A stretch of 64,000 nucleotides of DNA, taken from positions 1,947-65,946 of the IMG/VR virus record IMGVR_UViG_3300034069_000533. The stretch is one strand, 5' to 3'. The notes under the pieces are model-generated. The model was not told the origin of the DNA. It saw only the letters and a list, made by a program, of their open reading frames with translations, and ran no database searches. Positions 1 to 64,000 of this stretch are shown here, piece after piece. This DNA is from a virus. Taxonomy: Duplodnaviria; Heunggongvirae; Uroviricota; Caudoviricetes. The translations under genes and the position numbers were made by a program. How positions within the stretch are numbered: position 1 is the stretch's first letter; each line of letters begins with the position of its first letter.

Positions 1-2
1 TG

Positions 3-497
3 ATGGATGGACGCCGGCTTATCTTCATTGTGGAGGAATTACGGTTTCTGCTGCCGAAGCCGGAATTTACACAGCCGTTTGAAGATATTTTGCTGACCGG
101 ACGAAAGAAAAACGTTTGCTTCTGGCCGGTAATCCAACAGCCTGAGCATCTGTTGACGCACCCGATTGGTACGGCGTTGCTTGGTCAGTGTCGCACGCGG
201 TTCCTGTTTAAGAATGAGCTTGCCAACCGGGCGGCGTACTGCGGCGGGGGCAGCTATGGCGACGGACTGCACGCAACTCCGCAGATTTACCAACAGGTCC
301 GCGAGGGCATGACAACCGGCAAGTGGTCGTTCGTTCTGCAACGGCCAGGAAAAAACTTGCTGTGCCGCTTTGATTTATCTTCAATGCCGGACGCGCTTGC
401 TGTATTCTCAGCGATGCCCAAGAGCATCGCGCTATGGGATAGCATTGCTGAAACCCGGCGCGAGTTTTTAGACAGACTTGACGAAGCAAAAGCTTAA
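3..497 (+). CDS. virB4: VirB4/TrbE-family T4SS ATPase, C-terminal part (5' truncated by window)
   Basis: DGRRLIFIVEE...GRKKN...IQQP...QCRTRFLFKN...RFDLSSM..LAVFS follows the VirB4 C-terminal pattern (DGRP.I..IDE..RKKN..TQ..QC.T..F.N..LDLS.M..LAVLS); lies upstream of other virB genes. Confidence 0.85.
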   Translation: MDGRRLIFIVEELRFLLPKPEFTQPFEDILLTGRKKNVCFWPVIQQPEHLLTHPIGTALLGQCRTRFLFKNELANRAAYCGGGSYGDGLHATPQIYQQVREGMTTGKWSFVLQRPGKNLLCRFDLSSMPDALAVFSAMPKSIALWDSIAETRREFLDRLDEAKA

Positions 498-514
498 AGA
501 GAAGGATAAAATAA

Positions 515-688
515 ATGAAAACGGACAAAGAGCGCATTGCGGAGCTAGAGACAGCATTGCGTATGATTTCTGTTTCTGCTGAGACAGCGCAGTTTGAAGA
601 CGCTATTTACACCACGCCCAAGCAATCGCTTGAAAGCCTGTGTGAAGGAATCCGAAAGAAAGTTAAGGAGACGATGAGCAATGGCTGA
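515..688 (+). CDS. small hypothetical protein (57 aa, MKTDKERIAELE...)
   Basis: ATG at 515 after GAGAAGGA RBS; stop overlaps next start. Confidence 0.6.
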   Translation: MKTDKERIAELETALRMISVSAETAQFEDAIYTTPKQSLESLCEGIRKKVKETMSNG

Positions 689-1037
689 TACCTTACCGCC
701 CGCCCCTTCGCTTATGGTCCGGCCAACTCCGGTGCCTGCCGAGGTTGAGGCGGCGATTGCCGGTTTGCGCACGGCTTGCGACAAGTGGCCGCGCGTATCT
801 GCCGACACGCTGACTGACGCTCAGGCGCGACCGAATTATGCCAACGCTTACTGCGAGGCGGCGCCCGATATTAGTTATTCGTTTAGCGAGGCTGGTTATA
901 TTGGCATTGCTTACGGCGTAGCTCTGGCAATTTTTGGTTATGTAATTTTGCATATGACAATGGCGCTGCTTAATGGTGCTGTCGCTGTGGTCCGTCATGT
1001 GTGGAATAATCGGCAGGAGAAGCACGATGCGGCTTAA
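681..1037 (+). CDS. hypothetical membrane protein
   Basis: ORF with one long hydrophobic segment, coupled to neighbours. Confidence 0.6.
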   Translation: MADTLPPAPSLMVRPTPVPAEVEAAIAGLRTACDKWPRVSADTLTDAQARPNYANAYCEAAPDISYSFSEAGYIGIAYGVALAIFGYVILHMTMALLNGAVAVVRHVWNNRQEKHDAA

Positions 1038-1290
1038 GGCAAGCGGCGCGTACAGCTTCGGTGAGTCCAATACCATGAGCCTTGAGGATGCGGCGGAATC
1101 CGTTTGCCGTGACTTTGGTAGGGATTTATCACTAGAGCGCACGGCGCAAGCGTTCGCGCGACTGGTCAATACCCTGCATTCGCGTGGGCTGTTATCCAGT
1201 TCTGAAATTGAGCAAGTTTTAAACTATGAATTTCAAGTTGTGGAGGGTTGGGCAGATGCGCAAATGCGCGATCATGGCAAGCTTGGCTAA
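1027..1290 (+). CDS. hypothetical protein
   Basis: ATG at 1027 after GGAG; overlapping operon arrangement. Confidence 0.55.
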   Translation: MRLKASGAYSFGESNTMSLEDAAESVCRDFGRDLSLERTAQAFARLVNTLHSRGLLSSSEIEQVLNYEFQVVEGWADAQMRDHGKLG

Positions 1291-1495
1291 CCTGTTGCTG
1301 ACAGCGCAAGCCGACGCGGCGTTGCAGCCCTATGAAGTGGTTTGCGGAAACTGCCCGGCCATAACCGTTGCCGAGATTAACGAAGCTGCCAGGACGGTTG
1401 AGGCGCTGAAAAAGCAGTTGGAGGATTACAACAGGCTCTTAACTGAATACACCAAGCAGCTTGAAACCGTGACAAGGCTAAGGCTAAGGCAATGA
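1274..1495 (+). CDS. hypothetical coiled-coil protein
   Basis: ATG at 1274; stop overlaps virB5 start (ATGA). Confidence 0.5.
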   Translation: MASLANLLLTAQADAALQPYEVVCGNCPAITVAEINEAARTVEALKKQLEDYNRLLTEYTKQLETVTRLRLRQ

Positions 1496-2223
1496 GCGTT
1501 AGAATGATGTTATTGGCGGGCGTGGCTGGCATTGCGCTGGCCTCGCCCGCGCGTGCGCAGTGGATTGTTAATGATCCAATTAACACGCTGGTTGCGCAAA
1601 CTGCTTGGGTAAAGCAGGCTGCCGATATGATCCGGCAGATTGAGGAAATGCAGCGGCAATACCGCATGCTTTCCAGCACCTATAATGCGATTTCCCACGC
1701 GACCGATATTAGCGGTGTGGCGTCAGCGCTTGGTGGCGTTACTCGCACTTACCTGCCGGAAGCCTCTGGCGCCCTGTCGCTGGTCGGGCAGGGCTCGCGT
1801 CTGCTGAGCGGTGCGGGGCGCATTCGCAGCGCTGACACGCTGTTTATGCCGCAAGCCGCCTCTGGCATTCGCTCGCTGGATCGCTGGCGGGATGAAATGG
1901 AGCGGCGGCAGAACGTGACCGCCAATGCCAAGGCGCTGGCTGAGGCCGGCATGATTGACATGGAGCAACGCATAGCCGGGCTAGGTGGCCTACAGGCTGA
2001 GATTAACCGCTCTAGGGACGGCACACAGAGCGCCGCCTATACCAACGCCATCGCGGCCAGCCGGACCAATCTAGAGGCCCACAACGCCAGCGTGGCCAAT
2101 CTGCGGCTGGCCTTGGCGGCGGCGGATCGGACTGACCGCGAGCGCGAGGAACAGATAGCGGTACAGGGCGCATCCAATTGGATGGATGATACGGCTTGGG
2201 CGGTGGAAAGCTTGGGACGTTAA
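1492..2223 (+). CDS. virB5: VirB5/TrbJ-like minor pilin
   Basis: Signal peptide then AQWIVNDP...QAADMIRQIEEMQRQY...YNAIS helical pattern; position between virB4 and virB6. Confidence 0.8.
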   Translation: MSVRMMLLAGVAGIALASPARAQWIVNDPINTLVAQTAWVKQAADMIRQIEEMQRQYRMLSSTYNAISHATDISGVASALGGVTRTYLPEASGALSLVGQGSRLLSGAGRIRSADTLFMPQAASGIRSLDRWRDEMERRQNVTANAKALAEAGMIDMEQRIAGLGGLQAEINRSRDGTQSAAYTNAIAASRTNLEAHNASVANLRLALAAADRTDREREEQIAVQGASNWMDDTAWAVESLGR

Positions 2224-2250
2224 TTAAAACATAAAGAAGGAAATACGAAA

Positions 2251-2406
2251 ATGGTTTATGTTAATTTTGCTATCTGCTACGCTCTGGCTGTTATTGTTAC
2301 CTACGCTTTCATTATGTTTTTAAATGAATTGGAGGATATTAGACATGCGTTCGATTTTTTGCGCCGCGATCCTCAGCCTTTGCTTATTCCAGAGCGCGAA
2401 GGCTGA
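2251..2406 (+). CDS. small hypothetical membrane peptide (51 aa)
   Basis: ATG after AAGAAGGA RBS; overlaps next gene. Confidence 0.4.
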   Translation: MVYVNFAICYALAVIVTYAFIMFLNELEDIRHAFDFLRRDPQPLLIPEREG

Positions 2407-2719
2407 AGAATTCGATATTAATTGGTTTGTCAGAAACACAGCGGCGCGCATGGAGGCATTGCAGCTATGCCGCGACGATTACCGCAAGGTGCAGTCGCCA
2501 CGCACCGGCCCGATTTGCGCCAACGCTGAGGCAGCGCAAACTCGGCTATTCGCGCGAGAGCAAGGCTCAGCCTTTGGCTTAATGGATCGCCCGGCTTATT
2601 GGGTCCAAAATCCAGAAATGAGCCAGTCCGTTCTTACGGCTTGCGCTCGCCGCGCGTCTTATGACCAACACCTGTTGAGGTATTGCAATGTCGTTAGAAC
2701 CGCGCAAAGCATGAGGTAG
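2345..2719 (+). CDS. entry-exclusion-like exported protein (EexN-like)
   Basis: Signal peptide plus WF...AR..L..C......C.NA..A motif; sits between virB5 and virB6 as eex does in IncN/IncW plasmids. Confidence 0.5.
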   Translation: MRSIFCAAILSLCLFQSAKAEEFDINWFVRNTAARMEALQLCRDDYRKVQSPRTGPICANAEAAQTRLFAREQGSAFGLMDRPAYWVQNPEMSQSVLTACARRASYDQHLLRYCNVVRTAQSMR

Positions 2720-2721
2720 CC

Positions 2722-3639
2722 ATGCCTTTAACCACATACCAGCAATTCTATGCGCAATATGATGTAGCTATTCGTTCGGGCGCTGATGAAGCGACGGCTG
2801 CGGGATTGCGTTGGGTTGCTGGCGTTTTTCCGGCGATAATAATTCCGGTTATTATTGTCGCTGGTCTGCTTCTGGCTTGGGGGCTACTAGATAAGGGGCG
2901 CATATTCCAATACGGCGGCAGAGCCGCGATTGTAATTTACTTGGTAATCAGTCAAGCGTTTGTGCCGATTGTTCGGGACAATATTATTGACGGCGTTCCG
3001 AACGAGATTGCTAGCGCGATTAACGGCAACGGTAGCCGGATAACCGCAGTTGAGCAATTTGACCGACTGGACCAAGCCAGCGGGTATTTTACCGCCAGAG
3101 TTTTAGGGCAGGCAACCGGAATTTCCCAAATCGGCAACAAGATTGCCGCTTGGGCGGCGCGTGGCTTTCAGAAATTCTTTTTGGAGGCAACGTTTGTAAT
3201 CTGGATGGGTGTTCGGATGCTGACGCACATCGCTGTTGCCTTGCTGGCTTTCTCGCTAGTGTTTTTATTAATGCAAAGCACTTCGCAATGGGTAATGGAA
3301 CAGCTTGGCAAGATCATTGGCTTACTGTCCTGGCAAATTGCCATGTCCATTCTGCTAAAGGTCATGCTGACCGGGACTGAGGTATTTTTGCGTGAGACGC
3401 TTGTGCGCGGTCAAGGCATGTCCATTGAGCAGCAGGTTGACGTTTGCTTTGATATTGCTGGCTGGTTTTTTGCCTGCTTCGTGTTGGTGCTGATGGTGCC
3501 TAGCATTATCGGTGTTGGTGCAGGCGCCGCAACCTCCTCGCTCATTGCATCTGGCGCCATGGTCAACGCTGGCCGAATGTTTGTTAACGCTGCGAACAAG
3601 ATGGGTCGGGCGGCGCACGCGATGCGCCGCCGCCGCTAG
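2722..3639 (+). CDS. virB6: VirB6/TrbL polytopic membrane protein
   Basis: Multiple TM segments, 305 aa, canonical position. Confidence 0.8.
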   Translation: MPLTTYQQFYAQYDVAIRSGADEATAAGLRWVAGVFPAIIIPVIIVAGLLLAWGLLDKGRIFQYGGRAAIVIYLVISQAFVPIVRDNIIDGVPNEIASAINGNGSRITAVEQFDRLDQASGYFTARVLGQATGISQIGNKIAAWAARGFQKFFLEATFVIWMGVRMLTHIAVALLAFSLVFLLMQSTSQWVMEQLGKIIGLLSWQIAMSILLKVMLTGTEVFLRETLVRGQGMSIEQQVDVCFDIAGWFFACFVLVLMVPSIIGVGAGAATSSLIASGAMVNAGRMFVNAANKMGRAAHAMRRRR

Positions 3640-3651
3640 CGAAAAAAACTA

Positions 3652-3679
3652 TTGCAAAAATTTCAACGTGTGCTAGCCT
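3652..3679 (+). promoter_or_regulatory. sigma70-like promoter inside the T4SS operon
   Basis: TTGCAA-16 nt-TAGCCT, followed by GAGAAGGA RBS and ATG at 3709. Confidence 0.45.
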
Positions 3680-3708
3680 GACCGGGTTAGCGAGAAGGAA
3701 CGCAATCA

Positions 3709-4338
3709 ATGAACAAGTTTGTGGCGCCCGTGACGCGCGAGAATCTGCATAGCTTTAAGCTGTTTAAAGTTATTGAGAAGAACAGTGTTTCCGTCGTCGG
3801 TAGCATTTATCGTCTAGCCGAGGACGACGGCAGCAAATGTCCATGGTTTACGCATGTAAGCGGCCCAAGTAATAGTCTTTATCCCCGGCCTGCAATTTCT
3901 CTTTATATGCTTGCCGGGATTGTTGAAGACCAATCCGACGCCAATCTTGCGCTTCAACAGGCGCGTGAGGCGCTAGACGCGGCAGAACGCGCCGTTGCGC
4001 TGGGCTCGGCAGGCGATTGCCAATGCTGGGAGTGCGCTCGCATGAGCGCGCATACTCCTGGCCCGTGGTTGTTTTTTGCAACTGACGGAATTAATGTAGG
4101 CGTAACCACGGAATCCGCAGACATTGCGCATTGTCATGGTTTTTATAAGCCTCGCCGCAGTTGGAATGAAGAAGTCGCCAACGCAAAACTTATGGCTGCT
4201 TCGCCTGATTTGTTAGAGGCTTTGCGTGAAGCTGTGGAATTTGCTGACCAAGATTATCAATGCCTGACTCCGACCGGGCGCAAGATGGTTGATGGTTGGA
4301 AGGCGGCGATTGCAAAAGCAGAAGGCAACACTGAATGA
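3709..4338 (+). CDS. phage hypothetical protein, apparent two-gene fusion
   Basis: C-terminal half HTPGPW...ANAKLMAASPDLLEAL...AIAKAEG is a common phage small-protein pattern; GGGAG precedes in-frame ATG at 4042. Confidence 0.65.
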   Translation: MNKFVAPVTRENLHSFKLFKVIEKNSVSVVGSIYRLAEDDGSKCPWFTHVSGPSNSLYPRPAISLYMLAGIVEDQSDANLALQQAREALDAAERAVALGSAGDCQCWECARMSAHTPGPWLFFATDGINVGVTTESADIAHCHGFYKPRRSWNEEVANAKLMAASPDLLEALREAVEFADQDYQCLTPTGRKMVDGWKAAIAKAEGNTE

Positions 4339-5051
4339 GCGATGACGGATTAACCCCGGAGGAAATTCAGCGCAGCAATGAAGTTGCTGCGCAGTACGTT
4401 GCCATGGATCGCGCCCGCACCCGACGCGAGACGATGAAGACGCTGGCGCTGATCGCGTGCGTCCCATCGGCGGCAAGCGGTTGGGTAATGTGGGCAACGA
4501 AGCCGCGCATTCAGCGCGAGGTTGAGTTTATCCCCATTACGGAAAATGGCGTACCGGCGCTAGCCTATCGGCTGGAAGACTTGCCACCCGAAGCGCGCAA
4601 CGATGCGGCGTTTACAACCGTATGGAATTACGTCTGCTTGCGTGAGGAATACTCATGGGGCATGGCGGAAAAGGCTTATCGCATTGTCTCGCTCATGTCC
4701 GATGATCGCGTAATGAACGAATATCAGGATTTAGTTAATATTAAAAATAAAGAAAGTCCAACGGCTGTCTATGGCCGCGACGCAGTGATTAGCATTGACT
4801 ATGACAGTCACGATGATCTTTCGCCGCCAACCGGATATTCCGGCCCGCCGCCGGGTTACTCCATCCGGTTCCGCCGCACGGTAACATGGCTGAATAAGCC
4901 ACCGGAGCGCGAGCTTTGGATGTGTTCGGTTATGTTTCATCGCAATGTGCCGAAGGTTGATATTCGCCAGAGATACGAGTTTAGTCCGCAATCTATCGTG
5001 GTTTGGCAGTATCCCGGCGCCCGTCCGATTACACCACTGAGAAGGAGATAG
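4335..5051 (+). CDS. virB8: VirB8 inner-membrane T4SS protein
   Basis: Single TM then YVCLREEYSW...Y..V.LMS...V..EY...N..SP pattern. Confidence 0.8.
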   Translation: MSDDGLTPEEIQRSNEVAAQYVAMDRARTRRETMKTLALIACVPSAASGWVMWATKPRIQREVEFIPITENGVPALAYRLEDLPPEARNDAAFTTVWNYVCLREEYSWGMAEKAYRIVSLMSDDRVMNEYQDLVNIKNKESPTAVYGRDAVISIDYDSHDDLSPPTGYSGPPPGYSIRFRRTVTWLNKPPERELWMCSVMFHRNVPKVDIRQRYEFSPQSIVVWQYPGARPITPLRRR

Positions 5052-5054
5052 AAA

Positions 5055-5270
5055 ATGGAGCTTTCAGGTTTTGTTGTTTGTCTTTCTGTTTTTCTTGCGA
5101 CATTTGCTTGTTTGCTGCTAGCAGCAATGTATGGCTTGCCAGATTACCCTTTTGGCGAGAATGATAAATATAGATCAAAGAACGAAATTTTTGGTATCTG
5201 CTTGCTTATGTTAATTTTTGCCCTTAGCTTAATTTCGGCTAACATTGCGTGGCATGTCTTTGCTCATTGA
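5055..5270 (+). CDS. small membrane protein
   Basis: Two hydrophobic segments, AGGAG RBS. Confidence 0.55.
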   Translation: MELSGFVVCLSVFLATFACLLLAAMYGLPDYPFGENDKYRSKNEIFGICLLMLIFALSLISANIAWHVFAH

Positions 5271-5282
5271 AGGGAAACGCAA

Positions 5283-5480
5283 ATGTCTAGTTTTGTTTTT
5301 GGTGTTGGTGTCGGCAATCTCGCCATGGCGCTATTCATTCATGCCGCGACTTCGGTTTCGCGCATCAAGCCTACATGCACGGCGGAAGATCATGAGATTT
5401 CGCGCATGATTGGCGCGAAACTCGGTTGGTTCGGTTTGATGCTTATGGCTGCTGTCTGGAAGGAAGGAATTTTTACATGA
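5283..5480 (+). CDS. small membrane protein
   Basis: Hydrophobic ORF, AAGGGA RBS; stop overlaps next start. Confidence 0.55.
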   Translation: MSSFVFGVGVGNLAMALFIHAATSVSRIKPTCTAEDHEISRMIGAKLGWFGLMLMAAVWKEGIFT

Positions 5481-6127
5481 ACCCGGCCCGCGCTGCGCTT
5501 CTGGCCAGCGCCGCATTTATGTGTATGGCGCTGACTGAGCCTCAGCCCATCCCCGGCGGTGACGTGCGTTACCGCACGGTAGAGTGGCGAGACGGTATTG
5601 TTATTCAGGCTTTCGGCTCGCGCGGCAAAACCATTCTGTTTGAATTGCCGCGCGGCGTTGATGCCGTTGATATTCTGCCGTCCGACCAAGACGTAATAAC
5701 GGGAAAAGTGGCAGAGGCAAGCGGCGTTACCGGCCGGGGTGCCGCCAATCAACCGGACGCGCCCGAAGGCTGCATTGAAACCGCCAACATGCAGATTTGC
5801 ATTAAGAATGATCGGTTTATTGGTATCAAACCAAAGACCGAGCTTCAGGCGCAGCCCATTCCAGTAATGATGGTAAGCGGTGTTAATGGGGCGAATCCGG
5901 TTGAGCGGCAATTCGTTATTGAAATCAGCACAACGGACACGCCTTATTATGTGGTTCGGGTGACGGTGCCGCAGCCCGTGCCCGTACAGCCTCGCCAGCC
6001 GGTTGTCCGGCGGTGGCCAACACAGCCCCGCCCGCCGGTCGCCGCGCCTCCTGTGGAGCTTCCGCCGGTCAACAATGCCTACTCCATCACGGGTGATAGG
6101 GCGCTTTTGGGAGTGCAGGGACGATGA
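5477..6127 (+). CDS. virB9: VirB9 N-terminal part (split gene)
   Basis: Signal peptide, D.RYRTVEW..G.V....G..G.T..F pattern, Pro-rich linker, ends at NNAYSITGD (start of the VirB9 C-terminal domain). Confidence 0.65.
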   Translation: MNPARAALLASAAFMCMALTEPQPIPGGDVRYRTVEWRDGIVIQAFGSRGKTILFELPRGVDAVDILPSDQDVITGKVAEASGVTGRGAANQPDAPEGCIETANMQICIKNDRFIGIKPKTELQAQPIPVMMVSGVNGANPVERQFVIEISTTDTPYYVVRVTVPQPVPVQPRQPVVRRWPTQPRPPVAAPPVELPPVNNAYSITGDRALLGVQGR

Positions 6128-6480
6128 AGCTAGCCATTCTGGCCGGGGCGCTGGTTTTGGCCGCATGTTCCAGCACCAAGCCGTTGGTTGCGCCGCCATG
6201 CCCGGAAGGCGAGGGCGCGGCGCTGAATGCCGAGGGTCCGGCCCCGGTTGTTTGGGACAACGCGCATTGGACGTTTCTGCGCTTTTCCGGGCATCAATCC
6301 TTCCCGAAGGTCACAGCATTGCGGCCAGACGGCAATGAGCGCGACGTATCTTCTTCGCCCAATCCTGACACCGGCATTATTACCGTGCATGGCGTTTTTC
6401 CAACGTTGGTTTTGCGCGAAGGCGAGCGTGTTGCCTGTGTTAAAAACAATGCGTTTGATCCTTATGGTAAGCGGCCATAA
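6124..6480 (+). CDS. VirB7-like lipoprotein fused to VirB9 C-terminal domain
   Basis: Lipobox LAAC15, PPC26..LN as in VirB7, then P.VWDN..WTFLRF...P.V...DG.E..V...VHGV...VLR.G..VAC105VKN typical of the VirB9 CTD. Confidence 0.7.
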   Translation: MKLAILAGALVLAACSSTKPLVAPPCPEGEGAALNAEGPAPVVWDNAHWTFLRFSGHQSFPKVTALRPDGNERDVSSSPNPDTGIITVHGVFPTLVLREGERVACVKNNAFDPYGKRP

Positions 6481-6698
6481 TGGATAAAGAAAAGCGCGTT
6501 ATGGCAATTGCTAAGGAAGTTGCCGAGGCTGCGTTATCTGGCGCGGTTGATCGCGTGCATAATCTTTCGCTGCAAGACAAGCTGATTTTGCTTGGTCTTG
6601 ATCCCGAAGATTATGCAATTGTGCTGCGACAGCAGGAAGGCGCCGATGAGCCGCTAAGTTGGAAAGACTGGCTAGATTTCGCAGAGAGGGAAAAATGA
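6480..6698 (+). CDS. hypothetical protein
   Basis: TAATG/ATGA overlaps with both neighbours. Confidence 0.55.
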   Translation: MDKEKRVMAIAKEVAEAALSGAVDRVHNLSLQDKLILLGLDPEDYAIVLRQQEGADEPLSWKDWLDFAEREK

Positions 6699-7741
6699 GC
6701 GAGAATAATGACGACAAGTCAGTAAATGACGGCAAGCCAACCGGGTTCATGGGCAGCGGTAGCGGCGCCGGTTATATTTTGGCTGCCATTGGCGCCGCCG
6801 CTGGCTTGGCGTGGTTCATGTGGGGTGGCCCTAGCCGGGCGCCGGCCCCGCAGGAGGCAGGACAGGTGCGGCCGGGCACTCCGGGGCGCCCGTTCGTGCC
6901 GCCTCCCCCGCCAGCGCAGGCAGAGGCGCCGCGCGATCCGCCGGCCGATCCACGCCCTAGAGACGCGGGCGAGGGCGCAGGACGGCCCCGCGCCTCGCCT
7001 ATGGTGCTGAGCGTCCGGCGCGAGCGCCCGGCCCCTACGGGCACGGCTGCGCAGCAGGAACCGAAGCCAGAGACGGTGGCGGGCATGCCGGTGCTGACTG
7101 CCGACATGGTAGCCGACGCGGAAAACTTTCTGATGCCGGGTGACAAGCTTTCCTGCCTCAGCGCTGAGCCGTTGGAAGGCAAGGCGGATGGCGTGGCGTT
7201 TACCACAGAAATTAATGAAGATTTTATTGGGCGCGGCAATGCATGGCCTCCGCTTATTCCTAAAGGCTCTCTTGCATTTGGCCGGGTGTCACGCGTGGCA
7301 GAGGATGGCGACGAACGTATTGCCGCCGCGCTGACGCTTATTCGCGGCCCGTCCGTCATTGGGCGCCCGACCCTCATGGTGCCGCTTGGCGATGCGCAGC
7401 CGGGCGAGCCATTAGGCGACGCTGGATTGCGCGCCAATGTCGAGACGCGGTTTTGGGCGCGGCTTGGCACGGTTGCCGCTTACGCTGGTCTAGATGCGGT
7501 TGGCCGGATCGGGTCCAGCTTAGCCGGTAACGCCATCAATGAAGGCTTAAGCGGCGGTGGCCGGACTAATATCAATGTCGGCAATTTCGGCGGCATGGCA
7601 TCCGGCCGGTCGCTAGCCGGATCAGCATTCGATCATGAGCTAAGGCGCGGCCCGCGCTTGTCGCGCCCGCAGGCGCAGCCCTGCACTATCTTTATCACCA
7701 AGCCAATTCGCGTGCGCGGCACGCCACAGCGCGGGAGATAG
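6695..7741 (+). CDS. virB10: VirB10/TrbI T4SS core protein
   Basis: N-terminal TM, Pro-rich stalk, L.PG..L.C...LIPKGS..G...G.AG....V..RFWAR domain, P.L..PQ.....I...KP.. end. Confidence 0.85.
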   Translation: MSENNDDKSVNDGKPTGFMGSGSGAGYILAAIGAAAGLAWFMWGGPSRAPAPQEAGQVRPGTPGRPFVPPPPPAQAEAPRDPPADPRPRDAGEGAGRPRASPMVLSVRRERPAPTGTAAQQEPKPETVAGMPVLTADMVADAENFLMPGDKLSCLSAEPLEGKADGVAFTTEINEDFIGRGNAWPPLIPKGSLAFGRVSRVAEDGDERIAAALTLIRGPSVIGRPTLMVPLGDAQPGEPLGDAGLRANVETRFWARLGTVAAYAGLDAVGRIGSSLAGNAINEGLSGGGRTNINVGNFGGMASGRSLAGSAFDHELRRGPRLSRPQAQPCTIFITKPIRVRGTPQRGR

Positions 7742-7744
7742 ATC

Positions 7745-8179
7745 ATGCACGCTGGCAATCCGGTATTTGTTAAAGTCAATGATTATTGGATGCTTGGCCG
7801 TAAGGATGGCGCCAACATTCAGCTTGACATTGATAATTTTGTTAGCGTGCGCGAAGCGCTGGCGTGGTGCGTCAAGCATCGTGTCAGGGCTAAGTTTGAA
7901 ATTTTGGGCCAGTGGTATTCTGTTGAACAGATTGAAAAGATAATTTTGATTAATGCAAAAAAAGAATTGCCCATGGCTCCGCTCAAGCATCGCAATGGCA
8001 AGCCGGTGCGACCTTCGCGCGACCGGCGGGGGCTGGCGCCGCTCATTGGCGCCGGCATTGTGCGCAAGCAGGGACGCGGCGCCAAGGTTCATTATGTGAT
8101 TTATGAGCATGGTATTCCGGTTGTAGCGGAAATCATGAAAGAGAAGAAAGCTGTTGCGCACGATTCCGAACAATGTTAG
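7745..8179 (+). CDS. hypothetical basic protein
   Basis: GGAG RBS, operon position. Confidence 0.55.
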   Translation: MHAGNPVFVKVNDYWMLGRKDGANIQLDIDNFVSVREALAWCVKHRVRAKFEILGQWYSVEQIEKIILINAKKELPMAPLKHRNGKPVRPSRDRRGLAPLIGAGIVRKQGRGAKVHYVIYEHGIPVVAEIMKEKKAVAHDSEQC

Positions 8180-8205
8180 CTTTGTTTGGTTGAAGGGAGA
8201 TAAAA

Positions 8206-8406
8206 ATGGAAGCAACTGACGGCGTTATGTTTGCGCCATTTATGTTCGCTGTGCTTGGCGTGTTTCTGTTTGTGCCACTGGCCGGGGTTATCGTGCTGTT
8301 TGTAATGCCGAAGAAAGCCAGCAAATCTAGCAAGGTAATGGCTTTCTGTGGCGGCTGTTCTTTTGCTGCGCTTTTGATTTTGTCTGCAATCATCGCAAAG
8401 GGGTAA
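8206..8406 (+). CDS. small membrane protein
   Basis: Two TM segments, GGGAG RBS. Confidence 0.55.
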   Translation: MEATDGVMFAPFMFAVLGVFLFVPLAGVIVLFVMPKKASKSSKVMAFCGGCSFAALLILSAIIAKG

Positions 8407-8409
8407 AAC

Positions 8410-8919
8410 ATGCATCCTGATTTGGCTAACACGGGCGCCGCTGCTGTGGCGTCCAAGCCGGTGCCGCTGAAGGCGCGTGGCTTTGCGGCTATCGGTCTGT
8501 TTATGCCGAAGTCGGACGTAAACGTTGGCGGTGCCTGCCGGGCGGCGGATTGCTATGGCGCATCCATGGTGGTTGTGCAGGGCCATCGCTATTGGAGCAT
8601 GGCCACCGACACAACCAAGATGCATCGCCATATTCCGCTGATTAACACATCAGGCGATGTGTTTGACCATATGCCATATGATTGCGTGCCGGTGGGTATT
8701 GAGCTTTGCGACAATGCAGAGTCACTGGTTACGTTCAAGCATCCTGAGCGGGCATTTTATATCTTTGGCCCGGAGGATGGCTCACTTGGTAAGCGCGTGC
8801 TGGACCGCTGCAAGCACCGGGTAATGGTGCCAACGAATACCTGCATGAATCTCGCGGCAACCGTGAATGTTGTTCTGTATGACCGGCTAGCCAAGCAGCA
8901 TGTCAAGCGCATCGGGTAA
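8410..8919 (+). CDS. SpoU/TrmH-family (SPOUT) RNA methyltransferase
   Basis: NVGGACRAADCYGA, VGIEL, YIFGPEDGSL, VP...CMNLAATVNVVLYDR motifs. Confidence 0.85.
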   Translation: MHPDLANTGAAAVASKPVPLKARGFAAIGLFMPKSDVNVGGACRAADCYGASMVVVQGHRYWSMATDTTKMHRHIPLINTSGDVFDHMPYDCVPVGIELCDNAESLVTFKHPERAFYIFGPEDGSLGKRVLDRCKHRVMVPTNTCMNLAATVNVVLYDRLAKQHVKRIG

Positions 8920-9259
8920 AGCCTACCGGCAAATTCGCTGGAATTGGCTGCTTAAGGAATGGAATGGCCGCTGCGCATATTGCGGCGGCGTTCCTACTAC
9001 GGAAGACCATATAATTCCCCGCAGCAAAGGCGGCAAAGATGCATGGTGGAATGTTATTCCAGCCTGCCAGCCTTGCAACCAAGCCAAGCGGGATATGAGC
9101 TTGCGGGAGTTTCTGGAGGACAAAAAGAAGATTTACAAGAGAATTATTGCATGGCGTCAGAGTTTGCCAAAGGCGGCGCCGTTTAGCAACATCATAACGT
9201 ATGACGAAGTTGTAGAAGCGAGGATGCAAAAATATGACCGTTTCCGACGCTATCGCTAG
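8900..9259 (+). CDS. HNH endonuclease
   Basis: CAYCG...EDHIIPRSKGG...N..PAC..CN..K. Confidence 0.9.
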   Translation: MSSASGKAYRQIRWNWLLKEWNGRCAYCGGVPTTEDHIIPRSKGGKDAWWNVIPACQPCNQAKRDMSLREFLEDKKKIYKRIIAWRQSLPKAAPFSNIITYDEVVEARMQKYDRFRRYR

Positions 9260-9260
9260 C

Positions 9261-10226
9261 ATGCCATATGCGCTCAGCGTTTTTGGTGATGATTGGCCGG
9301 ACCCGAAGGTTGAGGATTTCTTTGTTGTCGGCCCCGGCCACTACTTTGTCAGGCGTGATGGCGAGACATTGAAGCGCGAGGCGCCAGAGCTAGACGCGCT
9401 GGCGGTTGAGGCTATTGGAGCGCTGGCAGCGCATTTGCGCGGGCAGTATTCGGACGAAGGTTGGCCCATTCTGGATGGAGAATTGCCGACAGGTGAGCGC
9501 ATCAACATGACGCTGCCGCCCTGCGTGCCGCATCCAAGCTTGGCTATTCGGCGTATGGGCGCCAATGATCCGACGCTTGACGGGCTGGACGCCTACGGGC
9601 TGTGGGATTTAATTAAAAACAAAGAAGGCGGCACTCGCGGCAACGTTCACGCCGGCCGGCTGACAGAGGCCAAGGCGCTGATTGCGGCAGGCGAGGTCAA
9701 CGAAGCCATAAAGCGCTTTGTTGAGTGGCGTTGGTGCATTGGTTTCGTAGGCGAAACTTCAGCCGGAAAAACTTGGGACATGCGGGCGGTTGCGCGTGCC
9801 ATTCCGCTGCATGAACGCATCGGCACGGTCGGGGATGCGGATGAGCTAAAGCGCTTGCCACACGAAAACCGCGTTAATTTCCTCTTTAGCGAACATGGTC
9901 CGGTGCAGGCTGAAGACCTGATTAAAAACGCGCTGCGCAACACGCTGCGTTGGCTACTTGTGCAGGAGGTACGCGGTAAGGAAGCCTTCGCGTTCCTTCG
10001 CGGGCTGATTACGTCACCCGGCATCACATCCTGGCATGCGCGCTCATGTGAGACGGCATTTCCGGCGCTGGAATTCATGGCTCGCCAGCATGAGGCTTGC
10101 CGCAGCGTTGAGAGCGACACGTTGCGCGACATGATGCGCAATCTAATTGACGTGGTGATTCATGTTGAGCGGCAGCCCGGCGGCAAGTTTCGCGCGACTG
10201 ACATTCGCTTTGGCAGGGAGCTTTAG
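9261..10226 (+). CDS. virB11: VirB11 ATPase
   Basis: LPTGERINMTLPP, Walker A GETSAGKT, LVQEVRG.EAF, SWHA, IDVVIHV. Confidence 0.9.
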   Translation: MPYALSVFGDDWPDPKVEDFFVVGPGHYFVRRDGETLKREAPELDALAVEAIGALAAHLRGQYSDEGWPILDGELPTGERINMTLPPCVPHPSLAIRRMGANDPTLDGLDAYGLWDLIKNKEGGTRGNVHAGRLTEAKALIAAGEVNEAIKRFVEWRWCIGFVGETSAGKTWDMRAVARAIPLHERIGTVGDADELKRLPHENRVNFLFSEHGPVQAEDLIKNALRNTLRWLLVQEVRGKEAFAFLRGLITSPGITSWHARSCETAFPALEFMARQHEACRSVESDTLRDMMRNLIDVVIHVERQPGGKFRATDIRFGREL

Positions 10227-10228
10227 AT

Positions 10229-10522
10229 ATGGACAGCAACAATAACACTTGGCCCGATCCGTCGCGGCCCGGCTATCCGCCAAACCCGAACGTGACGGCT
10301 TATTATTGGATTAGATATAGAACAAATCTCGTTGGAAAATTTATGCCTTTTGTTACTGACGATGATCCTTTTCCGTTTCTTTGGGACGCCGGTATGCAAA
10401 GCTGGCTTAATAAGTCTGTATTTTCTCCCGAAGCAATTGCCCGGCTGTGCGAATACATGGAGCCATGCCCATGGCCCGCCAACTACCGTGTAAATCAGGC
10501 ATTGCAAGAAATTCAAGGCTGA
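10229..10522 (+). CDS. hypothetical protein
   Basis: ORF directly after virB11; WPDP..PG.P motif seen in phage small proteins. Confidence 0.55.
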   Translation: MDSNNNTWPDPSRPGYPPNPNVTAYYWIRYRTNLVGKFMPFVTDDDPFPFLWDAGMQSWLNKSVFSPEAIARLCEYMEPCPWPANYRVNQALQEIQG

Positions 10523-10560
10523 GCTAGCCTCGCTGCGTTAGAGAGAAGGAACACAACGAA

Positions 10561-11907
10561 ATGGCGCGTAAGCTTGACTCCTTTGAGGCGCGTTCGCGTG
10601 CGCTTTGCGTTGAGGCGGGACTTGATCCTGACTCGCGCGTGCCGGTGCCGGGCAGTGATCGCGGCATGCCAGCTTGGGTGAAGTTTCGTGATGCGGCGCG
10701 GCTGGAAGCCAAGGTTGCGGCTGAGGCTGAGCGCGAGGCGTCTACCTTCAAGCTGCCGCCACAGGCGCCGGAATTCGGCGGCAAGCCGCTGGTTTTTGGC
10801 GATCATGAGCCGAAGACGATTGAGCAAATGGAAGCCTGCATGAAGGTGGGCAACGTTGTTGCGGGCGTCATTTGTGCGGATGGCCATTTAGGTTATGCCC
10901 AACCCGTTGGCGGCGTGATTGCCTACAAGGGGCACGTCAGCGTTAGCGGTGTTGGCTTTGACATTGGCTGCGGCAACATGGCGGCAAAGCTGGACATTAA
11001 GCGCGGCTATCTTAATGGCCATGAAGCGGGAGTGTTGTGGGACATTCGGGAGGCAATCTCTTTTGGTGTTGGGCGCGTCAACAATGAGCGCGTAGAGCAT
11101 CCGTTGTTTGACGATGCCGAAGCTTGGCGCGCGGCTGACCGCGAGGATTATAAGGACAAGGCGCATTCGCAGCTTGGCACGGTCGGTAGCGGCAACCACT
11201 ACGTTGATTTGCTGGAAGGTGAAGATGGCTATATCTGGATCGGCGTCCATTTCGGCAGCCGTGGCTTGGGTCACAGCACGGCGACCAAGTATGTAACCCT
11301 GCTTGGCGGCAAGGATGGCATCAACGTTGATCCTGCCGTTGTGCCGGTGGACCATGAGCTTGGTATTCGCTATCTGGCAGCGATGGAGCTTGCCGGACGC
11401 TACGCCTACGCTGGCCGGGAATGGGTGGTCAATCGCGTGGCCAAGCTGCTTGGCGGGCAGATTACCGATAGCGTACATAACCACCACAATTATGCATGGC
11501 GTGAGACGCATAACGGTAATGAGCTTTACGTTGTGCGTAAGGGTGCCACGCCCGCGTTTCCCGGTCAGCGTGGCTTTATCGGCGGCAGCATGGGTGATGA
11601 TGCGGTGATTGTTGAGGGTGTTGACAGCGATCTTAGCCGCGTGTCGCTCTACTCGACTGTGCATGGCGCCGGGCGCACCATGGGACGCAAGCAGGCGATC
11701 CGCACCTACAGCCGCGCCGAAATGGACGCGTGGCTTGTTGAGCGCGGCGTGTATGTGTCGGGCGGCGACATTGACGAAAGCCCGCAAGCATATCGCAGGC
11801 TTCCCGATGTTTTGGCCCATCACGCCGGGACCATTCGTATTCAGCACACGTTGCGCCCGTTTGCGGTGGCGATGGCGGGAAACGAAAAAGACCCATATAA
11901 GGATTGA
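10561..11907 (+). CDS. rtcB: RtcB RNA 3'-phosphate/5'-OH ligase with N-terminal extension
   Basis: ADGHLGYAQPVGG, VGFDIGCG, QLGTVGSGNHY, HFGSRG, HNHHNY, RKGAT, GSMG, HGAGR, DESP.AYR. Confidence 0.95.
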   Translation: MARKLDSFEARSRALCVEAGLDPDSRVPVPGSDRGMPAWVKFRDAARLEAKVAAEAEREASTFKLPPQAPEFGGKPLVFGDHEPKTIEQMEACMKVGNVVAGVICADGHLGYAQPVGGVIAYKGHVSVSGVGFDIGCGNMAAKLDIKRGYLNGHEAGVLWDIREAISFGVGRVNNERVEHPLFDDAEAWRAADREDYKDKAHSQLGTVGSGNHYVDLLEGEDGYIWIGVHFGSRGLGHSTATKYVTLLGGKDGINVDPAVVPVDHELGIRYLAAMELAGRYAYAGREWVVNRVAKLLGGQITDSVHNHHNYAWRETHNGNELYVVRKGATPAFPGQRGFIGGSMGDDAVIVEGVDSDLSRVSLYSTVHGAGRTMGRKQAIRTYSRAEMDAWLVERGVYVSGGDIDESPQAYRRLPDVLAHHAGTIRIQHTLRPFAVAMAGNEKDPYKD

Positions 11908-11912
11908 ATTAA

Positions 11913-12167
11913 GTGTGCAATACAGAGCGCGCCCAACGGATTAGGCGTTGGGCGCAGGGTAATTGGTCGGCACAGCCCTGGCCAGCCGGAACGCTGGTCT
12001 ACAATACGCACCACGCGCTTTATCAGGCAGCTTTAACAAAAACCGGCAAATTCTTTGTCGTTGACCCGATGTTTGTTGAGTGGTCAGATGCGCAGCTAGC
12101 CCTATGGCTAGAGCGAGTGCGGGATATGCGCCAGATGGCCGCAAAGGCTTTGGAGAGGGAAAAATGA
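11913..12167 (+). CDS. hypothetical protein
   Basis: ORF coupled to next gene. Confidence 0.5.
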   Translation: MCNTERAQRIRRWAQGNWSAQPWPAGTLVYNTHHALYQAALTKTGKFFVVDPMFVEWSDAQLALWLERVRDMRQMAAKALEREK

Positions 12168-12394
12168 AAATCTATGCCGCCGTCACTCTGGCATGCGTCG
12201 CTGCCTTTATGGCGCTTGGCTTCGCTTGGTATGCCGCCAACCGCGCTGGCCAGCCTATCCCGGCGGCTGAGCTAGCCAGAATGGAGAAGGAAGCGCATCA
12301 GCGCAACGCTGTCACAGCGGGCGCCGTGATGACGGTTGAGGGTTTGCGCGCATGGCGCGCGGCCCGCCGGGAGAAGAAGGAGAATGGAGAATGA
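12164..12394 (+). CDS. small membrane-anchored protein
   Basis: N-terminal hydrophobic helix, ATGA overlap. Confidence 0.55.
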   Translation: MKIYAAVTLACVAAFMALGFAWYAANRAGQPIPAAELARMEKEAHQRNAVTAGAVMTVEGLRAWRAARREKKENGE

Positions 12395-12954
12395 GCGACG
12401 GCACTAGCCGTGTTGGTGGATGGGTGCAGGTTTGGTCCGGCAAGCGTTTTTATCCGCTGGACCCGCGCCCGGAAGAAGTCAACATCATGGACATTGCGCA
12501 TGCGCTGGCCATGAAGTGTCGCTATGGCGGGCATTGCTCAGAATTCTATTCGCTGGCTGAACATAGCGTGTTGATGAGTCAGAAGGCGTCGCCAGAAAAT
12601 GCGCTATGGGCGCTACTGCATGACGCAGGCGAAGCGTACCTTGCTGACGTGCCGCGTCCGGTAAAGCCAAATCTGCCAGGATGGAAGACGCTTGAAGCTG
12701 ACGTTATGGCTGCTGTCTGCACTAAATTTGGTCTGCCGCTTGCGGAGCCAGCCGAAGTCAAAGCGCTGGATACCGCTATTCTACGCGACGAAAAAGAGCG
12801 ACTGATGCGCGGTGGCGAAGATTGGGATTGGCTTCCGCCGGGGCTTGGCGTGAAGATTGAATGCCTGCCGCCGTTTGAGGCCAAGCATGCGTTTATGCGC
12901 AGGTTTATTGAATTGACGGTTGACCGTCGCGTTGAGGGGTGGAGCCATGTCTAA
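12391..12954 (+). CDS. HD-domain phosphohydrolase (YfbR-like 5'-deoxynucleotidase family)
   Basis: DIAHALA..CRYGGH...FYS.AEHS, ALLHDA.EAY..D.PRP.K. Confidence 0.85.
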   Translation: MSDGTSRVGGWVQVWSGKRFYPLDPRPEEVNIMDIAHALAMKCRYGGHCSEFYSLAEHSVLMSQKASPENALWALLHDAGEAYLADVPRPVKPNLPGWKTLEADVMAAVCTKFGLPLAEPAEVKALDTAILRDEKERLMRGGEDWDWLPPGLGVKIECLPPFEAKHAFMRRFIELTVDRRVEGWSHV

Positions 12955-13129
12955 TGCAGCCAACACCGGGCACGGGCACGTTTACAAACGGCCCGATGGA
13001 GCCAAGGCGCGGTGCGGTGGGCCGGGCTTGTGCTCGGAATGCTCGCGCGATCTAGCGCAGAAGATGCGCGAGGATGCGCGCAACAATCTGCCAGCAATCG
13101 AGGCAAAGGATTTTCGGCAGGATGGCTAG
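12947..13129 (+). CDS. small Cys-containing phage protein
   Basis: GHGHV..RPDG.KARCGGPG.C.EC motif. Confidence 0.6.
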   Translation: MSNAANTGHGHVYKRPDGAKARCGGPGLCSECSRDLAQKMREDARNNLPAIEAKDFRQDG

Positions 13130-13337
13130 CATTGAATTGCCGAAATGCGAGACGAATGCCAAGCTAATGCAAATGCTGGCCAGTCGGGCAAATGTCGGGC
13201 TGGCCAAGTATGGCGTGACGGTCAGCGGCAGTCCGTTGACGCGGCAGCAATGGTTGCAGCATGCGCTAGAGGAAGCGCTTGATTTGGCGGTGTATTTGCA
13301 ACGGTTAATTGATATGGATAAGGAAAGCGCCACATGA
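13122..13337 (+). CDS. small all-alpha protein, possible NTP-pyrophosphatase-like
   Basis: R..VGL.KYG.T...WLQHA.EE.LD..VY pattern. Confidence 0.55.
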   Translation: MASIELPKCETNAKLMQMLASRANVGLAKYGVTVSGSPLTRQQWLQHALEEALDLAVYLQRLIDMDKESAT

Positions 13338-13831
13338 AACAGATTTTGCCGGTATGGGAGCCGAAAAAAAACAAAGTGCTGTCATGTTTTTATATGGGTT
13401 GGGGATTTATATTAGTTAGCATTCCGTTTGTTCCTTTTATTGTGCGTGATAAAAATTATAATCCAACGCCATTTATGGCCGTTGTAATTGCGCCGCTTAT
13501 TGAAAGCATGATGATTGCAATGATTTGCTTTTTAATTTTTGGTATTTTAAGCTTTATAATTGAAAAAAACAAACTTAATGATTGGGTTTATATTTTATTT
13601 GCGGCTTCCATTTGCGGTGGCATTTTTGGGCCGCTTCACAACGGACTTGGCCTAGAAAATATTGCTCGCTCTATGCAATCCGGTATTGTATTTGTTTTAA
13701 TGTGTGTGCAATTTTTGTCGTGGAATATAACTGTTGGAATGACTTGGGCTTTTTGGGGAACGGTTTTAACTCATGCGGTAACTAACGGCACGCTACAAAG
13801 CATTGCTTTAACTTTGCGATATTTCCGATAA
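13334..13831 (+). CDS. CPBP/CAAX-type intramembrane metalloprotease-like protein (AT-rich)
   Basis: Multiple TMs with APLIES, FG.LH and H...N motifs. Confidence 0.55.
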   Translation: MKQILPVWEPKKNKVLSCFYMGWGFILVSIPFVPFIVRDKNYNPTPFMAVVIAPLIESMMIAMICFLIFGILSFIIEKNKLNDWVYILFAASICGGIFGPLHNGLGLENIARSMQSGIVFVLMCVQFLSWNITVGMTWAFWGTVLTHAVTNGTLQSIALTLRYFR

Positions 13832-15570
13832 TGCCCGCCCTTCCGCTGTTTGCTGCGCTGGCCGCGATCCCGCTGGCCAGCGCTTTCGCGTCCTGGCTGT
13901 TCCTGACGATTAAAGGATGGTGGGCCAGCCCCTACTATGCCCATGGGATGCATTGGGCTTGGGCGTGGTGGGTCTATGTGGCCGATCCCGGCCCATCCCT
14001 CATGACGAAGGCTTGGCTGGCCCTGACGGGGCTTGGCGGGCTTGCCATGGGCATCGCCTTGGTCCGCTTCTCCTGGCCGGATCGCAACGCAGGCTTCTAT
14101 GGCCGGGCCAAGTGGCAAACCATGTGGGGCGCCATCCGGGCCGGACTGACCTTCAGCTTGCGTCCGAAGCCGGATGGCATTCTGCTTGGCAAGCATTTAT
14201 TTGCCGGATTTATCTGGCTGTATGTCAGTTTGCGCGGCGATTTGCATGTGTCGCTGACCGCAACCACCGGCAGCGGCAAAGGTGTGTCTTTCGTTAATCC
14301 CAACGTATTAAATTGGGCCGGGCCGGTGTTCTGCTTCTCGGTCAAGCGCGACGTACTGAACGCTTGCGCGGCTGAGCGCGAGCGCAAGGGCGACAAAGTA
14401 TTTATCTTTGATGTGACCGAGCCGGATGGCGTTACGCATCAATGGAGCGGCTTCGGTGAAGTGCGACGCTATACGCCTGATATTTATAGCGACATTCAAA
14501 AGATTATGCATACCATTATTCCCGAAACCAAAGCCAATAATCCATATTGGGATAATGCCGCACGCAAAATAGCAACCGCTGTTATGGTTATGTTGGCGGA
14601 AATCAGGGATCATCCGCTTAACATTGAAGAATTATTAGGATTGATTGGCGCCCATAACTATGACGTATTGTTGCGCGATATGATTTATACTTCTCGGCTG
14701 AAAAAGCGCCCGTTCCCGCGTCGTGCAGTTGATGCCGTGCTAGAATGGCTAGATAATAAAGCAGTAGAGGGCGCCGCTGCGGTTCGGGAGAATATTACAA
14801 CGGCGCTGGCGCTGTGGAATGATCCGCGCGTTTGTGCCGCGACCAACAGCCAGGAATTTGAGCTTAAGACTCTGCGCTCGCAACGCGTCAGCGTGTTTGT
14901 CTGCGCTCAGCCGGGAGATATTAGGTTGCTGCGGCCGGTCTACGGGCTTTTGTTTAATCAGTTAATCCAGATGAATAGCCGGGTTGAATTTAGCAAAGAC
15001 CCGACGCACCGAAAACACCGGACATTAATTATGCTGGATGAGCGTTGGGCGCTTGGCGGCATGCGCGAGCTAGACGACGCGTTTGCGTATCTGCGGTCCT
15101 ATGGCTTTCGGTTCTGCGTTGTGTTGCAGAGCAAGGGGCAGTTGAAGACTTCGCTTGGTGAAGAAGGCGCTGACAACCTATTCAACAACATTAAATGCGA
15201 AATGATCTTTGGCGGCACCGACCAAAAGACTGCTGATGAAGTTAGCAAGCGTGCTGGCATCAATACGGAGGTTGAGTCTAGCCGCAGCCGTCCGCGCTTC
15301 TCTCTATTCAACTTCAGCCGTCACACAGAGAGCGAGAGCAAAAAGGGCCGTCCGCTATTGCTGCCGCAAGAGGTTGCGCAGTTGGATGAAAAGTTTGTTG
15401 TGGTCCAGATGAAAGGCAAGCCACCTTTAAAGCTGCATAGAATTTTTTGGTATGAAGATCGGCATTTTAGGGATATGGTTGGTGAACCTTCCGGCTTACC
15501 CAAGCTTGAAGTCACGATGAAACGCGATGAGGAATCAGCCTTGAACGCGGAGGATATGCAGGAGGTTTGA
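13831..15570 (+). CDS. virD4: VirD4/TraG type IV coupling protein
   Basis: N-terminal TMs, YGRAKW, Walker A TTGSGKG, YWDNAA, MLDE..LG, RSYG..F..VLQ..QL...G.EGA. Confidence 0.92.
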   Translation: MPALPLFAALAAIPLASAFASWLFLTIKGWWASPYYAHGMHWAWAWWVYVADPGPSLMTKAWLALTGLGGLAMGIALVRFSWPDRNAGFYGRAKWQTMWGAIRAGLTFSLRPKPDGILLGKHLFAGFIWLYVSLRGDLHVSLTATTGSGKGVSFVNPNVLNWAGPVFCFSVKRDVLNACAAERERKGDKVFIFDVTEPDGVTHQWSGFGEVRRYTPDIYSDIQKIMHTIIPETKANNPYWDNAARKIATAVMVMLAEIRDHPLNIEELLGLIGAHNYDVLLRDMIYTSRLKKRPFPRRAVDAVLEWLDNKAVEGAAAVRENITTALALWNDPRVCAATNSQEFELKTLRSQRVSVFVCAQPGDIRLLRPVYGLLFNQLIQMNSRVEFSKDPTHRKHRTLIMLDERWALGGMRELDDAFAYLRSYGFRFCVVLQSKGQLKTSLGEEGADNLFNNIKCEMIFGGTDQKTADEVSKRAGINTEVESSRSRPRFSLFNFSRHTESESKKGRPLLLPQEVAQLDEKFVVVQMKGKPPLKLHRIFWYEDRHFRDMVGEPSGLPKLEVTMKRDEESALNAEDMQEV

Positions 15571-15574
15571 TGTT

Positions 15575-15934
15575 ATGTTACGCCGGGTTTTCAGCTTTGT
15601 ATTAATGGCGGCGCTCCGGTCTGTGGCCGGACTGCTGCGCCTTGTCCTGCTGCCGGTGCTGGCGATCCTGCTGGCGGCAAGCGTTGGCGCGGCGCTTAGC
15701 GGCGACACTGTTCCTGCGCTGCTGCTGGCTCTAGCCTTCGTGCTGTTGCGCGAAGCGCGATATCGGCTTTTGTTTATTGACCTTATTTCAATGAGGCGTG
15801 CAGATGCGATTCCTGTTAGCCGTACTAATTCCATGCGGTTTATTAATTCTCGCAATAATCGCGTTCTTCGTGGTGCTGTTCGGTCGCGCCGTCCGGCGTA
15901 CCGAAATATTGCGCGGCATGTCTCGCACGCTTAG
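15575..15934 (+). CDS. hypothetical membrane protein
   Basis: GGAGG RBS, hydrophobic; 3' end overlaps next ORF. Confidence 0.45.
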   Translation: MLRRVFSFVLMAALRSVAGLLRLVLLPVLAILLAASVGAALSGDTVPALLLALAFVLLREARYRLLFIDLISMRRADAIPVSRTNSMRFINSRNNRVLRGAVRSRRPAYRNIARHVSHA

Positions 15935-16130
15935 CGGCTGCTTTGATGGTAATGGCGACATAACTTATTCTGCATGGTCCTATTATATGGTCGTGCGAGG
16001 CAAGAGATGGGGACCGGAGCGCGTGCGGTTCGTGGATTGGATCAACCGCAGCCCCGGTCACTGTCAGCGCGCTTACGAGTGGCACGACGCACACAAGCTG
16101 TTTGATGAGACGCTTGGCCCGGAGGTTTAG
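15804..16130 (+). CDS. hypothetical membrane-anchored protein
   Basis: GAGG RBS; ends just before a terminator. Confidence 0.6.
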   Translation: MRFLLAVLIPCGLLILAIIAFFVVLFGRAVRRTEILRGMSRTLSGCFDGNGDITYSAWSYYMVVRGKRWGPERVRFVDWINRSPGHCQRAYEWHDAHKLFDETLGPEV

Positions 16131-16132
16131 AG

Positions 16133-16159
16133 AAAGCGCCGCAAGGCGCTTTTTTTTTT
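16133..16159 (+). terminator. intrinsic terminator (GCAA loop family)
   Basis: AAAGCGCC-GCAA-GGCGCTTT plus T-run. Confidence 0.9.
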
Positions 16160-16161
16160 GC

Positions 16162-16190
16162 TTGACGCCATGCGTTGCGCACGCTACGTT
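16162..16190 (+). promoter_or_regulatory. sigma70 promoter with spacer palindrome (copy 1)
   Basis: TTGACG-17 nt-TACGTT; ATGCGTTGCGCACGCTA at 16170-16186. Confidence 0.8.
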
Positions 16191-16216
16191 GGTGTCGTTG
16201 AGAAGGAAGCAGGCAA

Positions 16217-16627
16217 ATGTTTATCAATGATATGTCGGTGCTGGTTGGTCAGACGATTTCCCGCATTAGCCCGGTGGAAAAGGGCACCGAAGCCTTTTTG
16301 ATGGTCATGGATAATGGCAAGCGCTACGGCTTTTATCACATGCAAGATTGTTGCGAAACGGTAGAGATTGAGGATGTTGTTGGCGACATTGCCGACCTTA
16401 TCGGATCGCCGCTTGTGCGAGCCGAGGAACGTTCGCAGAAGGATGACAATGCTTGCGAAAGCGGCACTTGGACTTTTTATGAGCTTGCCACCAATAAGGG
16501 TAGCGTCACTATTCGTTGGTACGGTTCATCAAACGGATATTACAGCGAGTCCGTTGACTTTATTGCCCTTGCTGAAGGAGAAAAGTTTGGATATGGAATG
16601 GATGCTTTTAAAATGATTGATATTTAA
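16217..16627 (+). CDS. conserved phage hypothetical protein
   Basis: YH.QDCCE.V.IED..GD..DL.G.P...TWTFY...T.KG.VTIRWYG.SNGYYSESV pattern. Confidence 0.75.
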   Translation: MFINDMSVLVGQTISRISPVEKGTEAFLMVMDNGKRYGFYHMQDCCETVEIEDVVGDIADLIGSPLVRAEERSQKDDNACESGTWTFYELATNKGSVTIRWYGSSNGYYSESVDFIALAEGEKFGYGMDAFKMIDI

Positions 16628-16631
16628 TTAC

Positions 16632-16656
16632 AAAGCGCCGCAAGGCGCTTTTTTTT
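16632..16656 (+). terminator. intrinsic terminator (GCAA loop family)
   Basis: AAAGCGCC-GCAA-GGCGCTTT plus T-run. Confidence 0.9.
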
Positions 16657-16660
16657 GTGC

Positions 16661-16689
16661 TTGACTGTATGAGTTGCGCACGCTATGTT
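16661..16689 (+). promoter_or_regulatory. sigma70 promoter with spacer palindrome (copy 2)
   Basis: TTGACT-17 nt-TATGTT; ...GAGTTGCGCACGCTA. Confidence 0.8.
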
Positions 16690-16715
16690 GGTGGCGTTAA
16701 GAAGGAATAAATACA

Positions 16716-16889
16716 ATGGATAAAAGAGTTACTTATCTTGTTTCCTTTAACAAAGGTGATGCCTCTTGCTGCGCCGCGCCGGAAGGTAAGACATGCACAG
16801 AAGTTTGCGAATTTATTTGTGGTTATCGTCCTAGCGAATGCTATGCCAATTTTAGTTTCTGGCTTGGCGTTGACGCGGAGGGCGTGTAA
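16716..16889 (+). CDS. small Cys-rich hypothetical protein (57 aa)
   Basis: ATG after AAGAAGGA; below ORF-track cutoff. Confidence 0.55.
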   Translation: MDKRVTYLVSFNKGDASCCAAPEGKTCTEVCEFICGYRPSECYANFSFWLGVDAEGV

Positions 16890-17014
16890 TGCAAGTCGTG
16901 TGCGAGCCGAACGGCAGCTATTACGTCCTTAACGATGACGACGAACGCGTTGCAGGGCCGTTTGACAATGAGGACGACGCTTGGGACGCGCTTGATAATT
17001 TGGTTGAAGAATAA
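16889..17014 (+). CDS. small acidic protein (41 aa)
   Basis: TAATG overlap; ends before terminator. Confidence 0.55.
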   Translation: MQVVCEPNGSYYVLNDDDERVAGPFDNEDDAWDALDNLVEE

Positions 17015-17016
17015 AC

Positions 17017-17038
17017 AAAGCCCCGCAAGGGGCTTTTT
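17017..17038 (+). terminator. intrinsic terminator (GCAA loop family)
   Basis: AAAGCCCC-GCAA-GGGGCTTTTT. Confidence 0.85.
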
Positions 17039-17160
17039 CTTTGCCTACATCACATTGGCACACGTTTCGTTGAATTTTTTTCACTTGCGCCAAATGCAAT
17101 CGCGCTGCACACTCCATCCCGTCAGCAACGACGCTGACTTGAAAAGAAGGAATACAACAC

Positions 17161-17592
17161 ATGGGTTTTTTCCGTAACCTCGTTGGCGCCGGTACGCGTG
17201 AGATTGCCAAGGTGCAGAACCGCGATTTGCTTGAGGGCATCGTGAATGCCGCCACCTACGTTGCGGCCGAGGGCGGTATTTCCCGCAGCGAGGCGGATCA
17301 GCTTGCCGTGTCGCTCAGCACCAACAAGGCGCTTGCCGCTTTCGCGCCGAGTGAGGTTTCCGCGCTGGTCAGCAAGGTCCGCGAGCAGATTGAGAATAGC
17401 CCGCGCATGGCCAAGCTGGCGATTAAGAAGGAGGTTGAGGAGTGCGGCAATAATCCTGAGTGGGGCATGACCATTGTTGCCGTCGCGGCTGACGTGGCCG
17501 ACAGCGAGGGCGGTATCAGCGACGCCGAGGTTGCCCGCCTGCGGGAGATTTGCACTTGGGCGAAGCAGAGCCCGTCCGATCACGGGTTTTGA
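17161..17592 (+). CDS. terB: TerB-family protein
   Basis: K..NRDL.E.IV......A.EGGIS..E and VA.SEGGIS..E...L duplicated TerB motifs. Confidence 0.75.
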   Translation: MGFFRNLVGAGTREIAKVQNRDLLEGIVNAATYVAAEGGISRSEADQLAVSLSTNKALAAFAPSEVSALVSKVREQIENSPRMAKLAIKKEVEECGNNPEWGMTIVAVAADVADSEGGISDAEVARLREICTWAKQSPSDHGF

Positions 17593-17861
17593 TGTTCGGG
17601 CGCTTTAGCGGTGGGGGAATGGCCGCGCTCGCGGTCATTTTCCTAGCCCTGGCAGCGTTTTGGGCAACCAGAGCCATTGCTGACTTCCTGTTTATTGCTG
17701 GCGCTGTCTATCTAGCGTGGCGAGCGCATGTGGCCCGCATGGCGCAGAAGAATGCAGAGATTGCCAAGCTGCGGACTCAGCTTGGCATGGTTACGGATAA
17801 GGTTGACGCGGCGCCACGGCTCCGCGCGTTTGTCGCGTCCCCAAAGGAGAAGCAAGCATGA
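17592..17861 (+). CDS. membrane protein with coiled coil
   Basis: TGATG overlap with terB; two TMs. Confidence 0.6.
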   Translation: MFGRFSGGGMAALAVIFLALAAFWATRAIADFLFIAGAVYLAWRAHVARMAQKNAEIAKLRTQLGMVTDKVDAAPRLRAFVASPKEKQA

Positions 17862-18064
17862 GTGACGACAACGACGCGTTTGCTGAGGGGCGCGAGGCTT
17901 ACGATGCTGGCCAAAGCGAGACTAGCAATCCCTATCCAGACGACAGCGAAGATCACCTTAGCTGGAATGACGGATACCGCGAGGCGCTAGAGGAAGACGG
18001 GGAGGATGATGACGACGAAGATGAGGATGAGGATGAAGACGGCGAAGATGAGGACGAAGACTGA
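17858..18064 (+). CDS. Rmf-like small protein with acidic D/E tail
   Basis: AF.EG..AY.AG.....NPY.......W..GY.EA aligns with the RMF GY.AG..G...CPY...W..GW pattern. Confidence 0.5.
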   Translation: MSDDNDAFAEGREAYDAGQSETSNPYPDDSEDHLSWNDGYREALEEDGEDDDDEDEDEDEDGEDEDED

Positions 18065-18070
18065 TTAGGG

Positions 18071-18099
18071 AAAAAGGCGCCGCAAGGCGCCTTTTTTTT
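18071..18099. terminator. bidirectional terminator (GCAA loop family)
   Basis: AAAAAGGCGCC-GCAA-GGCGCCTTTTTTTT between convergent genes. Confidence 0.9.
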
Positions 18100-18658
18100 A
18101 TCCAATCCAAGTGTCAGTGTAGCTCATTTCATATACCGTGACTGACGTAGCCGCGTTATTGTTAAGCGCACCAAACACTTCGTTAACGCCGTGGTGTTCG
18201 TAATCGGCCGTGACGTTTTGCGTGATAGTGCCGTAAGTATGCCCATCAACGCCAAACACCAATTTGCCGGGTGTCCAATCCAGCGTGCATTTGTGCGGCT
18301 GGCTTTCGTCCAAGCCGGAATAGGTGGCAGTCCGGTAGCCGTCGCCACCTGTGGCGGTTTTGTGGTGCGCCGCGCCGTAGGCCACGCCCTTGTTGATTTC
18401 GGCTAAGTCCAATTCCTGACCGGGCCATTTGTCGTTCGCTGGCCAGAGCATAATGGCCGGGCCAGCCACGTTACCCTTGAGCGCGGCGGTAATCTCATAA
18501 TGACCGTAGCCTTCGCCTGCTGCGGCGCCCCATGGATTCTGCATCATGCCAGCGTTGCCGCGAAGCGTCACCTGACCGGCCACGCTGGCGTCAATCTTGC
18601 CCCATGTGTGGTTTAGCTGACCGACGCCATGAGAAAAAGTTTCAAAAAAATTAGCCAA
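18098..18658 (-). CDS. stand-alone glycoside hydrolase family 16-like protein
   Basis: GYGHYE, GPA..LWP...WPGQELDLAE (ExDxxE), H...LDWTPG...F.VDG; probable TTG start at 18658, 8 nt after AAGGA. Confidence 0.75.
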   Translation of the reverse strand: MANFFETFSHGVGQLNHTWGKIDASVAGQVTLRGNAGMMQNPWGAAAGEGYGHYEITAALKGNVAGPAIMLWPANDKWPGQELDLAEINKGVAYGAAHHKTATGGDGYRTATYSGLDESQPHKCTLDWTPGKLVFGVDGHTYGTITQNVTADYEHHGVNEVFGALNNNAATSVTVYEMSYTDTWIG

Positions 18659-18667
18659 TGTCAAATT

Positions 18668-18693
18668 CCTTATGTAAGCGGGCTTACATAAGG
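18668..18693. promoter_or_regulatory. perfect 12-bp inverted repeat overlapping the GH16 Shine-Dalgarno
   Basis: CCTTATGTAAGC-GG-GCTTACATAAGG. Confidence 0.6.
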
Positions 18694-18863
18694 CACGGCG
18701 TTATTAAAGCGTAAACCCTAAGACTTTATTAATCCTCTAGCAATAAGATTGCTTATTCCCAACCTTGCGTTTTGTTGTTGAAGTTTCTTCAACCTATGGG
18801 TACAAAGGTTGCGGGCAGACGGAATGAGCCGCGAGGCCCAGCAACAAAGGACAGAGAAGCGAA

Positions 18864-19298
18864 ATGGCTACCATCAATGGCAACAATAGCGCCAACACCC
18901 TGACTGGCACGTCCGGTGCAGACTTCATGGTTGGTTATGCCGGCAATGACGTGCTGTTTGGCGGCGCTGGCCAGGATGAGCTTTACGGCGGCAGCGGCGC
19001 GGATACGCTGGCTGGCGGCACCGGGCATGACAAGCTGTATGGCCAGAGCGGCGCGGATGTGTTCCGCTTCACCATGGGCGATGGCCTTAGCGGTGACGAG
19101 ATTATGGACTTCAGCCGCGCCGATGGCGATAAGCTTAACTTCGTCGGCGTGTCTGAACGCACGGTGACGCAGACGAAGAACGCTTATGGCGACGTGGAAA
19201 TTCATTGGGGCGCGGGGCCGGGCGTCATTGGCCCGGAGCATGTCACGCTGCATGGCGTACATGAGTTTCTGACCGCGACCGACTACGTTTTCGGCTGA
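18864..19298 (+). CDS. RTX/hemolysin-type Ca-binding repeat protein (no catalytic domain)
   Basis: GxxGxDxLx nonapeptides, D.I.DF....DKL, terminal TDYVFG. Confidence 0.85.
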   Translation: MATINGNNSANTLTGTSGADFMVGYAGNDVLFGGAGQDELYGGSGADTLAGGTGHDKLYGQSGADVFRFTMGDGLSGDEIMDFSRADGDKLNFVGVSERTVTQTKNAYGDVEIHWGAGPGVIGPEHVTLHGVHEFLTATDYVFG

Positions 19299-19306
19299 GC
19301 CAGAAA

Positions 19307-19330
19307 AGCGGCGGGAGCAATCCCGCCGCT
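19307..19330. terminator. terminator hairpin (GCAA loop) between convergent genes
   Basis: AGCGGCGGGA-GCAA-TCCCGCCGCT, A-run on the 5' side. Confidence 0.75.
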
Positions 19331-19664
19331 ACAGCATGCCGGTTGCGTCCTGCTTGCGCGTATTAAGTTTGGGCTGGACCGGGCGCGTGCCGGGATAACG
19401 AGCGGGGTCGGGATAATACTTCCCGTCGAATATCAGCCAGAAATCCGCATCGCGGAATATGTTGCCCTGCCAATCCTGCCGGACCCATGAGGCGTACATG
19501 ACAGCTTCGCCCGCGACAATGATCGCATTGCAGCCGTTGACCGTTCCGGTATAGGCGCCTGCCGGTGGCGCATTGTGTGCCACCGGCTGACCGCGAGGAT
19601 ACAACCTTTCCCGCATTGTCACCCGGCCAGATTTAGCGCCTTGCTGGCGGGTGGTTTTGGTCAT
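19329..19664 (-). CDS. hypothetical protein
   Basis: ORF coupled to upstream minus-strand gene. Confidence 0.55.
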   Translation of the reverse strand: MTKTTRQQGAKSGRVTMRERLYPRGQPVAHNAPPAGAYTGTVNGCNAIIVAGEAVMYASWVRQDWQGNIFRDADFWLIFDGKYYPDPARYPGTRPVQPKLNTRKQDATGML

Positions 19665-19966
19665 TACTCGCTCTCGGTAAACTGCTTGTAAGCTAACACG
19701 TTTTCCATCGTCAGCGTTCCCGGCGGAACCTCCGTCGCGGAATAGATAGTGCGGATTAGCTCAGCTTCCTTGGTGGCGGTCGTGGTGCTGTATTCCGCGG
19801 CCAACAACGCGTGATATTCAGCCGCGCGCTCAGCGCAAAAAACGGCAGGATGCTGGCTCAGCAGCACAACAGCCTTGACCGGCGGGCCAGCGCTCATGCC
19901 TAGCTCAGTTTTATAAACAATCTGATATTCATACGATACCAGCCAAGACTTCGTGTCCAACATCAT
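19664..19966 (-). CDS. hypothetical protein
   Basis: ATG after GAAGGAAG RBS. Confidence 0.6.
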   Translation of the reverse strand: MMLDTKSWLVSYEYQIVYKTELGMSAGPPVKAVVLLSQHPAVFCAERAAEYHALLAAEYSTTTATKEAELIRTIYSATEVPPGTLTMENVLAYKQFTESE

Positions 19967-20055
19967 GGTATGCTTCCTTCTGCTTGTTCGCTGCATGTAA
20001 GCTGTGTTGCGCGATAGTTGAAGCCAGAATCGTGCGGCACATTGAAATTTTTTGC

Positions 20056-20084
20056 TTGCGTGCGAATTGGCGATGACGTAGGCT
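20056..20084 (+). promoter_or_regulatory. sigma70 promoter; palindrome core CGTGCGGCAC lies just upstream (20031-20040)
   Basis: TTGCGT-17 nt-TAGGCT then GTTGAGAAGG RBS. Confidence 0.55.
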
Positions 20085-20108
20085 GCTGGCGTTGAGAAGG
20101 GAAAACAA

Positions 20109-20309
20109 ATGATCCATCAGCGTGCGGAGGCCGTTATTGCTCAGCTTAAATTAAGCTATATGCGCAGCATGTTTGACGGAACAGCCATTATGGCTGCGGT
20201 TCGGCTGATTGACGACATGAAAACAGAGCTAGAGCGAGAAGCTGTTAGCGCGGCACGAGCCAGAGACGACGCAAGCCGTCAGCGCTATCCTGATACAACC
20301 GGACAGTAG
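20109..20309 (+). CDS. hypothetical protein
   Basis: First gene after promoter. Confidence 0.6.
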   Translation: MIHQRAEAVIAQLKLSYMRSMFDGTAIMAAVRLIDDMKTELEREAVSAARARDDASRQRYPDTTGQ

Positions 20310-20320
20310 GGAGAAAACCG

Positions 20321-20896
20321 ATGAAGATTTTGGGTTGGCTGTTTAATCATTCGCGCAAGGCGCGGGACAAGATGAGTCATGCCAAGATGGTTGAGTCTTG
20401 GAATAATCGCGTGGCGCAAGCGGACAAAGAAAAGGCCAAGCGCGAAGCGGCGCCTCGTCTACATGGCCCGTACCGTCCGGCCATGGATGGCCGCACCCGG
20501 CCATCGCACTACAGCGCCAGCCAGCCCCGCAGGCGTGATGACAGCCTGCCGGACAGCGGGCCGGACTACCTCAACCCGGCCAACCCGCTAAGCCCCCTGA
20601 GCCCCTTCTCTGTGTATGGCTTGGGTAACAGCGACACGCCAAGCACCGACACCGACCGCGAGCGCGACCGGCCAGCCCCTACGCCCGCGCCCGCCCCGGA
20701 GCCTTAGCGTGCGGCGCCATCGCATAGCCACTCGCACGGCTATTCGTTCAAGAGCGACAGTACCGACAGCCTAAGCAACGGAAGCGGCAGCAGCAATAGC
20801 AGCAGCTTTGATTTTGGTTCGTCTAGCAGCAGCAGCGACAGTTCATTTAGCAGCAGCAGCGATAGCGGTTCGTCCAGTTTCAGCAGTGGGGAGTAA
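20321..20896 (+). pseudogene. Ser/Gly-rich-tail protein interrupted by one in-frame TAG (20705-20707)
   Basis: Frame stays open after TAG for 62 codons (RAAPSHSHSHG...SSSSDSGSSSFSSGE) to TAA at 20894-20896, 4 nt before the next ATG. Confidence 0.6.
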
Positions 20897-20900
20897 GGCA

Positions 20901-21164
20901 ATGAATAAGATTGTAATTATCGGGCTGGCCGCGCTGACGCTGGCCGGGTGTGACGCGCGAACCGTTCACATCAACATTGATCCAAGCAAGGCGACGTATA
21001 GCCGCGACAACCGCACCGGGCTTTGTTTTGCTGCGTTCGGTCGGGCCAAGGGCGGCAGTTGGAGCGATGTTGCCGACAGCCTGACAGTTACCAACGTGCC
21101 GTGTTCGGCCGAGGTTATGGCGCTTGTGCCGAACGGCCAGCGCGGGCCGGGTAGCTTGCGATAA
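20901..21164 (+). CDS. small lipoprotein
   Basis: MNKIVIIGLAALTLAGC lipobox. Confidence 0.7.
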   Translation: MNKIVIIGLAALTLAGCDARTVHINIDPSKATYSRDNRTGLCFAAFGRAKGGSWSDVADSLTVTNVPCSAEVMALVPNGQRGPGSLR

Positions 21165-21197
21165 CCGCGCCTTACCGCAAATTAAAGGAATTAACAA

Positions 21198-21599
21198 ATG
21201 CAGAACCTTGTTGACGACGCCATTGCTTTCCGCCGCGCCACTGACCTGCCGGTGAATGACTTGCCTACGGTAATTCCCAAGGCGAATATGCGGCTGCATA
21301 CCAAGCTAATTATTGAGGAATTACACTTAGAGTTGTTCCCCGCAATGGAGGATGGCGACTTGCCGGCCATCGCGGATGGGATTGTTGACGTGATTTACTT
21401 TATGATGGGGATGGCGGCCGAGTATGGCTTGCCGGTGGGCGAGGTCTGGAAGCTGGTCCAGTCTGCCAACATGGCCAAGGTGGACCCAACAACCGGCAAA
21501 GTTGTGCGCCGAATTGATGGGAAGATTCTTAAGCCAGAAGGATGGGTCAGTCCCGACGACGCCATTAAAGCGCTAGTATTATCCCGCATGAAAGGGTGA
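21198..21599 (+). CDS. MazG-like NTP pyrophosphohydrolase
   Basis: IEEL..EL..A...D...IAD...D..Y, V..ANM.K, GK.LKPEGW..P. Confidence 0.8.
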   Translation: MQNLVDDAIAFRRATDLPVNDLPTVIPKANMRLHTKLIIEELHLELFPAMEDGDLPAIADGIVDVIYFMMGMAAEYGLPVGEVWKLVQSANMAKVDPTTGKVVRRIDGKILKPEGWVSPDDAIKALVLSRMKG

Positions 21600-22228
21600 T
21601 TTCCATGTTTGTATTTGGTAGCGACGGCGCTGATACTCTGGCCGGTAGCCAGGGCTATGACAGGATCATGGCTGGCGGCGGCAATGACTTTATCCGTAGT
21701 TACGCACCGGCCGATCCGATGCTTGGCCAGACTGACGCGCGCATGGCTGTGGCCGATGGCGCGGATGCCATCGCTGCCGGATCGGGCAATGACACCATCT
21801 ATAGCGGCGGCGGCAATGATACGGTTTATGGCGATTACGGCAATGACTACATCAATGCTGGCACCGGCAACGATGTAATTAGCGGCGGGCTTGGCAATGA
21901 CACGTTTGCCTTTGGCGCGATCATGACTTCGCCCGGCTCGTTTATGTATTCCGGCCTTGATCGCGTTACCGACTTTACGCAGGGCGATGATGTTATTGAT
22001 TTGCGTGGCTACTCGACAAGCTACTATGGCAATCCTGCGGTTACTTTCATTGGCAACAATGAAGTTATCCATAGCGATCATGCTATGGTTGGCTTCCACT
22101 ATGACGGCAATAACACAGTTATTGATGTTATGGCGGGTAGCTCATACAACACGTCGCACGAACCGTCAGCACAGATAGTGCTAAATGGCCATATAGATTT
22201 GCATGCAACTGACTTCATTTTTGCTTAA
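21596..22228 (+). CDS. RTX/hemolysin-type Ca-binding repeat protein with serralysin-like C-terminus
   Basis: GGGNDxI repeats, D.VTDF.QG.D.IDL, terminal TDFIFA. Confidence 0.85.
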   Translation: MISMFVFGSDGADTLAGSQGYDRIMAGGGNDFIRSYAPADPMLGQTDARMAVADGADAIAAGSGNDTIYSGGGNDTVYGDYGNDYINAGTGNDVISGGLGNDTFAFGAIMTSPGSFMYSGLDRVTDFTQGDDVIDLRGYSTSYYGNPAVTFIGNNEVIHSDHAMVGFHYDGNNTVIDVMAGSSYNTSHEPSAQIVLNGHIDLHATDFIFA

Positions 22229-22233
22229 GAGAG

Positions 22234-22260
22234 AAAAGCCCCGCAAGGGGCTTTTTTTTT
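22234..22260 (+). terminator. intrinsic terminator (GCAA loop family)
   Basis: AAAAGCCCC-GCAA-GGGGCTTTT plus T-run. Confidence 0.9.
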
Positions 22261-22271
22261 GCATTTAGGTG

Positions 22272-22300
22272 TTGACGGCATTCGTGCGGAACGTTATGTT
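22272..22300 (+). promoter_or_regulatory. sigma70 promoter with spacer palindrome (copy 3)
   Basis: TTGACG-17 nt-TATGTT; TTCGTGCGGAACGTTA. Confidence 0.75.
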
Positions 22301-22326
22301 GGTTGCGTTGAGAAGGACGCAGGAAA

Positions 22327-22488
22327 ATGCTCGAAACAATCGTTTGGTTTTGGCTTGAAGATCGCCCTGAATTTAATCGCACAGAGCGTGTCACGGCCAG
22401 AAACATGACTGAGCTTTTTGACAAGATTCTGAAGCTTAGGGGCGCAAACCAGCTTTATCGTTTTTATTTTGTGAAAAATGTTGGTTGA
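22327..22488 (+). CDS. small hypothetical protein (53 aa)
   Basis: ATG after GAGAAGGA; stop overlaps next -35. Confidence 0.55.
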   Translation: MLETIVWFWLEDRPEFNRTERVTARNMTELFDKILKLRGANQLYRFYFVKNVG

Positions 22489-22513
22489 CAAGTAGCGTTT
22501 CGCACGCTATGTT
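22485..22513 (+). promoter_or_regulatory. sigma70 promoter with spacer palindrome (copy 4)
   Basis: TTGACA-17 nt-TATGTT; TAGCGTTTCGCACGCTA. Confidence 0.85.
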
Positions 22514-22563
22514 GGTGTCAGAGAGAGCGGCTAACCCGCCTCTCTAGAGAAGGAAAGCAGAGC

Positions 22564-22908
22564 ATGTCCGTTTCCGTCACCGCTTCCGACTTCCGCGCCA
22601 CTCTCGCCGCCCCGGCGTCCAAGCTGGACACCCTGAAGCGCGGCTACGCCAATGCCCTGGCCGGGCTGGATGACGCTGAGCTTTCTTACCGCGCCGCCTG
22701 CCGCATCCTTGGCGACGTGAACCGTGAGGCGCGGCAGGGCGGGTTGTTCGGCAGCGCTAACCGTCCGGCACAGGCTGAGGCTATGCGGATCATCAACCGG
22801 GCTCGCAAGGCGCTGCGCCGGGCTGAGCGGGCCTCGCTGCGGGCGCTGGATGCCCTGCGGCTCTGGCCGGGTGCGGCGGATGCGGTGCGGGCCAGCCGGA
22901 CGCACTAA
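22564..22908 (+). CDS. hypothetical Ala/Arg-rich protein
   Basis: GAGAAGGA RBS. Confidence 0.65.
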   Translation: MSVSVTASDFRATLAAPASKLDTLKRGYANALAGLDDAELSYRAACRILGDVNREARQGGLFGSANRPAQAEAMRIINRARKALRRAERASLRALDALRLWPGAADAVRASRTH

Positions 22909-22961
22909 CAATCACCAAGGCGCCCGACATGGGTTGGGCGCCGTTGAGAAGGAAAGCAAAA

Positions 22962-23162
22962 ATGTTTAGTGCAGCAGTTATTAGCGTTGTGTCCGTCTTG
23001 TTTGTCATTAACCTTGGCGGTTACTTCGCCGCGATCAAGCTGATTGAGCGCGGCGATACAGATAAGGATTATCGCAAGATTAAGGCGGAATGTTTTGGTA
23101 AGGCTTTTCTCTGCCTCGCCATCATCATTGGCGCCTTCATTTACCGTGTGCTGGCGGCGTAA
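22962..23162 (+). CDS. small membrane protein
   Basis: GAGAAGGA RBS, two TMs. Confidence 0.6.
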   Translation: MFSAAVISVVSVLFVINLGGYFAAIKLIERGDTDKDYRKIKAECFGKAFLCLAIIIGAFIYRVLAA

Positions 23163-23174
23163 GGAAAACGACAA

Positions 23175-23414
23175 ATGCATTTTTTAACAAACATTACTGG
23201 CAATCCTGAGCGTGTCGCTAAACGCATTGCTTGCTACGAAGCTGCGGAGCGCAACACAAATAACGGTGTTATTGTGGGCGATCCACTTGGAACGGAGTTT
23301 TGTTCAACCGAACAAATGAAAGCCGCTGGCTATCGCGGACTTTGGATAAAGGAACAAACCAACCTTTTCGCGTATTGGAGGGAAGTTGAACGCATGGGTG
23401 GGGGATTTGACTAA
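23175..23414 (+). CDS. hypothetical protein
   Basis: AAGGA RBS, ends at terminator. Confidence 0.6.
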   Translation: MHFLTNITGNPERVAKRIACYEAAERNTNNGVIVGDPLGTEFCSTEQMKAAGYRGLWIKEQTNLFAYWREVERMGGGFD

Positions 23415-23418
23415 AAAC

Positions 23419-23442
23419 AAAAGCGCCGCAAGGCGCTTTTTT
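23419..23442 (+). terminator. intrinsic terminator (GCAA loop family)
   Basis: AAAAGCGCC-GCAA-GGCGCTTTTTT. Confidence 0.9.
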
Positions 23443-23446
23443 CTTG

Positions 23447-23475
23447 TTGACCTTATGCGTGCGGCACGCTACGTT
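23447..23475 (+). promoter_or_regulatory. sigma70 promoter with spacer palindrome (copy 5)
   Basis: TTGACC-17 nt-TACGTT; GCGTGC-G-GCACGC perfect 6-bp arms. Confidence 0.85.
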
Positions 23476-23501
23476 GGTGTTGTTGAGAAGGAACACTCCA
23501 A

Positions 23502-23954
23502 ATGCTTTACTTCCTGTTTGACACCAACGATGGCCGCATGATCCAGGCAACCCCGGAGCTTCCGAAGGCGTACCGCAGCAAGCCGGACGCTTACACCTAT
23601 CGCGGCGACATTAAGGATTTTGCTGACGCTGAGCGTATTGCGTCGCTCGCCAACATGCTGGCCGATGGCTACACCTATGTTGCCGTTGACGCTGGCCCGC
23701 AGGTTTCGCCGCGCTTTGACGTAGTGCGCGGCTTTCAGGTTGGCGATGCGGTCAGCCGCAGCTTTAATGGCGACAGTTATCCGGTGGGCACTGTGACCAA
23801 GGTTAGCGGCGCCAATGGCCGCATCGTCACGGTCAGCGACGGGCAGAGCGTCCGGGCATTTTACCGGCGCAAGCTGACCGCCTCTTGGGTGGAGAAGGGT
23901 GGCGGGTTTTGCCTTTCGCGCGGCATTCATGAGAAGCGTAACCCGGAGCGCTAA
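23502..23954 (+). CDS. phage hypothetical protein
   Basis: First gene after promoter; GC3-rich codon use. Confidence 0.7.
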   Translation: MLYFLFDTNDGRMIQATPELPKAYRSKPDAYTYRGDIKDFADAERIASLANMLADGYTYVAVDAGPQVSPRFDVVRGFQVGDAVSRSFNGDSYPVGTVTKVSGANGRIVTVSDGQSVRAFYRRKLTASWVEKGGGFCLSRGIHEKRNPER

Positions 23955-23983
23955 GGCGCTGTCTTTAAAGAAGGAATAAACAA

Positions 23984-24337
23984 ATGTCGGCGCCCTACTG
24001 GCACACAAAAGAAAGAATTGAAAACTGCATGATAAATGCACGAAGCTTTAAAGCTTCGGGCGAGCATTCTCACTTTGTTAAAGCTTTTGTTGCGAGCGCA
24101 AGAAAGATAAATCGTGAGTTGGTTGCCGGATTGCGAGACGGTAGCATTGTTGTTCCGCCGCCGCCACCGCCACCGATGACAACGCACGAATTAGCGGTAA
24201 TGCTGTTTAATGGCCCCAATCTGCCGGTGTGTTTGGAAACTGACGCGGGGACATTCCAAATTAACGGCACGGCAAGCACCACGGCAGAAACTGAGTGCGT
24301 AAATTGGGCAACTGGCCCTATGATTAAGATTGTTTAG
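23984..24337 (+). CDS. hypothetical protein with poly-Pro linker
   Basis: AAGAAGGA RBS. Confidence 0.6.
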   Translation: MSAPYWHTKERIENCMINARSFKASGEHSHFVKAFVASARKINRELVAGLRDGSIVVPPPPPPPMTTHELAVMLFNGPNLPVCLETDAGTFQINGTASTTAETECVNWATGPMIKIV

Positions 24338-24350
24338 AAGGAACAAGCAA

Positions 24351-24524
24351 ATGGGCTGGATTGTCATAATCCTTGGCGTATTTATTCTTTCTTCCGTTGA
24401 GGTCAAAAATGGGCCAAAAAATGCGGGTGAGGCCGCTATTGTTTGTTTTTATCTTGCATGCTCGTTTGGAATTATTATTCTCGGCATCCTGATAACCTGC
24501 GGCGTCATAAAGGCGAGCATCTGA
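24351..24524 (+). CDS. small membrane protein
   Basis: GAAGGA RBS, two TMs. Confidence 0.55.
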   Translation: MGWIVIILGVFILSSVEVKNGPKNAGEAAIVCFYLACSFGIIILGILITCGVIKASI

Positions 24525-24525
24525 T

Positions 24526-24684
24526 ATGGAAACCATCTGGATTGAGGTTGTCGGCAACCGACGGATTGTCCGGGCCAACTACGGCAACATGGTCGCCACC
24601 TTGGCCGACGTGCGATGGCGCTGGCTGGCTCGCCTGCTGGTCGCCTGCCACCGGGGCAGTCCGCTCCTCTCGCCCGATCCGTGA
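24526..24684 (+). CDS. small hypothetical protein (52 aa, METIWIEVVG...)
   Basis: ATG 1 nt after upstream stop; followed by a hairpin. Confidence 0.45.
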   Translation: METIWIEVVGNRRIVRANYGNMVATLADVRWRWLARLLVACHRGSPLLSPDP

Positions 24685-24748
24685 TTGCCTCCCCCGGCCA
24701 GACTGCCTAGTTTGGCCGGGGGCGCCGTTTTGGCGCTAAGGGTGAGGC

Positions 24749-25144
24749 ATGTTGCATCGTATTGAAACGTTAATTCAAAAATATTTAAATGCCGAATTTG
24801 TTAGTCAAGTTGTAATAATCGGCATACCGGCATGGTTTGCTTTTATTCTGACGTTCAATACGGAAGTGTTTGCCACAAGCCCGGCTTATGACTACATGGA
24901 GCGGCTCGGATCGCAGCAGACATGGGCGGCGATAACTACCCTGCTTGTGCTGATTTGCGCGCCAATGGCGGCTAGCAACAAGAAATACCCGCTGATTATT
25001 GCCAATCTTGCGTTGTCATTCTGGCATCTTGTTATGGCAAGCTGCATTTTCCTTGGCTCGCCGCAAAGCACCGGCAGCGGCACCTATCTTATCATCGCAT
25101 GGGCGGCAGGCACGCGCTCCTTTTGGGTGGCGTCAAGGCGCTAG
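24749..25144 (+). CDS. multi-TM membrane protein (holin-like family)
   Basis: F..S.AY..M....Q..W pattern, 3-4 TMs; resembles 42816-43217. Confidence 0.6.
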   Translation: MLHRIETLIQKYLNAEFVSQVVIIGIPAWFAFILTFNTEVFATSPAYDYMERLGSQQTWAAITTLLVLICAPMAASNKKYPLIIANLALSFWHLVMASCIFLGSPQSTGSGTYLIIAWAAGTRSFWVASRR

Positions 25145-25146
25145 CC

Positions 25147-25404
25147 ATGGCCAAAGCCAAAAAGCCAAAAGCGGAGTCGGGTTGGTGGCTGCCGGTTGGG
25201 GAATTTGACCGGCAGCGCCTATTGCCGCTCAAAGGTTCCTGGCAGCTTGTGCGAGACGCTGACGGCGCTCAGCACCGCGCCATGCAGCTTTCAACCCGGC
25301 CGGGGTGGGTCAATACTAACTTTGCTAGCGTGCCGAATGTAGTCGAGTGGTTCAAGCCCGCTGATAAATTTAAGAATGAAAATGACATGGTAGGCAAAAA
25401 ATAG
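25147..25404 (+). CDS. hypothetical protein
   Basis: ATG just after upstream stop. Confidence 0.55.
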   Translation: MAKAKKPKAESGWWLPVGEFDRQRLLPLKGSWQLVRDADGAQHRAMQLSTRPGWVNTNFASVPNVVEWFKPADKFKNENDMVGKK

Positions 25405-25407
25405 CTG

Positions 25408-25436
25408 TTGACCATTAGCGTGCGGCCCGCTAAGTT
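25408..25436 (+). promoter_or_regulatory. sigma70 promoter with spacer palindrome (copy 6)
   Basis: TTGACC-17 nt-TAAGTT; TAGCGTGCGGCCCGCTA. Confidence 0.85.
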
Positions 25437-25466
25437 GTCTGTGTTGAGAAGGAAGGAACACAGACA

Positions 25467-25637
25467 ATGCAGACGAACAATGAGCGCGGTTCCATGAATG
25501 CCGCCATGGCCAGCGACGGCTATTTCTACAGCAAGCGCGACAAGGTTGAGGCTAACCGCCGCAAGCGCGGCAACAGCAAGAAGAACACCCTGCGCTCGCA
25601 CCGCATCGGCGGTCGGCGTAAGGTCATTGACGGGTAA
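25467..25637 (+). CDS. small Arg/Lys-rich protein (56 aa)
   Basis: ATG after GAGAAGGAAGGA. Confidence 0.6.
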   Translation: MQTNNERGSMNAAMASDGYFYSKRDKVEANRRKRGNSKKNTLRSHRIGGRRKVIDG

Positions 25638-25646
25638 CAAAGAAAG

Positions 25647-25868
25647 GTGTGTGACGTGACTTGGACGCATAAGGGGCGGGTTGTCGGCTGCGATAGCCGC
25701 ACGCCCGCCGGGTACGGGATTTGGGTTGGTTTGCGCGAAACGCAAACCATGTGGATCAGCGAATATAAGCTGCGCTATCGGAAGTCCGATGGCTACCCGG
25801 TTGGTGGCGCCAAGTTTCCGCTGTATCGGTTGGATGTGAAGTCTATTGAGGAGGAAAACAGCAAGTGA
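25647..25868 (+). CDS. hypothetical protein
   Basis: GLRET.T.W......RYRK.DG pattern; coupled to next gene. Confidence 0.55.
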   Translation: MCDVTWTHKGRVVGCDSRTPAGYGIWVGLRETQTMWISEYKLRYRKSDGYPVGGAKFPLYRLDVKSIEEENSK

Positions 25869-26473
25869 TTATTCCCGGCATGCCGTTGTCGGTCAATATG
25901 GAGGAAGTAATTGCTTCCTCTTTCAAGGATTTTCACACCAAGGGGTTTGACTATATCTGCCTCAGCCGGTCAGATGATTTAACCGTCAAGCTTTATTTGA
26001 TGGATGGCGTTGTCACGCGGGCTAGCGAAGTGGTCAACCCGCATGACCATCGTTATGCGTTTGAGACGTTTTGTTTGTCGGGCAAGGTGACGAATTACGA
26101 GTTTGTGCCCGGCCAGCGTGGCAAGCTGTATGAGCGGTTTGACTACCTGACACCGCTTAACGGCGGTGCTGGCTTCAGCCATGCCGGACAGGTGCGGCTA
26201 GAGCGCGATGCTGGCACGCCATACCTGCCGGGTGAAAGTTACCGCATGGAGGCGGCGCAACTGCACACTATCCGCGTGCATGGCGGGCAAACGGCGCTGC
26301 TGTTGCTGCAACACAGGGATGTTGTGCCGGTCGGCCAGCCGACGCAGACGTTTTGCCTTGACCGCGAGCCGCCAAGCCTCAGCGGGCTATATCAGCGCTT
26401 CACGGCTGACGAAGTAATTGACCGGCTGCGGAAGCTGGAAAAAGTGTCGGGCATAAAAATAGCTGTTGACTGA
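25865..26473 (+). CDS. cupin-fold-like protein
   Basis: PHDHRYAF....LSG...N and ESY.M....LHTI motifs. Confidence 0.55.
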   Translation: MIIPGMPLSVNMEEVIASSFKDFHTKGFDYICLSRSDDLTVKLYLMDGVVTRASEVVNPHDHRYAFETFCLSGKVTNYEFVPGQRGKLYERFDYLTPLNGGAGFSHAGQVRLERDAGTPYLPGESYRMEAAQLHTIRVHGGQTALLLLQHRDVVPVGQPTQTFCLDREPPSLSGLYQRFTADEVIDRLRKLEKVSGIKIAVD

Positions 26474-26494
26474 TAGTGTGACGCACGGTAAAAT
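26466..26494 (+). promoter_or_regulatory. sigma70 promoter with spacer palindrome (copy 7)
   Basis: TTGACT-17 nt-TAAAAT; TAGTGTGACGCACGGTA; shares AAAAATAGCTGTTGAC with copy 6. Confidence 0.8.
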
Positions 26495-26521
26495 GGAGGC
26501 AGAGAGAAGGAATAGACACCG

Positions 26522-26677
26522 ATGACCAACGAAATGCGCGACGGTTATAACGCTGGCTACATGGGCGAGGGGCTTTGCAACAACCCTTACAAGGGTGCGG
26601 AGTCAAAGGCTTGGGAGAAGGGTTATAAGAAGGCTTGCGCTGAGCGTGGCGTTAAGGCGACTGTTGAGGCGGAATAA
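26522..26677 (+). CDS. Rmf-like small protein (51 aa)
   Basis: DGYNAGYMG....NNPY......W.KGY..A matches the RMF pattern. Confidence 0.5.
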   Translation: MTNEMRDGYNAGYMGEGLCNNPYKGAESKAWEKGYKKACAERGVKATVEAE

Positions 26678-26690
26678 ATAAAATAAAGTG

Positions 26691-26719
26691 TTGACGCTGA
26701 ATGTGCCGCACGGTATATT
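26691..26719 (+). promoter_or_regulatory. sigma70 promoter with spacer palindrome (copy 8)
   Basis: TTGACG-17 nt-TATATT; AATGTGCCGCACGGTA. Confidence 0.85.
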
Positions 26720-26746
26720 CAGCGTCAGAAAGAAGGAATAGACACC

Positions 26747-26995
26747 ATGGCCGCTTTCGTCGCCAAAAAGCTTTTTCAGGCTGGCAACACTCCGGTTCCT
26801 AATGGCTACGGCCTTTGGCGTGATGGCGAGTTTTTCGCCACCATTCGCCCCGGTGTCTATTTCGACGCGCTTTGCTTCACGGACCTTAACGATGAACAGC
26901 GCGGGCGTAAGGTTCGGCGCGTCCTTAAGGCTAAGCTTGGCTTCAATATGAAGATGATGGATATGCTGCCAATCATCCGGCAGGAATACGCTTAA
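26747..26995 (+). CDS. hypothetical protein
   Basis: AAAGAAGGA RBS. Confidence 0.65.
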   Translation: MAAFVAKKLFQAGNTPVPNGYGLWRDGEFFATIRPGVYFDALCFTDLNDEQRGRKVRRVLKAKLGFNMKMMDMLPIIRQEYA

Positions 26996-27015
26996 AGCCC
27001 CGCAAGGGGCTTTTT
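26994..27015. terminator. bidirectional terminator (GCAA loop family)
   Basis: AAAGCCCC-GCAA-GGGGCTTTTT between convergent units. Confidence 0.85.
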
Positions 27016-27017
27016 CT

Positions 27018-29036
27018 TTATCTATCCACCTTCATTGTCTGCCGCTGGCGCTGCGTCTCAGCCCGCGCCGCCGCTTCCGGCCAGAGATTGTCGCCGGCTT
27101 CTAGCTTGGCTACGCGCTCAACAATCTTGCTGCGCCACTCCGCTGCCCGCTCAGCGCGATTGTCGCGCGTGGCGGCGCCCGGTGCGTATTGCATCTGCTG
27201 CTTTTCCACATCAAAGCCAACGGCACGGGTGCGGACTTCCTGACCGACAGCAAAGCGCTCTGCTGCATGCTCTAGCTGAATTTCACCAACATGCACCTTG
27301 CGCGCATAAACTCGCAACATGGCTTCGGTTTTGTCAACAGGCACGTCTTGCTGCTGTCTGGGCGCCGCAATGTAATTGGCTGAGCCTTCGGTGTCGCGCC
27401 AATTAGCCGAGTTGATGTAACCTTGGGCTGTCACGCGCTGCGCCACACGCTCAGCCGCTTCCTTGCGTTCAAACACCACGTCATGAAACTTGGTGTCTTG
27501 TGGATACTGTCCATTAGCGGTCCATGTCACCGCCACCTGATGCACGGTCTTGCCATCGCGCGAGCTACCGACAACGGCAACAATGTCGCGCTGACTTACG
27601 CGCCGGACATCGCTGGACTCTGACATTGGCTGCATTCCTTCTTTATTCTGATTAAGCTTTTGGCTCAGCGCCGCCAGCGATTGTGCCATCTTCGGCAGCA
27701 TAGCCGCTACCTGATTCAGCCTCGCCCGCTGCGTCAGTTTCGCTCCCCGGTCGCGGAGCATCGTGCGACGGCTGGCCAGAGCCTCCATTGTGAGGCGCAG
27801 TCGATGCGCCCGCTGGATCAGTGGCCGGGCCAAGGCTGCCGAAAGCGCGGCGCTTCGCTTCAATGATGGTGCGGACTCCTGCCGCAAGGCGGCGCGCTCC
27901 ATGCTCTGTCGGTGTGCTTGCCATGTCCGCTTTGCTCCATCAGCTAGCCGCCGGGCACGCTCAGCAAGCCCCATAGACGGCGCCTCAGCCTGTCTATCAC
28001 GCGGGGGCAGCTTCGCCACGTCAAACCGCACCATGCCTGCCTGAGCGAGCTTCTGACGCCAAATAGCGGGGTCTGCCATGCCGTCCTGCTTCGGGCCTTG
28101 CATGAGGTTGCGCCCGATCCGCATAAGCTGGTTGCGCTGGCTGTAGGACATTTTATCCCAATCCAACCCCTTGGCTTCGGCATGCTCGCGCGCAAACTGC
28201 TCCATTTCATTGCCGCGCCGGGCAAAGTCCATTCGCATTGAATCTGGAATGTCGGTAAAAACTACCGCCTTTGATGGATTAGCTTGGCTGATGTTAATGC
28301 CGTATTCCTGGCAGCGCTTGGCAAACGCATCCTGAAAAACGGCGCCAAATCGCTTGACGTGACCATGGCATTGCATGGTAAAGATTGCCCGCACTTTGCC
28401 ATCCGGCAAAACCACATTGCTTGGCACGACATGGTGAAAATGCAAGTTGGGATAAACTGAGCCATCTTGTGTTGGCCGCGTGGTGTGGTGAGTAAATCTA
28501 ATCCAGACAATTTCCCCGCGCTCGACACCGCCGCTGCCTCCCGCGCCACGGCGGGTGAATGCCATCTTGTCAGCGAATGCCGCCATGGCGTCATCTGCGG
28601 CGCCATGCGCCGCTGTCAAGATCATGGCCCGCCCGGCGGGCGTTTCGGCATTGGCCAGCGCTATTCCAACTGAAGTGTCAGTTGAAAAAGTCACATCCAT
28701 TATTTCGCGCGTTTTGTATTCCTTACCATCACCGCGCGTGTAATCGTTAAGTAGCCTGCGGCCGGTTGGCTCGCCATCAGCGCATGCGCCCCGGATCAAG
28801 TTTAGCACTTGCTGAGCGGTCAACGTGACGTGCGGACTGAAATGCAGGCGGTCAGCAACATGCTCTGGCACGTCGCGGCGCATGACGGGAATAGTACCGC
28901 CATGCTCACCGGGGTCTAGCCCGAACGTGTTGCGCATGTCTTCGTCGCGCTGCTGCATGGGCTCAGTCTCGCGCAAATAGTATTGCGCGAGGTCGGGAGC
29001 CGAATAAACGTTAACGCATTTGACGTAAGCAACCAT
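27018..29036 (-). CDS. MOBF (TrwC-like) relaxase without a recognisable helicase domain
   Basis: QYYL (catalytic Tyr pair), D.TFS...SV, AH..A...AM, RRGAGG, FTH.T.RP...P.LHFH (3H motif). Confidence 0.85.
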   Translation of the reverse strand: MVAYVKCVNVYSAPDLAQYYLRETEPMQQRDEDMRNTFGLDPGEHGGTIPVMRRDVPEHVADRLHFSPHVTLTAQQVLNLIRGACADGEPTGRRLLNDYTRGDGKEYKTREIMDVTFSTDTSVGIALANAETPAGRAMILTAAHGAADDAMAAFADKMAFTRRGAGGSGGVERGEIVWIRFTHHTTRPTQDGSVYPNLHFHHVVPSNVVLPDGKVRAIFTMQCHGHVKRFGAVFQDAFAKRCQEYGINISQANPSKAVVFTDIPDSMRMDFARRGNEMEQFAREHAEAKGLDWDKMSYSQRNQLMRIGRNLMQGPKQDGMADPAIWRQKLAQAGMVRFDVAKLPPRDRQAEAPSMGLAERARRLADGAKRTWQAHRQSMERAALRQESAPSLKRSAALSAALARPLIQRAHRLRLTMEALASRRTMLRDRGAKLTQRARLNQVAAMLPKMAQSLAALSQKLNQNKEGMQPMSESSDVRRVSQRDIVAVVGSSRDGKTVHQVAVTWTANGQYPQDTKFHDVVFERKEAAERVAQRVTAQGYINSANWRDTEGSANYIAAPRQQQDVPVDKTEAMLRVYARKVHVGEIQLEHAAERFAVGQEVRTRAVGFDVEKQQMQYAPGAATRDNRAERAAEWRSKIVERVAKLEAGDNLWPEAAARAETQRQRQTMKVDR

Positions 29037-29326
29037 TAAGTTGGTAAGCTTTCAATTTCCGCCGCAATCAGCACATCCACCCGGCCAATTAGCTTGTCCT
29101 GACCGTCTGCCAGCCGGCGCAGCGCTGCGGCAATGTCGCTGCCACCATCGCCAGAGCAAGCGGCCAGAATATCGTTTAGCGTGCCTTGCTGCGTTTCCAG
29201 CGCCTCCATAATCTGATTAAGCGCCCCGCGCTGTTCTAGGTCTGAGCCTTCTAGGGTAGCCATTCGCTTATCTATGCTGGTCAGCTTTTCCAGCATCATG
29301 GCTAGCATGCGGTCGGTTGGCGTCAT
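29036..29326 (-). CDS. hypothetical coiled-coil protein upstream of relaxase
   Basis: TAATG overlap with relaxase start. Confidence 0.6.
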   Translation of the reverse strand: MTPTDRMLAMMLEKLTSIDKRMATLEGSDLEQRGALNQIMEALETQQGTLNDILAACSGDGGSDIAAALRRLADGQDKLIGRVDVLIAAEIESLPT

Positions 29327-29640
29327 GCTGATTGCCCTTTATTTCGCGCCCTGATTGCGGCAATGTCGGCAATCTTCTTTGTGTCGCCACGCAATTTGGC
29401 GACATGCTCAACAGGGCCGTATTTATCAGTCAGCACCGCACCGGCTGTAATGGCCAGCACTTTTTTATTCAGAGCAATATCAAAGTGGACCCATGAGGCT
29501 TTAGGCGGCTGTTGCAGCCAACGACGCTGGACGCCTATGCGGTCAGCCATGGCTAGCAATTCGTCTAAACTGTCGGCCCACATATGACACATTATCATGC
29601 GTCCAAATGGGTGGCGCACATCGTCAACGTATACGGTCAT
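29323..29640 (-). CDS. DUF4031-like protein
   Basis: MTVYVDD...FGRM.MCHM.AD...EL.AMA..IG..R.W.Q....HFDI. Confidence 0.8.
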   Translation of the reverse strand: MTVYVDDVRHPFGRMIMCHMWADSLDELLAMADRIGVQRRWLQQPPKASWVHFDIALNKKVLAITAGAVLTDKYGPVEHVAKLRGDTKKIADIAAIRARNKGQSA

Positions 29641-29882
29641 TTGGATTTTGCCTTAATTGCCTCGGCCCATTGCAGCACGCTTGCGTCAAATACTTTTTCC
29701 ATGCCAATTTTTGTAATTGGCCAACCCGGTTTATTTTTGCTGGCCGTTTCGGTTAGCCAGCCGACAGCTTCATTTTTGGTCCTTGCATACGTTATGCCAA
29801 TTTGGTTTTCTGTATAATTCACATTGCCAACATGCATCTGCATGCAGGCATTGCCAACGTAAACGCCTTCTTCGTTTTCCAT
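29637..29882 (-). CDS. hypothetical protein
   Basis: GAGGGA RBS, coupled operon. Confidence 0.55.
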   Translation of the reverse strand: MENEEGVYVGNACMQMHVGNVNYTENQIGITYARTKNEAVGWLTETASKNKPGWPITKIGMEKVFDASVLQWAEAIKAKSK

Positions 29883-29892
29883 ATTAATTCCC

Positions 29893-30123
29893 TCAATATT
29901 TATTGCGTTCATCCGGCCCGTGATAGCCGGTGCCGCGATCCATACTGTAACTCATGTCACACCGCTTACACGTCACGCTTGACGACATGAGATAACCAAC
30001 GCTGGCTGGACGCCGCATAAATGCAGCGCGTCGCGTCGGTGTAACAGAAAAAAATGCGGTCGCCTCATTCCCGCCGCAACGCACGCACTCAAAGCGCAAT
30101 TTGAAATCTGGCGTCTCGTTCAC
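29893..30123 (-). CDS. Zn-ribbon-like protein
   Basis: CxxC...CxxC; GTG after AGGAG. Confidence 0.55.
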   Translation of the reverse strand: MNETPDFKLRFECVRCGGNEATAFFSVTPTRRAAFMRRPASVGYLMSSSVTCKRCDMSYSMDRGTGYHGPDERNKY

Positions 30124-30335
30124 TTTTCCAACTCCTTCAGCGATTCCGTCATCCAATGCCGCAACGCACGCTCAGCCGTTTCCATAGCCTCTTGCTCGGT
30201 GCCTTCGCTAACGGGCTGGACGCGGTTGAATAGGTGATAGCGGTAAGCACCGCCCTCGCGGATGACGCTGGCGCAGCAAATGCCGTTAAGAAAACCGCAT
30301 TTGTAATTGTTCCAGGTTTCCCACCGGAGTTTCAT
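30120..30335 (-). CDS. hypothetical protein
   Basis: ATGA-type overlaps. Confidence 0.55.
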   Translation of the reverse strand: MKLRWETWNNYKCGFLNGICCASVIREGGAYRYHLFNRVQPVSEGTEQEAMETAERALRHWMTESLKELEK

Positions 30336-30670
30336 TTTGCGTTCCTTCTGGTAATCTTGCGCGCCTCACGCTGACGCTTTTGCACATCATCCCACGGTTT
30401 GTCACGACGAATGCCGGGCGTTCCGGGGCGCTCCCACTTTGGCAAATTTAGCAGTGTGTGGAATGTCTGCGGCTCAGGCTTGTCATATAAAAATGAGCGC
30501 GGCATTTGAAAATGCTTATGAATTTGCCACGCAGATTTGCCATTTCTGTAAGCTAAAGGAGTATCAATACTAGTTCCGTCTTTACAGAAAGAGCGAATTA
30601 CAGCATCGTAATCAATCGAAATGCTGCCAATAACGATAATTTTTTGTCTGTTTTTAACTTCTTCGTTCAT
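30332..30670 (-). CDS. hypothetical protein
   Basis: ATG at 30670 after GAAGGAG, first gene after promoter copy 9. Confidence 0.6.
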   Translation of the reverse strand: MNEEVKNRQKIIVIGSISIDYDAVIRSFCKDGTSIDTPLAYRNGKSAWQIHKHFQMPRSFLYDKPEPQTFHTLLNLPKWERPGTPGIRRDKPWDDVQKRQREARKITRRNAK

Positions 30671-30692
30671 TGCTTTGCTCCTTCTGTAGCTC

Positions 30693-30721
30693 ATATTACC
30701 GTGCCGCACACTGCAACGCAA
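30693..30721 (-). promoter_or_regulatory. sigma70 promoter with spacer palindrome (copy 9), upstream of the relaxase-containing gene run
   Basis: Minus strand TTGCGT-17 nt-TAATAT; AGTGTGCGGCACGGTA. Confidence 0.75.
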
Positions 30722-30729
30722 CACCTAAT

Positions 30730-31173
30730 TTATCGCTGGCTGCGTCGGCTTGTGCGCTCTGCCAGCCGGGCTAGCCTGTCATCAACACTGGCCGGTGTTG
30801 GTGCTGGCTGCGGCGCAGGGATAGGGGCGGGCGCCGGGCGAGGCTCAGGGACGTAGGTTGGCGCGGGAAGGGGCATCTTCTGGATGCGCTGTTTTGTTTT
30901 TTTTGTTTTCCACCACGTTTGACGAGCAATTTTAGCACTAATATTATTTCCATTAGCGTCAGTAAGTCCCATTTTATTTAACTCAATAGATATTTTGTTC
31001 CAATTTGGTTGCTTGATTCCGTAAATTGCTTTAGCAAATTCTTTGTAATTATCAATCATCCACCTATGCAAAGGGGACATTATACCTGAGCCGCCAGAAT
31101 TTGCAGCATTTTTAAAAACATCAAAATCGAAAGGTTTTTTGTTTAACATTAAATTATTCCTATTTTTAAACAT
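30730..31173 (-). CDS. putative StbA/relaxosome-accessory-like DNA-binding protein
   Basis: SPLHRWM..NY.EF......PNW..I..EL...G..D.NG......RQTWW pattern, recalled from mob regions of alphaproteobacterial plasmids. Confidence 0.4.
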   Translation of the reverse strand: MFKNRNNLMLNKKPFDFDVFKNAANSGGSGIMSPLHRWMIDNYKEFAKAIYGIKQPNWNKISIELNKMGLTDANGNNISAKIARQTWWKTKKTKQRIQKMPLPAPTYVPEPRPAPAPIPAPQPAPTPASVDDRLARLAERTSRRSQR

Positions 31174-31715
31174 TGTTTGTATACGTCGTTATAAGATGGA
31201 TTTTTATTGTTTGTATTGTATATTTGATATTTAATAAAATACTCATAAAGTGTTTGACAAAAATCTCCTTTTTCGTCTTTTTTGATTTCTATTAATTCTT
31301 CTCTGTGTTCTCTTAAAAAATTAATAAATGGAGAGCTTGATATTTTAAAATATATTTTTTCTGATGTATTTTTATATTGATTAATTAATTTATTTTGACT
31401 TTCTAAAAATAAAAATACTTTTTTGCTATACGATACTCTCAGCAAATACAAAATTGGAATAATTGCTTCTTTATCTAAATGATTTCTTTTTATGCAATTA
31501 ATTTGTCCTGAAGTTGGTACTAAATTAAACACATTGTCTGGACCGTTTTTTGATCTAGGCCAAACGTGATCTAAAATCATATGCTCAAAACTTAATTTTC
31601 TTCCGGTCCAAAAATCTACTCCTTTATGGGCAAAATGCATAGCTTTCCGCACAGCATGGCTTTGCATATTTACAATGCCGGCTTCTGGAAACCAAAAATT
31701 AAAATCAAATTCCAT
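31149..31715 (-). CDS. HNH endonuclease (AT-rich)
   Basis: LDHVWPRSKNGPDNVFNLVPT...IN..K. Confidence 0.8.
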   Translation of the reverse strand: MEFDFNFWFPEAGIVNMQSHAVRKAMHFAHKGVDFWTGRKLSFEHMILDHVWPRSKNGPDNVFNLVPTSGQINCIKRNHLDKEAIIPILYLLRVSYSKKVFLFLESQNKLINQYKNTSEKIYFKISSSPFINFLREHREELIEIKKDEKGDFCQTLYEYFIKYQIYNTNNKNPSYNDVYKQCLKIGII

Positions 31716-31886
31716 GCGCTAACTATGCTAAAAGTGTCGCAGGTTGTCGCGTCACATAATCGTGAGTTGTCTCAACCTGTCGCAAGCTGTCATATAGCGC
31801 GCCGAGTGAGGGGAAGTAATAGAAGACTTCACTCGTTTTATCTGCTTTGGTTCCAACGCTATAAACCGTTCTGAAAGAAGGAAGTT
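31716..31886. other. candidate oriT / divergent control region
   Basis: Three TGTCGC direct repeats (31735, 31745, 31778); IRs CAGGTTG/CAACCTG and CGAGTGA/TCACTCG; TGTCATATAGC at 31788; between divergent mob/par-like genes. Confidence 0.35.
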
Positions 31887-32693
31887 ATGGGCAAACTGAC
31901 ACCCGACAATCCGGCCAACGTCGCTGAGGTTTCGCTAAGCGATGGCGAGCCAGCTAGCGTGCTGATGATCCGCGCCGGGCGCGGCAATAGCGGCGGGACT
32001 ACCGCGCTGAATGCGACGATTGAGCTAGCCTTGCGCGAGGGGCGTAAGCCCGTGGTGCTGGACGCGGCGCGCAATCCATCGCTGTCCGCGATCTATCCTG
32101 ACACCGCTTTCCGGCCAGCGTCGCATTCGATTGGCGACGTGAAGGAGGCCATTACCTCTGGCGTGCTGGACGTGATGGTTGAGGAAAGCCGCAGCGGCGT
32201 TATTGACCTTGGCGGCGGTCAGGACGACACGCTAGTTGATTATATGCTCGATATTGATTTGGTTAAATTCTGTCAGTCGGTTGGCGTGCGTCCGGTGTTT
32301 TTGGTCAGCTTTGGCCCGCAGTTGGATGATTTTGAGCATGCGCTAGAAATTAAGCGTCGTGGCGTATTTAGCGGCGCTGACGTATTACTTGTGCAAAACG
32401 AAGGTGTGCTGCGACGCGGCCAAGACCCTGATCGCGTCTTTGGAGAAATTCAGCGTAATTCCGATTTTATCAATTGGGTTACTGTTGACAACGCTTGCCC
32501 GCTCTACATGGAAACGCTTGCTTGCCTTGAAGAAGTGCGCAAGCTTGGTCTGAGCCTGTCCGATGCGGCAGCGAACAAACCCGGTCGGGACGGCAAGAAG
32601 ATTGGCATTACAAAGGCTTGGACCGTCAAGACTTGGCTTAATGATTGGGCGCTCAGCTTCCACGAAAATGAGTGTGATGAGCGAAGGGTTTAA
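31887..32693 (+). CDS. ParA/MinD/StbB-like P-loop protein with degenerate Walker A
   Basis: GRGNSGGTT, VVLDA..N.SL, VIDLGGG, LV.NEG. Confidence 0.7.
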   Translation: MGKLTPDNPANVAEVSLSDGEPASVLMIRAGRGNSGGTTALNATIELALREGRKPVVLDAARNPSLSAIYPDTAFRPASHSIGDVKEAITSGVLDVMVEESRSGVIDLGGGQDDTLVDYMLDIDLVKFCQSVGVRPVFLVSFGPQLDDFEHALEIKRRGVFSGADVLLVQNEGVLRRGQDPDRVFGEIQRNSDFINWVTVDNACPLYMETLACLEEVRKLGLSLSDAAANKPGRDGKKIGITKAWTVKTWLNDWALSFHENECDERRV

Positions 32694-32697
32694 TTAA

Positions 32698-33291
32698 ATG
32701 CCTTTTGCCGCAACGTTTGATCCAAAAGAATATAAAGATAAAAGATTTGGTACGCTGGTCGGTCAAGGAATAGAAAAAAATATAAATTCTGTTAGGTGTT
32801 TTTTATTTAAATGCGACTGCGGCGCAGAATCTTGGCGAGCAACCCATAGATTAAAAGCTATGGGTAAGAATTCTGGATGCGACACATGCAGAAAAAAGTT
32901 TGTTAAAGGCTATCAAAGACAAAGAAAAATTTTATCTGAAAGCAAAAATTGGAAAGGCAAAGGAAGTATACCGGGCAGAATGCTTACTTTGCTTATTATA
33001 GCTGCAAAAGCCAGAAACATATCAGTAGAAATAAATATCTCAGACTTAGACGAATTATGGACAAAACAAAATGGTAAATGTGCGTTAACAGGAAGAATAT
33101 TAAATTTAAGTGGAAATCTAAATGGAAAATTAATTGTGGGCACGGCTTCGGTTGACCGAATTGACTCATCTAAGGGATACACAAAAGAAAATATACAATG
33201 GGTGCATAAAGATATAAATATGGCAAAAAGAGCTTTAAATAACAAAGAATTTATCTCTTTATGCAAGGAGGTTGCAAATAACAATGAATAA
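32698..33291 (+). CDS. HNH-type homing endonuclease (AT-rich)
   Basis: C.CDCG..., SGC..C N-terminus; Q.GKCALTG, SVDRIDSSKGY...NIQWV...IN.AK. Confidence 0.85.
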   Translation: MPFAATFDPKEYKDKRFGTLVGQGIEKNINSVRCFLFKCDCGAESWRATHRLKAMGKNSGCDTCRKKFVKGYQRQRKILSESKNWKGKGSIPGRMLTLLIIAAKARNISVEINISDLDELWTKQNGKCALTGRILNLSGNLNGKLIVGTASVDRIDSSKGYTKENIQWVHKDINMAKRALNNKEFISLCKEVANNNE

Positions 33292-33805
33292 AATTCCATA
33301 CGTCCACAGCAATTACGAAAGAAAAAAACAAGATGATTATCAAACCATAGATGATCGTTGTATTAAAGCGCTAATTAGCAAATGGGACATTAGGGGCAAA
33401 AAGATTGTTGATTGCTGCGCTTCGCATGGCAGCGGCATTGTAGATCATCTTTGCGCCGCTGGTTATGACGCCAGCGGAGCAAAGGATGCTTTTGGCAGTT
33501 ATATCGCTGAATGGATTGTGACTAATCCGCCATATGAACGAGACTCAGTTGACAGGATTGCCAATGAATGTCTAAGGCGGCTGAAGTCTGGCGAGGTTGA
33601 TGGCGTCGCTTTCTTAATGCGAGCAAATTGGGACTTGGCTAATAAGCGTGCCAAGCTTTTTGTTTTTCCGTGGTACGCCTGCCAGATTAGAATGCGTTTT
33701 CGTCCGTGGTGGAGCGAGGAGCGCAAATCCCAACCAATTCATAATTTTGTTTGGCATATCTGGCAAAGATCAGAATTTGACCCAACCATCAAATACTATC
33801 CATGA
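33284..33805 (+). CDS. DNA amino-methyltransferase (N6-adenine type)
   Basis: R...D.Y.T, DCCASHGSGI (SAM motif), IVTNPPY. Confidence 0.8.
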   Translation: MNKIPYVHSNYERKKQDDYQTIDDRCIKALISKWDIRGKKIVDCCASHGSGIVDHLCAAGYDASGAKDAFGSYIAEWIVTNPPYERDSVDRIANECLRRLKSGEVDGVAFLMRANWDLANKRAKLFVFPWYACQIRMRFRPWWSEERKSQPIHNFVWHIWQRSEFDPTIKYYP

Positions 33806-33814
33806 GGCGGAACA

Positions 33815-34420
33815 ATGGTTGATTTAACCGCTTACATGCCGGTGCCGGGATATAGGCCCAAGCCAAAGGGAGCCAAGCCAATGGCCGCACCTAAATTGGT
33901 TTCTAACCAACCATCGTCGGTTGTTCCGCCAAAGAGGCTTGCCATGACTAAAACCGACGATGCAGCGCCAACATTAAAGGCGCAAGTTGAAACGCTGGCC
34001 GATAGAGACGGAATGCCAGAGGATGAGCCGCTTAGGCTTATTATAGTTTCAGTCGCAGATAAAATAGACCGGCTAGAAAAACTGCAATCTGATTACGGCT
34101 CAGGTACACAGGATAAAGTTGCTGCTGCCGCACATAAAGCGGTGTCCAGTCAGGTTAACGCTATTCGCTGGCGCATCGGGCTATGGCGTTGGGCGCTGAT
34201 GGGTTGCGCCGCTTCGGTTATTTTATTGCTCGGTTATGAAATTGGCGTGCGATCCAGCGTGCAAACCGAGTTCGGCCCGATGCCCGCACGCCTTACCAAA
34301 ATCATGCCTATTCAATCATGGGAAGCGCAATTTAACGCCTGTCGCGTGCAACAGCCGGTTGGCGGGGTTGAATGGTGCCTGTTGCCGTTAGTGACAAAAT
34401 ACCCGTCTATTGTGGAATAG
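33815..34420 (+). CDS. membrane-anchored hypothetical protein of the mob/par cluster
   Basis: Coiled coil plus one TM; GAGG RBS. Confidence 0.55.
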   Translation: MVDLTAYMPVPGYRPKPKGAKPMAAPKLVSNQPSSVVPPKRLAMTKTDDAAPTLKAQVETLADRDGMPEDEPLRLIIVSVADKIDRLEKLQSDYGSGTQDKVAAAAHKAVSSQVNAIRWRIGLWRWALMGCAASVILLLGYEIGVRSSVQTEFGPMPARLTKIMPIQSWEAQFNACRVQQPVGGVEWCLLPLVTKYPSIVE

Positions 34421-34436
34421 CTCACGTTTTTGTTAC

Positions 34437-34465
34437 TGGACGCATAGCGTGCGGCACGATAAGTT
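34437..34465 (+). promoter_or_regulatory. sigma70 promoter with spacer palindrome (copy 10)
   Basis: TGGACG-17 nt-TAAGTT; TAGCGTGCGGCACGATA. Confidence 0.75.
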
Positions 34466-34491
34466 AGTGACAGAGAGAAGGAGCAAATTAG

Positions 34492-34683
34492 ATGAATAGA
34501 ATGGAAAAAGCCGCTTTAAGCCATGCCGCTGAGTGGCTTCGCTATTCGCGTTCACCGCAAGCCAAGCTTGACTTTCAGGTTGACGTTCGGCGCCGCGAAG
34601 CGCTGACTCGTAAGCAGGGCCATATTCCGCAATGCGGGATATTGAAGTGCCATCCTGACTGCCCTTCACTCCGCTGCGATTAA
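34492..34683 (+). CDS. small hypothetical protein
   Basis: GAGAAGGAG RBS. Confidence 0.6.
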   Translation: MNRMEKAALSHAAEWLRYSRSPQAKLDFQVDVRRREALTRKQGHIPQCGILKCHPDCPSLRCD

Positions 34684-34694
34684 GGAAAAATAAA

Positions 34695-34853
34695 ATGACA
34701 TACGAAGCAGGCAAGACGGAACCGCAACAGCGCCTTGACGGGCGCTGGCTGGCTAAAGTCAGAGGCATTCCGTTAATGCATCATGATTATTCTAACGTAA
34801 TTTTTCCAACAAAAGACGCCGCTGAAAAAGCGATTAAGAAAGCAACAGAATGA
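34695..34853 (+). CDS. small hypothetical protein (52 aa)
   Basis: AAGGA RBS. Confidence 0.5.
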   Translation: MTYEAGKTEPQQRLDGRWLAKVRGIPLMHHDYSNVIFPTKDAAEKAIKKATE

Positions 34854-34999
34854 AGAAGCATAAAGGTATTTTTTATTTTGATACCCACAAATTAGCAGAG
34901 GATTATGCAATAAAAAACAATAAACCGACAGATAGAATTATATTATACGGGCTTGGATGGGCAATTCAGCTTTACATTTCTGGCCCGTATGTTGGATAA
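34850..34999 (+). CDS. small hypothetical protein (49 aa)
   Basis: ATGA overlap, ends at terminator. Confidence 0.5.
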   Translation: MKKHKGIFYFDTHKLAEDYAIKNNKPTDRIILYGLGWAIQLYISGPYVG

Positions 35000-35004
35000 A
35001 GATT

Positions 35005-35030
35005 AGGCCCCTTGCGGGGCCTTTTTTTTT
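35005..35030 (+). terminator. intrinsic terminator (inverted GCAA family, TTGC loop)
   Basis: AGGCCCC-TTGC-GGGGCCT plus T-run. Confidence 0.9.
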
Positions 35031-35057
35031 GCACATCAAAATTCACGTTTTTGTCAC

Positions 35058-35086
35058 TAGACGTACAGCGTGCTGCACGCTATGTT
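35058..35086 (+). promoter_or_regulatory. sigma70 promoter with spacer palindrome (copy 11)
   Basis: TAGACG-17 nt-TATGTT; AGCGTGC-T-GCACGCT perfect 7-bp arms; about 65-bp near-duplicate of copy 10. Confidence 0.8.
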
Positions 35087-35112
35087 GGCGACAGAAAGAA
35101 GGAGTTAATCGG

Positions 35113-35358
35113 GTGGCAAAAAAGAAGGTTAGGTTTGATTCGTGCCGTCAGATGCGGCGCTTTTTTGTAACGCATAGCCTAGTGTCCATGACTACGGGCG
35201 AGCGTGAGGAAACAGGAACCGAATGGATTACGGAGCCGTGCGGCGCTCCGCTTTTTAACGACAAGGAAAAGGAAACCGGCCTCTGCCGTAGCTGCGCTGA
35301 CGGCTGGCGGCATGAGCATAATTACCCGGTTGAGCCGCTACTTTGCGGCGCAGTTTAA
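35113..35358 (+). CDS. small Cys-containing protein
   Basis: GTG after GAAGGAG; C...CxxC. Confidence 0.55.
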   Translation: MAKKKVRFDSCRQMRRFFVTHSLVSMTTGEREETGTEWITEPCGAPLFNDKEKETGLCRSCADGWRHEHNYPVEPLLCGAV

Positions 35359-35359
35359 C

Positions 35360-35386
35360 AAAAAGGCCCCTTGCGGGGCCTTTTTT
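35360..35386. terminator. bidirectional terminator joining accessory and late units
   Basis: AAAAAGGCCCC-TTGC-GGGGCCTTTTTT. Confidence 0.9.
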
Positions 35387-36212
35387 ACGCCTTGACCTTA
35401 CCACCCTCAATTAGTCGGCCGGTCCACGCATCGCTAAAATATCGCTGCGCATAATTAAACGACATGCGGAAATTGGGCGTACCGTCATGCGGCGTGGCGC
35501 CCCACGAATTCCGGCAGAACAGCTTGCGGGTTGGCTTGTCATAGCCATACGCACACACCGCATGCCCGCCAATCATCATATCTTTGCTCTCATCCGGGTC
35601 CGGCGGGTCGGCGGTCAAATACTGCGGACCAAAAAAACTGTTAAACATGACAAAGCCAAACTGCACCGGCCAGCCATCGGCTAGGCACTTTAGAATGTCG
35701 GGAAACGTCGCCAGATTAAAGTAATTAATAGCTTGGCGGCGCTCAGCGTCGGCGTAGACCGATTTTGATGGCTCGCGGCGCCAAATAGAGCGCTCAGGAA
35801 AAATCCACGTCTTATTGTCGGCAAGGCTGGCCGGATCAAAGCGCGGCTTAAGGTCGGTAATGGATGGGAGGCCAAACTTGTTGGCGCCCTTCCACACGTT
35901 GCGGATTTCCGCGCCGCTGTCCTCTTGCACATACCCGCCAAGATCGCGCGCCTGCCGGTAGAGGAACACAGGCGACGGCACGAACGGGCGGGCGTGACCA
36001 TCCTTCTTCATCACGCCATAGAGCGCCACGGCACCGCTAAAGCCGGTGCATGCGGACGTGCTTTGCTGATCCATCGGCGGCGGCAGCGCCGCGCTCAGGT
36101 CTACATGATCGGGCAGAGCATCCACATTGGGCACGCTCTGATACAGCGCGCGGTCGCGCCGGTCGGGCGTGCGGTCGCGGAGTCCTAAGCCGTAATTGTT
36201 AAAAATTGGCAT
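35385..36212 (-). CDS. papain-like (C1A) cysteine peptidase
   Basis: DQ..TSAC(T)GF, GGHAV...GY, RNSWG catalytic motifs. Confidence 0.88.
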   Translation of the reverse strand: MPIFNNYGLGLRDRTPDRRDRALYQSVPNVDALPDHVDLSAALPPPMDQQSTSACTGFSGAVALYGVMKKDGHARPFVPSPVFLYRQARDLGGYVQEDSGAEIRNVWKGANKFGLPSITDLKPRFDPASLADNKTWIFPERSIWRREPSKSVYADAERRQAINYFNLATFPDILKCLADGWPVQFGFVMFNSFFGPQYLTADPPDPDESKDMMIGGHAVCAYGYDKPTRKLFCRNSWGATPHDGTPNFRMSFNYAQRYFSDAWTGRLIEGGKVKA

Positions 36213-36215
36213 AAT

Positions 36216-37562
36216 TTATTCCTTAAACCAGCCGTCTTGGTCGCGGACAAAACAAATATCACCATACCAGCGAATAGCCCGCTCTAGATGATCGCCCGTG
36301 GTACGCAGATTAAAACGATTCTTGTCCTGATCCCGTGGCGCGTACAACCCGCCAGCATTGTAAGCGGCTGCGGTCAAGATTGGATCAAACCAAGTCTTAT
36401 CTTTCTGCGATTTAATATATTTAATACCAGCCTCAATGCTAATTTCCGGCTTAAACAATTCTTCAAGCGTAATGCTGCGGCCCATAACTTGCGTTGCGGT
36501 TCCGGTCAGCACTTGCATGACACCGCCGGAAACGCGTCCGTCCTTTTCGTTAAACGCGCCATCAGCGGCCAACTTAGAGCCGGACTCGGTGCATAGCACC
36601 ATTAGCGCGATTTCCGCCGGAATGCCCTCGCGCGTGGCAATCTGGCGCACAAGATCGCCATACAGCTTCCATGCCCGCCGGACGGTCACTGGCTCGCCAA
36701 CCGTCCTGGCAATGCCCGCGTCACCCTCAACTTGTACGCCAGCATGGGTCAGGCGCCAGCGGGCGCCACCAAACGGACCCTGCTTCCAATCGCCCGCCAC
36801 GGGCGCGGGGACGGGTGCCACAGGGCTTGGAACGGGCGACGGCAGCACCACAACCGGGGGCGCGGTTGGCGTCTTGTCGGCGGCTGCCTGCGCAACCTTG
36901 GCGGCAGTCTCGGCAGCCTGTCCAAGCTGTTCGCCGGACTGCTGCAAGGCATCCTGAAGCGCGTTGTTTTCGTCGGCCCGGCCCTTGCTGCCACCCCAAT
37001 AGAAGCCAATAATTTGCGTGGCGTATCCGGCAATATAACCAACAATCGTGCCGATCAAACCGAACACGCCAGCGGCCATGCTGGCAGTCTCGTATGGGAT
37101 TTTAAATATGCCAGCAATTAACAGAATTGAGCCAGCAATGGCAAAAAACTGCACAAGCATGGACAGCACAACGATGCCCATACCCCACTTGACTAGAGCG
37201 TGCGCCGTCCCGGTATCGGCCTGAAATTTGCGAATATTCTCTTTATCTTTGTATTCTAGCTCAGCAAATTTAATCTTTTGATCTTCTTCGTAATTCTGAA
37301 GCGCTTTTTCAACTTTCTTTAGGCGCTCCAATAATTCAGGGTCGCCCAAATTGGCCTCAATCGTCGCCATGACGGTTGAGGGATTATTGGGCAATGCTGG
37401 CAGCGAGTTTGGCTCATCCGGTTTGGTGACTTGACCTAGCCAGCGGTCCAGCAGCGGCGCGGCAATACTGGCCGCAACACCGCCAAGCGGGCCGAGAAAA
37501 GCGCTTAACAGTGTCGGCGCGGCAATCCTTAAAAGATCGGTTACAGACTTCGGGATTTGCAT
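36216..37562 (-). CDS. holin-like membrane domain fused to SLT lytic transglycosylase (endolysin)
   Basis: APTL..A.LGPLGG.A N-terminus and 2-3 TMs; C-terminal TESG, GGVMQV, I.AGI.YI, AAYNAG. Confidence 0.75.
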   Translation of the reverse strand: MQIPKSVTDLLRIAAPTLLSAFLGPLGGVAASIAAPLLDRWLGQVTKPDEPNSLPALPNNPSTVMATIEANLGDPELLERLKKVEKALQNYEEDQKIKFAELEYKDKENIRKFQADTGTAHALVKWGMGIVVLSMLVQFFAIAGSILLIAGIFKIPYETASMAAGVFGLIGTIVGYIAGYATQIIGFYWGGSKGRADENNALQDALQQSGEQLGQAAETAAKVAQAAADKTPTAPPVVVLPSPVPSPVAPVPAPVAGDWKQGPFGGARWRLTHAGVQVEGDAGIARTVGEPVTVRRAWKLYGDLVRQIATREGIPAEIALMVLCTESGSKLAADGAFNEKDGRVSGGVMQVLTGTATQVMGRSITLEELFKPEISIEAGIKYIKSQKDKTWFDPILTAAAYNAGGLYAPRDQDKNRFNLRTTGDHLERAIRWYGDICFVRDQDGWFKE

Positions 37563-37574
37563 TTTGGTTCCTAA

Positions 37575-38795
37575 TTAACTCGCGGCATAGTTTGATATAG
37601 TGCCAGTTAATCCGGGCATTAGCTCAACCTGACTCCAAGGCACGTTAGAGCCGCCAGCCGTTTTAATAACCATGGGAGTTGTTCCGCCGGTTGGCGCGGA
37701 GCCATCAACCCAAAGCCGTTCTAGCCTGTTTTGCGCATTTGTATAATTTGAAAATATAGAGTTGAATTTGGAAGATTGATCGGATGCTAAATAAATTGTT
37801 CCGCCAGAAAACATGCATCCAGAATTAGGAATAAACTCGACAAATTTAGCCGTTCCAGCCGTTGCGGCTGAGCCGCTGGCGGAAATTACAGCCAAATAAA
37901 TATCTCTAAATAAAACGTTGCGAGTATCGGCGGAAAAGCTAATCATGCAATCGGAAGCGAAGGTTGATCCACTTTCAATTTTGCATCCGTTAAAACGTAT
38001 TTGATGCACACCAACGCCCGCCCCGCTCGCGCCTTTGCGCAAAGATAATGCTGGAGCCTTGAAAGTCTCAACTCTTAAATTGTTAAAATTAACATTGTTG
38101 CAGCTATCATACGATGATCCAGAGCCGGTAGACGTGATTCCGGCCCAAAGCTGGATAGGTTCGTCACCAATGGTGCTTGCGTTATCGGTTGATTTGGTTC
38201 CACCTTGGCCGCACCATTCAGAGAAAACAAAATCGTAATTGCTATCCCAATTCTCGACAAGCTGCATGGCAGGCCCGGTGTTGCCAAAAAACTTGACGTT
38301 TCTAAATTCATGCTCACTGGCATAAATACTGCGAAACATCGGGCCGGTTGCGTCGCTGCCTTGGATGGTAAGATTTTCCATACCAAAGGCGAAATGCCGG
38401 GTCGGGCTATCCACGCCAACCGCTGCCAGCAATACGCCATTGCTGCCAGGGACGCGCTTGATAATGGAGCCATCACGCGAGACGCCGCGAATGGTGCAGC
38501 GCTGCGGCACAGTCAGGGTATTGGCCGCTATTCGTGTCACGCCGTAGGGGAGCCGAATCTCGCCGCCGCCAGCCGAGACAATGGCGGCAAACATCGCGCT
38601 CCATGCGGCCGTGTCGTTGGTCGCGTTATCAAACTTAGCGCCGTAGCTTTCCGGCCGGTATGCTGGCCGGATAATGGCGGGCGTCGGGCCGGGGCCAAAT
38701 AATTCGGTAATGTTAGCAATATGTTTGGTATGCATGACGAATTGGTTGTCATGCCCGGCTTCATTTAATGGCCCAAGGTCATATGAAGTTAACAT
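37575..38795 (-). CDS. pectate-lyase-like beta-helix depolymerase (tailspike-like)
   Basis: YGAKFD...NDTAA...GGGEIRLP.G start followed by parallel beta-helix repeats. Confidence 0.75.
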   Translation of the reverse strand: MLTSYDLGPLNEAGHDNQFVMHTKHIANITELFGPGPTPAIIRPAYRPESYGAKFDNATNDTAAWSAMFAAIVSAGGGEIRLPYGVTRIAANTLTVPQRCTIRGVSRDGSIIKRVPGSNGVLLAAVGVDSPTRHFAFGMENLTIQGSDATGPMFRSIYASEHEFRNVKFFGNTGPAMQLVENWDSNYDFVFSEWCGQGGTKSTDNASTIGDEPIQLWAGITSTGSGSSYDSCNNVNFNNLRVETFKAPALSLRKGASGAGVGVHQIRFNGCKIESGSTFASDCMISFSADTRNVLFRDIYLAVISASGSAATAGTAKFVEFIPNSGCMFSGGTIYLASDQSSKFNSIFSNYTNAQNRLERLWVDGSAPTGGTTPMVIKTAGGSNVPWSQVELMPGLTGTISNYAAS

Positions 38796-38806
38796 TTAAA
38801 TACCTC

Positions 38807-41293
38807 TTAGTTTTCGGTCTGGCCGGATGGTGGCGCGGGGAAACCGTTGGCAATAATGCTAGCTTCAGGAGTCCAGCGAACCCAATTAACCCGGTAGCTA
38901 GTATTGCTGCTGTTATTCAAGAAACCAATGCTATGGTTAGTGCCGCCATGCGCGTAATCCGGCGCCGGATGCGCGGTGTCCACATATTGCAGCGTGTCGT
39001 TAATGTAATAGGTGATTTTATCAGTCTGCAAATATGCCTTAACGGTAAACCATTGCGTCGCATCAAATGGCGCTTTAGCCGGATAAGTCGTGGACTGATT
39101 AGCGCCGTTGGCATCCTTCCAATGGGTCGCCATGTAATAAATATGGACAGCGGTTCCATTCGGCTGGAATTCGCCTAGATCAATTTCGCTGCCCGGCCAC
39201 ACGTCATCGGCTGGCCAGAGAATCAGCGCCGGGCCGCTGCCATCGCCAATAATCGTGGTGTTAAATTTAACCCGCATTTCAAACAAGCCGTTGCCAAATC
39301 CATATTTACCATCGTTGGTTTTGGTTGGTGATACCAGCGTCATCGCGCTAACGTTGCCGACAACATCAACAATGCCGTCAGCCGATGTAGTGAGGCTGTT
39401 GCCGGTGCCAGCCGCGATGAAGCGGGTTTGCAGCGCGCCCGTGCCGCGACCGGCCGGGAAGCCCTCAAAGAACGTGACGGTTTGCGGATCGGGTGGCGCC
39501 ACCGGAGCCGGGGCAACGCCCGTCGCATCAGGCGAAACCGTCAGCTTAATTGCAAGCTGAATAGTGCTGCCATCACTCAAATTCTGAAAAATAGCGGTAT
39601 TATAATCGGCGTTATCTGACGTGGTAAGAGTTCTGTTGACGGCAAAATTGCCGTTCTGCACGGCAAGGTAATTGCCGGGGTTATTGCCCCAATAGGTATT
39701 AGTCACGGTCGCGGTAGCTGGCGCGTTGACGCGCTCAACCTTAAACATTTCCGTAAACGAATACACCGGCAAGATAAAGCGAACGGTCGCGTTAACGCCA
39801 TCCTGGCTTTCAATGACGCAGGAGCCGTGTAGCGAGGTAATTTTAAAGTTTGGCTTAATAGTGATGGCCGTTGTGTTTTTAACAAGCGTAGTATCGTTGG
39901 TTGCAAATACCTTGAGGTATTGTCCGGTTTTGGTAAAATTGGGATAAATAATAATTGAGCCTGTAGTCGTTTTAGCCTCGCCCGGACCAACCCAACTGTT
40001 GTCAGAGTTAACCACCACAAAGGTTATGCTTGATACGCCCGTTGTCGTCACGGTTACGGGCACGGTGCCAGCAACGCGCGAACCTAACGTATTAGGGCTG
40101 AGCGACAACGAACGGCTTTGCGTTGGCTCGGTAATTGTGACCGCTTGGCTTTTAACAAAAACATTATTACCGTTACCGTTTTCCCAAGCCTGAAAGTATT
40201 GGCCGGTCGTGGTAAAGGTGACGTTAATTGCCAACGTCGCATTAGGCATAGACACGGTTGTTGGCGTGCCAACCGTGGTATTGTCGGCATTAAATACGGC
40301 ATACGACAGGGTAGTAATTGCGCCCGTTTTGGCGACGGTAGTAGACCAAGACACCGATGCGCCAGCCGATGCGCGTACCAGCGTGCCGGGAGCGGACGGG
40401 CTGAGCGTCAGCGCCTTTGGCGTAGCAGCCTCAGCAGGCGCCCAAACTTGGATGCGGTCAACCTCAAGATAATTGTCTAATGGCGTCTCGCTGCTTGGCT
40501 GCGTATATTGTGCCCAACTAGGATCAGCAATATAGCTAGCCAGCCCTGGCACCATGCGATAGCAGAGATATTTGTTATTGGTCCAATTCGCGTCGCCAAG
40601 CAATTCAACCCCATCCAGCCAAATGCGGATGGTAGCCATGGGCACGCCAGCGGAATCATAGCTAATCGTTCGGCGGCAATCCCAAGTGTGGTAAGAGGAT
40701 AAATCAGCCGTCTTGGTAATATAAGACTGTTGATTATTGCCGCCTAAATTGCCAGCCGTGGCGCTGCGGCTATCCCAATGAATAACAGATAGCGAAGAAT
40801 TCTTGTTGCGGCCGGGCGTCTCAAAAATATCAATTTCCGAAGACCATACGTTATTGAGGCCGTTAACCGGCCACATAAGCGCGTAGCCGCCAGCGCCCGG
40901 CATAAGCAGGCTGGAAAACCGCGCCCGCACGCGCGTATGAAATTCTAAATAGCCGGGATGATAGCCGTATGCGGTCGGGTCAACGTTTTGCGCGCCCTGC
41001 TGAAATCCAGCAACGTGCCATTCCGTGCCAACCTTTTTGGCGTGCAGCCGTAGCGTGGTGCCGGTAGATTCCAAGCAGGCGGCATTATCCCACCGCGCCG
41101 CGCCGCCGCTGGTCGTGCCGGTGCCATAGCCGGTATGCTTCCAAATGGTTGAGCTAATGGCGCTCTGGCCGGTGGTAGCAGCCTGCGAAAACGGATCATC
41201 CAGCATCATCGTCCAAGCGGCTGGCGGGTCGCTTTGAACCGTGCTGGCAGTCCGGCCAGCACCGGGAAATCCCCGGCTAAGAGAAGTAAGCAT
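38807..41293 (-). CDS. virion-appendage protein with two GH16 domains and Ig-like repeats
   Basis: EIDIFE and EIDLGE catalytic motifs; LSP...G.. repeat modules; start at 41293 overlaps upstream TAA. Confidence 0.75.
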   Translation of the reverse strand: MLTSLSRGFPGAGRTASTVQSDPPAAWTMMLDDPFSQAATTGQSAISSTIWKHTGYGTGTTSGGAARWDNAACLESTGTTLRLHAKKVGTEWHVAGFQQGAQNVDPTAYGYHPGYLEFHTRVRARFSSLLMPGAGGYALMWPVNGLNNVWSSEIDIFETPGRNKNSSLSVIHWDSRSATAGNLGGNNQQSYITKTADLSSYHTWDCRRTISYDSAGVPMATIRIWLDGVELLGDANWTNNKYLCYRMVPGLASYIADPSWAQYTQPSSETPLDNYLEVDRIQVWAPAEAATPKALTLSPSAPGTLVRASAGASVSWSTTVAKTGAITTLSYAVFNADNTTVGTPTTVSMPNATLAINVTFTTTGQYFQAWENGNGNNVFVKSQAVTITEPTQSRSLSLSPNTLGSRVAGTVPVTVTTTGVSSITFVVVNSDNSWVGPGEAKTTTGSIIIYPNFTKTGQYLKVFATNDTTLVKNTTAITIKPNFKITSLHGSCVIESQDGVNATVRFILPVYSFTEMFKVERVNAPATATVTNTYWGNNPGNYLAVQNGNFAVNRTLTTSDNADYNTAIFQNLSDGSTIQLAIKLTVSPDATGVAPAPVAPPDPQTVTFFEGFPAGRGTGALQTRFIAAGTGNSLTTSADGIVDVVGNVSAMTLVSPTKTNDGKYGFGNGLFEMRVKFNTTIIGDGSGPALILWPADDVWPGSEIDLGEFQPNGTAVHIYYMATHWKDANGANQSTTYPAKAPFDATQWFTVKAYLQTDKITYYINDTLQYVDTAHPAPDYAHGGTNHSIGFLNNSSNTSYRVNWVRWTPEASIIANGFPAPPSGQTEN

Positions 41294-42324
41294 TACGCCA
41301 AATCCCCGGCTAGGCTCCACACGTTAGCCGCAATAACCTCAGCCACCACAACGGCGCCCGGTCCAATTGTGGTAACAAGGTTGCTGACGCTTTCGATAGA
41401 AACGCCAGTGTCGGCAACAAAGGTTAAATTGCCCGCGTTTTTACGCACCACAAACTTAACAACCGTGCCAATACCACGCGCCGTCAAAGTGACATTAGCG
41501 GCAGTCGTGCCAGTGTATGATTTGGTTTTATTACGGTCGCCCGGATCGGTAGAATTGGCTGGCTGCGCAATAGAATAATTGCCGGAAAATTCCTCAACCT
41601 TGGCTAAATTGTTTGGCTGAATGGCCGACAAATATAGCGGGTCTGTGGTCGGCACATATCCGGCCAGAGCGGGAGCCAGCGCCGTGGTATCCAGCTTTGT
41701 GGCAAGCCGGGTCTGGACGGATGACTCGCTTGCCTTGGCGTCTAGATCGCTCGCGGAAATGCCCTGCGGCAGATTGGCAGGCGGGACGATGCCGTTGCTG
41801 TCCAGCGGCGCATAACCGTTGGGAGCGCCACGACCGCTGGCATTCTGCTTGGCACCTAGCGCCTCGCTCAGTCCGGTAATGGCCGACATGCCGTGAGTAT
41901 GCGCGACAGGCGCGGCGCCTAGCTGTTCCAGGGTCGGCAGCGGGTGCCTGTGGTCGGCCCTGCTTGCGCCGTCAGCCGTGCCAGGGGCGCCGGGCGTTGC
42001 TGGCCCTAGTGGGGTGGCGTCCGACAGCCCAACCCCGCCAGAGCTAGCCGCAGGGAGGTTTATGGCAGGCACCTTGCCATCAGAGCCTAGCGGTGCATAG
42101 CCGTTGGCCAAGCCCCTATCCGCCTTCCTCTGCAATCCGGCAACGGCGTCGGCAATGTCCTGCGGCGAGGCGGCGCCAAGCTGGCTGAGCGTTGGAACCA
42201 GCAAGGCAGGCGACACGCCAACCAACTCGCCAAGAATGTGCGCTAAAATAGTTACATTATCAAGCGACGCGATTTGGCGTGCCGTATTAATGCGGATTTC
42301 TTCTGGCGCCTGCGTACCGGACAT
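41293..42324 (-). CDS. tail fibre-like protein
   Basis: GYAPL.S.G.VP..NLP twice, ASRADHRHP, HTH..S.I.GL repeat. Confidence 0.65.
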   Translation of the reverse strand: MSGTQAPEEIRINTARQIASLDNVTILAHILGELVGVSPALLVPTLSQLGAASPQDIADAVAGLQRKADRGLANGYAPLGSDGKVPAINLPAASSGGVGLSDATPLGPATPGAPGTADGASRADHRHPLPTLEQLGAAPVAHTHGMSAITGLSEALGAKQNASGRGAPNGYAPLDSNGIVPPANLPQGISASDLDAKASESSVQTRLATKLDTTALAPALAGYVPTTDPLYLSAIQPNNLAKVEEFSGNYSIAQPANSTDPGDRNKTKSYTGTTAANVTLTARGIGTVVKFVVRKNAGNLTFVADTGVSIESVSNLVTTIGPGAVVVAEVIAANVWSLAGDLA

Positions 42325-42339
42325 AATTTAACCTTTCAA

Positions 42340-42816
42340 TTAATCAGAATGCCCGCCGTCACTTTGCCTGCGGTTAGGATCATCAAACGGAGGAAGCTCT
42401 AATGATCCGTACCAAACTGGCATTGTGCCGCCAGAAATACGCGCTGCACTTTCTACAATCTGCCGGGCGTAGGCTGCTTCACTTCGCATATCCCAAGATT
42501 TAGAATGCCAGAAGCGAGCCAAATTAGAAAACTTAGTAATCTCTTGGTCTTTGTCCCTCAACCGCTTATCTCTTTCGTCTAACTCGGCCCGGCACGCTAT
42601 AATATCAGCGTTTTTGTTTTGGATGCTTTGGAAAACCTCTTGAGCAAGCTGCTTGCGTAAATCAATAATTTCTTTTTCGCGGGCTTGGTCAAAGGTTAAT
42701 TCTTTTTCTTCTTTATTATCTTTCCTCTTTTGAAAATGCTGCACAGCCGCCCAAATGCCACCTATTGACGTTAGAACGGTCGGAATAATGACCGTGGCCA
42801 GCAAGGATGTATCCAT
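42340..42816 (-). CDS. single-TM coiled-coil protein (holin/antiholin-like)
   Basis: N-terminal TM then charged coiled coil. Confidence 0.5.
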   Translation of the reverse strand: MDTSLLATVIIPTVLTSIGGIWAAVQHFQKRKDNKEEKELTFDQAREKEIIDLRKQLAQEVFQSIQNKNADIIACRAELDERDKRLRDKDQEITKFSNLARFWHSKSWDMRSEAAYARQIVESAARISGGTMPVWYGSLELPPFDDPNRRQSDGGHSD

Positions 42817-43217
42817 TACGCATACCGCCTCGCAAGTCTAAACAGAATGAACAAATTAAATAGACCAAAGCAGTAATAGAAAACAAGCGACGGTGCGCCA
42901 TGGTCATTCAATGTTATTCCAATGCCAAGAAATAACCACCACCATGAGGTTACACCTAGCATGATCTTTCTGTATTTAAGACTGTTTGATAAAACCGAAG
43001 CTATTTGAATAGCTCCGCACGTTATCCCCATAATCTCCCAAACAACTGAATAGCGCGCTATTTCTGCAAGCTGCCAATAAGCCTCCCGATCAACCAGCGG
43101 TTCGGAAGAAAACATTGATATAACTGACCAGCCAATGCAGCAAATTCCGCTTAAGAAATCCGCCCAAAACGGCTCTCTAACTAGAAGATATTGCATATTC
43201 AATGGAAGATTCTTCAT
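42816..43217 (-). CDS. multi-TM membrane protein (holin-like)
   Basis: 4 hydrophobic segments; AYW.LA.I..W.. pattern like 24749-25144. Confidence 0.55.
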   Translation of the reverse strand: MKNLPLNMQYLLVREPFWADFLSGICCIGWSVISMFSSEPLVDREAYWQLAEIARYSVVWEIMGITCGAIQIASVLSNSLKYRKIMLGVTSWWWLFLGIGITLNDHGAPSLVFYYCFGLFNLFILFRLARRYA

Positions 43218-43305
43218 GGCTAGAGTCCAGCGGCTAAAACCGCCTGCAAGATGAACCTACAGGCGGTTTCGCTCAAGCCAATATGTCGGTAGCCTTCCGC
43301 TACCG

Positions 43306-44826
43306 TTACGCTGTGGTTAGCCCGGATCGGCTGGCGTAGGGGCGCATAGCTGGCCGGAACGCTTCAATATTAGAGCCATCAATCGTATAAATGCTGGCCA
43401 TGTCCAAGCTAGTTGTTGGATCGCCGCCAAGCATGCCCCAAAAGAAAGTATATAACCCTTTATTGCTTGCGGAAGTAAGAATGCGACCCATACGGCGTCC
43501 GCGCTCCTCTTGCGTTACCGTCTTGGTATAATCATACCACTCTTGCGGATAAGCGCCAACCTCGGTTAAGCCGCCGCCCTTATATCCAAGGTCAGTAATC
43601 TTTTGCGCTAAAACTTTGGCATAATAGTCTGTCTGATCTATGTTGCCCCAATTGATTGCTAGATTATTTTGCGCTGGAATATGTGCCTGACCGTCATAAT
43701 TATGCGTGGCCAAGTGGGCATTTTCGCCGGTCGGACACTTAAAATCAAACTCATCCCGCATGCTATCCAGATTGCCAAAAGAGGTTGCCTTTAAAACAAG
43801 CGTGCGCTCTTGGCCCCAAATCTGCCGGGCGGTCGGATAATAAAAGCTTTTAAGCAATGTGCCGTAACCAACGCCAGAGGTAGAGTCTGCCCATTGGCGG
43901 GTAGATTCATTTTCTGGAATTTCAACAGCTAAAAGGCGCGGGTCCAACGTTCCTAGCCGGTCGGCTAAGCCTTGCTGTTCCGCCTTATATAATTCCTCAG
44001 TTAATGTCGCACCAAAGTTGCGATAATCCTGCGTCCAGTCATACCAAGTTGGCAAATGCTGCAAGCCACCAAGCATGCAGTAACCGCCATTAGGAACAAT
44101 ATTATCAATGGTAATGCCGCAGAACCAGCCAAGTGGATGCCGCATGGCTTTGGTGGATGCATCCTTATAGAAAGACCAATGACGCATACGCATGCGGCGC
44201 CAAGTGGTACTGCTTTCAACAAAGGTCGGCACGGTGTAGTCAATCGCCGGTAAATCGGCTGAGGTCTGAATTTCCACAATGCGCCGTCCGGCGGTATCAT
44301 AAGTCTTACTGCCGGTGCTGGCGGTCACGGTCAGCTTGGACAGTAGCGGCAAATTGTAACCGGACAACGCAAGCGAAGTCTGCGCTTTATCAACACCGCC
44401 ATTGCTCGGCACATACCAAATAACGATGCTGTCACCAACCGGAATAGCTGCGTCATTTGGTCCGCAAGTAAATACCAGCGTGCGCAAATCAGCGCCGGTC
44501 GTGCCTTTGCGGGCAATCTTAAAAATCTCGCCCTCGGCGGGCTGCCAAGAACCTTGGAACCCGTCCGCACGCTTCCAAGTCGGCTGCCACCTGATACCGG
44601 CAAAACCTTCGGTCGGATGTTTAAAGTTTTGCGTCCAGTCGCGCGCACGCGTCAGGTTTTCAAATTGGTCGTTTACACCCGGCACACCCGGCCGGGCGGT
44701 TGCCATATTAAACGACAGGTCAGCAGGAGGCGTGACAATTGCCGGTGCGGCAATGTTAGCGGGAGACGGGGAATAAATATTCCCCGAATCCGCAAGTGGT
44801 CGCCCGTCAATCGTCAAGATAGGCAT
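43306..44826 (-). CDS. GH5-like glycoside hydrolase
   Basis: F.GIRW.P.W, LAVEIPENE (acid/base), L.THNY, LTEVGA (nucleophile), YTFFW. Confidence 0.5.
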   Translation of the reverse strand: MPILTIDGRPLADSGNIYSPSPANIAAPAIVTPPADLSFNMATARPGVPGVNDQFENLTRARDWTQNFKHPTEGFAGIRWQPTWKRADGFQGSWQPAEGEIFKIARKGTTGADLRTLVFTCGPNDAAIPVGDSIVIWYVPSNGGVDKAQTSLALSGYNLPLLSKLTVTASTGSKTYDTAGRRIVEIQTSADLPAIDYTVPTFVESSTTWRRMRMRHWSFYKDASTKAMRHPLGWFCGITIDNIVPNGGYCMLGGLQHLPTWYDWTQDYRNFGATLTEELYKAEQQGLADRLGTLDPRLLAVEIPENESTRQWADSTSGVGYGTLLKSFYYPTARQIWGQERTLVLKATSFGNLDSMRDEFDFKCPTGENAHLATHNYDGQAHIPAQNNLAINWGNIDQTDYYAKVLAQKITDLGYKGGGLTEVGAYPQEWYDYTKTVTQEERGRRMGRILTSASNKGLYTFFWGMLGGDPTTSLDMASIYTIDGSNIEAFRPAMRPYASRSGLTTA

Positions 44827-44836
44827 TATTTATTCC

Positions 44837-47800
44837 TTAAAAGGTAATACCGGCAACGTCGCGCTGCATCGGGAATTCAAGATTGGCGATGTTGCGAATA
44901 TTGTCGTACTTTGACGGCCGGATGCTGTGCCAGTTATCGCGTAGAATGTTACGATACCTGAAATAAGGATGGAAACAGTTAAACAGCTTTTCCGTCCCGG
45001 TGGATGGAATAGCGGCAGAGAAATCTAGCCGGAATGTGGTCGGGCTGAGGATTGCGCCGCCGGTCGGAAAAACATGCGATCCATTATTACTGGTATAGCT
45101 AAACGATCCCCAATTAATCGTTGAGTCGCTAGTGACAAGCGCGGTTCCCTTATCATGCTTAACCGTCACGGTCAGCGACGAAGACGTACCGCGCGAGGCA
45201 GACGCCATCTTTGGTCCGTAGGTCGGCAAGTCGGTCAAGTCAACCGTGGTCGGCAGCCAGCCACGAGTCCACGCGTCCTTAGCGGCAACGCAAGCGCAGC
45301 GCAGATAAATGCGCGGGCCAGAGAGATTGCCCCAATGGCTGTTATCACCGGCTGCGACATATTGCGTATTCTTTTGTCCATCCATCATGTTGCCAGCGGC
45401 CATGATGGTATTGCGCGAAGCATCCGCAGTCATCACCGCCCAAGCGGTATTAATATTGCTTAGGGCATTCCAATTGCCGCCCTCATACGGGCAGTAGGCA
45501 ATCATTTGGATATACTTGCCGTCATCCTTCGGCTTAGCGGCAAGCAAGCGCTTGGCAACTTCATCCCGGCCCTTGGTATACGCAGCTTTGGAAGCGCTAT
45601 CTTCCATCGCCAAATCGTATTCCCAATGCAGAATAAGATCATAAAGCGGAATTGCCTTATCGCTGCTGACAAAATTATTCGTCGCGGCAAGCGTCTGCGT
45701 TAATGGGCCAGCATTGGTCCAAGTTGAGGAATCGCTGCCGTAACCCGTTGCATCGTTGCTTGGCGGGTTAATCCAGCGTGGATCGCTATTATAGGGGCTT
45801 TTCCAATAAGTAAACGTGCCGCTATGAATCGTATTGTCGTTGGTGGTTTGCTCTTTGCGCGAAATCATATCTACCGTTAAGGTAGTCAAATCCGCCATCA
45901 TTTCTTGCATGCGGGTTGGCGCTGCGTATTGGTCAGCATAATACGCATTGCTCTGGCCGCGATGCCGAACCTGAATCTTTGTCACCAAGCCGGGCGTCGG
46001 ATTAGTCGGCTGCGTTACGGTATTGCTTTTCCAATAAGCCTGCTTTCTGATGTAGGTATCGCCAGCCACCAATGCTGCCGCTACATCCGTCTTCAGATTC
46101 AGCGTACCCGCCGTATTCATTTTCCACCACGTTCCATTCGTGATGGTCCAGATAAGCGGGCGCTGATGCCCGGCATTCTCAGCAATAGCCTTAATGCAGT
46201 CGGGAATAAGCGTGGTCTGCACGCCATCGGCCGGGCCGGATGCCGGACCCTTGCCCCACTCGCCGCAGAAAGCAAAAACCTTTTTGCCGTCAGCCCACGT
46301 CTTAACCTTGTCGCCCGTCGCCTTGGCTGCGGAAGCCTTTTCCGCGCTCATATTATATTCGTGCCACTGATACGCTACGCGAGCGTCAGTAAAAATCTCA
46401 AAAGTACCGTCAACCAACGTGGTTGGGTCATTCCAATTCGCGCCGTTTTCAATCAGCAGATAACCGGGAAGCTCCGCGCGCATTGCGGCGGTAAATGCCT
46501 TGCGGGCCACCGAATAAAAGACGTGGGTTTTATACGCCCACTCCTGAGCGGAGCCAAAAGCAATCTTGCGCTTATCAAAGTTATAAGTCGCCGCCAGTTT
46601 GGCAAAGCGGGTCATGAACGCCACGGTATCCGGGTGCGGCGTCTTTCCGGTGGAAGTGTCGCTATAAACGTCCGTTGGCTCGCAAACGTCCATCGCATCA
46701 ATAAAGACTTTGAGTCCAGCCGCGATGGCGTTAACGCAGCTATCAAAATAAGTCTTCAGCGTAGCGTCAGAGGCAAAACCCCAAGACCGCTTAGTTGGCA
46801 CAAAGAAGCGGACATGCGTTGACGCAGAGTCCGTGACAATCTTTTCAAAATAAGCTTTATTGCGACCGGAACCCGCCTCACGCTCAATATTTGGTCCGTT
46901 GGTCAAATCCTGAAAAAAGCTTTGAACGAAGGTATAATCGTCGGTTTCTTCGGTCGGCGGCGGCACAACAACGGTATTAAACGCAACCTGACCGGAAACC
47001 GCTTCCTGCGCATAATCCTTGCTTTTAACAACCAACCGATCCCCGGCCTTTTTAAAGGTACAGGTAATGGACGCCTTGCCAGCAACGACGCTGACAGTCT
47101 GCCACGTCATATCACTGGCAAAATTGGCGTCAAACACCGCCCAAATAACTTCAGTCAAGCCAGTAACGTTGGCAGTCGTAGTCCAATTGCTCGGCGCGGT
47201 GCCTAGATCGCCGGGATTCTGCGGGGACAGCGCAATAGACTTGGCGACGGTAGAGAAAGCAACCGCCTCAGACGTGTCGCTAATAATATCGTCAACGCTT
47301 CGCACAACCAGCTTTTGCCCGACAGCGGTAAAGCTTGGGGTAATGCTGACCGTACCATTGGTCAAGTCCAGCACGGTAAAATTGCCAAAGGTGCCGTCAG
47401 CGGACAGAATTGCCCACTTAACTTGCGTCATGCCGGTTGCCGTGACCGTAACCGGCCAGGATGCAGGCGCGGTGTTGAGGTCGCCCGGATTATGCGGCGT
47501 AATTTCAATCTTGCGCACGGTCACGCCAGAGAAGGCAACCGAAGACGAAGTTGCGGAAATGGATTCGTCAAGATTTTTAATAATTAAGCTATCGCCGGGC
47601 CGCTTAAACGTTACCGTCAGATTGGCCACGCCGTTAGTTAAATCTAAAATTTGATACGAAAGCTGGCTAGTGCCGCCAGCGCCATCAACCGTATAGGCAA
47701 TATTGGTAACGTCAGTCTCATTGGGCACGGTAATGGTATCAAAGCCATTAACGCCCTGAGCGCGAAAAATATTGCCGGTTGTGCCGACACGAACGAAAGA

Positions 47801-48091
47801 GAAGTTAGCGCCATAGCCAGTAAAATTAATGGTGTCACCCCGATTATATCCGGGCACGCTGGCGCTATTGGCTAACGTGCCGTAGGCAACGTTAATGGAT
47901 TTTTGGCCGGCAACGCCAATGTAGTATTTAACCTGCGTGCGATTTGGCGCGCTAACCTGCGTGGTCCAGCTTTGCGGCGCAATACCCAAATTGCCGGGCG
48001 CCGATGGCGTTAAAACAATAGCGGTTGGGTCAACTGGCGGCACATAAGGAATCGTGCCAAGGCCAGCCATTAAACCTGCACCAAAAAGCAT
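44837..48091 (-). CDS. large multidomain protein: Ig-like repeats, GH5-like domain, possible SGNH esterase domain
   Basis: Three TP..PG.L..AP.SW repeats; HVRF.V, QEWA, YQWHEY, CGEWG; C-terminal D.SHW..G. Confidence 0.55.
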   Translation of the reverse strand: MLFGAGLMAGLGTIPYVPPVDPTAIVLTPSAPGNLGIAPQSWTTQVSAPNRTQVKYYIGVAGQKSINVAYGTLANSASVPGYNRGDTINFTGYGANFSFVRVGTTGNIFRAQGVNGFDTITVPNETDVTNIAYTVDGAGGTSQLSYQILDLTNGVANLTVTFKRPGDSLIIKNLDESISATSSSVAFSGVTVRKIEITPHNPGDLNTAPASWPVTVTATGMTQVKWAILSADGTFGNFTVLDLTNGTVSITPSFTAVGQKLVVRSVDDIISDTSEAVAFSTVAKSIALSPQNPGDLGTAPSNWTTTANVTGLTEVIWAVFDANFASDMTWQTVSVVAGKASITCTFKKAGDRLVVKSKDYAQEAVSGQVAFNTVVVPPPTEETDDYTFVQSFFQDLTNGPNIEREAGSGRNKAYFEKIVTDSASTHVRFFVPTKRSWGFASDATLKTYFDSCVNAIAAGLKVFIDAMDVCEPTDVYSDTSTGKTPHPDTVAFMTRFAKLAATYNFDKRKIAFGSAQEWAYKTHVFYSVARKAFTAAMRAELPGYLLIENGANWNDPTTLVDGTFEIFTDARVAYQWHEYNMSAEKASAAKATGDKVKTWADGKKVFAFCGEWGKGPASGPADGVQTTLIPDCIKAIAENAGHQRPLIWTITNGTWWKMNTAGTLNLKTDVAAALVAGDTYIRKQAYWKSNTVTQPTNPTPGLVTKIQVRHRGQSNAYYADQYAAPTRMQEMMADLTTLTVDMISRKEQTTNDNTIHSGTFTYWKSPYNSDPRWINPPSNDATGYGSDSSTWTNAGPLTQTLAATNNFVSSDKAIPLYDLILHWEYDLAMEDSASKAAYTKGRDEVAKRLLAAKPKDDGKYIQMIAYCPYEGGNWNALSNINTAWAVMTADASRNTIMAAGNMMDGQKNTQYVAAGDNSHWGNLSGPRIYLRCACVAAKDAWTRGWLPTTVDLTDLPTYGPKMASASRGTSSSLTVTVKHDKGTALVTSDSTINWGSFSYTSNNGSHVFPTGGAILSPTTFRLDFSAAIPSTGTEKLFNCFHPYFRYRNILRDNWHSIRPSKYDNIRNIANLEFPMQRDVAGITF

Positions 48092-49131
48092 TAGACAATA
48101 TCCCCGCGCACAATGGCCGTTAGGCCGTTGCCTTCAGGATGAATAATAACGGTAACAAAGCCCTTGGAATCAATCTTGACCGTGCCACCCGTTCCCGTGC
48201 CGGCCGGCTTGGCGCTAACGGTAATACCAGCGCCAAAGGTCAGATTGTTAACCGCTGTGTGGCGATTACTAACAGCGAATTCCATTCCCTGATTTGGTGA
48301 GATTCCAGCCTCAGATGCGGCCAGAGTCAACGGCGCAACGTTGGTTAGGCAGACAATGCGCCGGTTGTAATCGCTAAAAGACAGCGTGGTTGCGGAATTG
48401 CGCTCAACCGTCGCAGTACGGCCGGACGTTATGGGTACGGGAGTTTTCCACTCACCCCGGCCCTTTTCGTTATTCCAAACCGCCACCTGTCCGGTTTGCG
48501 TCCCGTTATCAATATTGCTGGCGCCGCCGGTTCCGCCACCCGTGCCGGTTCCGACGGGCAGATAAATGGGGGGAATAAGCGCGTTTTCGTCAAGCGGCGC
48601 ATAGCCGTTGGGCGAGCCGCGCGCCGATAGGTTTTGCTTGCCGGTCAGTGTGGTTTGCAGGTCGGCAATATCAGAAATGGCGTGCGTGTGCGCCAGCGCC
48701 GCCTTGCTATCCAACAGCGTTTGCAGATTGCTAATCTGCGCAACGGTATGGGTGTGGACCAGCGCCGCCTTTGCGTCTAGCAGCGTTTGCAGGTTGGCAA
48801 TTTCCGATACCGCATGAGTGTGCGAGGTCGGCGCGGCGCCAACCTGCGCAGCGTTCGGGAACGGGTGTCTATGGTCAGCGCGAGACGCCAGCACAGACGT
48901 ACCGGAAGCGCCGCTAGAGGCGTCGCCAAGCGGCGGGTTGTCGGATAGCGCCGGCCCGCCATCGCCTCCGCTACCGCCTCCCCCGCCGCCTGTGCCGGGG
49001 ATCGCCATGGGGTCAAGCCCGAACGCTTCGCCCGCATTGCTATAAGCAACAATCGTCAGCCCGGTAATGGACGACGAACGCGGCAAGGATGGCAGGAATA
49101 ATTCGGTATCGGGGCTAACGGTGCCGGACAT
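48091..49131 (-). CDS. tail fibre-like protein with three HTH..S.I..LQT.L..K repeats
   Basis: About 20-aa tandem repeats; shares ASRADHRHP and GYAPLD modules with 41293-42324. Confidence 0.65.
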   Translation of the reverse strand: MSGTVSPDTELFLPSLPRSSSITGLTIVAYSNAGEAFGLDPMAIPGTGGGGGGSGGDGGPALSDNPPLGDASSGASGTSVLASRADHRHPFPNAAQVGAAPTSHTHAVSEIANLQTLLDAKAALVHTHTVAQISNLQTLLDSKAALAHTHAISDIADLQTTLTGKQNLSARGSPNGYAPLDENALIPPIYLPVGTGTGGGTGGASNIDNGTQTGQVAVWNNEKGRGEWKTPVPITSGRTATVERNSATTLSFSDYNRRIVCLTNVAPLTLAASEAGISPNQGMEFAVSNRHTAVNNLTFGAGITVSAKPAGTGTGGTVKIDSKGFVTVIIHPEGNGLTAIVRGDIV

Positions 49132-49146
49132 TAATTTATCCTTTAA

Positions 49147-49413
49147 TTAAGCGGCCGGGCGCAATGCGGATAAACGCCTGCCCTGATTATCCACAAGCCA
49201 TTTTCCGCCGGCCGCAGTTAGCGGCAAATAAGTTTTAGTCGTTGGCGGTGTTACGATGATAAAATCAGACAGCAAGCGCCATTCCGGTTCTTGCCGCTCA
49301 GCGTTCCAAATTAAAACCTGACCAACGGTATTGCCGCCCGGAGGCGGCACCATGCGAATATCAGTGATCCGCCCATCTGCTTGCGGCGTGCCGACAACAA
49401 CATATACCGGCAT
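49147..49413 (-). CDS. small tail-associated protein
   Basis: GQVL.WN motif shared with 48091-49131. Confidence 0.55.
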   Translation of the reverse strand: MPVYVVVGTPQADGRITDIRMVPPPGGNTVGQVLIWNAERQEPEWRLLSDFIIVTPPTTKTYLPLTAAGGKWLVDNQGRRLSALRPAA

Positions 49414-49429
49414 TTAATTATCCCTTATA

Positions 49430-49861
49430 TTATTCAGTCATTGGAGCCAAAATAATATTTGGATCAGAGCCGGATGCCGCAATCAACTGGCGGGCTTGTT
49501 CGTCGGCCGGGTCAATGCCGTTTTGGAGAGTCAGTACCTTAACCATAGTCGGCATGTCCGAAGCGAGCAACGTAACCATTCGATCCCAAGTTTGATCGCG
49601 CTCCATCCGCTCACGAATCAGATAAACCGGAATATATTGCTTGACCGTTCCGGGCGCGGGCGGCTGCGGTGGCAATGCTTTAAAGAAGCTGTTGCCGTCA
49701 TAAGAATAACCAACAGCAACCATATTATCCACGTTCTTTGGGATCGGCACTAATTCGTCAAACATTTGTGCCGGGATGCGCTGCTTTAGTGGCGTACCGC
49801 CATCTTCATCAACGAAGATTTCCATAACGGTTCCACTATTAACCAATGCATACTTGCGCAT
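49430..49861 (-). CDS. tail fibre assembly-like protein
   Basis: YAL...G.V.EI...V.VG..YDG..F..PP pattern. Confidence 0.6.
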   Translation of the reverse strand: MRKYALVNSGTVMEIFVDEDGGTPLKQRIPAQMFDELVPIPKNVDNMVAVGYSYDGNSFFKALPPQPPAPGTVKQYIPVYLIRERMERDQTWDRMVTLLASDMPTMVKVLTLQNGIDPADEQARQLIAASGSDPNIILAPMTE

Positions 49862-50782
49862 TTAAATGTTCCATTCGATGCGAAGCGAGCCGGACCCACC
49901 GTCACCGCCTGCGGTGCTGCTCTTGGAGTCCGCTGTCGCCGGCATACCGCCACCCGTGCCACCGCCTCCGGGGAACACGCCAGGGTTGCCGCTGGCGCCA
50001 ATGGACAAAGGCGACATGCTGGAAACGCCATTACCGGCACCGCCGCCCAAGCCGCCGCCGGTCGTATAGGAGCCGGTAATTCCTAGCTGCTGGTATTGCT
50101 GACCTAGCCCGCCACCAACGCCCGGCGCAGCAAATGCGCCGTATCCAATGCCGGCCGATCCTGCCGTTGACGCAAAGCCAAAGCCGGCGGTGCCGCCCCC
50201 GCCGCCCGTGGCGCTGAGGAAGTTACCAAAGGATGTAGTTCCGCCGCCAGTCGAGCCAATAGGATTGTTGACGATGGCGCCCAATCCCTTGGCGCCAACC
50301 GCGATGGAAATAACCTGCCCCGGTGTGACGCTGCAAATAGCCTCAGCGTAGCCGCCACCGCCACCGCCGGACGCGGCGCCGTTAATGCCGTAAGCGCCGC
50401 CACCACCGCCACCACCGCCAACGCAAACTACGCGAACGCTATAAACATTAGCCGGAACAATAAACTTATTGCCGTAAACCGCAAAACCCGCGCTGTCTAA
50501 AATAATTAAACCGGGCTTAGCCATGCCGCGCAAAGACTTCAGCAAGCCTTGAACGTCGCTGCTGCTAGGCGTCACGCCAGCCGAAGACATGACTTCCGCT
50601 AACTGCGAATACAGCCAGTTATCTTTTTCATCTAAAAGCTGATGGATGGCGTTAAACAATTCCAGGCTTGGTGGATTATTGCCAAGAAAGTTAAAGCCGT
50701 TATCCATCTGAATATCGGTAGGCTCAGCAATAACGCCGCTATTTGCCCAACGCTTTTTAAAACGAGAAAAAAAGTTAGCCAT
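49862..50782 (-). CDS. Gly-rich baseplate-attached tail fibre protein
   Basis: F.VP..V....V..VGGGGGG...GGGGG Gly-rich domain; follows baseplate wedge genes. Confidence 0.75.
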   Translation of the reverse strand: MANFFSRFKKRWANSGVIAEPTDIQMDNGFNFLGNNPPSLELFNAIHQLLDEKDNWLYSQLAEVMSSAGVTPSSSDVQGLLKSLRGMAKPGLIILDSAGFAVYGNKFIVPANVYSVRVVCVGGGGGGGGAYGINGAASGGGGGGYAEAICSVTPGQVISIAVGAKGLGAIVNNPIGSTGGGTTSFGNFLSATGGGGGTAGFGFASTAGSAGIGYGAFAAPGVGGGLGQQYQQLGITGSYTTGGGLGGGAGNGVSSMSPLSIGASGNPGVFPGGGGTGGGMPATADSKSSTAGGDGGSGSLRIEWNI

Positions 50783-50794
50783 TTCTGCGTCCTT

Positions 50795-51457
50795 TTAGGA
50801 AAGCGGCGAGCGAGCTAAAACGCCAACACCGAAGCCAAAATGTTTATTGTTGGAAAACCCAAAGGGAAGACTAGGCTCCCAAAAAATAATATTGACGGAA
50901 ACGCCAGCGGCGCGCGGCAGATAATCAGGCAGCACCCGGCCCAAGCCTTCATCTACGCTAGGAATCCGGCCAACCCATAGATCAATGCTGGCGTCTCCCG
51001 CGTCTCTAGCCGAAACCACCGGAGCATTAAAGGCTAGTTTTGCCGCCGCTTCAATCTCTGGCGCCGTGCCGTGTCCGTTATTCAGAGCAATTTTTGTGCG
51101 TATCAGGGTTTTAAATTCGGCATCGGCTGCGGTGTAGGATTCCGTTGTGCCTTCATTTTGCGAGCGCATGCGCGCTTTGCCAAATCCCCGGCCGGATGGC
51201 TGGCTGATAAAACCAAAAAATGCCAGGGTAATGCCTTGAGGCAAATACCTGTCAGCGCCAACAATGGAGCCAATCAAATCAAGCCGTTGGCCACTGGCTT
51301 GGTTAATATCCGTAAGCGATTTCATCGCCTCTAACGCTTGGCCCAAAGAGTCAAGCGGCGCATAAAGGCTTTTAACAAAAGCCTCCATGTTAATATCTTC
51401 GGAATGCTGGCGCTTGAAATTGCCCCAAGCAATTTCGCTGTCTAATGGCCTCGCCAT
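50795..51457 (-). CDS. baseplate wedge protein (DUF2612-like)
   Basis: A.G..LD.IG.IVG..R, FFGF, D..F..LI..KI..N. Confidence 0.8.
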   Translation of the reverse strand: MARPLDSEIAWGNFKRQHSEDINMEAFVKSLYAPLDSLGQALEAMKSLTDINQASGQRLDLIGSIVGADRYLPQGITLAFFGFISQPSGRGFGKARMRSQNEGTTESYTAADAEFKTLIRTKIALNNGHGTAPEIEAAAKLAFNAPVVSARDAGDASIDLWVGRIPSVDEGLGRVLPDYLPRAAGVSVNIIFWEPSLPFGFSNNKHFGFGVGVLARSPLS

Positions 51458-52917
51458 TAAATCACGCTAACCCGGCTAACATCAAACTTAGCCTTCTGGC
51501 GAGCGCCAATAACAATATCATCCTCTTTAAATGAAGTGGTCGCCGGGACGGGAGCAAACGGCGCGCTAATTGCTGCGGTAAGCTTGACGCGAGACAGTCC
51601 AGTTGTTGCACCAAATGCCGCTGAGGCAACGCGCTGCAACAAAACGTCTTGGCCAAACTCCAATGCATTGCCAGCCGCGACGATGGCCGCAGTCGCCCGG
51701 CCGGACAGGTCGCCCGGTATGATTTCTTCGTTGGTCGTGGTTAATTGCAGGCGCAACCAAACCCAACGTTCTTCCGGCCGGCTGATGAATAGCGGATGCT
51801 TGTAACCATCATCGCCAACAACAAAGCCGCTGGTATTACCAAAAGCGGTAATTCCGCTTGGCTTCAATTGGTGCAGCCGGTCAAAGATTAATTGCGTATC
51901 GCCGCCCTCAACCACGGCTTCAACTGTATGCGGCGGGCGCCCTTCGGCGTCGGTTGTAGCGGTGTTATTCTCAAACACCTTGGCGTTGGTAATGCCGGGA
52001 ATATCTTGCGTTAAGTTGGCATAAATAGAAGGCAGCGTACCGGCACCAAGCCGGTAAACCCCGCGCTTATAACGCGTGCGCAAGTCTTCGCTGTCTTCCA
52101 AAAACTTGCCGGGCACAGCATCAAACGGGTTATAAACGCTTTTCCAGCCGGTTACGGGCGTCTGAATTTGCGTCAGCGTATTACCCACAGCGACAACCGG
52201 GCCGGCGGCATCCGCAATCAAATAACCGGGCGTGGTAATGCTGTTAGCCTTAATGTTGCTAGACCAATCAATAGAAAACGGATTGGAGCTAGAAATATTA
52301 ATGACGTTATCGGTAGTAACCGCCGCCGATCCAATTAGCTGCTTAATGGTCTGCGCAATCTGGCCGGAAGTCTGGCCGGTGGCCGCAACGGTAGAATAAG
52401 ACTGGCTATTAATAGAAACGGAATATGTGTCACCGGCCAAAATGGTTTGCGGAAACACTAGCTCAGCGGAAACAACCGAAGCCTTGGAAATGTCAACTTG
52501 GTTTTCCGTGCGGAAAATCGGCGCAACGTTTTCGTTTTCCGCAATCAACGTGCCGCGCACCGCCGTACCGGCCAGGATGCTTGTGCCGGGGTCGCCTACG
52601 AAATACGCCACGGCGCGCGAGCGCGTTGGCTGAAGCTGCAACACACCAGAGTAAGACACCGCCTGCTGCAATGGTACGCCACCCGGCGCCGTTGCCGGAA
52701 ACGCGCCTAGATAAACTTGCTCGGCCAATTCCCAAAGCTCTGCCGCACGCTCAGCAAAGATTGCGACATTTTGGCCGGTAAAGCTGTTAGGGCTTTCGTC
52801 CATGGCTTCGCCGGTACGCTGAAAATAAGCATCAAAAATCATTCGCTTAATCTCAGGCAGGCGCATCCGCACAAATCCGCCGGAATTTAGCCCATATCGC
52901 AGCGTGCTTTCCGACAT
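51457..52917 (-). CDS. baseplate J/gp47-like protein
   Basis: G..L......G......, G...G...Q..V.GW..V.N, E.SE.LR.R, ENNT...D..G.PPH..E..V.GG. Confidence 0.9.
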   Translation of the reverse strand: MSESTLRYGLNSGGFVRMRLPEIKRMIFDAYFQRTGEAMDESPNSFTGQNVAIFAERAAELWELAEQVYLGAFPATAPGGVPLQQAVSYSGVLQLQPTRSRAVAYFVGDPGTSILAGTAVRGTLIAENENVAPIFRTENQVDISKASVVSAELVFPQTILAGDTYSVSINSQSYSTVAATGQTSGQIAQTIKQLIGSAAVTTDNVINISSSNPFSIDWSSNIKANSITTPGYLIADAAGPVVAVGNTLTQIQTPVTGWKSVYNPFDAVPGKFLEDSEDLRTRYKRGVYRLGAGTLPSIYANLTQDIPGITNAKVFENNTATTDAEGRPPHTVEAVVEGGDTQLIFDRLHQLKPSGITAFGNTSGFVVGDDGYKHPLFISRPEERWVWLRLQLTTTNEEIIPGDLSGRATAAIVAAGNALEFGQDVLLQRVASAAFGATTGLSRVKLTAAISAPFAPVPATTSFKEDDIVIGARQKAKFDVSRVSVI

Positions 52918-52918
52918 T

Positions 52919-53272
52919 TTAGCCCCTAATGGTTACAGCGTCTTCAACCAATCCTTCGGCAGAATTGGCGACAAATTTAATCGTGCAAACTCTTGTTCTG
53001 TTATTTATGTCCATCGTAAAACTCTGAATGGACAACACGCCATTAACCAATAAAATCTGCCCGCGCAAAATGGCCTCAATGGTTTCCGGCTTGGCTTTAC
53101 GGGCTAATATTTGCTCAAGGAATGGAACGCCTTGGGTTGTATCAAGGAACCAATCAGCAAGCCAAGTGCGCAGGGCAATGCGGATGGACTGAGCAATGCG
53201 CGCGGCGCCCCGGATCGGACGCGGCGGCAGGATCATCCGGCCGGTGTCAACGTCTAGGGCAAAATCCATCAC
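52919..53272 (-). CDS. baseplate gp25-like protein
   Basis: AQ.I...L..W..DWFLDT..G.P...IL. Confidence 0.8.
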   Translation of the reverse strand: MMDFALDVDTGRMILPPRPIRGAARIAQSIRIALRTWLADWFLDTTQGVPFLEQILARKAKPETIEAILRGQILLVNGVLSIQSFTMDINNRTRVCTIKFVANSAEGLVEDAVTIRG

Positions 53273-53919
53273 GGCTTAGGCGCTCCGCTTTGGCCCTGGC
53301 CGGGCTGCACAAGGGTATGGACGTGATTCTTGAGGCTGACCGTACCAGCTATCACGTCACCTTTCACCTTGGCGTCGCCATCAACATAAATCGTTCCGGT
53401 ATAATATACGTCGCCCTCTGGCGTGATGCGCCAATGCCCGCCTGCGGTCTGCATCCGCCCCTCGCCACTAGGCTTCAGGATCAGCCGCACCGGCCCGAAG
53501 AAGAATTCGGCGTTGTCGGGATCGGCGGATATGCCGGTTGCTTGCAGTCCGGGCGTCGCCACGGCATCCGATAGGTCATGCTGGCGCCCATCATCGGGGG
53601 CGTCATTCGAGCCCTCTAGCCAGCCTTCTAGGCTGCGCTGTGCGAAGTCCAGTTTGACGCCATCGCCCGCCTGCATCGGCAGGGTAAACCCGCACCTCCC
53701 ACCCATCGTCAGCGGCCAGACAATCGGCACTTTGTAGAGGTCGGGCGCGGGCAGCGGATCGCCACTGGCCAGCCGCTTTGGCAGGCTCGGCGTCACCGTC
53801 GCCCGGTTTTCCTTGGCATCATAGGACTTCAGAACGCCCGGAGCGCTGGTATTGATTTCTGCGGTGTGCGTCTCCATCGCATTTTGCAACGCTTTAATTA
53901 AATCGCTTTCTTCCGACAT
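53269..53919 (-). CDS. baseplate central spike (Gp138-like)
   Basis: T..PG....YD....A.V.P, VP...P, GD.V.L.F..RS...W, R.HDLSDA, SL..H.H. Confidence 0.88.
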   Translation of the reverse strand: MSEESDLIKALQNAMETHTAEINTSAPGVLKSYDAKENRATVTPSLPKRLASGDPLPAPDLYKVPIVWPLTMGGRCGFTLPMQAGDGVKLDFAQRSLEGWLEGSNDAPDDGRQHDLSDAVATPGLQATGISADPDNAEFFFGPVRLILKPSGEGRMQTAGGHWRITPEGDVYYTGTIYVDGDAKVKGDVIAGTVSLKNHVHTLVQPGQGQSGAPKP

Positions 53920-53928
53920 TTATTTATC

Positions 53929-54996
53929 CTACGGCAATGGTGGCGCTGCTGGCGGCAGCGGTAAATTAGGCTCAGCCGGAACCGGGCCGGGATCGCGCGG
54001 CGGCAACGGTATTCTGCCACCGACATTGCTTTGCCGCACCACGGTACGTGGCTGCGGAGATTGCGCGCGGGTGTCGGTTGCGGCAGCTTTAGGCTCAACC
54101 AACTTTAATTCCGAAATCCAATCGCTGCCGTAGGTATCACCAATTAAGCGATGCTCACGAATGGTATAAACGCCGTTGACAGAAATAGACGACACCTTAA
54201 CCCGGTCGCCCGGCACAAGCGTTGGCAAAAGCAGCGAGCGGACGCGCCAACCGTCTTCCTCTTGTTCGGCTGTGACAAACTGGCGAGATTTTCTCTTGTC
54301 TTCCTCGGCCTTTTTCTTTGGGTCGTCATTGTCGGTAATGACTTCCTGACTACCTTTGCGCAACCGCTCAGGCGAGCCGACTAATCCGCTATCAACGGCA
54401 ATATCGTACACCGTCCGGTTGGTTGTCCCGCCAGAGCGGATAACCTGCAACGCTCCGCGCTGGAATGACCATGACAAGCCAGTTGCAGCGCAAACCTTGT
54501 CAAGCGCCACCCGGCCGGCGCCGTGATAGGCCAAGCCGTTTTTCCAGCTACGCACCGGCACGTCATCCGGCATATTAAGCGAGACTTTAAACTTGGCAGC
54601 CAAGTCTTTTAAAATCTTTTTGGAATCAACTTGCGCCGCATAGCTCAGCGTTACCATAACATCGCGGATTTCTTGCGCGCCCTCGCCAAGCTGAATTTCG
54701 GTAATTACGTTGGGGCCTTCCTTACGGTCAAAAACGTAAGTCGTGTTGCCCTGATAAACTTCCTTCGGCCCATCTTCCTCGCCGTAGCCGGCTTTAAAAA
54801 TACAACGCACATCAGGCTTGCGCAGCTTTTCGCGCGTATCGGCGGACAAATTAAACACCCTGATACGCGAACGGTTAGGGTTTTTGCTGTCATCCTTATT
54901 AATGTCAAAAGTGACACGCATTGGCGCGGTTATTTCAACGCCAGTCTGCCCACCCTGTCCAATAATAAGGGACCATACCCGATCAAACCTAGCCAT
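53929..54996 (-). CDS. baseplate hub protein
   Basis: F.I.K.....PN...I..FNL, AGY, WS.Q.G.L, GL.GSP, L.P...PG..V.V.S, GDT.G..W. Confidence 0.85.
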   Translation of the reverse strand: MARFDRVWSLIIGQGGQTGVEITAPMRVTFDINKDDSKNPNRSRIRVFNLSADTREKLRKPDVRCIFKAGYGEEDGPKEVYQGNTTYVFDRKEGPNVITEIQLGEGAQEIRDVMVTLSYAAQVDSKKILKDLAAKFKVSLNMPDDVPVRSWKNGLAYHGAGRVALDKVCAATGLSWSFQRGALQVIRSGGTTNRTVYDIAVDSGLVGSPERLRKGSQEVITDNDDPKKKAEEDKRKSRQFVTAEQEEDGWRVRSLLLPTLVPGDRVKVSSISVNGVYTIREHRLIGDTYGSDWISELKLVEPKAAATDTRAQSPQPRTVVRQSNVGGRIPLPPRDPGPVPAEPNLPLPPAAPPLP

Positions 54997-55312
54997 ATAA
55001 ATCAGCTTCCGAAAGATACAGTATGGCCGCGCTACCGTTAACAAAGGAATAGCGATCCAGCACTACGCCCTTGTTGCAATCAACATAAATTTCGCCCGGC
55101 GGAAACTCTGGCTGCCTTGTCTGAAACAGCAGCGGCCAGCGTGGAATAACCATCATGCCAGAGCAAAGCACGGAGAAATTAAGATCGCGCAAACTCATAG
55201 TCCAGAATTGCGCAAGTTGATTCCATGACAAGCCGATGATGTATTGTCCATCGTCAAGCGTTGCTTCAATAATCATATCGTTAGCATCAATGGGAAAAAT
55301 CTGCTGCGCCAT
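54989..55312 (-). CDS. baseplate plug-like protein
   Basis: LD...Y...L.WN....W. Confidence 0.7.
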   Translation of the reverse strand: MAQQIFPIDANDMIIEATLDDGQYIIGLSWNQLAQFWTMSLRDLNFSVLCSGMMVIPRWPLLFQTRQPEFPPGEIYVDCNKGVVLDRYSFVNGSAAILYLSEADLYG

Positions 55313-55314
55313 GA

Positions 55315-56007
55315 TTACGGTCCAAGCCCGAAGAAGCTTCTGGTCGCGGTTCTGGCCGCTTGTATTCTTTCGTCACCAACGGCCCTTTGCCCGCTTTTTA
55401 TGATTGATCGGCCATTAGGATTTTCCGGCTGCGTCGGCTGAGTATTGGCATTGTTATTGCCGGATGGCGTGGTTTTGCCGGCCGGCTTGTTCGTCTCGCC
55501 CGCACGCCCGGAGGCGTCGCCCGACACGTTTTCCGGCGGCGGCACGTCAGCGCTTTTTAGCTTGACTTTGGTAATCTTGGTTAATTCAACGGTTAACTGC
55601 AACCAATTACCGCCATCACCATCCGACGAACGAACGGCATTCATTCCAGAAAATGCAAAATCTTTATACAGAATTTGTCCGGTATTAATCTCAACTAACG
55701 CTCGCTCTTTGTGCATCGTGCGCAGCGCTTCCACCACATCAATAAACTTCATTTCGTTTTGCTGGACTTCAACAAAACCAAATGTAGCTAGATTGGAAAA
55801 GCCGCCGGTTACGTCTTGCAAAGCAATTAGTCCGGTAACGCGTAGCGTTTCCGGCTTCAGATAAATATGATCGCTAGCTGTGGTGCCATCCTCCACCGGA
55901 TATTGCGTAACCTCTGACGGCAAATCAATTTCCTCGCGCGTCAGCACGTCAAGCAACAACGCACCAATCTTGGTGCGGCGGTCAATGGTGGAAATAATCG
56001 CGCTCAT
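55315..56007 (-). CDS. Dit-like tail/baseplate protein
   Basis: LD....E......VT.YPVEDG...SDH....P..L...G. Confidence 0.85.
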   Translation of the reverse strand: MSAIISTIDRRTKIGALLLDVLTREEIDLPSEVTQYPVEDGTTASDHIYLKPETLRVTGLIALQDVTGGFSNLATFGFVEVQQNEMKFIDVVEALRTMHKERALVEINTGQILYKDFAFSGMNAVRSSDGDGGNWLQLTVELTKITKVKLKSADVPPPENVSGDASGRAGETNKPAGKTTPSGNNNANTQPTQPENPNGRSIIKSGQRAVGDERIQAARTATRSFFGLGP

Positions 56008-57800
56008 TGCGTCGCAGCCTCAACACGCGGCATGGATACGCCTAGACCGCTGGCAAAGCTACCGCCGAGCCGGACGGCGTTCGCTTCATTGGCTCGATTA
56101 ACCCCGCTCTGTGTAGCAGAAGCGACGGAAGCCGGATCAGAGCCGGGCGCATTAACCGTAATATCATTCTGATTGGTAATGGTCTGCGACACGCCGGCGC
56201 CGTTGCGACCAATGGAGCCGGACATATCAGGAATGCGCGTATTAAATGCGCCATAATCAAAATCGCTACGGTATCCGTCAATGGCAAGTCCGCTACGCAA
56301 GCCGCCGCGACGTGGGCCAGCCGCCGCGCCCTCAGCGGTGCTAGTATCGCCACCGCCGCCCATGCCGATCTTGTCCATAAGCCAACCGACGCCAGAGCGC
56401 ACGCCGTTAAAGACAAACATCGCTTTTTCATAAAACTGCGTGATCTTTGCAATAATATTGTCAAATACGCCGGCAAAGAAATCAGCTAGCGGCGCAAACG
56501 CTACCTTCAATTGCTCAACAACGCCCGCTAACCATTCAAACTGCGGACGCATCCGCTCCATTTGTTCATTCCATGTATCCGCAATTAGCTGCGGAATGGC
56601 CATGAACCAAGCTTTAAATTCTTCAAACTTAACTTTTAAGCCGTCAAGAATTTTGGAAAATTCGCCAAAGCGATCCCCGAACAAGGAATCGCCACCACGA
56701 AGCCAAGTAATAAAATCCTCAACAATTAAAATCCATGCCAACGCCCCCACAATCGGCAGGAAGGCAACCAGCACGGCGCGACCAAACGCCATGGCGCCAG
56801 CCGCCAGCGCGCTAAACAGCGCCGGCACCGACGCCAACAGTGACGGGCCAAACAGCACGATTGCGGCGGCAGCGACAATGCGCAACACCGCTTCCAGCCC
56901 GCCAAGGCTCTGGACAAAATCACCAACAACGCGGATGCCGCTACGCCAGGAATCTAGCGTATGCGAAATATACAAAAAGATACGGGCAACTTTATCGCTT
57001 AGCCCAAGCGTGCGATCAATCTCAGCCAAAAAGCGTTTAGCAGAATTGGTCAGAATTTGATATGCACGGCTCATGCCAATAGGAAAGTTGGCAAGCTCTT
57101 TTCGTGCTGCCGCGCTTGCCTGCATCATGGCCGGCACAAACAAGTCAACCGTCATCTTTCCTTTGGTGACGGCCTCGTTGAATTCCTTGCGCGTCATGCC
57201 CAAGGCTTTAGTAATGTCATTCAGGAAGCGCGGCATATTATCGCGCAACGTATTTAATTCTTCCGCCTGAAACTGGCCAGAGCCTAGCGTCTGGCCAAGC
57301 TGGACCATGCTCTCTTTTAGATTTTCCGCGCTAACTCCTGCAACAATACCGGCAGCCTGTAAGCCTTCAATCAGGTCAACCGTATCGGTCGCCGGGCGCT
57401 TAAGCTCCTGCATCGCCATGTTAAAGCGGGTAAATGCTTGCGCGCTCTCATCCGCGCTAACGCCCGTACGCGTGCCAATCTGATAAAGTTTATCATAAAT
57501 ATCCGCTGCTTCCGTGGCGGATGTGGCGCTGCGCCCAATGCTGCTTTCAATCTGTTGCAGCGAACCGTTCATTTTGTCGCCAGCTTGAGCGATGGCGACG
57601 GGAATTCCGGCAACAGCTTGGCCAATTCCGGTGGCAATGTTGGCCATCATATTGCCAACAGCGGTGCCAACGGCTGTGCCAATAGCTACAGAGGCGGCAA
57701 CCGCGCGTCCCTGTAGCTGATTAAGCGTATTGTTAAATTGAGTGGCGCCAGCCTGATTGACTTGGAAGCCTAAGAGGGCCACTAACTCCGAGACGATAAT
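56004..57800 (-). CDS. tape measure protein (probable ATT start)
   Basis: IVSELV.LLGF N-terminus, QL.Q.LGSG..Q.EE.N...DN.P tape-measure motif; AGGAG 9 nt before ATT at 57800. Confidence 0.85.
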   Translation of the reverse strand: MIVSELVALLGFQVNQAGATQFNNTLNQLQGRAVAASVAIGTAVGTAVGNMMANIATGIGQAVAGIPVAIAQAGDKMNGSLQQIESSIGRSATSATEAADIYDKLYQIGTRTGVSADESAQAFTRFNMAMQELKRPATDTVDLIEGLQAAGIVAGVSAENLKESMVQLGQTLGSGQFQAEELNTLRDNMPRFLNDITKALGMTRKEFNEAVTKGKMTVDLFVPAMMQASAAARKELANFPIGMSRAYQILTNSAKRFLAEIDRTLGLSDKVARIFLYISHTLDSWRSGIRVVGDFVQSLGGLEAVLRIVAAAAIVLFGPSLLASVPALFSALAAGAMAFGRAVLVAFLPIVGALAWILIVEDFITWLRGGDSLFGDRFGEFSKILDGLKVKFEEFKAWFMAIPQLIADTWNEQMERMRPQFEWLAGVVEQLKVAFAPLADFFAGVFDNIIAKITQFYEKAMFVFNGVRSGVGWLMDKIGMGGGGDTSTAEGAAAGPRRGGLRSGLAIDGYRSDFDYGAFNTRIPDMSGSIGRNGAGVSQTITNQNDITVNAPGSDPASVASATQSGVNRANEANAVRLGGSFASGLGVSMPRVEAATQ

Positions 57801-57815
57801 GGCGGCGCACTCCTA

Positions 57816-57959
57816 TTAGGTTTTATTCATTGCCGCATTCTGCAATGCAATTTCATGGTCAAGCAGGCTGTTGATTTTAATAATATCTAATAGATCACAA
57901 ACGCCCGTTTTAACCTCAGTCAACGTCACCTTGCCTGCGGTAATCGGGCGCCAAACCAT
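57816..57959 (-). CDS. small tail assembly chaperone partner
   Basis: WRP...G..T..E......L.D....N.LLD; start overlaps upstream TAA. Confidence 0.65.
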   Translation of the reverse strand: MVWRPITAGKVTLTEVKTGVCDLLDIIKINSLLDHEIALQNAAMNKT

Positions 57960-58447
57960 TAATTCGGGGATAAACTCTGGCCGGAATTGCCCGACAGGTT
58001 TGCTTTCCGAAGAAGCGCCCCCGCCGGTCCAGTAGGGGACGCCAGCCGGGCTAGAACCTCCGCGAAGTTGTAAGAGACAACCGCCCAACACAACATGAGC
58101 AAATCACCGGGCGTCAGCCCGCGCCGCAACGCCTCATTGGCATCCAACTTGGATGGCTGTTCACCCGGCCCGGCAATAGAAATGCAGTTCGGATCAATCA
58201 GCACGGTCGCCAAACGCCGAAGCTCTTTGCCGTCAACCTCACCGGCTAGGTTGCTCAGCGCGGCCATAAGCTTGGCGCGGTTTTCTTCCTCGCTGCCGCC
58301 TTCCTTACCGTCAACCACGGAAAGAAATGGACGGACAAAGCGCTTTTGCAGATCACCTAAAACTTCCAGCGCATAAAACGGATCAAAGCGGCGAATATAA
58401 CAAGTATATTCGCCAATCTGATGCTCATACCGCGACAAATCAGCCAT
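57959..58447 (-). CDS. tail assembly chaperone
   Basis: Position between tube and tape measure genes. Confidence 0.7.
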   Translation of the reverse strand: MADLSRYEHQIGEYTCYIRRFDPFYALEVLGDLQKRFVRPFLSVVDGKEGGSEEENRAKLMAALSNLAGEVDGKELRRLATVLIDPNCISIAGPGEQPSKLDANEALRRGLTPGDLLMLCWAVVSYNFAEVLARLASPTGPAGALLRKANLSGNSGQSLSPN

Positions 58448-58884
58448 TAAAGATTACCACCCACGATAAAGATAGATGGCTGCGCCGTGACAAACTGCCA
58501 AGTCCGGTTGCCGATTCCGCTGCCGAAACCGATGGCCGGACGCTTGGCGATCCAAGCTTGCGCCGCCATGAACATGGTTCTACCGCGCAAATCCTGCACC
58601 ATAAAGGGGAAAATCAGCCCGCCGTTGACACCATCCGCCTCTAGCAGCCCGCTTAGGTAGTCGTTAAAAGCGGAGGTCTGCAATAGCGCCATATCAACGG
58701 TAAAACATTTGTTGGTATTCAGCGCGCGGGCAATCTCGCCATTAGCGCCAACCTTAAACGAAGAAATATCAGCGACGGGCGCAATGTTAATAAAGTTGTC
58801 TTCGTCAAGCCCGGTCGCGGGAACGCCCATAACCAAGGCTAAAACCTTGGATGGGTCGTAAGTCGTTACAACGCTGCCGCTCAT
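58447..58884 (-). CDS. tail tube protein (DUF3277-like)
   Basis: TYDP.KV, G...D.FI, VGA.GE, L.QTS..N..L, GIG.R.W.F. Confidence 0.85.
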   Translation of the reverse strand: MSGSVVTTYDPSKVLALVMGVPATGLDEDNFINIAPVADISSFKVGANGEIARALNTNKCFTVDMALLQTSAFNDYLSGLLEADGVNGGLIFPFMVQDLRGRTMFMAAQAWIAKRPAIGFGSGIGNRTWQFVTAQPSIFIVGGNL

Positions 58885-58924
58885 TGGTATAATTCCTTAA
58901 TTCTATTGGCTAGAAAATAATTCA

Positions 58925-59995
58925 TTAACCAATGTTATCGTAGGTCAGGACTCCGTCAATTACGGTTGAATGAATCGAACCGGCAAGACGGGCGCTAAAC
59001 TTAACATCACGCAAAATGCGCGCCTGCTTATCTTCCTTGGACACCGAAGATGCCAGCGGCACGGAAATGGTAAAGCTAGGAATAATAACGTTGGGGTCGT
59101 CAGCGTCGCGCTCTGGCGGGGCAATGCCTCCGCGCCGCACACCAAGGTCAAGCGCTTGGTGAATCGCCTGCCGGATCATAGCAATTCCGTCATCGGTATA
59201 CGGAATACGCCGATTGACCTTCAGGTTAAACACACGGACGCGAATTTCTTCGCAGAGCCAATTATAAAACCGGATAACGTCAATCCACTCGCCGCTAGGC
59301 GTAACGCCATTCTGCGTAATAGCGAGATTGCGGAACGTCTCGTAAGTGTTGCCGTTTTTATTCGTGATGTTGATATAAGCGCCCTCAACCATCGGCGGCG
59401 CAGTCACGCCAACAAGAGTCTGATCCGCCCAATCCTCACCGCCGGGAAGCGTTTGAAACAGCTTCGCCATAATGGCCACTTCGGGGAATTCATCGGAATT
59501 GGCGTTGTAGAACCAAAACCCCTGATCCCAAGCACTCGCCATCAGCGCGGTCGCTGGCTCATCGCCAGTCGTGGAAGTCACATCAACATCGTCAATGACG
59601 GCGCCGAAAAGCTTTTGGTTAGCCTGCGACCACGCGAAAGCGCCGGGAAGATCGGCCGGGGCGTGCGATACTTCGCAAAAGCCGTACCACTCGTTATTGA
59701 CCGCAGAGCAAGCCGCCAGCATGGCGGTAACGCTTTCCGCATTGTCGCGCCGCAGCAAATAAACCTTAGCCGGGCGCGGCTTCTGCGAAAAAGCAACCTG
59801 AAGCGCCTTATACATATCGGACGTGGTTGCGAGGCTATATGGCGCAATCAGCACGTCATCCGCATCCGTCACCACGCTAACGCGGTCTGGATGGGTAAAC
59901 ACACCGGCAAGCGCCATTTCGCTAAACGAATAGCCCTCAACGCCACGGGACTGAAGCGTAATATTAACGCGGACAATGCGATCAATTTTTGCCAC
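58925..59995 (-). CDS. contractile tail sheath protein (DUF3383-like)
   Basis: I..IV.V.I, F.Q.P.P...Y, WYG, PG...W..Q.L.GV, SGEWID, IPYTD.G. Confidence 0.88.
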   Translation of the reverse strand: MAKIDRIVRVNITLQSRGVEGYSFSEMALAGVFTHPDRVSVVTDADDVLIAPYSLATTSDMYKALQVAFSQKPRPAKVYLLRRDNAESVTAMLAACSAVNNEWYGFCEVSHAPADLPGAFAWSQANQKLFGAVIDDVDVTSTTGDEPATALMASAWDQGFWFYNANSDEFPEVAIMAKLFQTLPGGEDWADQTLVGVTAPPMVEGAYINITNKNGNTYETFRNLAITQNGVTPSGEWIDVIRFYNWLCEEIRVRVFNLKVNRRIPYTDDGIAMIRQAIHQALDLGVRRGGIAPPERDADDPNVIIPSFTISVPLASSVSKEDKQARILRDVKFSARLAGSIHSTVIDGVLTYDNIG

Positions 59996-60009
59996 GGCAA
60001 ATGCTCCCT

Positions 60010-60303
60010 TTAGCTCTCAGGGTCCACGTTAGAAGGCGTGACCACAAAAAAAGATTTACCAGCTACGGGAGTTGGAGTTTGACACTCAAACCGCATTTCC
60101 CATCGCCCGACTGAATCCGGTAAAAAATCCATGGAAAACTTACCGGCTTCCATAATTAAATTAAATTCTGTTCTTTCGTCGTCTGGACTTTTTAAAATAA
60201 GTTTGGCGTCGGCAGAGTTAATTGGCAACCCGTTGTCATCCGATAGCGAACCATAAAGCTTTACTAAATTGCCAATTAAAACATAATCCGGTCTTACATT
60301 CAT
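60010..60303 (-). CDS. small Ig-like structural protein
   Basis: ...G.W..R.E pattern; operon position. Confidence 0.55.
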   Translation of the reverse strand: MNVRPDYVLIGNLVKLYGSLSDDNGLPINSADAKLILKSPDDERTEFNLIMEAGKFSMDFLPDSVGRWEMRFECQTPTPVAGKSFFVVTPSNVDPES

Positions 60304-62798
60304 GGCGTAACTCCGGGGATACAGGCATCAACCCGGTTGGTTTTTGCCTCAACGCCAAGGGCAACCGACATTTTAGTTTGCATACCCATCGCAACCAAGC
60401 CTTTAGGCGTTACGCAAAGCGAAAGAGTGATACCGGGCGCCGTGCCGGTTGTGGATACTCGCCCGCCGATGAATGCGCCCGGCTTCAACCAGCTAGCGCC
60501 GTCCAGCAACGTGGAACGCTCAGTTACGAAGGTAGCAGCGTCAAACATTAGCGGCGCGACAAAAGCGGCGCCTTCATGATTGACATAAAGCCAAAGGCTA
60601 AACTCGCCGCCTTCAAAAGTCGGGCTTTCCAGATATTCAGCGCCGGGCAAAATAGCCTGCTGCTGCACAAGCGCCGGGCCGGACGCAAAGGCAGCGTCAG
60701 ACTCCAGCGCAAACCCGCCAGGGATCGCCACACGCTGGCCGGTAGCCGCGCCGGGCGCCCATGTGGGGCTGAAGGTCCAAGAGGTCCCTGACAGCGGCGC
60801 ACGGCGCACGGCAGAGGCATTGCCGGCCTGCCAGGACAGCGGGGCGCTAAGTTGCGCATTGCCACCCAAGCCGTTGCGGGTCGCCTGCGTCCCGCCGAAG
60901 CTGGCCGACATGGGAGCCGTGAGACTAAATCCCGGCTGGATCGCAGCCAGCCCAATCAAAGCAGCGCCGCCCTGCCAGGATGGTGCGGAGGTCCAGTTTC
61001 CGGCGGCTAGGGAGGCTTGTCGCTGTGCTACGGTAGTGCCAACCGTCCAAACCGGCTGAGCCTCTAGGAACGCGCCTCCGGGCGCCGCTTGCCGGATCGC
61101 GGACACCGCCCCTGCCGCTAATGTGGGGAGTGAGGTCAGGGTGAAGCCGTCACCGCTGTAAAGCTGATTGACGACGAACGCGCCCGGCACCCAAGTTGGC
61201 GCCGCGCCGGTCAGCGTGTAGCCACTGGCCGTGATGCGTTGCGCCGCATTCACCGTGCCGGGCGCGAAGTTCTGCCCGCTGGTCAGCGCGTATCCGGGCT
61301 GCGAAGCGAATTGGAATGCCTGAGCCGCACCGGGCGCGAAACTTTGCGCGCTGGTTAGGGAATAGCCATAGGCATTAACAGCGGCCACGGAACCAACCGC
61401 GCCGGGCGTAAAGCTCATATTCGCGGTCAGCGAATAGCCATTGACGCTGGCAATCTGATAAGCCAAAGCGGCGCCGGGCGCCCAAGTCTGATTGCTGGTC
61501 AACGCAAATCCGCTGATAGCGGCCATGCGAAATGCATTTACTGCGCCGGGCATCAAGGTCTGCGACGAAGTTAGCGCATAGCCGGTAATGCTGACGATTT
61601 GCGCACTCGACGTAGAGCCGGGCGCAAAGCTTGGGCTGCTAGTCAGCGCGTAGCCGGATTGCGTGACAAGCCGCGTAGCCAGCGCGGCGCCGCCTGCAAA
61701 GGTCTGCGTTCCGGTCAGCGAATAGCCGGATGCTGTGACAATGCGTTGCGTGGTGACGACGCCGGGCGCCCAAGTCTGTGAGGCGGTTAGCGCATAGCCG
61801 GAAGGAATAGCAATTTGCCACGCCGTCACGGCGCCGCCAACAAAGGTTGGGGCGGGCGTGCCGGTTACGGAATTTGCCGGAAGCGAGGAATTGGCAGGAT
61901 CGCTAGAATTTGCGCCGCCGTATCCAGTAAAGGCGACAGGTAAAGAAAATCCAGCTAAATTAACGTTTACAGCATTGCTTTTTACCCACAACGCACGCCT
62001 GCGCCGTGGCTGCATAATGGACCAACGATCCAAACGCCACTCGTCAAGCTCAGCATCAGCAAGCGAGCGATTCCAATACCACGCCTCTAAAATATTGGCG
62101 TTGGCATAAGAATCTTGGAAGCCGGCATAAGAGCGGCTTCCCAACCCTTCGTTTTGAAGCGGGAAATTTCCTAGTGCGCTTTGCGTCGTGGTCGCTGTGG
62201 TAACGGAACCAACGACAAATCGCCCGGTGTCCGGCTCCCAAAAATTAATTCGGCCCGTTGTCGGGCTATCCATTGTCGCAGTAATAAATACCATTTTACC
62301 GGCGGTTAACCCTTCCGCCGTGCTGACAACAAGCACGGTTGAGCTATTATCGCCGGTTAAAAAATAACGAACACGATCAACGTTGGCGTCAATATGGAAG
62401 CGAGCATTATTGCTGCTGTTATTATTAAAATTATAATAAATTTGATATTGCCCGGTAGCTGCGACCACGTTTGGTCGCACAACCACAGCAAATGATCCGA
62501 CAGGATTAATGTCAGGACGAAATACACTAGATGGATTTTTTAAGCCAAAATTGCTGCTACCGTTAAAATTAGCGCCAACGCCAAAATCAGTCGGCGTTAG
62601 TGTTGGGGTCGCGCCAGCACTGGAAAACGTCATGTCGCCCGGCACGGATTCGGGCGCAATATTAACAATACCGTTGCCGGCCATAGCCAGCGACGGCACC
62701 CATAAAGAAGTCAATCCTAAAGCAAGCGGGCTATCTTGGTCAATTACGCCCAATTCGGATGGGGTAATTAGTCCGCTTGGCCTTCTGATGAATGCCAC
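60300..62798 (-). CDS. LamG/concanavalin-like domain plus many ~24-aa GY.LT...F.PG repeats (fibre-like)
   Basis: ...W.RSL.DAE...W end of LamG-like domain; regular repeats such as SGYALTASQTWAPG. Confidence 0.65.
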   Translation of the reverse strand: MAFIRRPSGLITPSELGVIDQDSPLALGLTSLWVPSLAMAGNGIVNIAPESVPGDMTFSSAGATPTLTPTDFGVGANFNGSSNFGLKNPSSVFRPDINPVGSFAVVVRPNVVAATGQYQIYYNFNNNSSNNARFHIDANVDRVRYFLTGDNSSTVLVVSTAEGLTAGKMVFITATMDSPTTGRINFWEPDTGRFVVGSVTTATTTQSALGNFPLQNEGLGSRSYAGFQDSYANANILEAWYWNRSLADAELDEWRLDRWSIMQPRRRRALWVKSNAVNVNLAGFSLPVAFTGYGGANSSDPANSSLPANSVTGTPAPTFVGGAVTAWQIAIPSGYALTASQTWAPGVVTTQRIVTASGYSLTGTQTFAGGAALATRLVTQSGYALTSSPSFAPGSTSSAQIVSITGYALTSSQTLMPGAVNAFRMAAISGFALTSNQTWAPGAALAYQIASVNGYSLTANMSFTPGAVGSVAAVNAYGYSLTSAQSFAPGAAQAFQFASQPGYALTSGQNFAPGTVNAAQRITASGYTLTGAAPTWVPGAFVVNQLYSGDGFTLTSLPTLAAGAVSAIRQAAPGGAFLEAQPVWTVGTTVAQRQASLAAGNWTSAPSWQGGAALIGLAAIQPGFSLTAPMSASFGGTQATRNGLGGNAQLSAPLSWQAGNASAVRRAPLSGTSWTFSPTWAPGAATGQRVAIPGGFALESDAAFASGPALVQQQAILPGAEYLESPTFEGGEFSLWLYVNHEGAAFVAPLMFDAATFVTERSTLLDGASWLKPGAFIGGRVSTTGTAPGITLSLCVTPKGLVAMGMQTKMSVALGVEAKTNRVDACIPGVTP

Positions 62799-62801
62799 GG
62801 A

Positions 62802-63275
62802 TTAACCCGCAATGCTCTCAGTGGACAGACGATACTTAACTAGATTGCCGCTGGCGGCGAGCGCCACGCCAGAGCGGTTAATCACTGCCAGCTTATACTT
62901 GCGCGCCTGAATTGGCACCAAAGAGCTAAGCTGTGTCTGTGCGTTAGATGCTTTGGTATTCAGAGCAATGGCAGCGTAGGGACCGTTTTGCCAACGGGCT
63001 TGGTTGCCTGCGGTCGCGCCATCATCGCCGGTCGCATAAGTGCCAGCGGTGGAAGTCTCTGGAATAAGAAAAACAATAATATTAGCGCCGTTGGTCGGGC
63101 TAAGAGCGGCTAGCGATACTTCAAATTCAGCATACAGCCACGCGCCGGCAGAGTTATCAATCTGCGGCGCGGTCAGCGTTGACGTGAATTGCGAGCCGTT
63201 GGCTAGTGAGTTTAAATCGGACGTGCCGACAGCGGCAGTCCAAGCGCCTTGGACAACTTGGCTTACAGCACCCAT
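62802..63275 (-). CDS. phage structural protein
   Basis: L.SLANG, IDNS, I.....KYK....N.SG..LAASGN. Confidence 0.6.
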   Translation of the reverse strand: MGAVSQVVQGAWTAAVGTSDLNSLANGSQFTSTLTAPQIDNSAGAWLYAEFEVSLAALSPTNGANIIVFLIPETSTAGTYATGDDGATAGNQARWQNGPYAAIALNTKASNAQTQLSSLVPIQARKYKLAVINRSGVALAASGNLVKYRLSTESIAG

Positions 63276-63291
63276 AATTATTGCGCCTTAA

Positions 63292-63711
63292 TTAATTTGG
63301 ATCATCCAACGCAACTACCATGGCAAAATCGGTCCAATTGCGCAGCCAAGCCGCGCCAATATCAACCGACTCCATAGCTCCCGCCGGATTAGATTCGTCA
63401 CTAACCACAGCGAAAGCAATGTCTGGCGCCTGCAACAGCGCCAACGCCAAGCGCCGCCGATTGATCTTCTGCTGTAACACCTTCAGCGCCAAATTCATTC
63501 GGGCGGTAATCTGCCCGGTGTCAAGCGCTGGCTCAGTTGGCTCGCCCGGCAGCAGGTTCCCACCGGATTGCAGAATGCCCATGGCAATCCGCATGCCGGC
63601 CATTTCTGCCACATCCTGCACCGCCTCAGAACGCGACGCGGCGGCAAGCTTCAGATAGGGCGGCTGGCCGGGTACGGGCGCCGCAACGGCCAACGCTTCG
63701 GTTTCGGACAT
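63292..63711 (-). CDS. hypothetical protein
   Basis: AAGGA RBS, late operon. Confidence 0.55.
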   Translation of the reverse strand: MSETEALAVAAPVPGQPPYLKLAAASRSEAVQDVAEMAGMRIAMGILQSGGNLLPGEPTEPALDTGQITARMNLALKVLQQKINRRRLALALLQAPDIAFAVVSDESNPAGAMESVDIGAAWLRNWTDFAMVVALDDPN

Positions 63712-63723
63712 AATTGCGTCCTT

Positions 63724-64000
63724 TTACGGAATTGGAATCGTCAGCGTGCTAGCCGCGACCGAGAATGTGCCGCCATTGCTGGCAATTTGGTCGGTCGTGA
63801 AATCCACATAACCAACGGCAAAATCGTTAGCGGCAGTGCCGGTGCTGACATAATAGACCAGCCCGCGTGCGGTCAAAGTCTGGCCGGCGGCAGTCGTCCA
63901 TTGCACCGCGCCAAGCTGAAACGTCAGCCGATCATTAGCATTATCCAGAGTGACAGTAACGGTTGCCGCAACGCCGCCAGTGGCGTAGCCGTTGCCCGCC
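63724..64000 (-). CDS. phage structural protein, 5' truncated by window
   Basis: TLTARG.V.Y..TGTAA..F.VGY.DF..D.....GTF. Confidence 0.65.
   Translation of the reverse strand, partial: AGNGYATGGVAATVTVTLDNANDRLTFQLGAVQWTTAAGQTLTARGLVYYVSTGTAANDFAVGYVDFTTDQIASNGGTFSVAASTLTIPIP

Follow-up and report, generated by a model that had tools for sequence, protein, structure and literature searches.

A contractile-tailed phage genome with a conjugation module of the MPF-T/MOBF type

Introduction

Phage-plasmids are defined by genes of plasmid replication and partition and use virions in place of conjugation, and in reviews these two ways of transfer are treated as alternatives, with trade-offs that run in opposite directions as regards cost, number of progeny, host range and limits on cargo (PMC12282955). 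Six E. coli phage-plasmids that do have conjugation genes are larger and have been read as cointegrates or artefacts (PMC10123127), and in E. coli p1002-1 two recognisable plasmids are fused (10.1101/2025.03.14.643293). Phage and conjugative functions also travel together in phage-ICE tandems and in conjugative megaplasmids with prophages, according to two reports (PMC13651849, PMC12934698). On conjugative tailed phages, the literature that we searched contains only cointegrate plasmids, phage-ICE tandems and reports of streptococcal 'conjugative prophages'. There, conjugation genes found in phage-plasmids count as artefacts or sporadic cointegrates; a conserved lineage of conjugation-carrying phages therefore looks new relative to this literature.

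Here we analyze a DNA stretch of 64,000 nt (the window), one half of a 129.8-kb circularly assembling virus genome recorded in IMG/VR from a plant metagenome. By gene content, the element is a phage with a conjugation module, and its virion and conjugation genes sit on a single replicon.

The genome and its virion genes

The 129,946-bp contig closes on itself, its ends overlapping by 141 bp; it is classified in IMG/VR as having direct terminal repeats, with CheckV completeness of 100%. Beyond the window, the same contig encodes a primase and helicases, as well as terminase (phrog_38), portal (phrog_146) and a capsid/protease set (phrog_264 and phrog_530), with E-values from 1e-68 to 1e-87. An earlier note, made from the window sequence alone, had proposed closing the genome in search of such genes; terminase and capsid have indeed been found there, and VirB2 (E 8e-5) and VirB3 (E 0.016) are weak matches, below curated cut-offs and at the right position. 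The read support also sought by that note comes from the sample from which the contig was probably assembled, with depth of about 5x, even across 15.7-35.65 kb, and Logan contigs spanning the junctions at 27 kb and 35.4 kb. Megablast of both window halves against plasmid and phage collections yielded no match.

The late genes of the window lie on the minus strand at 35385-59995, and profile matches support the previously suggested operon of sheath, tube, tape-measure, baseplate, fibre and endolysin genes:

35385-36212, minus: peptidase-like protein at the lysis end of the late operon (phrog_16701)
36216-37562, minus: SLT-domain lysin (PF01464, E 6.5e-12)
37575-50782, minus: tail fibre/spike genes, including those of two fibres of 837 aa (C-terminus GH16-like) and 1084 aa
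50795-55044, minus: baseplate genes, namely wedge proteins, homologues of the sheath initiator and of the spike tip, and hub (phrog_587, phrog_6, phrog_196)
51457-52917, minus: baseplate wedge
53929-55044, minus: baseplate hub
55315-59995, minus: tail core, including a phrog_817 protein
56004-57782, minus: tape measure
57959-58447, minus: chaperone
58447-58884, minus: protein in the tube position
58925-59995, minus: sheath (E 3e-82)

The N-terminal part of the lysin is homologous to GH108 lysins of relatives, the fibre genes have collinear homologues in related contigs L022 and L015, and the baseplate homologues in L022 (51-64% identity) carry PF11041, PF10934 and PF18946. Large terminase, portal, major capsid protein, maturation protease, sheath, tape measure, baseplate, fibres and lysin are all encoded, as in a myovirus-type member of Caudoviricetes.

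The conjugation module

The module consists of VirB1-11, an EexN-like gene, VirD4, a MOBF relaxase and a ParA-fold protein, and is flanked by early/replication genes on one side and by the lysis/tail end of the late genes on the other. The virB part of it in the window is as follows:

1-497, plus: C-terminal part of the VirB4 ATPase (the gene begins upstream of the window; 813 aa as a whole in the genome)
1492-2223, plus: VirB5-type minor pilin/adhesin (PF07996, E 2.7e-18)
2324-2719, plus: candidate EexN-like entry-exclusion lipoprotein, between virB5 and virB6 (NF033894, E 2.8e-6)
2722-3639, plus: VirB6 (PRK13852, E 7e-9)
4335-5051, plus: VirB8 (PF04335, E 2.5e-14)
5426-6127, plus: N-terminal domain of VirB9 as a separate ORF (hhalign against unsplit VirB9)
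6124-6480, plus: ORF of the VirB9 C-terminal domain (PF03524 CagX, E 1.6e-8)
6659-7741, plus: VirB10 (PF03743 TrbI, E 2e-11)
8410-8919, plus: SpoU-family methylase, a phage-type insert within the T4SS operon (PF00588, E 7.5e-13)
8900-9259, plus: HNH endonuclease, a phage-type insert within the T4SS operon (PF14279/PF01844, E 5e-12)
9234-10226, plus: VirB11 ATPase (TIGR02788, E 7e-46; Walker A GETSAGKT)
10561-11907, plus: RtcB RNA ligase, inserted between virB11 and virD4 (PF01139, E 9e-62)

The earlier note had listed as intact virB4 (in part), virB5, 6, 8, 9, 10 and 11, virD4, a relaxase with YY and three-histidine motifs and an eex-like gene. Profile matches agree with this list, those for the MPF-T components B5, B6, B8, B9, B10 and B11 being significant, except that VirB9 is split and the EexN match, at 27 bits, falls under the 33-bit cut-off. 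The eex-like gene is kept at the same position in relatives (26-50% identity). VirB4, with Walker A GPSGSGKT, is 60-63% identical to the PF03135-annotated VirB4 proteins of relatives, and the VirB6 homologues there match PF04610 TrbL. The gene at the VirB1 position has no match in Pfam or other families, and the sequence directly ahead of virB1 yielded no promoter cassette of the early type. A bL12-CTD gene is also interleaved in the T4SS operon, and the HNH protein of this operon is a 36% paralogue of one in the replication module.

The N-terminal VirB9 ORF, whose true start is probably near 5477, has no Pfam match and aligns to the N-terminal half of unsplit VirB9 proteins (hhalign 98.3%, E 1.7e-14). 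It has dN/dS of 0.07, and VirB9 is split likewise in contigs L015, L017 and L097. An AlphaFold model of this ORF, built on a four-sequence alignment (mean pLDDT 44), was set aside, and its identity was taken from hhalign.

The coupling protein and the DNA-processing part of the module comprise:

13831-15570, plus: VirD4 type IV coupling protein (PF02534, E 1e-78)
27018-29036, minus: MOBF (TrwC-type) relaxase, 672 aa (PF08751, E 1e-29)
29036-31715, minus: further small genes of the relaxase operon, lying upstream of the relaxase, among them an HNH endonuclease (31149-31715)
31730-31795: five closely spaced TGTC(G/T/A)(C/T) repeats in the interval between the relaxase operon and the ParA-like gene, a candidate oriT or accessory-protein binding array
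31887-32693, plus: ParA/MinD-fold protein in a TraL/VirC1-like position, divergent from the relaxase operon
33815-34420, plus: conserved membrane protein travelling with the ParA-like gene

The GKG of Walker A and the DE residues of VirD4 are invariant across the family alignment. In the relaxase, YY occupies residues 19-20, and the Asp and the H...HxH triad can be aligned with TrwC (1OMH); these catalytic motifs are conserved among relatives. The helicase domain of TrwC/TraI is missing from the relaxases of the clade (543-672 aa), unlike that of the distant relative L024, which keeps it. One of the small genes of the relaxase operon adjoins the relaxase in relatives too, and the small proteins of this operon have no match to a known accessory family in NCBIfam and Pfam. 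Homology identified no oriT or nic site; repeat arrays occur at the corresponding place in L015 (similar to the one here) and in L024 (TGTCAC x5).

The position of the ParA-fold gene is the one seen in Agrobacterium, where virC1 is divergent from virD. Its product has no NCBIfam or Pfam match; the Atlas structure gives TM 0.85 to ParA-like clusters and 0.75 to a TraL cluster. It carries a conserved deviant P-loop without lysine, GRGNSGGTT, and is 68% identical in relatives, and the bacterial versions of the module have such a protein as well. Of the components of a self-transmissible MPF-T element, the genome encodes the VirB4-family ATPase, the coupling protein, the relaxase with catalytic residues and the MPF-T-specific parts, and for a cognate oriT in cis it offers the TGTC repeats as a candidate.

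Shared regulation and composition

Between virD4 and the relaxase operon there is a block of small genes, and a terminator separates the next unit from the late operon:

16133-27024, no strand assigned: variable accessory ('moron') region of small genes
18098-18664, minus: GH16-like protein, 188 aa
18789-19262, minus: RTX-repeat protein
35363-35393, no strand assigned: hairpin terminator where the accessory unit and the late operon converge (families D3 and D11)

Each of the small accessory genes stands behind a phage early promoter-operator-RBS cassette and is ended by a GCAA-loop terminator. The promoter-operator cassette occurs in 35 copies, at the accessory genes beside the T4SS and at the phage early/replication genes (0 in shuffled sequence). 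GCAA-loop terminators, reported earlier from 16 to 35.4 kb, number eight between 16133 and 35393, with four more in the early/replication sectors; one of the eight is the junction terminator, at which the convergent genes end at 35358 (plus) and 35385 (minus). L015 and L017 have no such accessory region separating VirD4 from the relaxase.

The avoidance of TCGA noticed earlier in both halves holds in all five genome sectors, with observed/expected ratios of 0.22-0.44. Moreover, tetranucleotide correlations between the T4SS and phage sectors are 0.93-0.97, against 0.15-0.39 for bacterial T4SS loci. The suggested GH16 paralogs at 18 and 39 kb are likewise real, the 188-aa protein aligning to the C-terminus of the 837-aa fibre (38807-41320) with 31% identity over 204 aa (E 7e-15).

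Relatives and selection

The same module between the same flanks is found in Logan contig SRR29757557_20222 (112,865 bp), which comes from an independent sample and has about 50% amino-acid identity to the genome studied here (33-64% for phage proteins, 42-68% for module proteins). Its gene order, taken from the first 56 kb, is that of the present genome: baseplate and fibre genes, lysin, ParA-like gene, relaxase, VirD4 to VirB1, early/replication genes. Searches for capsid and portal homologues gave no protein of this contig among the matches listed. Four more contigs from other samples (L017, L018, L016 and L097) have a common T4SS layout; in L018 the MPF genes have been swapped (VirB4 28% identical), and the VirD4, relaxase and ParA-like genes are the same. 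The view of the earlier note that one replicon holds both gene sets agrees with the 141-bp end overlap, the junctions conserved in the 112.9-kb relative and the common composition and motifs; its further proposal, that this replicon can move both as a virion and by conjugation, is an inference.

Comparison of L015 with L017 gives dN/dS of 0.03-0.26, dS being partly near saturation, for VirB5/8/9/10/11, VirD4, the relaxase (0.14) and the ParA-like gene (0.03). The T4SS and phage genes have co-diverged and are under purifying selection.

The phage-borne VirD4 proteins (n=11) form one clade (support 100/100) on a long stem, beside VirD4s of Roseomonadaceae. The loci in Roseomonadaceae, the nearest bacterial versions of the module, have the same layout, with VirD4 42-46% identical, and no capsid homologue was found in those genomes. 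The 110-kb JGI contig L024 encodes VirD4 with 44-49% identity, full-length TrwC and phage-like small genes; no structural gene is seen within the 30 kb examined. Searching IMG/VR with the VirD4 protein and with the family alignment gave no relative, and the scan of JGI metagenomes for VirD4 gave nothing above 45% identity; therefore the clade is rare in those sets. A search of representative genomes of 185,579 species found no member of it.

Lifestyle genes

No integrase, resolvase or recognized lysogeny or plasmid-maintenance gene was found in the genome. The search for HTH_3 (XRE) and S24 repressors had no match, nor had the one for ParB_N; the CbiA family gave only a helicase P-loop, and no canonical ParA was found. 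The gene content thus gives no sign of a stable donor state, and in a purely lytic cycle there is little time for mating. As for partition, the only ParA-fold protein is lysine-less and part of the conjugation module. As no lysogeny or plasmid-maintenance gene was recognized, the status of 'phage-plasmid' is not established. The genome also encodes Acb3, RNA repair, many homing endonucleases and inteins. The operator common to some 35 promoters implies a regulator.

Discussion

The reading that we favour, at slightly better than an even chance, is that phages of this kind, large (~113-130 kb) and contractile-tailed, form a natural lineage which long ago captured a complete conjugation module of plasmid/ICE type and retained it. 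For DNA transfer in such a phage, with its oriT, helicase substitution and timing, we infer the following course. First, the virB-virD4 operon would build an MPF-T channel and pilus in the infected or carrier cell. The relaxase would nick the phage genome at oriT, the best candidate being the array of TGTC repeats that precedes the relaxase operon, and hold the 5' end via Tyr19 or Tyr20. VirD4 would then pass the nucleoprotein to the channel, through which the phage genome would reach the touching cell as a single-stranded copy, with no need for the virion receptor. Unwinding may fall to the SF1B Dda-like helicase of the phage, since the relaxase lacks a helicase domain. In the recipient, the phage primase and helicases would complete the strand.

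One alternative is that the module is functional and selected, yet the phage genome is not its cargo, the system serving protein translocation, DNA release, adhesion/aggregation or mobilization of other DNA; the relaxase might then act in phage DNA metabolism, e.g. by nicking for rolling-circle replication. The helicase-less relaxase fits this explanation, as do the lack of lysogeny or plasmid-maintenance genes that would give a long-lived donor and the clustering of secreted-looking RTX-repeat and GH16-like proteins beside the T4SS, both here and in relatives. T4SSs have also been repeatedly recruited for processes other than conjugation, as stated in PMC3548315. We still consider it rather unlikely, as the coupling protein, the relaxase with catalytic Tyr and His triad, the Eex-like gene and the ParA-fold gene occur together in every member, bacterial Roseomonadaceae loci have the same layout, and purifying selection acts on the relaxase, whose linkage to VirD4 has persisted even where the MPF genes were swapped.

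The element could also be a temperate phage-plasmid, a low-copy episome that conjugates only as a prophage and makes virions on induction, with the ParA-fold protein and the iteron array as its partition locus. The ParA-fold gene with upstream iterons does resemble a type Ib partition locus, but the protein has no P-loop lysine and belongs to the bacterial conjugation module too. Similarly, one palindromic operator at ~35 promoters is what a master repressor would be expected to have, but repressor, ParB and canonical ParA were not found in the genome. The replication module has distant relatives in complete phages of 42-44 kb that encode tyrosine integrases, of which there are none here, and small serine recombinases lie near the T4SS in relatives. 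The failure to find the phage VirD4 clade in the representative species genomes and the remaining gene content, which is like that of virulent phages, also make this explanation doubtful.

An assembly chimera or a very recent plasmid-phage cointegrate, which is how the literature reads the few conjugation-positive E. coli phage-plasmids (PMC10123127; p1002-1 in 10.1101/2025.03.14.643293) and to which the low source depth and the origin of the reads from the probable assembly sample would lend themselves, is highly improbable, and we reject it because both junctions are kept in the ~50%-identity relative from a different run, the genome is uniform throughout in its oligonucleotide signature, its avoidance of TCGA, its promoters and its terminators, phage-type genes lie inside the T4SS operon, T4SS and phage proteins are comparably diverged with low dN/dS, the phage VirD4s form one clade, and depth is even with junction-spanning contigs.

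Returning to the long-retained conjugation module, we would tentatively go further and suggest, from sequence, a tailed-virus lineage with two infectious routes, by virion and by conjugation via a virus-encoded T4SS that would carry the whole viral genome from an infected or carrier cell into touching cells, and no recognizable lysogeny module; we rate this as possible, at somewhat less than an even chance. Such a virus would spread partly independently of surface receptors, its conjugation route could let phages bypass receptor-based resistance, and the line between viruses and conjugative elements would be blurred. A virus lineage keeping both routes under selection would make the trade-off between them directly testable. 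The classification of hybrid contigs would change, because binary plasmid/virus classifiers can misassign them. The module also represents a natural T4SS reshaped in a phage genome, with split VirB9, helicase-less relaxase, and homing endonucleases and RNA-repair genes in the operon.

Comparison with known systems

The module resembles MPF-T/MOBF systems (R388 Trw, pKM101 Tra, Agrobacterium VirB/VirD4) in the set and order of VirB1-11, in Eex between virB5 and virB6, in VirD4 and in the TrwC-fold relaxase with YY and the His triad. Unlike them, it is phage-resident, has VirB9 in two ORFs and a relaxase without helicase domain, is interleaved with HNH, SpoU, RtcB and bL12-CTD genes, and has the base composition of the phage; no plasmid replication or partition genes are recognized here.

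With phage-plasmids of the P1, N15 and SSU5 types the element shares virion genes and plasmid-type functions on one replicon, and the lack of an integrase. It differs from them and from cointegrates in having no recognized rep/par genes and in its old module, which has ameliorated to the composition of the phage and is conserved throughout a diverged lineage.

Finally, phage-ICE tandems and prophages of megaplasmids are two separable elements, side by side or nested, with their own integrase and boundaries, whereas here the module lies between phage modules of a virion-size single genome, and the adjacent accessory genes are on the phage promoter cassette.

Gene content of the genome

The source contig (129,946 bp) overlaps itself by 141 bp at its ends, giving a circular assembly of about 129.8 kb, of which the window represents bases 1947-65946. 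The IMG/VR virus record is assigned to the class with direct terminal repeats, with a CheckV completeness of 100%. An assembler run with k=141 leaves a 141-bp overlap on a circular path, and therefore this "terminal repeat" need not be physical. The GC content of the genome is 54%, its nearest cultured capsid relatives are less than 40% identical, and two runs of one plant-metagenome sample contain 89-94% of a set of words drawn from 26.5-36.4 kb.

The type IV secretion system (T4SS), relaxase and contractile-tail late genes first noticed in the sequence are all borne out by family searches. On the plus strand, 1-15.6 kb is taken up by a type IV secretion operon of the MPF-T class comprising the end of VirB4, VirB5, VirB6, VirB8, VirB10, VirB11 and VirD4, with an EexN-like gene (score below the cut-off) within it. 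VirB9 is encoded by two separate ORFs. The one for the C-domain matches CagX; the N-domain ORF gave no match in the family search and aligns with the N-half of unsplit VirB9 proteins (probability 98.3%, E 1.7e-14). The same split is found in three relatives. The ATPase and relaxase motifs are intact. Terminase, capsid, VirB2 and VirB3, sought beyond the window, are all present in the rest of the contig, where VirB2 and VirB3 (weak matches) and a gene in the VirB1 position lie at the other end, directly preceding VirB4.

The late operon, on the minus strand at 35.4-63 kb, encodes an SLT-domain lysin, fibres, baseplate, tape measure, chaperone, tube-position protein and sheath. Elsewhere on the contig there are head genes (major capsid protein, protease, head-morphogenesis protein, portal and an intein-bearing large terminase), replication genes (primase, two helicases and a Cas4-type exonuclease), and RNA-repair, Thg1, SPFH/S49 and Acb3 anti-CBASS genes. 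The SPFH/Band 7 protein and the S49 (NfeD-like) peptidase are encoded close together (genome 100098-102704). Sequences resembling tRNAs (GGGATTCGAACCC T-arm motifs) occupy a gap in the head-gene block at genome 70860-71290, about 5 kb past the window end, on the other strand from the late genes.

Individual features, in window coordinates unless stated otherwise
8410-11907, between virB10, virB11 and virD4: SpoU-family methylase, HNH endonuclease and RtcB RNA ligase
18789-19262, minus strand: RTX-repeat protein gene with four 27-nt tandem units at 18926-19058
27018-29036, minus strand: TrwC-family relaxase, 672 aa, YY at residues 19-20
Genome 105214-106044 (2215-3045 of L004, a part of the genome outside the window), replication/early sector: full-length Acb3 CBASS inhibitor (PF25187, E 1e-75)

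Phage and conjugation genes form one molecule

Five lines of evidence agree that the phage and conjugation genes belong to one molecule. When the genome is divided into five sectors, the tetranucleotide correlation of the T4SS sector with the four phage sectors is 0.93-0.97, as compared to 0.91-0.97 among the phage sectors themselves and only 0.15-0.39 for Roseomonadaceae T4SS loci. The earlier note had pointed to avoidance of TCGA across both halves, to shared GCAA-tetraloop terminators and to a pair of GH16 paralogues, and all three observations hold. In particular, TCGA occurs at 0.22-0.44 of expectation in every sector (GTAC and GGCC are low throughout as well), the terminators are common to the accessory genes beside the T4SS and the phage sectors, and a tail fibre contains a paralogue of the small GH16-like protein.

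Moreover, the genome shares a promoter cassette, consisting of TTGAC, a spacer with the palindrome TAGCGTG-N3-CACGCTA, a TAyGTT -10 element and the ribosome site GAGAAGGA. It has 35 copies above the threshold and none in shuffles; 11 copies are found at 16.1-35.1 kb, beside the T4SS and the relaxase, and the remaining ones in the phage early/replication sectors, the primase gene being among those preceded by a copy. The SpoU methylase, HNH and RtcB genes are phage-type inserts inside the T4SS operon, and a paralogue of the HNH protein is encoded within the replication module. In the source sample, Logan contigs show an even depth of about 5x over 15.7-35.65 kb and span both the 27-kb and the 35.4-kb junctions, for which read support had been sought; as this is the probable source sample, the support is weak and not independent.

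Homologues of VirD4 (72-53% identity) are found on metagenome contigs of other runs, and related genomes with the same synteny do exist. The Logan contig SRR29757557_20222 (112,865 bp), examined over 1-55,943 (stretches L022, L020, L015, L021 and L023), carries, in this order, genes for the baseplate hub, spike tip, sheath initiator, wedge, fibres, lysin and a methylase; then come the ParA-like gene, the relaxase operon and the T4SS genes from VirD4 back to VirB1, followed by RTX-like and small genes, a resolvase and, after it, AAA_24, DUF669, dUTPase and the Cas4-type exonuclease. Gene order is collinear between this contig and the genome studied here across both junctions, with 33-64% identity of phage proteins and 42-68% of module proteins, and therefore both module junctions predate the split of the two phages. 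The layout is partly repeated in contigs from other samples: L017 (45 kb), L018 (NCBI metagenome assembly, 31 kb), L016 and L097.

In place of the operon inserts found here, relatives have DUF4379/CapR-like proteins of 400-530 aa, DUF551 genes or other HNH genes, at slots that vary within the operon. Small proteins with RTX repeats (HemolysinCabind, serralysin-C-like) adjoin the T4SS in at least five elements (the window, L016, L021, L025 and L097) and may be secreted proteins, adhesins or linked to the T4SS. In the window, overlapping 12-18-nt repeats at 17990-18058 encode an Asp/Glu-rich run that closes a small accessory gene. A TnpB/IS605 OrfB gene (Cas12f-like TNB domain) sits as an insertion among the replication genes of SRR29757557_20222 (L023:14074-15321). 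A more distant contig (L024/L077; JGI 3300062558, Ga0604455_0000019, 110,397 bp) has VirD4, the ParA-like gene and a complete T4SS, along with a TrwC of full length that includes the helicase; genes of 60-100 aa in long series, dUTPase, dCMP deaminase and T5orf172 are also present. The 30 kb examined showed no structural gene, and the contig may be another phage-like carrier of the module.

Maintenance of the module

Comparison of L015 and L017 yields dN/dS of 0.07-0.24 for VirB5, VirB8, both VirB9 ORFs, VirB10 and VirB11, 0.11 for VirD4, 0.14 for the relaxase and 0.03 for the ParA-like gene, the ratios being approximate because dS is high (for VirB6 it is saturated, leaving no estimate). L018 has another set of MPF genes, with VirB4 28% identical and VirB9 unsplit, and retains the clade's type of VirD4 (54%), relaxase (41%) and ParA-like gene (68%). 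This looks like a swap of the MPF module within the phage lineage; selection for the function would be expected to produce such a pattern. The VirB set of L018 (1-10004; NCBI GCA_040384025.1, JAWVHG010002513.1) is accompanied by a bL12-CTD gene and a cREC_REC gene.

Relaxase, ParA-like gene and repeat array

The Asp and the His triad of the relaxase match the TrwC structure 1OMH in the alignment and are kept in relatives; no helicase domain is present in its 672 aa. The ParA-like gene (31887-32693) has the same place beside the relaxase in bacterial loci, and, being common to them, it therefore belongs to the conjugation module and not to the phage. All members carry a P-loop variant, GRGN(S/V)GGTT, with the usual lysine absent, and in the Atlas structure listing the protein compares with a TraL cluster at TM 0.75. 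Genes of this ParA/MinD-fold family (in the window, L015, L017, L018, L024 and L026-L041) are always divergent from the TrwC-type relaxase operon. Pfam and NCBIfam give no match for the family, and it may be an unannotated family of relaxosome accessory proteins. The place of the ParA-like gene, pointing away from the relaxase operon, recalls that of virC1 relative to virD in Ti plasmids, or TraL of IncP.

Between the ParA-like gene and the relaxase operon, at 31730-31795, there is an array of TGTC(G/T/A)(C/T) repeats; L015 has it too, and so does the distant L024, where the repeat reads TGTCAC. It is the best candidate for oriT or for an accessory-protein binding site.

Origin and lifestyle

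In the VirD4 tree, the phage-borne proteins, together with six metagenomic ones, form a single 100/100 clade with a long stem, placed in a polytomy with clades including Roseomonadaceae proteins. A search of 185,579 species, each represented by one genome, turned up no member of this clade. The Roseomonadaceae loci (GC 68-76%) share the module's gene order: T4SS, VirD4, the relaxase on the opposite strand, and then the ParA-like gene; five of these bacterial genomes contain no capsid-protein homologue. The replication module has distant relatives (40-53% identity) in complete IMG/VR phages of 36-55 kb that lack VirD4; tyrosine integrases occur in two of these phages.

Phage_integrase, Resolvase, ParB_N, HTH_3 and Peptidase_S24 have no match in the genome, and CbiA matches only a helicase P-loop. 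Judged by recognisable genes, this would be neither a temperate phage nor a phage-plasmid. The operator common to about 35 promoters implies a further regulator, and relatives carry small serine recombinases.

Possible function

On the genomic evidence, the most likely reading is that an infected or carrier cell would pass the phage genome on by conjugation. The complete DNA-transfer set stays together, under selection, across the lineage. The set kept comprises the coupling protein, the relaxase with intact catalytic motifs, the relaxase-linked accessory gene and the Eex-like gene. As a speculation, the phage Dda/RecD-like SF1B helicase (phrog_325) could supply the helicase that the relaxase is missing.

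The main rival is that the T4SS is selected for another use, such as protein delivery, DNA release or adhesion; retention of the relaxase and coupling protein argues for DNA transfer. A temperate phage-plasmid would be a variant of conjugative transfer with a defined donor state. With composition, promoters and gene order shared as they are, an assembly chimera or a recent cointegrate is effectively excluded.

Comparison with known systems

The literature searched, with partial journal coverage, describes no conserved lineage of phages in which an ameliorated conjugation module is embedded. Reviews and surveys treat conjugation and virion transfer as alternatives, and describe conjugation genes in phage-plasmids as sporadic, the carriers being oversized and likely cointegrates or artefacts (PMC12282955; PMC10123127; 10.1101/2025.11.07.687105). 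Unlike the lineage described here, p1002-1, named a "conjugative phage-plasmid" (10.1101/2025.03.14.643293), consists of two fused E. coli plasmids, both still recognisable.

Follow-up and report, generated by a model that had tools for sequence, protein, structure and literature searches.

A circular contractile-tailed phage genome that carries a complete plasmid-type conjugation module

The window analyzed here is a 64,000-nt stretch (bases 1947 to 65946 of one contig) and covers about half of a circular phage genome. The source contig was assembled from short-read metagenome data. Its ends share a 141-bp overlap, which yields a 129,805-bp circle with no Ns, and IMG/VR lists it (IMGVR_UViG_3300034069_000533) as a virus with direct terminal repeats, at a CheckV completeness of 100%. 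An initial annotation had listed conjugation and tail genes in this window and proposed that one replicon can move both as a virion and by conjugation. Using profile and PHROG matches, we found all of the listed genes in the sequence. The type IV secretion system (T4SS) and coupling genes lie at the start of the window.

1 to 497, + strand: C-terminal 164 aa of VirB4 (PF03135, 75 bits in the full 813-aa frame)
1492 to 2223, + strand: VirB5-like minor pilin (PF07996, E = 2.7e-18)
2324 to 2719, + strand: small secreted protein with a signal peptide, in the Eex position between virB5 and virB6
2722 to 3639, + strand: VirB6 (NCBIfam PRK13852, E = 7e-9, a weak match below cut-off)
4335 to 5051, + strand: VirB8 (PF04335, E = 2.5e-14)
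5426 to 6127, + strand: VirB9, N-terminal ORF
6124 to 6480, + strand: VirB9, C-terminal CagX ORF (PF03524, E = 1.6e-8)
6659 to 7741, + strand: VirB10 (PF03743, E = 2e-11)
8410 to 8919, + strand: SpoU-type RNA methylase inside the T4SS operon (PF00588, E = 7.5e-13)
8900 to 9259, + strand: HNH endonuclease inside the T4SS operon (PF14279/PF01844, E = 5e-12)
9234 to 10226, + strand: VirB11 ATPase (PF00437, E = 2.7e-7)
10561 to 11907, + strand: RtcB RNA ligase between virB11 and virD4 (PF01139, E = 8.8e-62)
13831 to 15570, + strand: VirD4 type IV coupling protein (PF02534, E = 1.2e-78; also PF12696 and PF10412)

Across the circle, the conjugation set comprises VirB1 to VirB11 (VirB7 excepted), VirD4, a MOBF/TrwC relaxase, and, next to a probable oriT, a TraL/VirC1-like protein. 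VirB7 was not recognized in the genome's T4SS set, and the matches to VirB2 and VirB3 fall below Pfam cut-offs. The virB4 gene (813 aa) begins 1,944 nt upstream of the window, and its product is 60 to 63% identical to VirB4 of relatives L032, L015, and L031. VirB11 is 50 to 53% identical to its counterparts in relatives, VirD4 is 43 to 44% identical to VirD4 of Acetobacteraceae plasmids, and VirB1 shares 44% identity with the RHOApf plasmid transglycosylase. Homologs of VirB6 in L017, L018, and L020 carry the PF04610 TrbL domain. The splitting of VirB9 is also seen in L015, L017, and L031; its N-terminal ORF is 42% identical to that of L015 and 24% identical to the N-terminal half of VirB9 in L020, where the gene is not split. 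The gene initially annotated as eex-like does encode a small secreted protein in the Eex position, and it is kept in L015, L017, L018, and L020, but its similarity to EexN, the lipoprotein annotated in that position on the Roseomonas plasmid p3-AD3, is weak (31% over 59 aa, E = 1e-3). Phage-type genes flank the T4SS operon on both sides and also occur inside it. An L7/L12-domain gene is inserted in the operon as well.

Downstream of virD4 lies an accessory region, and a terminator of similar type separates the transfer and late units.

16133 to 27013, no strand: variable accessory region with GCAA-loop terminator hairpins (hairpin scan)
16217 to 16627: DUF7448 gene of the accessory region
18098 to 18664, - strand: free-standing GH16-like gene (PF00722, E = 2.5e-4)
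35360 to 35385, no strand: bidirectional terminator hairpin where the transfer and late units converge (stem of 11 bp, GCAA/TTGC loop)

The accessory region is missing in L015, L017, and L018, where virD4 abuts the relaxase gene. GCAA-loop hairpins occur 16 times in the genome, with every other tetraloop found at most four times, and they cluster at 16.1 to 27.0 kb and 35.0 to 35.4 kb. The free-standing GH16-like protein is 31% identical (E = 2e-15) to the C-terminal domain of a tail fiber encoded at 38807 to 41320. Both the hairpins and this pair had been offered as signs that the two halves of the window belong to one replicon. Both features are real, but they are weak evidence on that point.

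The DNA-processing genes form two divergent operons.

27018 to 29036, - strand: MOBF (TrwC-type) relaxase, 672 aa (PF08751, E = 1e-29)
29036 to 31715, - strand: small genes upstream of and co-oriented with the relaxase gene, putative relaxosome accessory genes (ORFs; partial homologs in L015 and L017)
31149 to 31715, - strand: HNH endonuclease upstream of the relaxase (HNH region match)
31716 to 31886, no strand: divergent intergenic region, candidate oriT (TGTCGC/TGTC repeats, then an imperfect 33-nt hairpin)
31887 to 32693, + strand: TraL/VirC1-like SIMIBI (MinD/ParA-fold) protein (invariant variant P-loop, GRGN(S/V)GGTT)
33815 to 34420, + strand: conserved membrane protein of the TraL-like operon (hydrophobic segment; 39 to 40% identity to L015, L017, and L018, 28% to L020)

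As initially annotated, the relaxase has both catalytic motifs, YY at residues 19 and 20 and a 3H motif (HHTTR...LHFHH). It is 39 to 42% identical to the relaxases of L015, L017, and L018 and 31% identical to MobF of p3-AD3, and it is without the fused helicase domain found in TrwC, TraI, and plasmid MobF proteins. In the candidate oriT, the repeats start at 31735, 31745, 31768, 31778, and 31788, about 10 nt apart. The same repeats are found in L015 and a TGTCAC version in L020; the array is absent from the corresponding intergenic region of L017 and L018. The candidate oriT is placed between the relaxase and TraL-like operons, as on p3-AD3, and no nic site was identified in the genome. The TraL-like protein is 68% identical in L015, L017, and L018. 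It matched ParA/MinD clusters in the ESM Atlas (feature score 0.97, TM 0.85), and its AF2 model (pLDDT 75) matched MinD, FleN, SRP54, BcsQ, and ParA in Foldseek. The TraL-like gene is part of the DNA-transfer module, because its homolog (38%, E = 5e-35) adjoins mobF on p3-AD3, an ordinary conjugative plasmid that has its own RepA and ParA elsewhere.

The remainder of the window encodes lysis and tail functions.

35385 to 36212, - strand: peptidase-like protein (phrog_16701, for the block 35385 to 37562)
36216 to 37562, - strand: 448-aa lysin with a C-terminal SLT transglycosylase domain (PF01464, E = 6.5e-12)
37575 to 49131, - strand: tail fiber/receptor-binding genes (PHROG tail-fiber matches)
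38807 to 41320, - strand: 837-aa fiber with a GH16-like C-terminal domain
44837 to 48091, - strand: 1084-aa fiber
49147 to 55312, - strand: baseplate region (genes 49862 to 55044; phrog_587, 6, 120, and 196; E down to 2.6e-64)
50795 to 51457 and 51457 to 52917, - strand: baseplate wedge proteins
52919 to 53272, - strand: sheath initiator
53269 to 53919, - strand: baseplate spike/apex
53929 to 55044, - strand: baseplate hub
55315 to 56007, - strand: Dit-like protein (Pfam names of L027 homologs)
56004 to 57782, - strand: tape measure (PHROG; for the block 55315 to 59995, phrog_3336, E = 4.6e-43, phrog_280, E = 1.2e-34, and phrog_205, E = 3.2e-82)
within 55315 to 59995, - strand: chaperone
58447 to 58884, - strand: tube (PHROG)
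58925 to 59995, - strand: sheath (PHROG)
60300 to 62798, - strand: 832-aa LamG-like protein, inserted between sheath and neck (viral Laminin_G_3 clusters as an ESM Atlas lead)
62802 to 64000, - strand: start of the neck/tail-completion genes, which run on beyond the window into the head module

The initially annotated endolysin is present and is best placed at 36216 to 37562, where relatives carry a GH108 lysin; the gene at 55315 to 56007 is Dit-like. The fiber region is collinear with L021 and L022 (41 to 63% identity), and the baseplate proteins are 51 to 64% identical to those of L022 and 43 to 51% identical to those of L027. The 832-aa protein has no Pfam or PHROG match, and its gene is missing at the corresponding position in L027. 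The genes at 62802 to 63275 and 63292 to 63711 have no family match; those just past the window (genome positions 66104 to 67910) are 36 to 48% identical to genes of L027, the tail terminator among them. The major capsid protein (MCP), protease, MuF-like, portal, and TerL genes were located in L002. The large terminase is intact except for two inteins with canonical splice junctions, and its type differs from that of L027, a relative without a T4SS. The virion set thus runs from terminase, portal, protease, and capsid to sheath, tube, tape measure, baseplate, fibers, and lysin.

A single seamless replicon carries both gene sets, each complete and intact. The rest of the circle holds the terminase, portal, capsid, virB1, virB2, virB3, and primase-helicase genes, so that closing the genome supplied the terminase, capsid, virB2, and virB3 (the last two below cut-off) that the initial annotation had sought, but not a rep gene. 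We found no chromosomal genes, second replicon, or duplicated att-like seams in the circle. Among the approximately 90 of 218 or so ORFs scanned against family libraries, there was no integrase, resolvase, ParA, ParB, Rep_3, or RPA, no CI/S24-type repressor, and no recognizable partition system or plasmid replication initiator. Also encoded are five tRNAs, the anti-defense proteins Acb3 and NADAR, a set for RNA repair, homing endonucleases, and a primase-helicase of phage type together with a Cas4-like exonuclease. Oligonucleotide usage is uniform across modules. The tetranucleotide TCGA is avoided genome-wide (observed/expected = 0.34) and, as initially reported for both halves, in every segment (T4SS, 0.22; accessory, 0.32; tail, 0.23; remaining, 0.42). 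Tetranucleotide z-scores of the T4SS and phage segments correlate at 0.66 to 0.80, compared with 0.61 to 0.79 among phage segments and 0.06 to 0.47 for unrelated loci.

A search for related genomes with the same synteny recovered the T4SS-relaxase-lysin-fiber junction in three or more further assemblies that differ in sample and source, with proteins about 50% identical. The largest, a 112,865-bp Logan contig from SRR29757557, contains baseplate, fibers, lysin, TraL-like, relaxase, VirD4, and VirB11 to VirB2 in the same order; the others are from SRR30199791 (45 kb) and NCBI GCA_040384025.1 (30.7 kb). Since several related metagenome contigs share the combination, it marks a real lineage rather than an assembly accident. 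Compared with the 112.9-kb relative, nine T4SS and DNA-transfer (Dtr) proteins have a mean identity of about 51% and 14 tail proteins about 49%. L018 and L015 are nearly alike in VirD4 (88%), TrwC (84%), the TraL-like protein (99%), and lysin (85%), but only 28 to 31% identical in VirB5, VirB8, VirB10, and VirB11. In L018, the pilus/channel (MPF) gene set has been replaced whole, not lost, with the rest kept. No head genes were retrieved from the other T4SS-bearing contigs.

We judge it somewhat probable, from sequence comparison, that this is a contractile-tailed phage into which a complete plasmid-type conjugation module was built long ago and has since been inherited vertically, giving its DNA two routes out of the cell. 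Through the phage cycle, terminase would pack the DNA into capsids, tails would attach, and the SLT lysin would free virions whose infection relies on fiber-receptor recognition. Through conjugation out of a living carrier cell, the relaxase would nick oriT, probably in the 31716 to 31886 intergenic region, and the TraL-like and small accessory proteins would dock the relaxosome to VirD4. A single strand would then cross the VirB channel into a touching cell, with no need for the phage receptor. The phage-style RtcB, SpoU, and HNH inserts and the MPF replacement in one relative suggest long residence of the module in phage genomes and its retention by selection. Strong evidence comes from the conserved synteny, from the equal divergence of the two modules, and from the uniform use of oligonucleotides. 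The structural claim of the initial annotation passed every test run, and its interpretation is partly supported overall; movement by both routes is what we infer. Counted against dual transfer are the small genomes of T4SS-less capsid relatives, the lack of recognizable maintenance functions among the ORFs scanned, a candidate oriT with no recognized nic site and a patchy repeat array, and the VirB2/VirB3, VirB7, and helicase-domain shortfalls noted above.

It is unlikely that this is a true phage whose T4SS and relaxase serve a purpose other than self-transfer, such as mobilizing other DNA, delivering protein into neighbors, pilus adhesion or aggregation that aids phage spread, or relaxase-primed rolling-circle replication. 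With no maintenance or lysogeny genes found, a long-lived donor state is not evident; the oriT is a candidate rather than mapped, the relaxase is helicase-less, and the remaining gene content resembles that of a virulent phage. Yet the whole Dtr set (relaxase with catalytic motifs, VirD4, TraL-like protein, and conserved repeat-bearing intergenic region) travels and co-diverges with the MPF genes, as on self-transmissible plasmids. The retained Eex-position gene also argues against this reading, because such a gene would be of use only to an element that is itself brought into cells by conjugation.

It is also unlikely that the phage module no longer moves the whole element: the capsid would hold about 50 to 60 kb, particles would carry fragments in the manner of gene transfer agents (GTAs) or be defective, and conjugation would be the sole route for the intact 130 kb. 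T4SS-bearing genomes measure 113 to 130 kb, and the nearest T4SS-less head and tail modules (MCP, 46 to 47% identical; sheath, 54 to 57%) sit in genomes or prophages of about 45 to 60 kb, with MCP, cement, protease-scaffold, and tape measure proteins of nearly equal lengths to those here; the terminase type is also unlike that of L027. However, the head, neck, tail, baseplate, fiber, and lysin genes are all intact and diverge at the T4SS rate, and the terminase keeps its two spliceable-looking inteins. Moreover, the tRNAs, Acb3, NADAR, RNA repair, homing endonucleases, and primase-helicase/Cas4-like exonuclease look like those of an active phage, IMG/VR and CheckV treat the element as a complete virus, and T number can vary within a capsid family.

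A recent cointegrate (a prophage in a plasmid or a plasmid-phage fusion) or a chimera of two co-occurring elements is very improbable and largely refuted, since, although sporadic fusions such as E. coli p1002-1 are known (bioRxiv 10.1101/2025.03.14.643293) and the assembly is short read, the junction recurs, both modules are equally diverged, composition is uniform, phage-type genes lie beside and within the T4SS operon, neither a recombinase nor a second replication/partition set was found among the ORFs scanned, and the genome shows neither duplicated att-like seams nor the chromosomal context of an integrative and conjugative element (ICE) beside a prophage.

The closest cultured relatives of the conjugation module are ordinary Acetobacteraceae conjugative plasmids. 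R388 and pKM101 are the archetypes of MPF-T/MOBF conjugative plasmids. The module here is homologous as a block (MPF-T channel and pilus, VirD4, MOBF relaxase operon, divergent TraL/VirC1-like operon) to those of Roseomonas mucosa p3-AD3 and Rhodovastum atsumiense RHOApf. Shared features are the order virB1-B2-B3-B4-B5-(eex)-B6-B8-B9-B10-B11-virD4, an opposite-strand mobF operon, and then a divergent operon led by a SIMIBI-fold protein, with identities of 43 to 44% for VirD4, 32 to 44% for VirB1, 38% for the TraL-like protein, and 31% for the relaxase. In contrast to these plasmids, the backbone here is a phage genome without RepA, ParA, toxin-antitoxin, or metal-resistance cargo; no helicase is fused to the relaxase, two ORFs make up VirB9, RtcB, SpoU, HNH, and L7/L12-domain genes are inserted in the operon, and virD4 and the relaxase gene lie on either side of an accessory block of 11 kb.

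Like phage-plasmids such as P1, N15, and SSU5, the genome is circular, apparently non-integrated, and combines phage and plasmid-type functions. The phage-plasmids described so far carry genes for replication and for partition, and no conjugative one is among them (PMC12282955; PMC7969092). Here the pattern is reversed, with full conjugation genes and no recognizable partition or replication-initiator genes in the ORFs scanned. According to a 2025 review, no tailed phage with a full conjugation apparatus has been found; this genome carries both sets. Virion and conjugation genes also share one DNA in the p1002-1 fusion of a conjugative plasmid and a phage-plasmid, in prophage-bearing conjugative megaplasmids, and in phage-ICE tandems. 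Those accretions are recent or site-specific unions whose parts keep their own integrases and replicons and also exist separately, whereas the present genome shows no seams or recombinases and a uniform composition, and its junction with the lysin and tail-fiber genes is conserved in diverged relatives whose modules have co-diverged across the lineage. Finally, the structural genes run in the same order from portal to baseplate, at 41 to 62% identity, as in myoviruses and prophages of about 45 to 66 kb that have a DUF2184 (PF09950) capsid and a DUF3383 (PF11863) sheath, such as JGI contig L027/L029, Pseudomonas phage POR1, and Acetobacteraceae and Granulibacter prophages. Compared with that group, the genome here is 2 to 2.7 times larger, has another terminase type with two inteins, and has the extra 832-aa gene adjoining the sheath gene. 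After the fibers, it continues into the conjugation module, whereas L029 continues into a lysozyme and non-phage genes.

The window belongs to a circular replicon. The window spans bases 1947-65946 of one 129,946-bp IMG/VR contig. The first and last 141 bp of this contig are identical, which closes it into a circle of 129,805 bp (coordinates refer to the window unless marked as genome, i.e., whole-circle, coordinates). IMG/VR classifies the record as a virus with direct terminal repeats, CheckV completeness is 100%, and GC content is even across the genome at 54%. The initial annotation, made from the window alone, had left room for an integrative conjugative element (ICE) sitting beside a prophage in a chromosome. 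The closed circle excludes that context, and we found no housekeeping genes. The genome also has zero matches to tyrosine or serine recombinases (PF00589, PF00239), and the element therefore falls outside the definition of a chromosomal ICE or prophage, or of a phage-ICE tandem, by an integrase or recombinase with chromosomal flanks. Neither does it fit, among the families scanned, the definition of a phage-plasmid by a replication initiator and/or partition system that keeps an extrachromosomal lysogen stable. No ParA/ParB, Rep_3, or RPA initiator was recognized in the genome (none of PF02195, PF13614, PF01656 [above cut-off], PF01051, or PF10134), although small ORFs outside the scan could conceal novel systems, and no HTH_3 or S24 repressor was recognized either.

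We assessed conjugation with a CONJscan-style definition of a self-transmissible element, which comprises a relaxase, a type IV coupling protein (T4CP), VirB4, an MPF-T set of pilus/channel genes, and an oriT. The window carries the following channel and coupling genes:

1492-2223, VirB5 (Pfam, above cut-off)
2722-3639, VirB6 (weak NCBIfam match, with homologues carrying TrbL)
4335-5051, VirB8 (Pfam, above cut-off)
5426-6127 and 6124-6480, VirB9 as two ORFs, N-terminal and C-terminal (CagX)
6659-7741, VirB10 (Pfam, above cut-off)
9234-10226, VirB11 (Pfam, above cut-off)
13831-15570, VirD4 T4CP (PF02534, PF10412, and PF12696; E 1e-78)

The VirB4 ATPase, whose start lies 1.9 kb ahead of the window, is an uninterrupted frame of 813 aa (PF03135, 75 bits). 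Because the identical split of VirB9 was found in three relatives, the arrangement is conserved rather than decayed. The virB2 and virB3 genes, which the initial annotation had listed as still to be found, were located by weak matches across the circle junction, where they lie with virB1 upstream of the window genes. VirB1 and the transglycosylase of RHOApf, a conjugative plasmid of Rhodovastum, share 44% identity. VirB2 has a TrbC match (E 8e-5) and VirB3 a match at E 0.016, both below the cut-off; VirB3 is also 54% identical to the gene preceding virB4 in a T4SS-bearing relative (L032). VirB7 was not found in the T4SS gene set. The relaxase, T4CP, VirB4, and MPF-T set of the definition are thus all present, with VirB2 and VirB3 below cut-off and VirB6 assigned by its weak match and homologues. 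Between virB5 and virB6 lies a gene for a 131-aa secreted protein. Its position is that of the annotated EexN lipoprotein of the Roseomonas conjugative plasmid p3-AD3, to which it has a weak match.

The T4SS operons of all relatives bear phage-style inserts (HNH, DUF551, DUF4379, RtcB, and SpoU). Between virB3 and virB4, a gene (genome 129430-129789; L005:5031-5390) encodes the C-terminal domain of ribosomal protein L7/L12, and the domain occurs again in the unrelated MPF set of a metagenome relative, between virB6 and virB8 (L018:4776-5129). Small proteins with RTX-type calcium-binding repeats likewise recur beside the T4SS in this lineage. The two in the window (18789-19262 and 21395-22099) have no family match of their own; homologues in relatives match HemolysinCabind (L016:3620-4054, L016:6540-7163, L031:11955-12575, and L032:5181-5789).

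The DNA-transfer genes continue around a divergent intergenic region:

27018-29036, minus strand, TrwC-family relaxase (PF08751, E 1e-29)
31716-31886, 171-bp divergent intergenic region upstream of the relaxase operon, probable oriT candidate
31887-32693, SIMIBI-fold gene on the far side of that region, its product better conserved than any other nearby (68% identity in relatives)

The relaxase has catalytic motifs YY (residues 19-20) and HHTTR...LHFHH (H-x-T-T-R...H-x-H). Its 672 aa give the relaxase domain only, and the fused C-terminal SF1 helicase of TrwC/TraI-type MOBF is absent, unlike in the MobF proteins (1,112-1,440 aa) of plasmids and of a 110-kb JGI contig (L020), where it is present. 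A separate SF1 helicase (AAA_30/UvrD_C) is encoded at genome 109863-111245. The intergenic region contains a hairpin and TGTCGC/TGTC repeats with a spacing of about 10 nt. These repeats are kept in a 112.9-kb relative (L015), take the form of a TGTCAC variant in L020, and are missing in L017 and L018. The product of 31887-32693 has a MinD/ParA/SRP (SIMIBI) fold according to the ESM Atlas and to an AF2 model searched with Foldseek. Where the deviant Walker A motif KGGxGK(S/T) would stand, it has a variant P-loop, GRGN(S/V)GGTT, which is invariant in five homologues. It thus lacks the two signature lysines, and its ability to hydrolyse nucleotides may be changed or gone. We dropped the idea that this protein, the only one with a ParA fold recognized in the genome, is a partition ATPase because the homologue on p3-AD3 lies inside the transfer module at the same place, adjoining mobF, on a plasmid whose own RepA and ParA are encoded elsewhere. 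From its fold and that position, we read it as a TraL/VirC1-like relaxosome protein, presumably akin to RP4 TraL and Agrobacterium VirC1, and the intergenic region as a probable oriT.

The same circle encodes a virion. Within the window, PHROGs identified sheath, tube, chaperone, tape measure, baseplate hub, spike, sheath initiator, wedges, and a long series of fibre genes, and the structural genes are collinear with those of a 112,674-bp JGI contig (L027). The terminase and capsid genes, which the initial annotation had also wanted traced, are encoded outside the window, where PHROGs matched a major capsid protein (MCP), protease, MuF-like protein, portal, and large terminase. The terminase, portal, HK97-type MCP, and maturation protease matched phrog_38 (E 1.5e-86), phrog_146 (E 2.4e-71), phrog_264 (E 6.3e-68), and phrog_530 (E 6.2e-78), respectively. 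The genome thus combines a head/packaging set with a contractile-tail set (sheath, tube, tape measure, hub, wedges, and fibres), as in the Caudoviricetes. The large terminase (L002:9175-12423, genome 74174-77422) owes its length of 1082 aa to two inteins (two PF14890 matches), which have canonical junctions, C...VHN/C and C...SHN/T (slash, splice point), and break the Walker B and Q-TRWH motifs. Its type differs from that of L027, which lacks a T4SS. For lysis, 36216-37562 encodes an SLT transglycosylase domain and is likely the lysin; no holin or spanin was identified. The product of 55315-56007, which the initial annotation may have counted as its endolysin, is Dit-like instead. An insertion relative to L027 separates the sheath gene from the tail-terminator gene and encodes an 832-aa protein (60300-62798, minus strand). 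This protein has zero Pfam or PHROG matches and an ESM Atlas lead to LamG/concanavalin-like viral proteins; possible roles are a neck or whisker fibre and a decoration protein.

Three features had been proposed from the window as signs that its halves form one element, and each proved real. No 4-bp palindrome is avoided more strongly than TCGA (observed/expected, 0.34 genome-wide), whose avoidance extends to every segment (0.22-0.42). Hairpins with a GCAA loop are the commonest perfect tetraloop hairpins (16, versus at most 4 for any other loop); they are concentrated in the accessory region. One at 35360-35385 is bidirectional, and a few others fall in the early region. The free-standing GH16-like protein at 18098-18664 and the C-terminal domain of an 837-aa fibre are paralogous (31% identity, E 2e-15). 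Furthermore, the tetranucleotide correlation of the T4SS segment with the phage segments (0.66-0.80) matches that among the phage segments, compared with 0.06-0.47 for unrelated loci. GTAC (0.59) and GGCC (0.68) are also low genome-wide; depletion of the three palindromes suggests pressure from several host restriction systems.

Searches of deposited phages and plasmids, IMG/VR, and GTDB species genomes returned at most distant relatives. Megablast of both window halves against plasmid and phage collections gave no match, and tblastn of VirD4 and the MCP against deposited phages returned nothing above 38% identity. In IMG/VR, VirD4 (single sequence and profile) recovered no relative and the MCP only matches of 40% or less, while the VirD4 profile found only distant matches (39% or less) in GTDB species genomes. 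Among plasmids, the MCP matched six distant, non-mobilizable records. None of the deposited phage, plasmid, or GTDB species-genome collections includes a sequenced isolate with the hybrid. A collection of 5.8 billion proteins yielded VirD4 homologues that were 53-72% identical, on metagenome contigs. We walked 46 kb of the longest, the Logan contig SRR29757557 (112,865 bp). Its baseplate hub, spike, sheath initiator, and wedges lead into fibres, a GH108 lysin, a methylase, and a TraL-like gene, followed by relaxase, VirD4, and VirB11 through VirB2. Small early-type genes come last, and two of them match the element's. The junction also occurs in SRR30199791 (45 kb) and NCBI GCA_040384025.1 (30.7 kb), so the shared synteny that the initial annotation proposed to look for exists in three relatives. 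The closer contigs ERZ1300039 (VirD4, 72%) and SRR33230314 (VirD4, 63%) have T4SS or accessory genes in common with the element.

The modules also share a history. Compared with the 112.9-kb relative, mean identity is about 51% for nine T4SS and DNA-transfer proteins and about 49% for fourteen tail proteins, which indicates that both modules diverged together. Between L018 and L015, identity is high for VirD4 (88%), relaxase (84%), TraL-like protein (99%), and lysin (85%) but just 28-31% for VirB5, VirB8, VirB10, and VirB11. This pattern indicates that, relative to L015 and L017, the pilus/channel set of L018 was swapped wholesale for a distant MPF-T set through modular recombination with another T4SS. 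That the set was replaced instead of lost argues that a working channel is under selection. Two further contigs were considered as hybrids and rejected. The 112,674-bp contig (L027/L029) consists of a (pro)phage of about 45-50 kb and then non-phage genes, with no T4SS beside the fibres. The 110-kb contig (L020/L030) was not counted since it has no structural genes in the 32 kb examined, 66% GC, and a 1,440-aa MobF like those of plasmids.

Acetobacteraceae conjugative plasmids are the nearest cultured relatives of the conjugation module and have the same gene order. The structural module falls within a large group of myoviruses and prophages with DUF2184 capsids and DUF3383 sheaths, whose members, mostly on 45-60 kb contigs, include Acetobacteraceae and Granulibacter prophages. 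L027/L029 is collinear with the element from portal to baseplate (41-62% identity) and ends in a lysozyme. Since both modules have Acetobacteraceae relatives, the host is probably an Acetobacteraceae-like alphaproteobacterium, though 54% GC is low for the family.

The remaining ~52 kb resembles the early region of a large phage. It encodes a primase-helicase (DUF3987), SF1 and SF2 helicases, and a Cas4-like exonuclease, with no DNA polymerase among the large ORFs, as well as endonucleases of the HNH and GIY-YIG types. The genome has five tRNA genes (Leu-TAA, Leu-TAG, Pro-TGG, Tyr-GTA, and Gln-TTG; L002:6103-6488 and L003:14858-14932). Four of these are clustered within the head module, flanked by the protease gene on one side and the MuF-like gene on the other; the window contains neither tRNA genes nor other Rfam families. 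Counter-defence candidates and an unusually full RNA-repair/modification set, two genes of which (RtcB and SpoU) lie in the T4SS operon, are as follows:

Genome 105214-106044, CBASS inhibitor Acb3 (E 1e-75), counter-defence candidate
Genome 108550-109128, NADAR domain protein, counter-defence candidate
Genome 104220-104645, YspA-type SLOG protein, counter-defence candidate
10561-11907, RtcB
8410-8919, SpoU methylase
Genome 81201-82013, RlaP
Genome 96266-97699, Ro60/TROVE
Genome 103390-104223, Thg1-like protein

Just upstream of Ro60, a 151-nt tRNA-like Rfam match (L003:11181-11331) possibly marks a YrlA-type Y RNA. Paired genes at L003:15399-18005 (genome ~100.1-102.7 kb) encode an SPFH/Band-7 protein and an NfeD/S49-type protease, a membrane-associated pair that is unusual for a phage early region.

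The best reading, which we hold with moderate confidence, is a lineage of tailed phages in which a complete conjugation module has been present from before the known members split, and which can plausibly move both as virions and by conjugation. Confidence is only moderate because of capsid capacity, because no maintenance or lysogeny functions were recognized, and because the oriT is a candidate only. As to capacity, the 129.8-kb genome is 2-2.7 times that of T4SS-less relatives (~45-60 kb), although the capsid, cement, scaffold, and tape-measure proteins do not visibly differ in length.

Rather than a lysogenic plasmid, the element could be a virulent or carrier-state phage that lacks a classical lysogeny module and for which conjugation from the infected cell would be a second infection route. 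We regard this proposal as tentative and somewhat unlikely. The T4SS would deliver the full phage genome to cells in direct contact that have no fibre receptor or resist adsorption in some other way, and in the recipient the productive cycle would begin or the genome would persist. If so, host range would be decoupled from receptor recognition, and no vertically inherited "conjugative phage" would be known from before this lineage. Alternatively, the T4SS could serve a purpose other than self-transfer. The missing maintenance and lysogeny functions and the candidate status of the oriT favour this explanation, which we consider unlikely. The size difference speaks for yet another, that a GTA-like or defective particle is encoded on a conjugative element. 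We judge it about as unlikely. Misassembly or a recent cointegrate is effectively excluded by the conserved junction, the co-divergence, and the uniform oligonucleotide usage.

Phages and conjugative elements are held to be separate solutions to horizontal transfer with opposite trade-offs, setting burst size against donor survival, a receptor-limited against a broad host range, and a capsid size limit against none. A conserved lineage with both machineries on one replicon, as in our preferred reading, would permit direct experiments on switching between modes. It would reveal whether conjugation frees a phage from receptor-based resistance and widens its host range, and how selection retains ~20 kb of T4SS genes despite the capsid size constraint. 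The lineage shows that binary virus/plasmid classifiers can label such hybrids simply as viruses. It also has a bearing on the reading of metagenome-inferred host ranges.

The founding survey of phage-plasmids sought conjugation genes with CONJscan (PMC7969092), and in a 2026 preprint the term "conjugative phage-plasmids" appears only incidentally, for elements that cause misclassification. Known unions of phage and conjugation functions are accretions of separate elements, such as the p1002-1 fusion, prophage-carrying megaplasmids, and phage-ICE tandems. All parts of the element described here come from known families; what is new is their seamless, conserved, and co-diverged combination.
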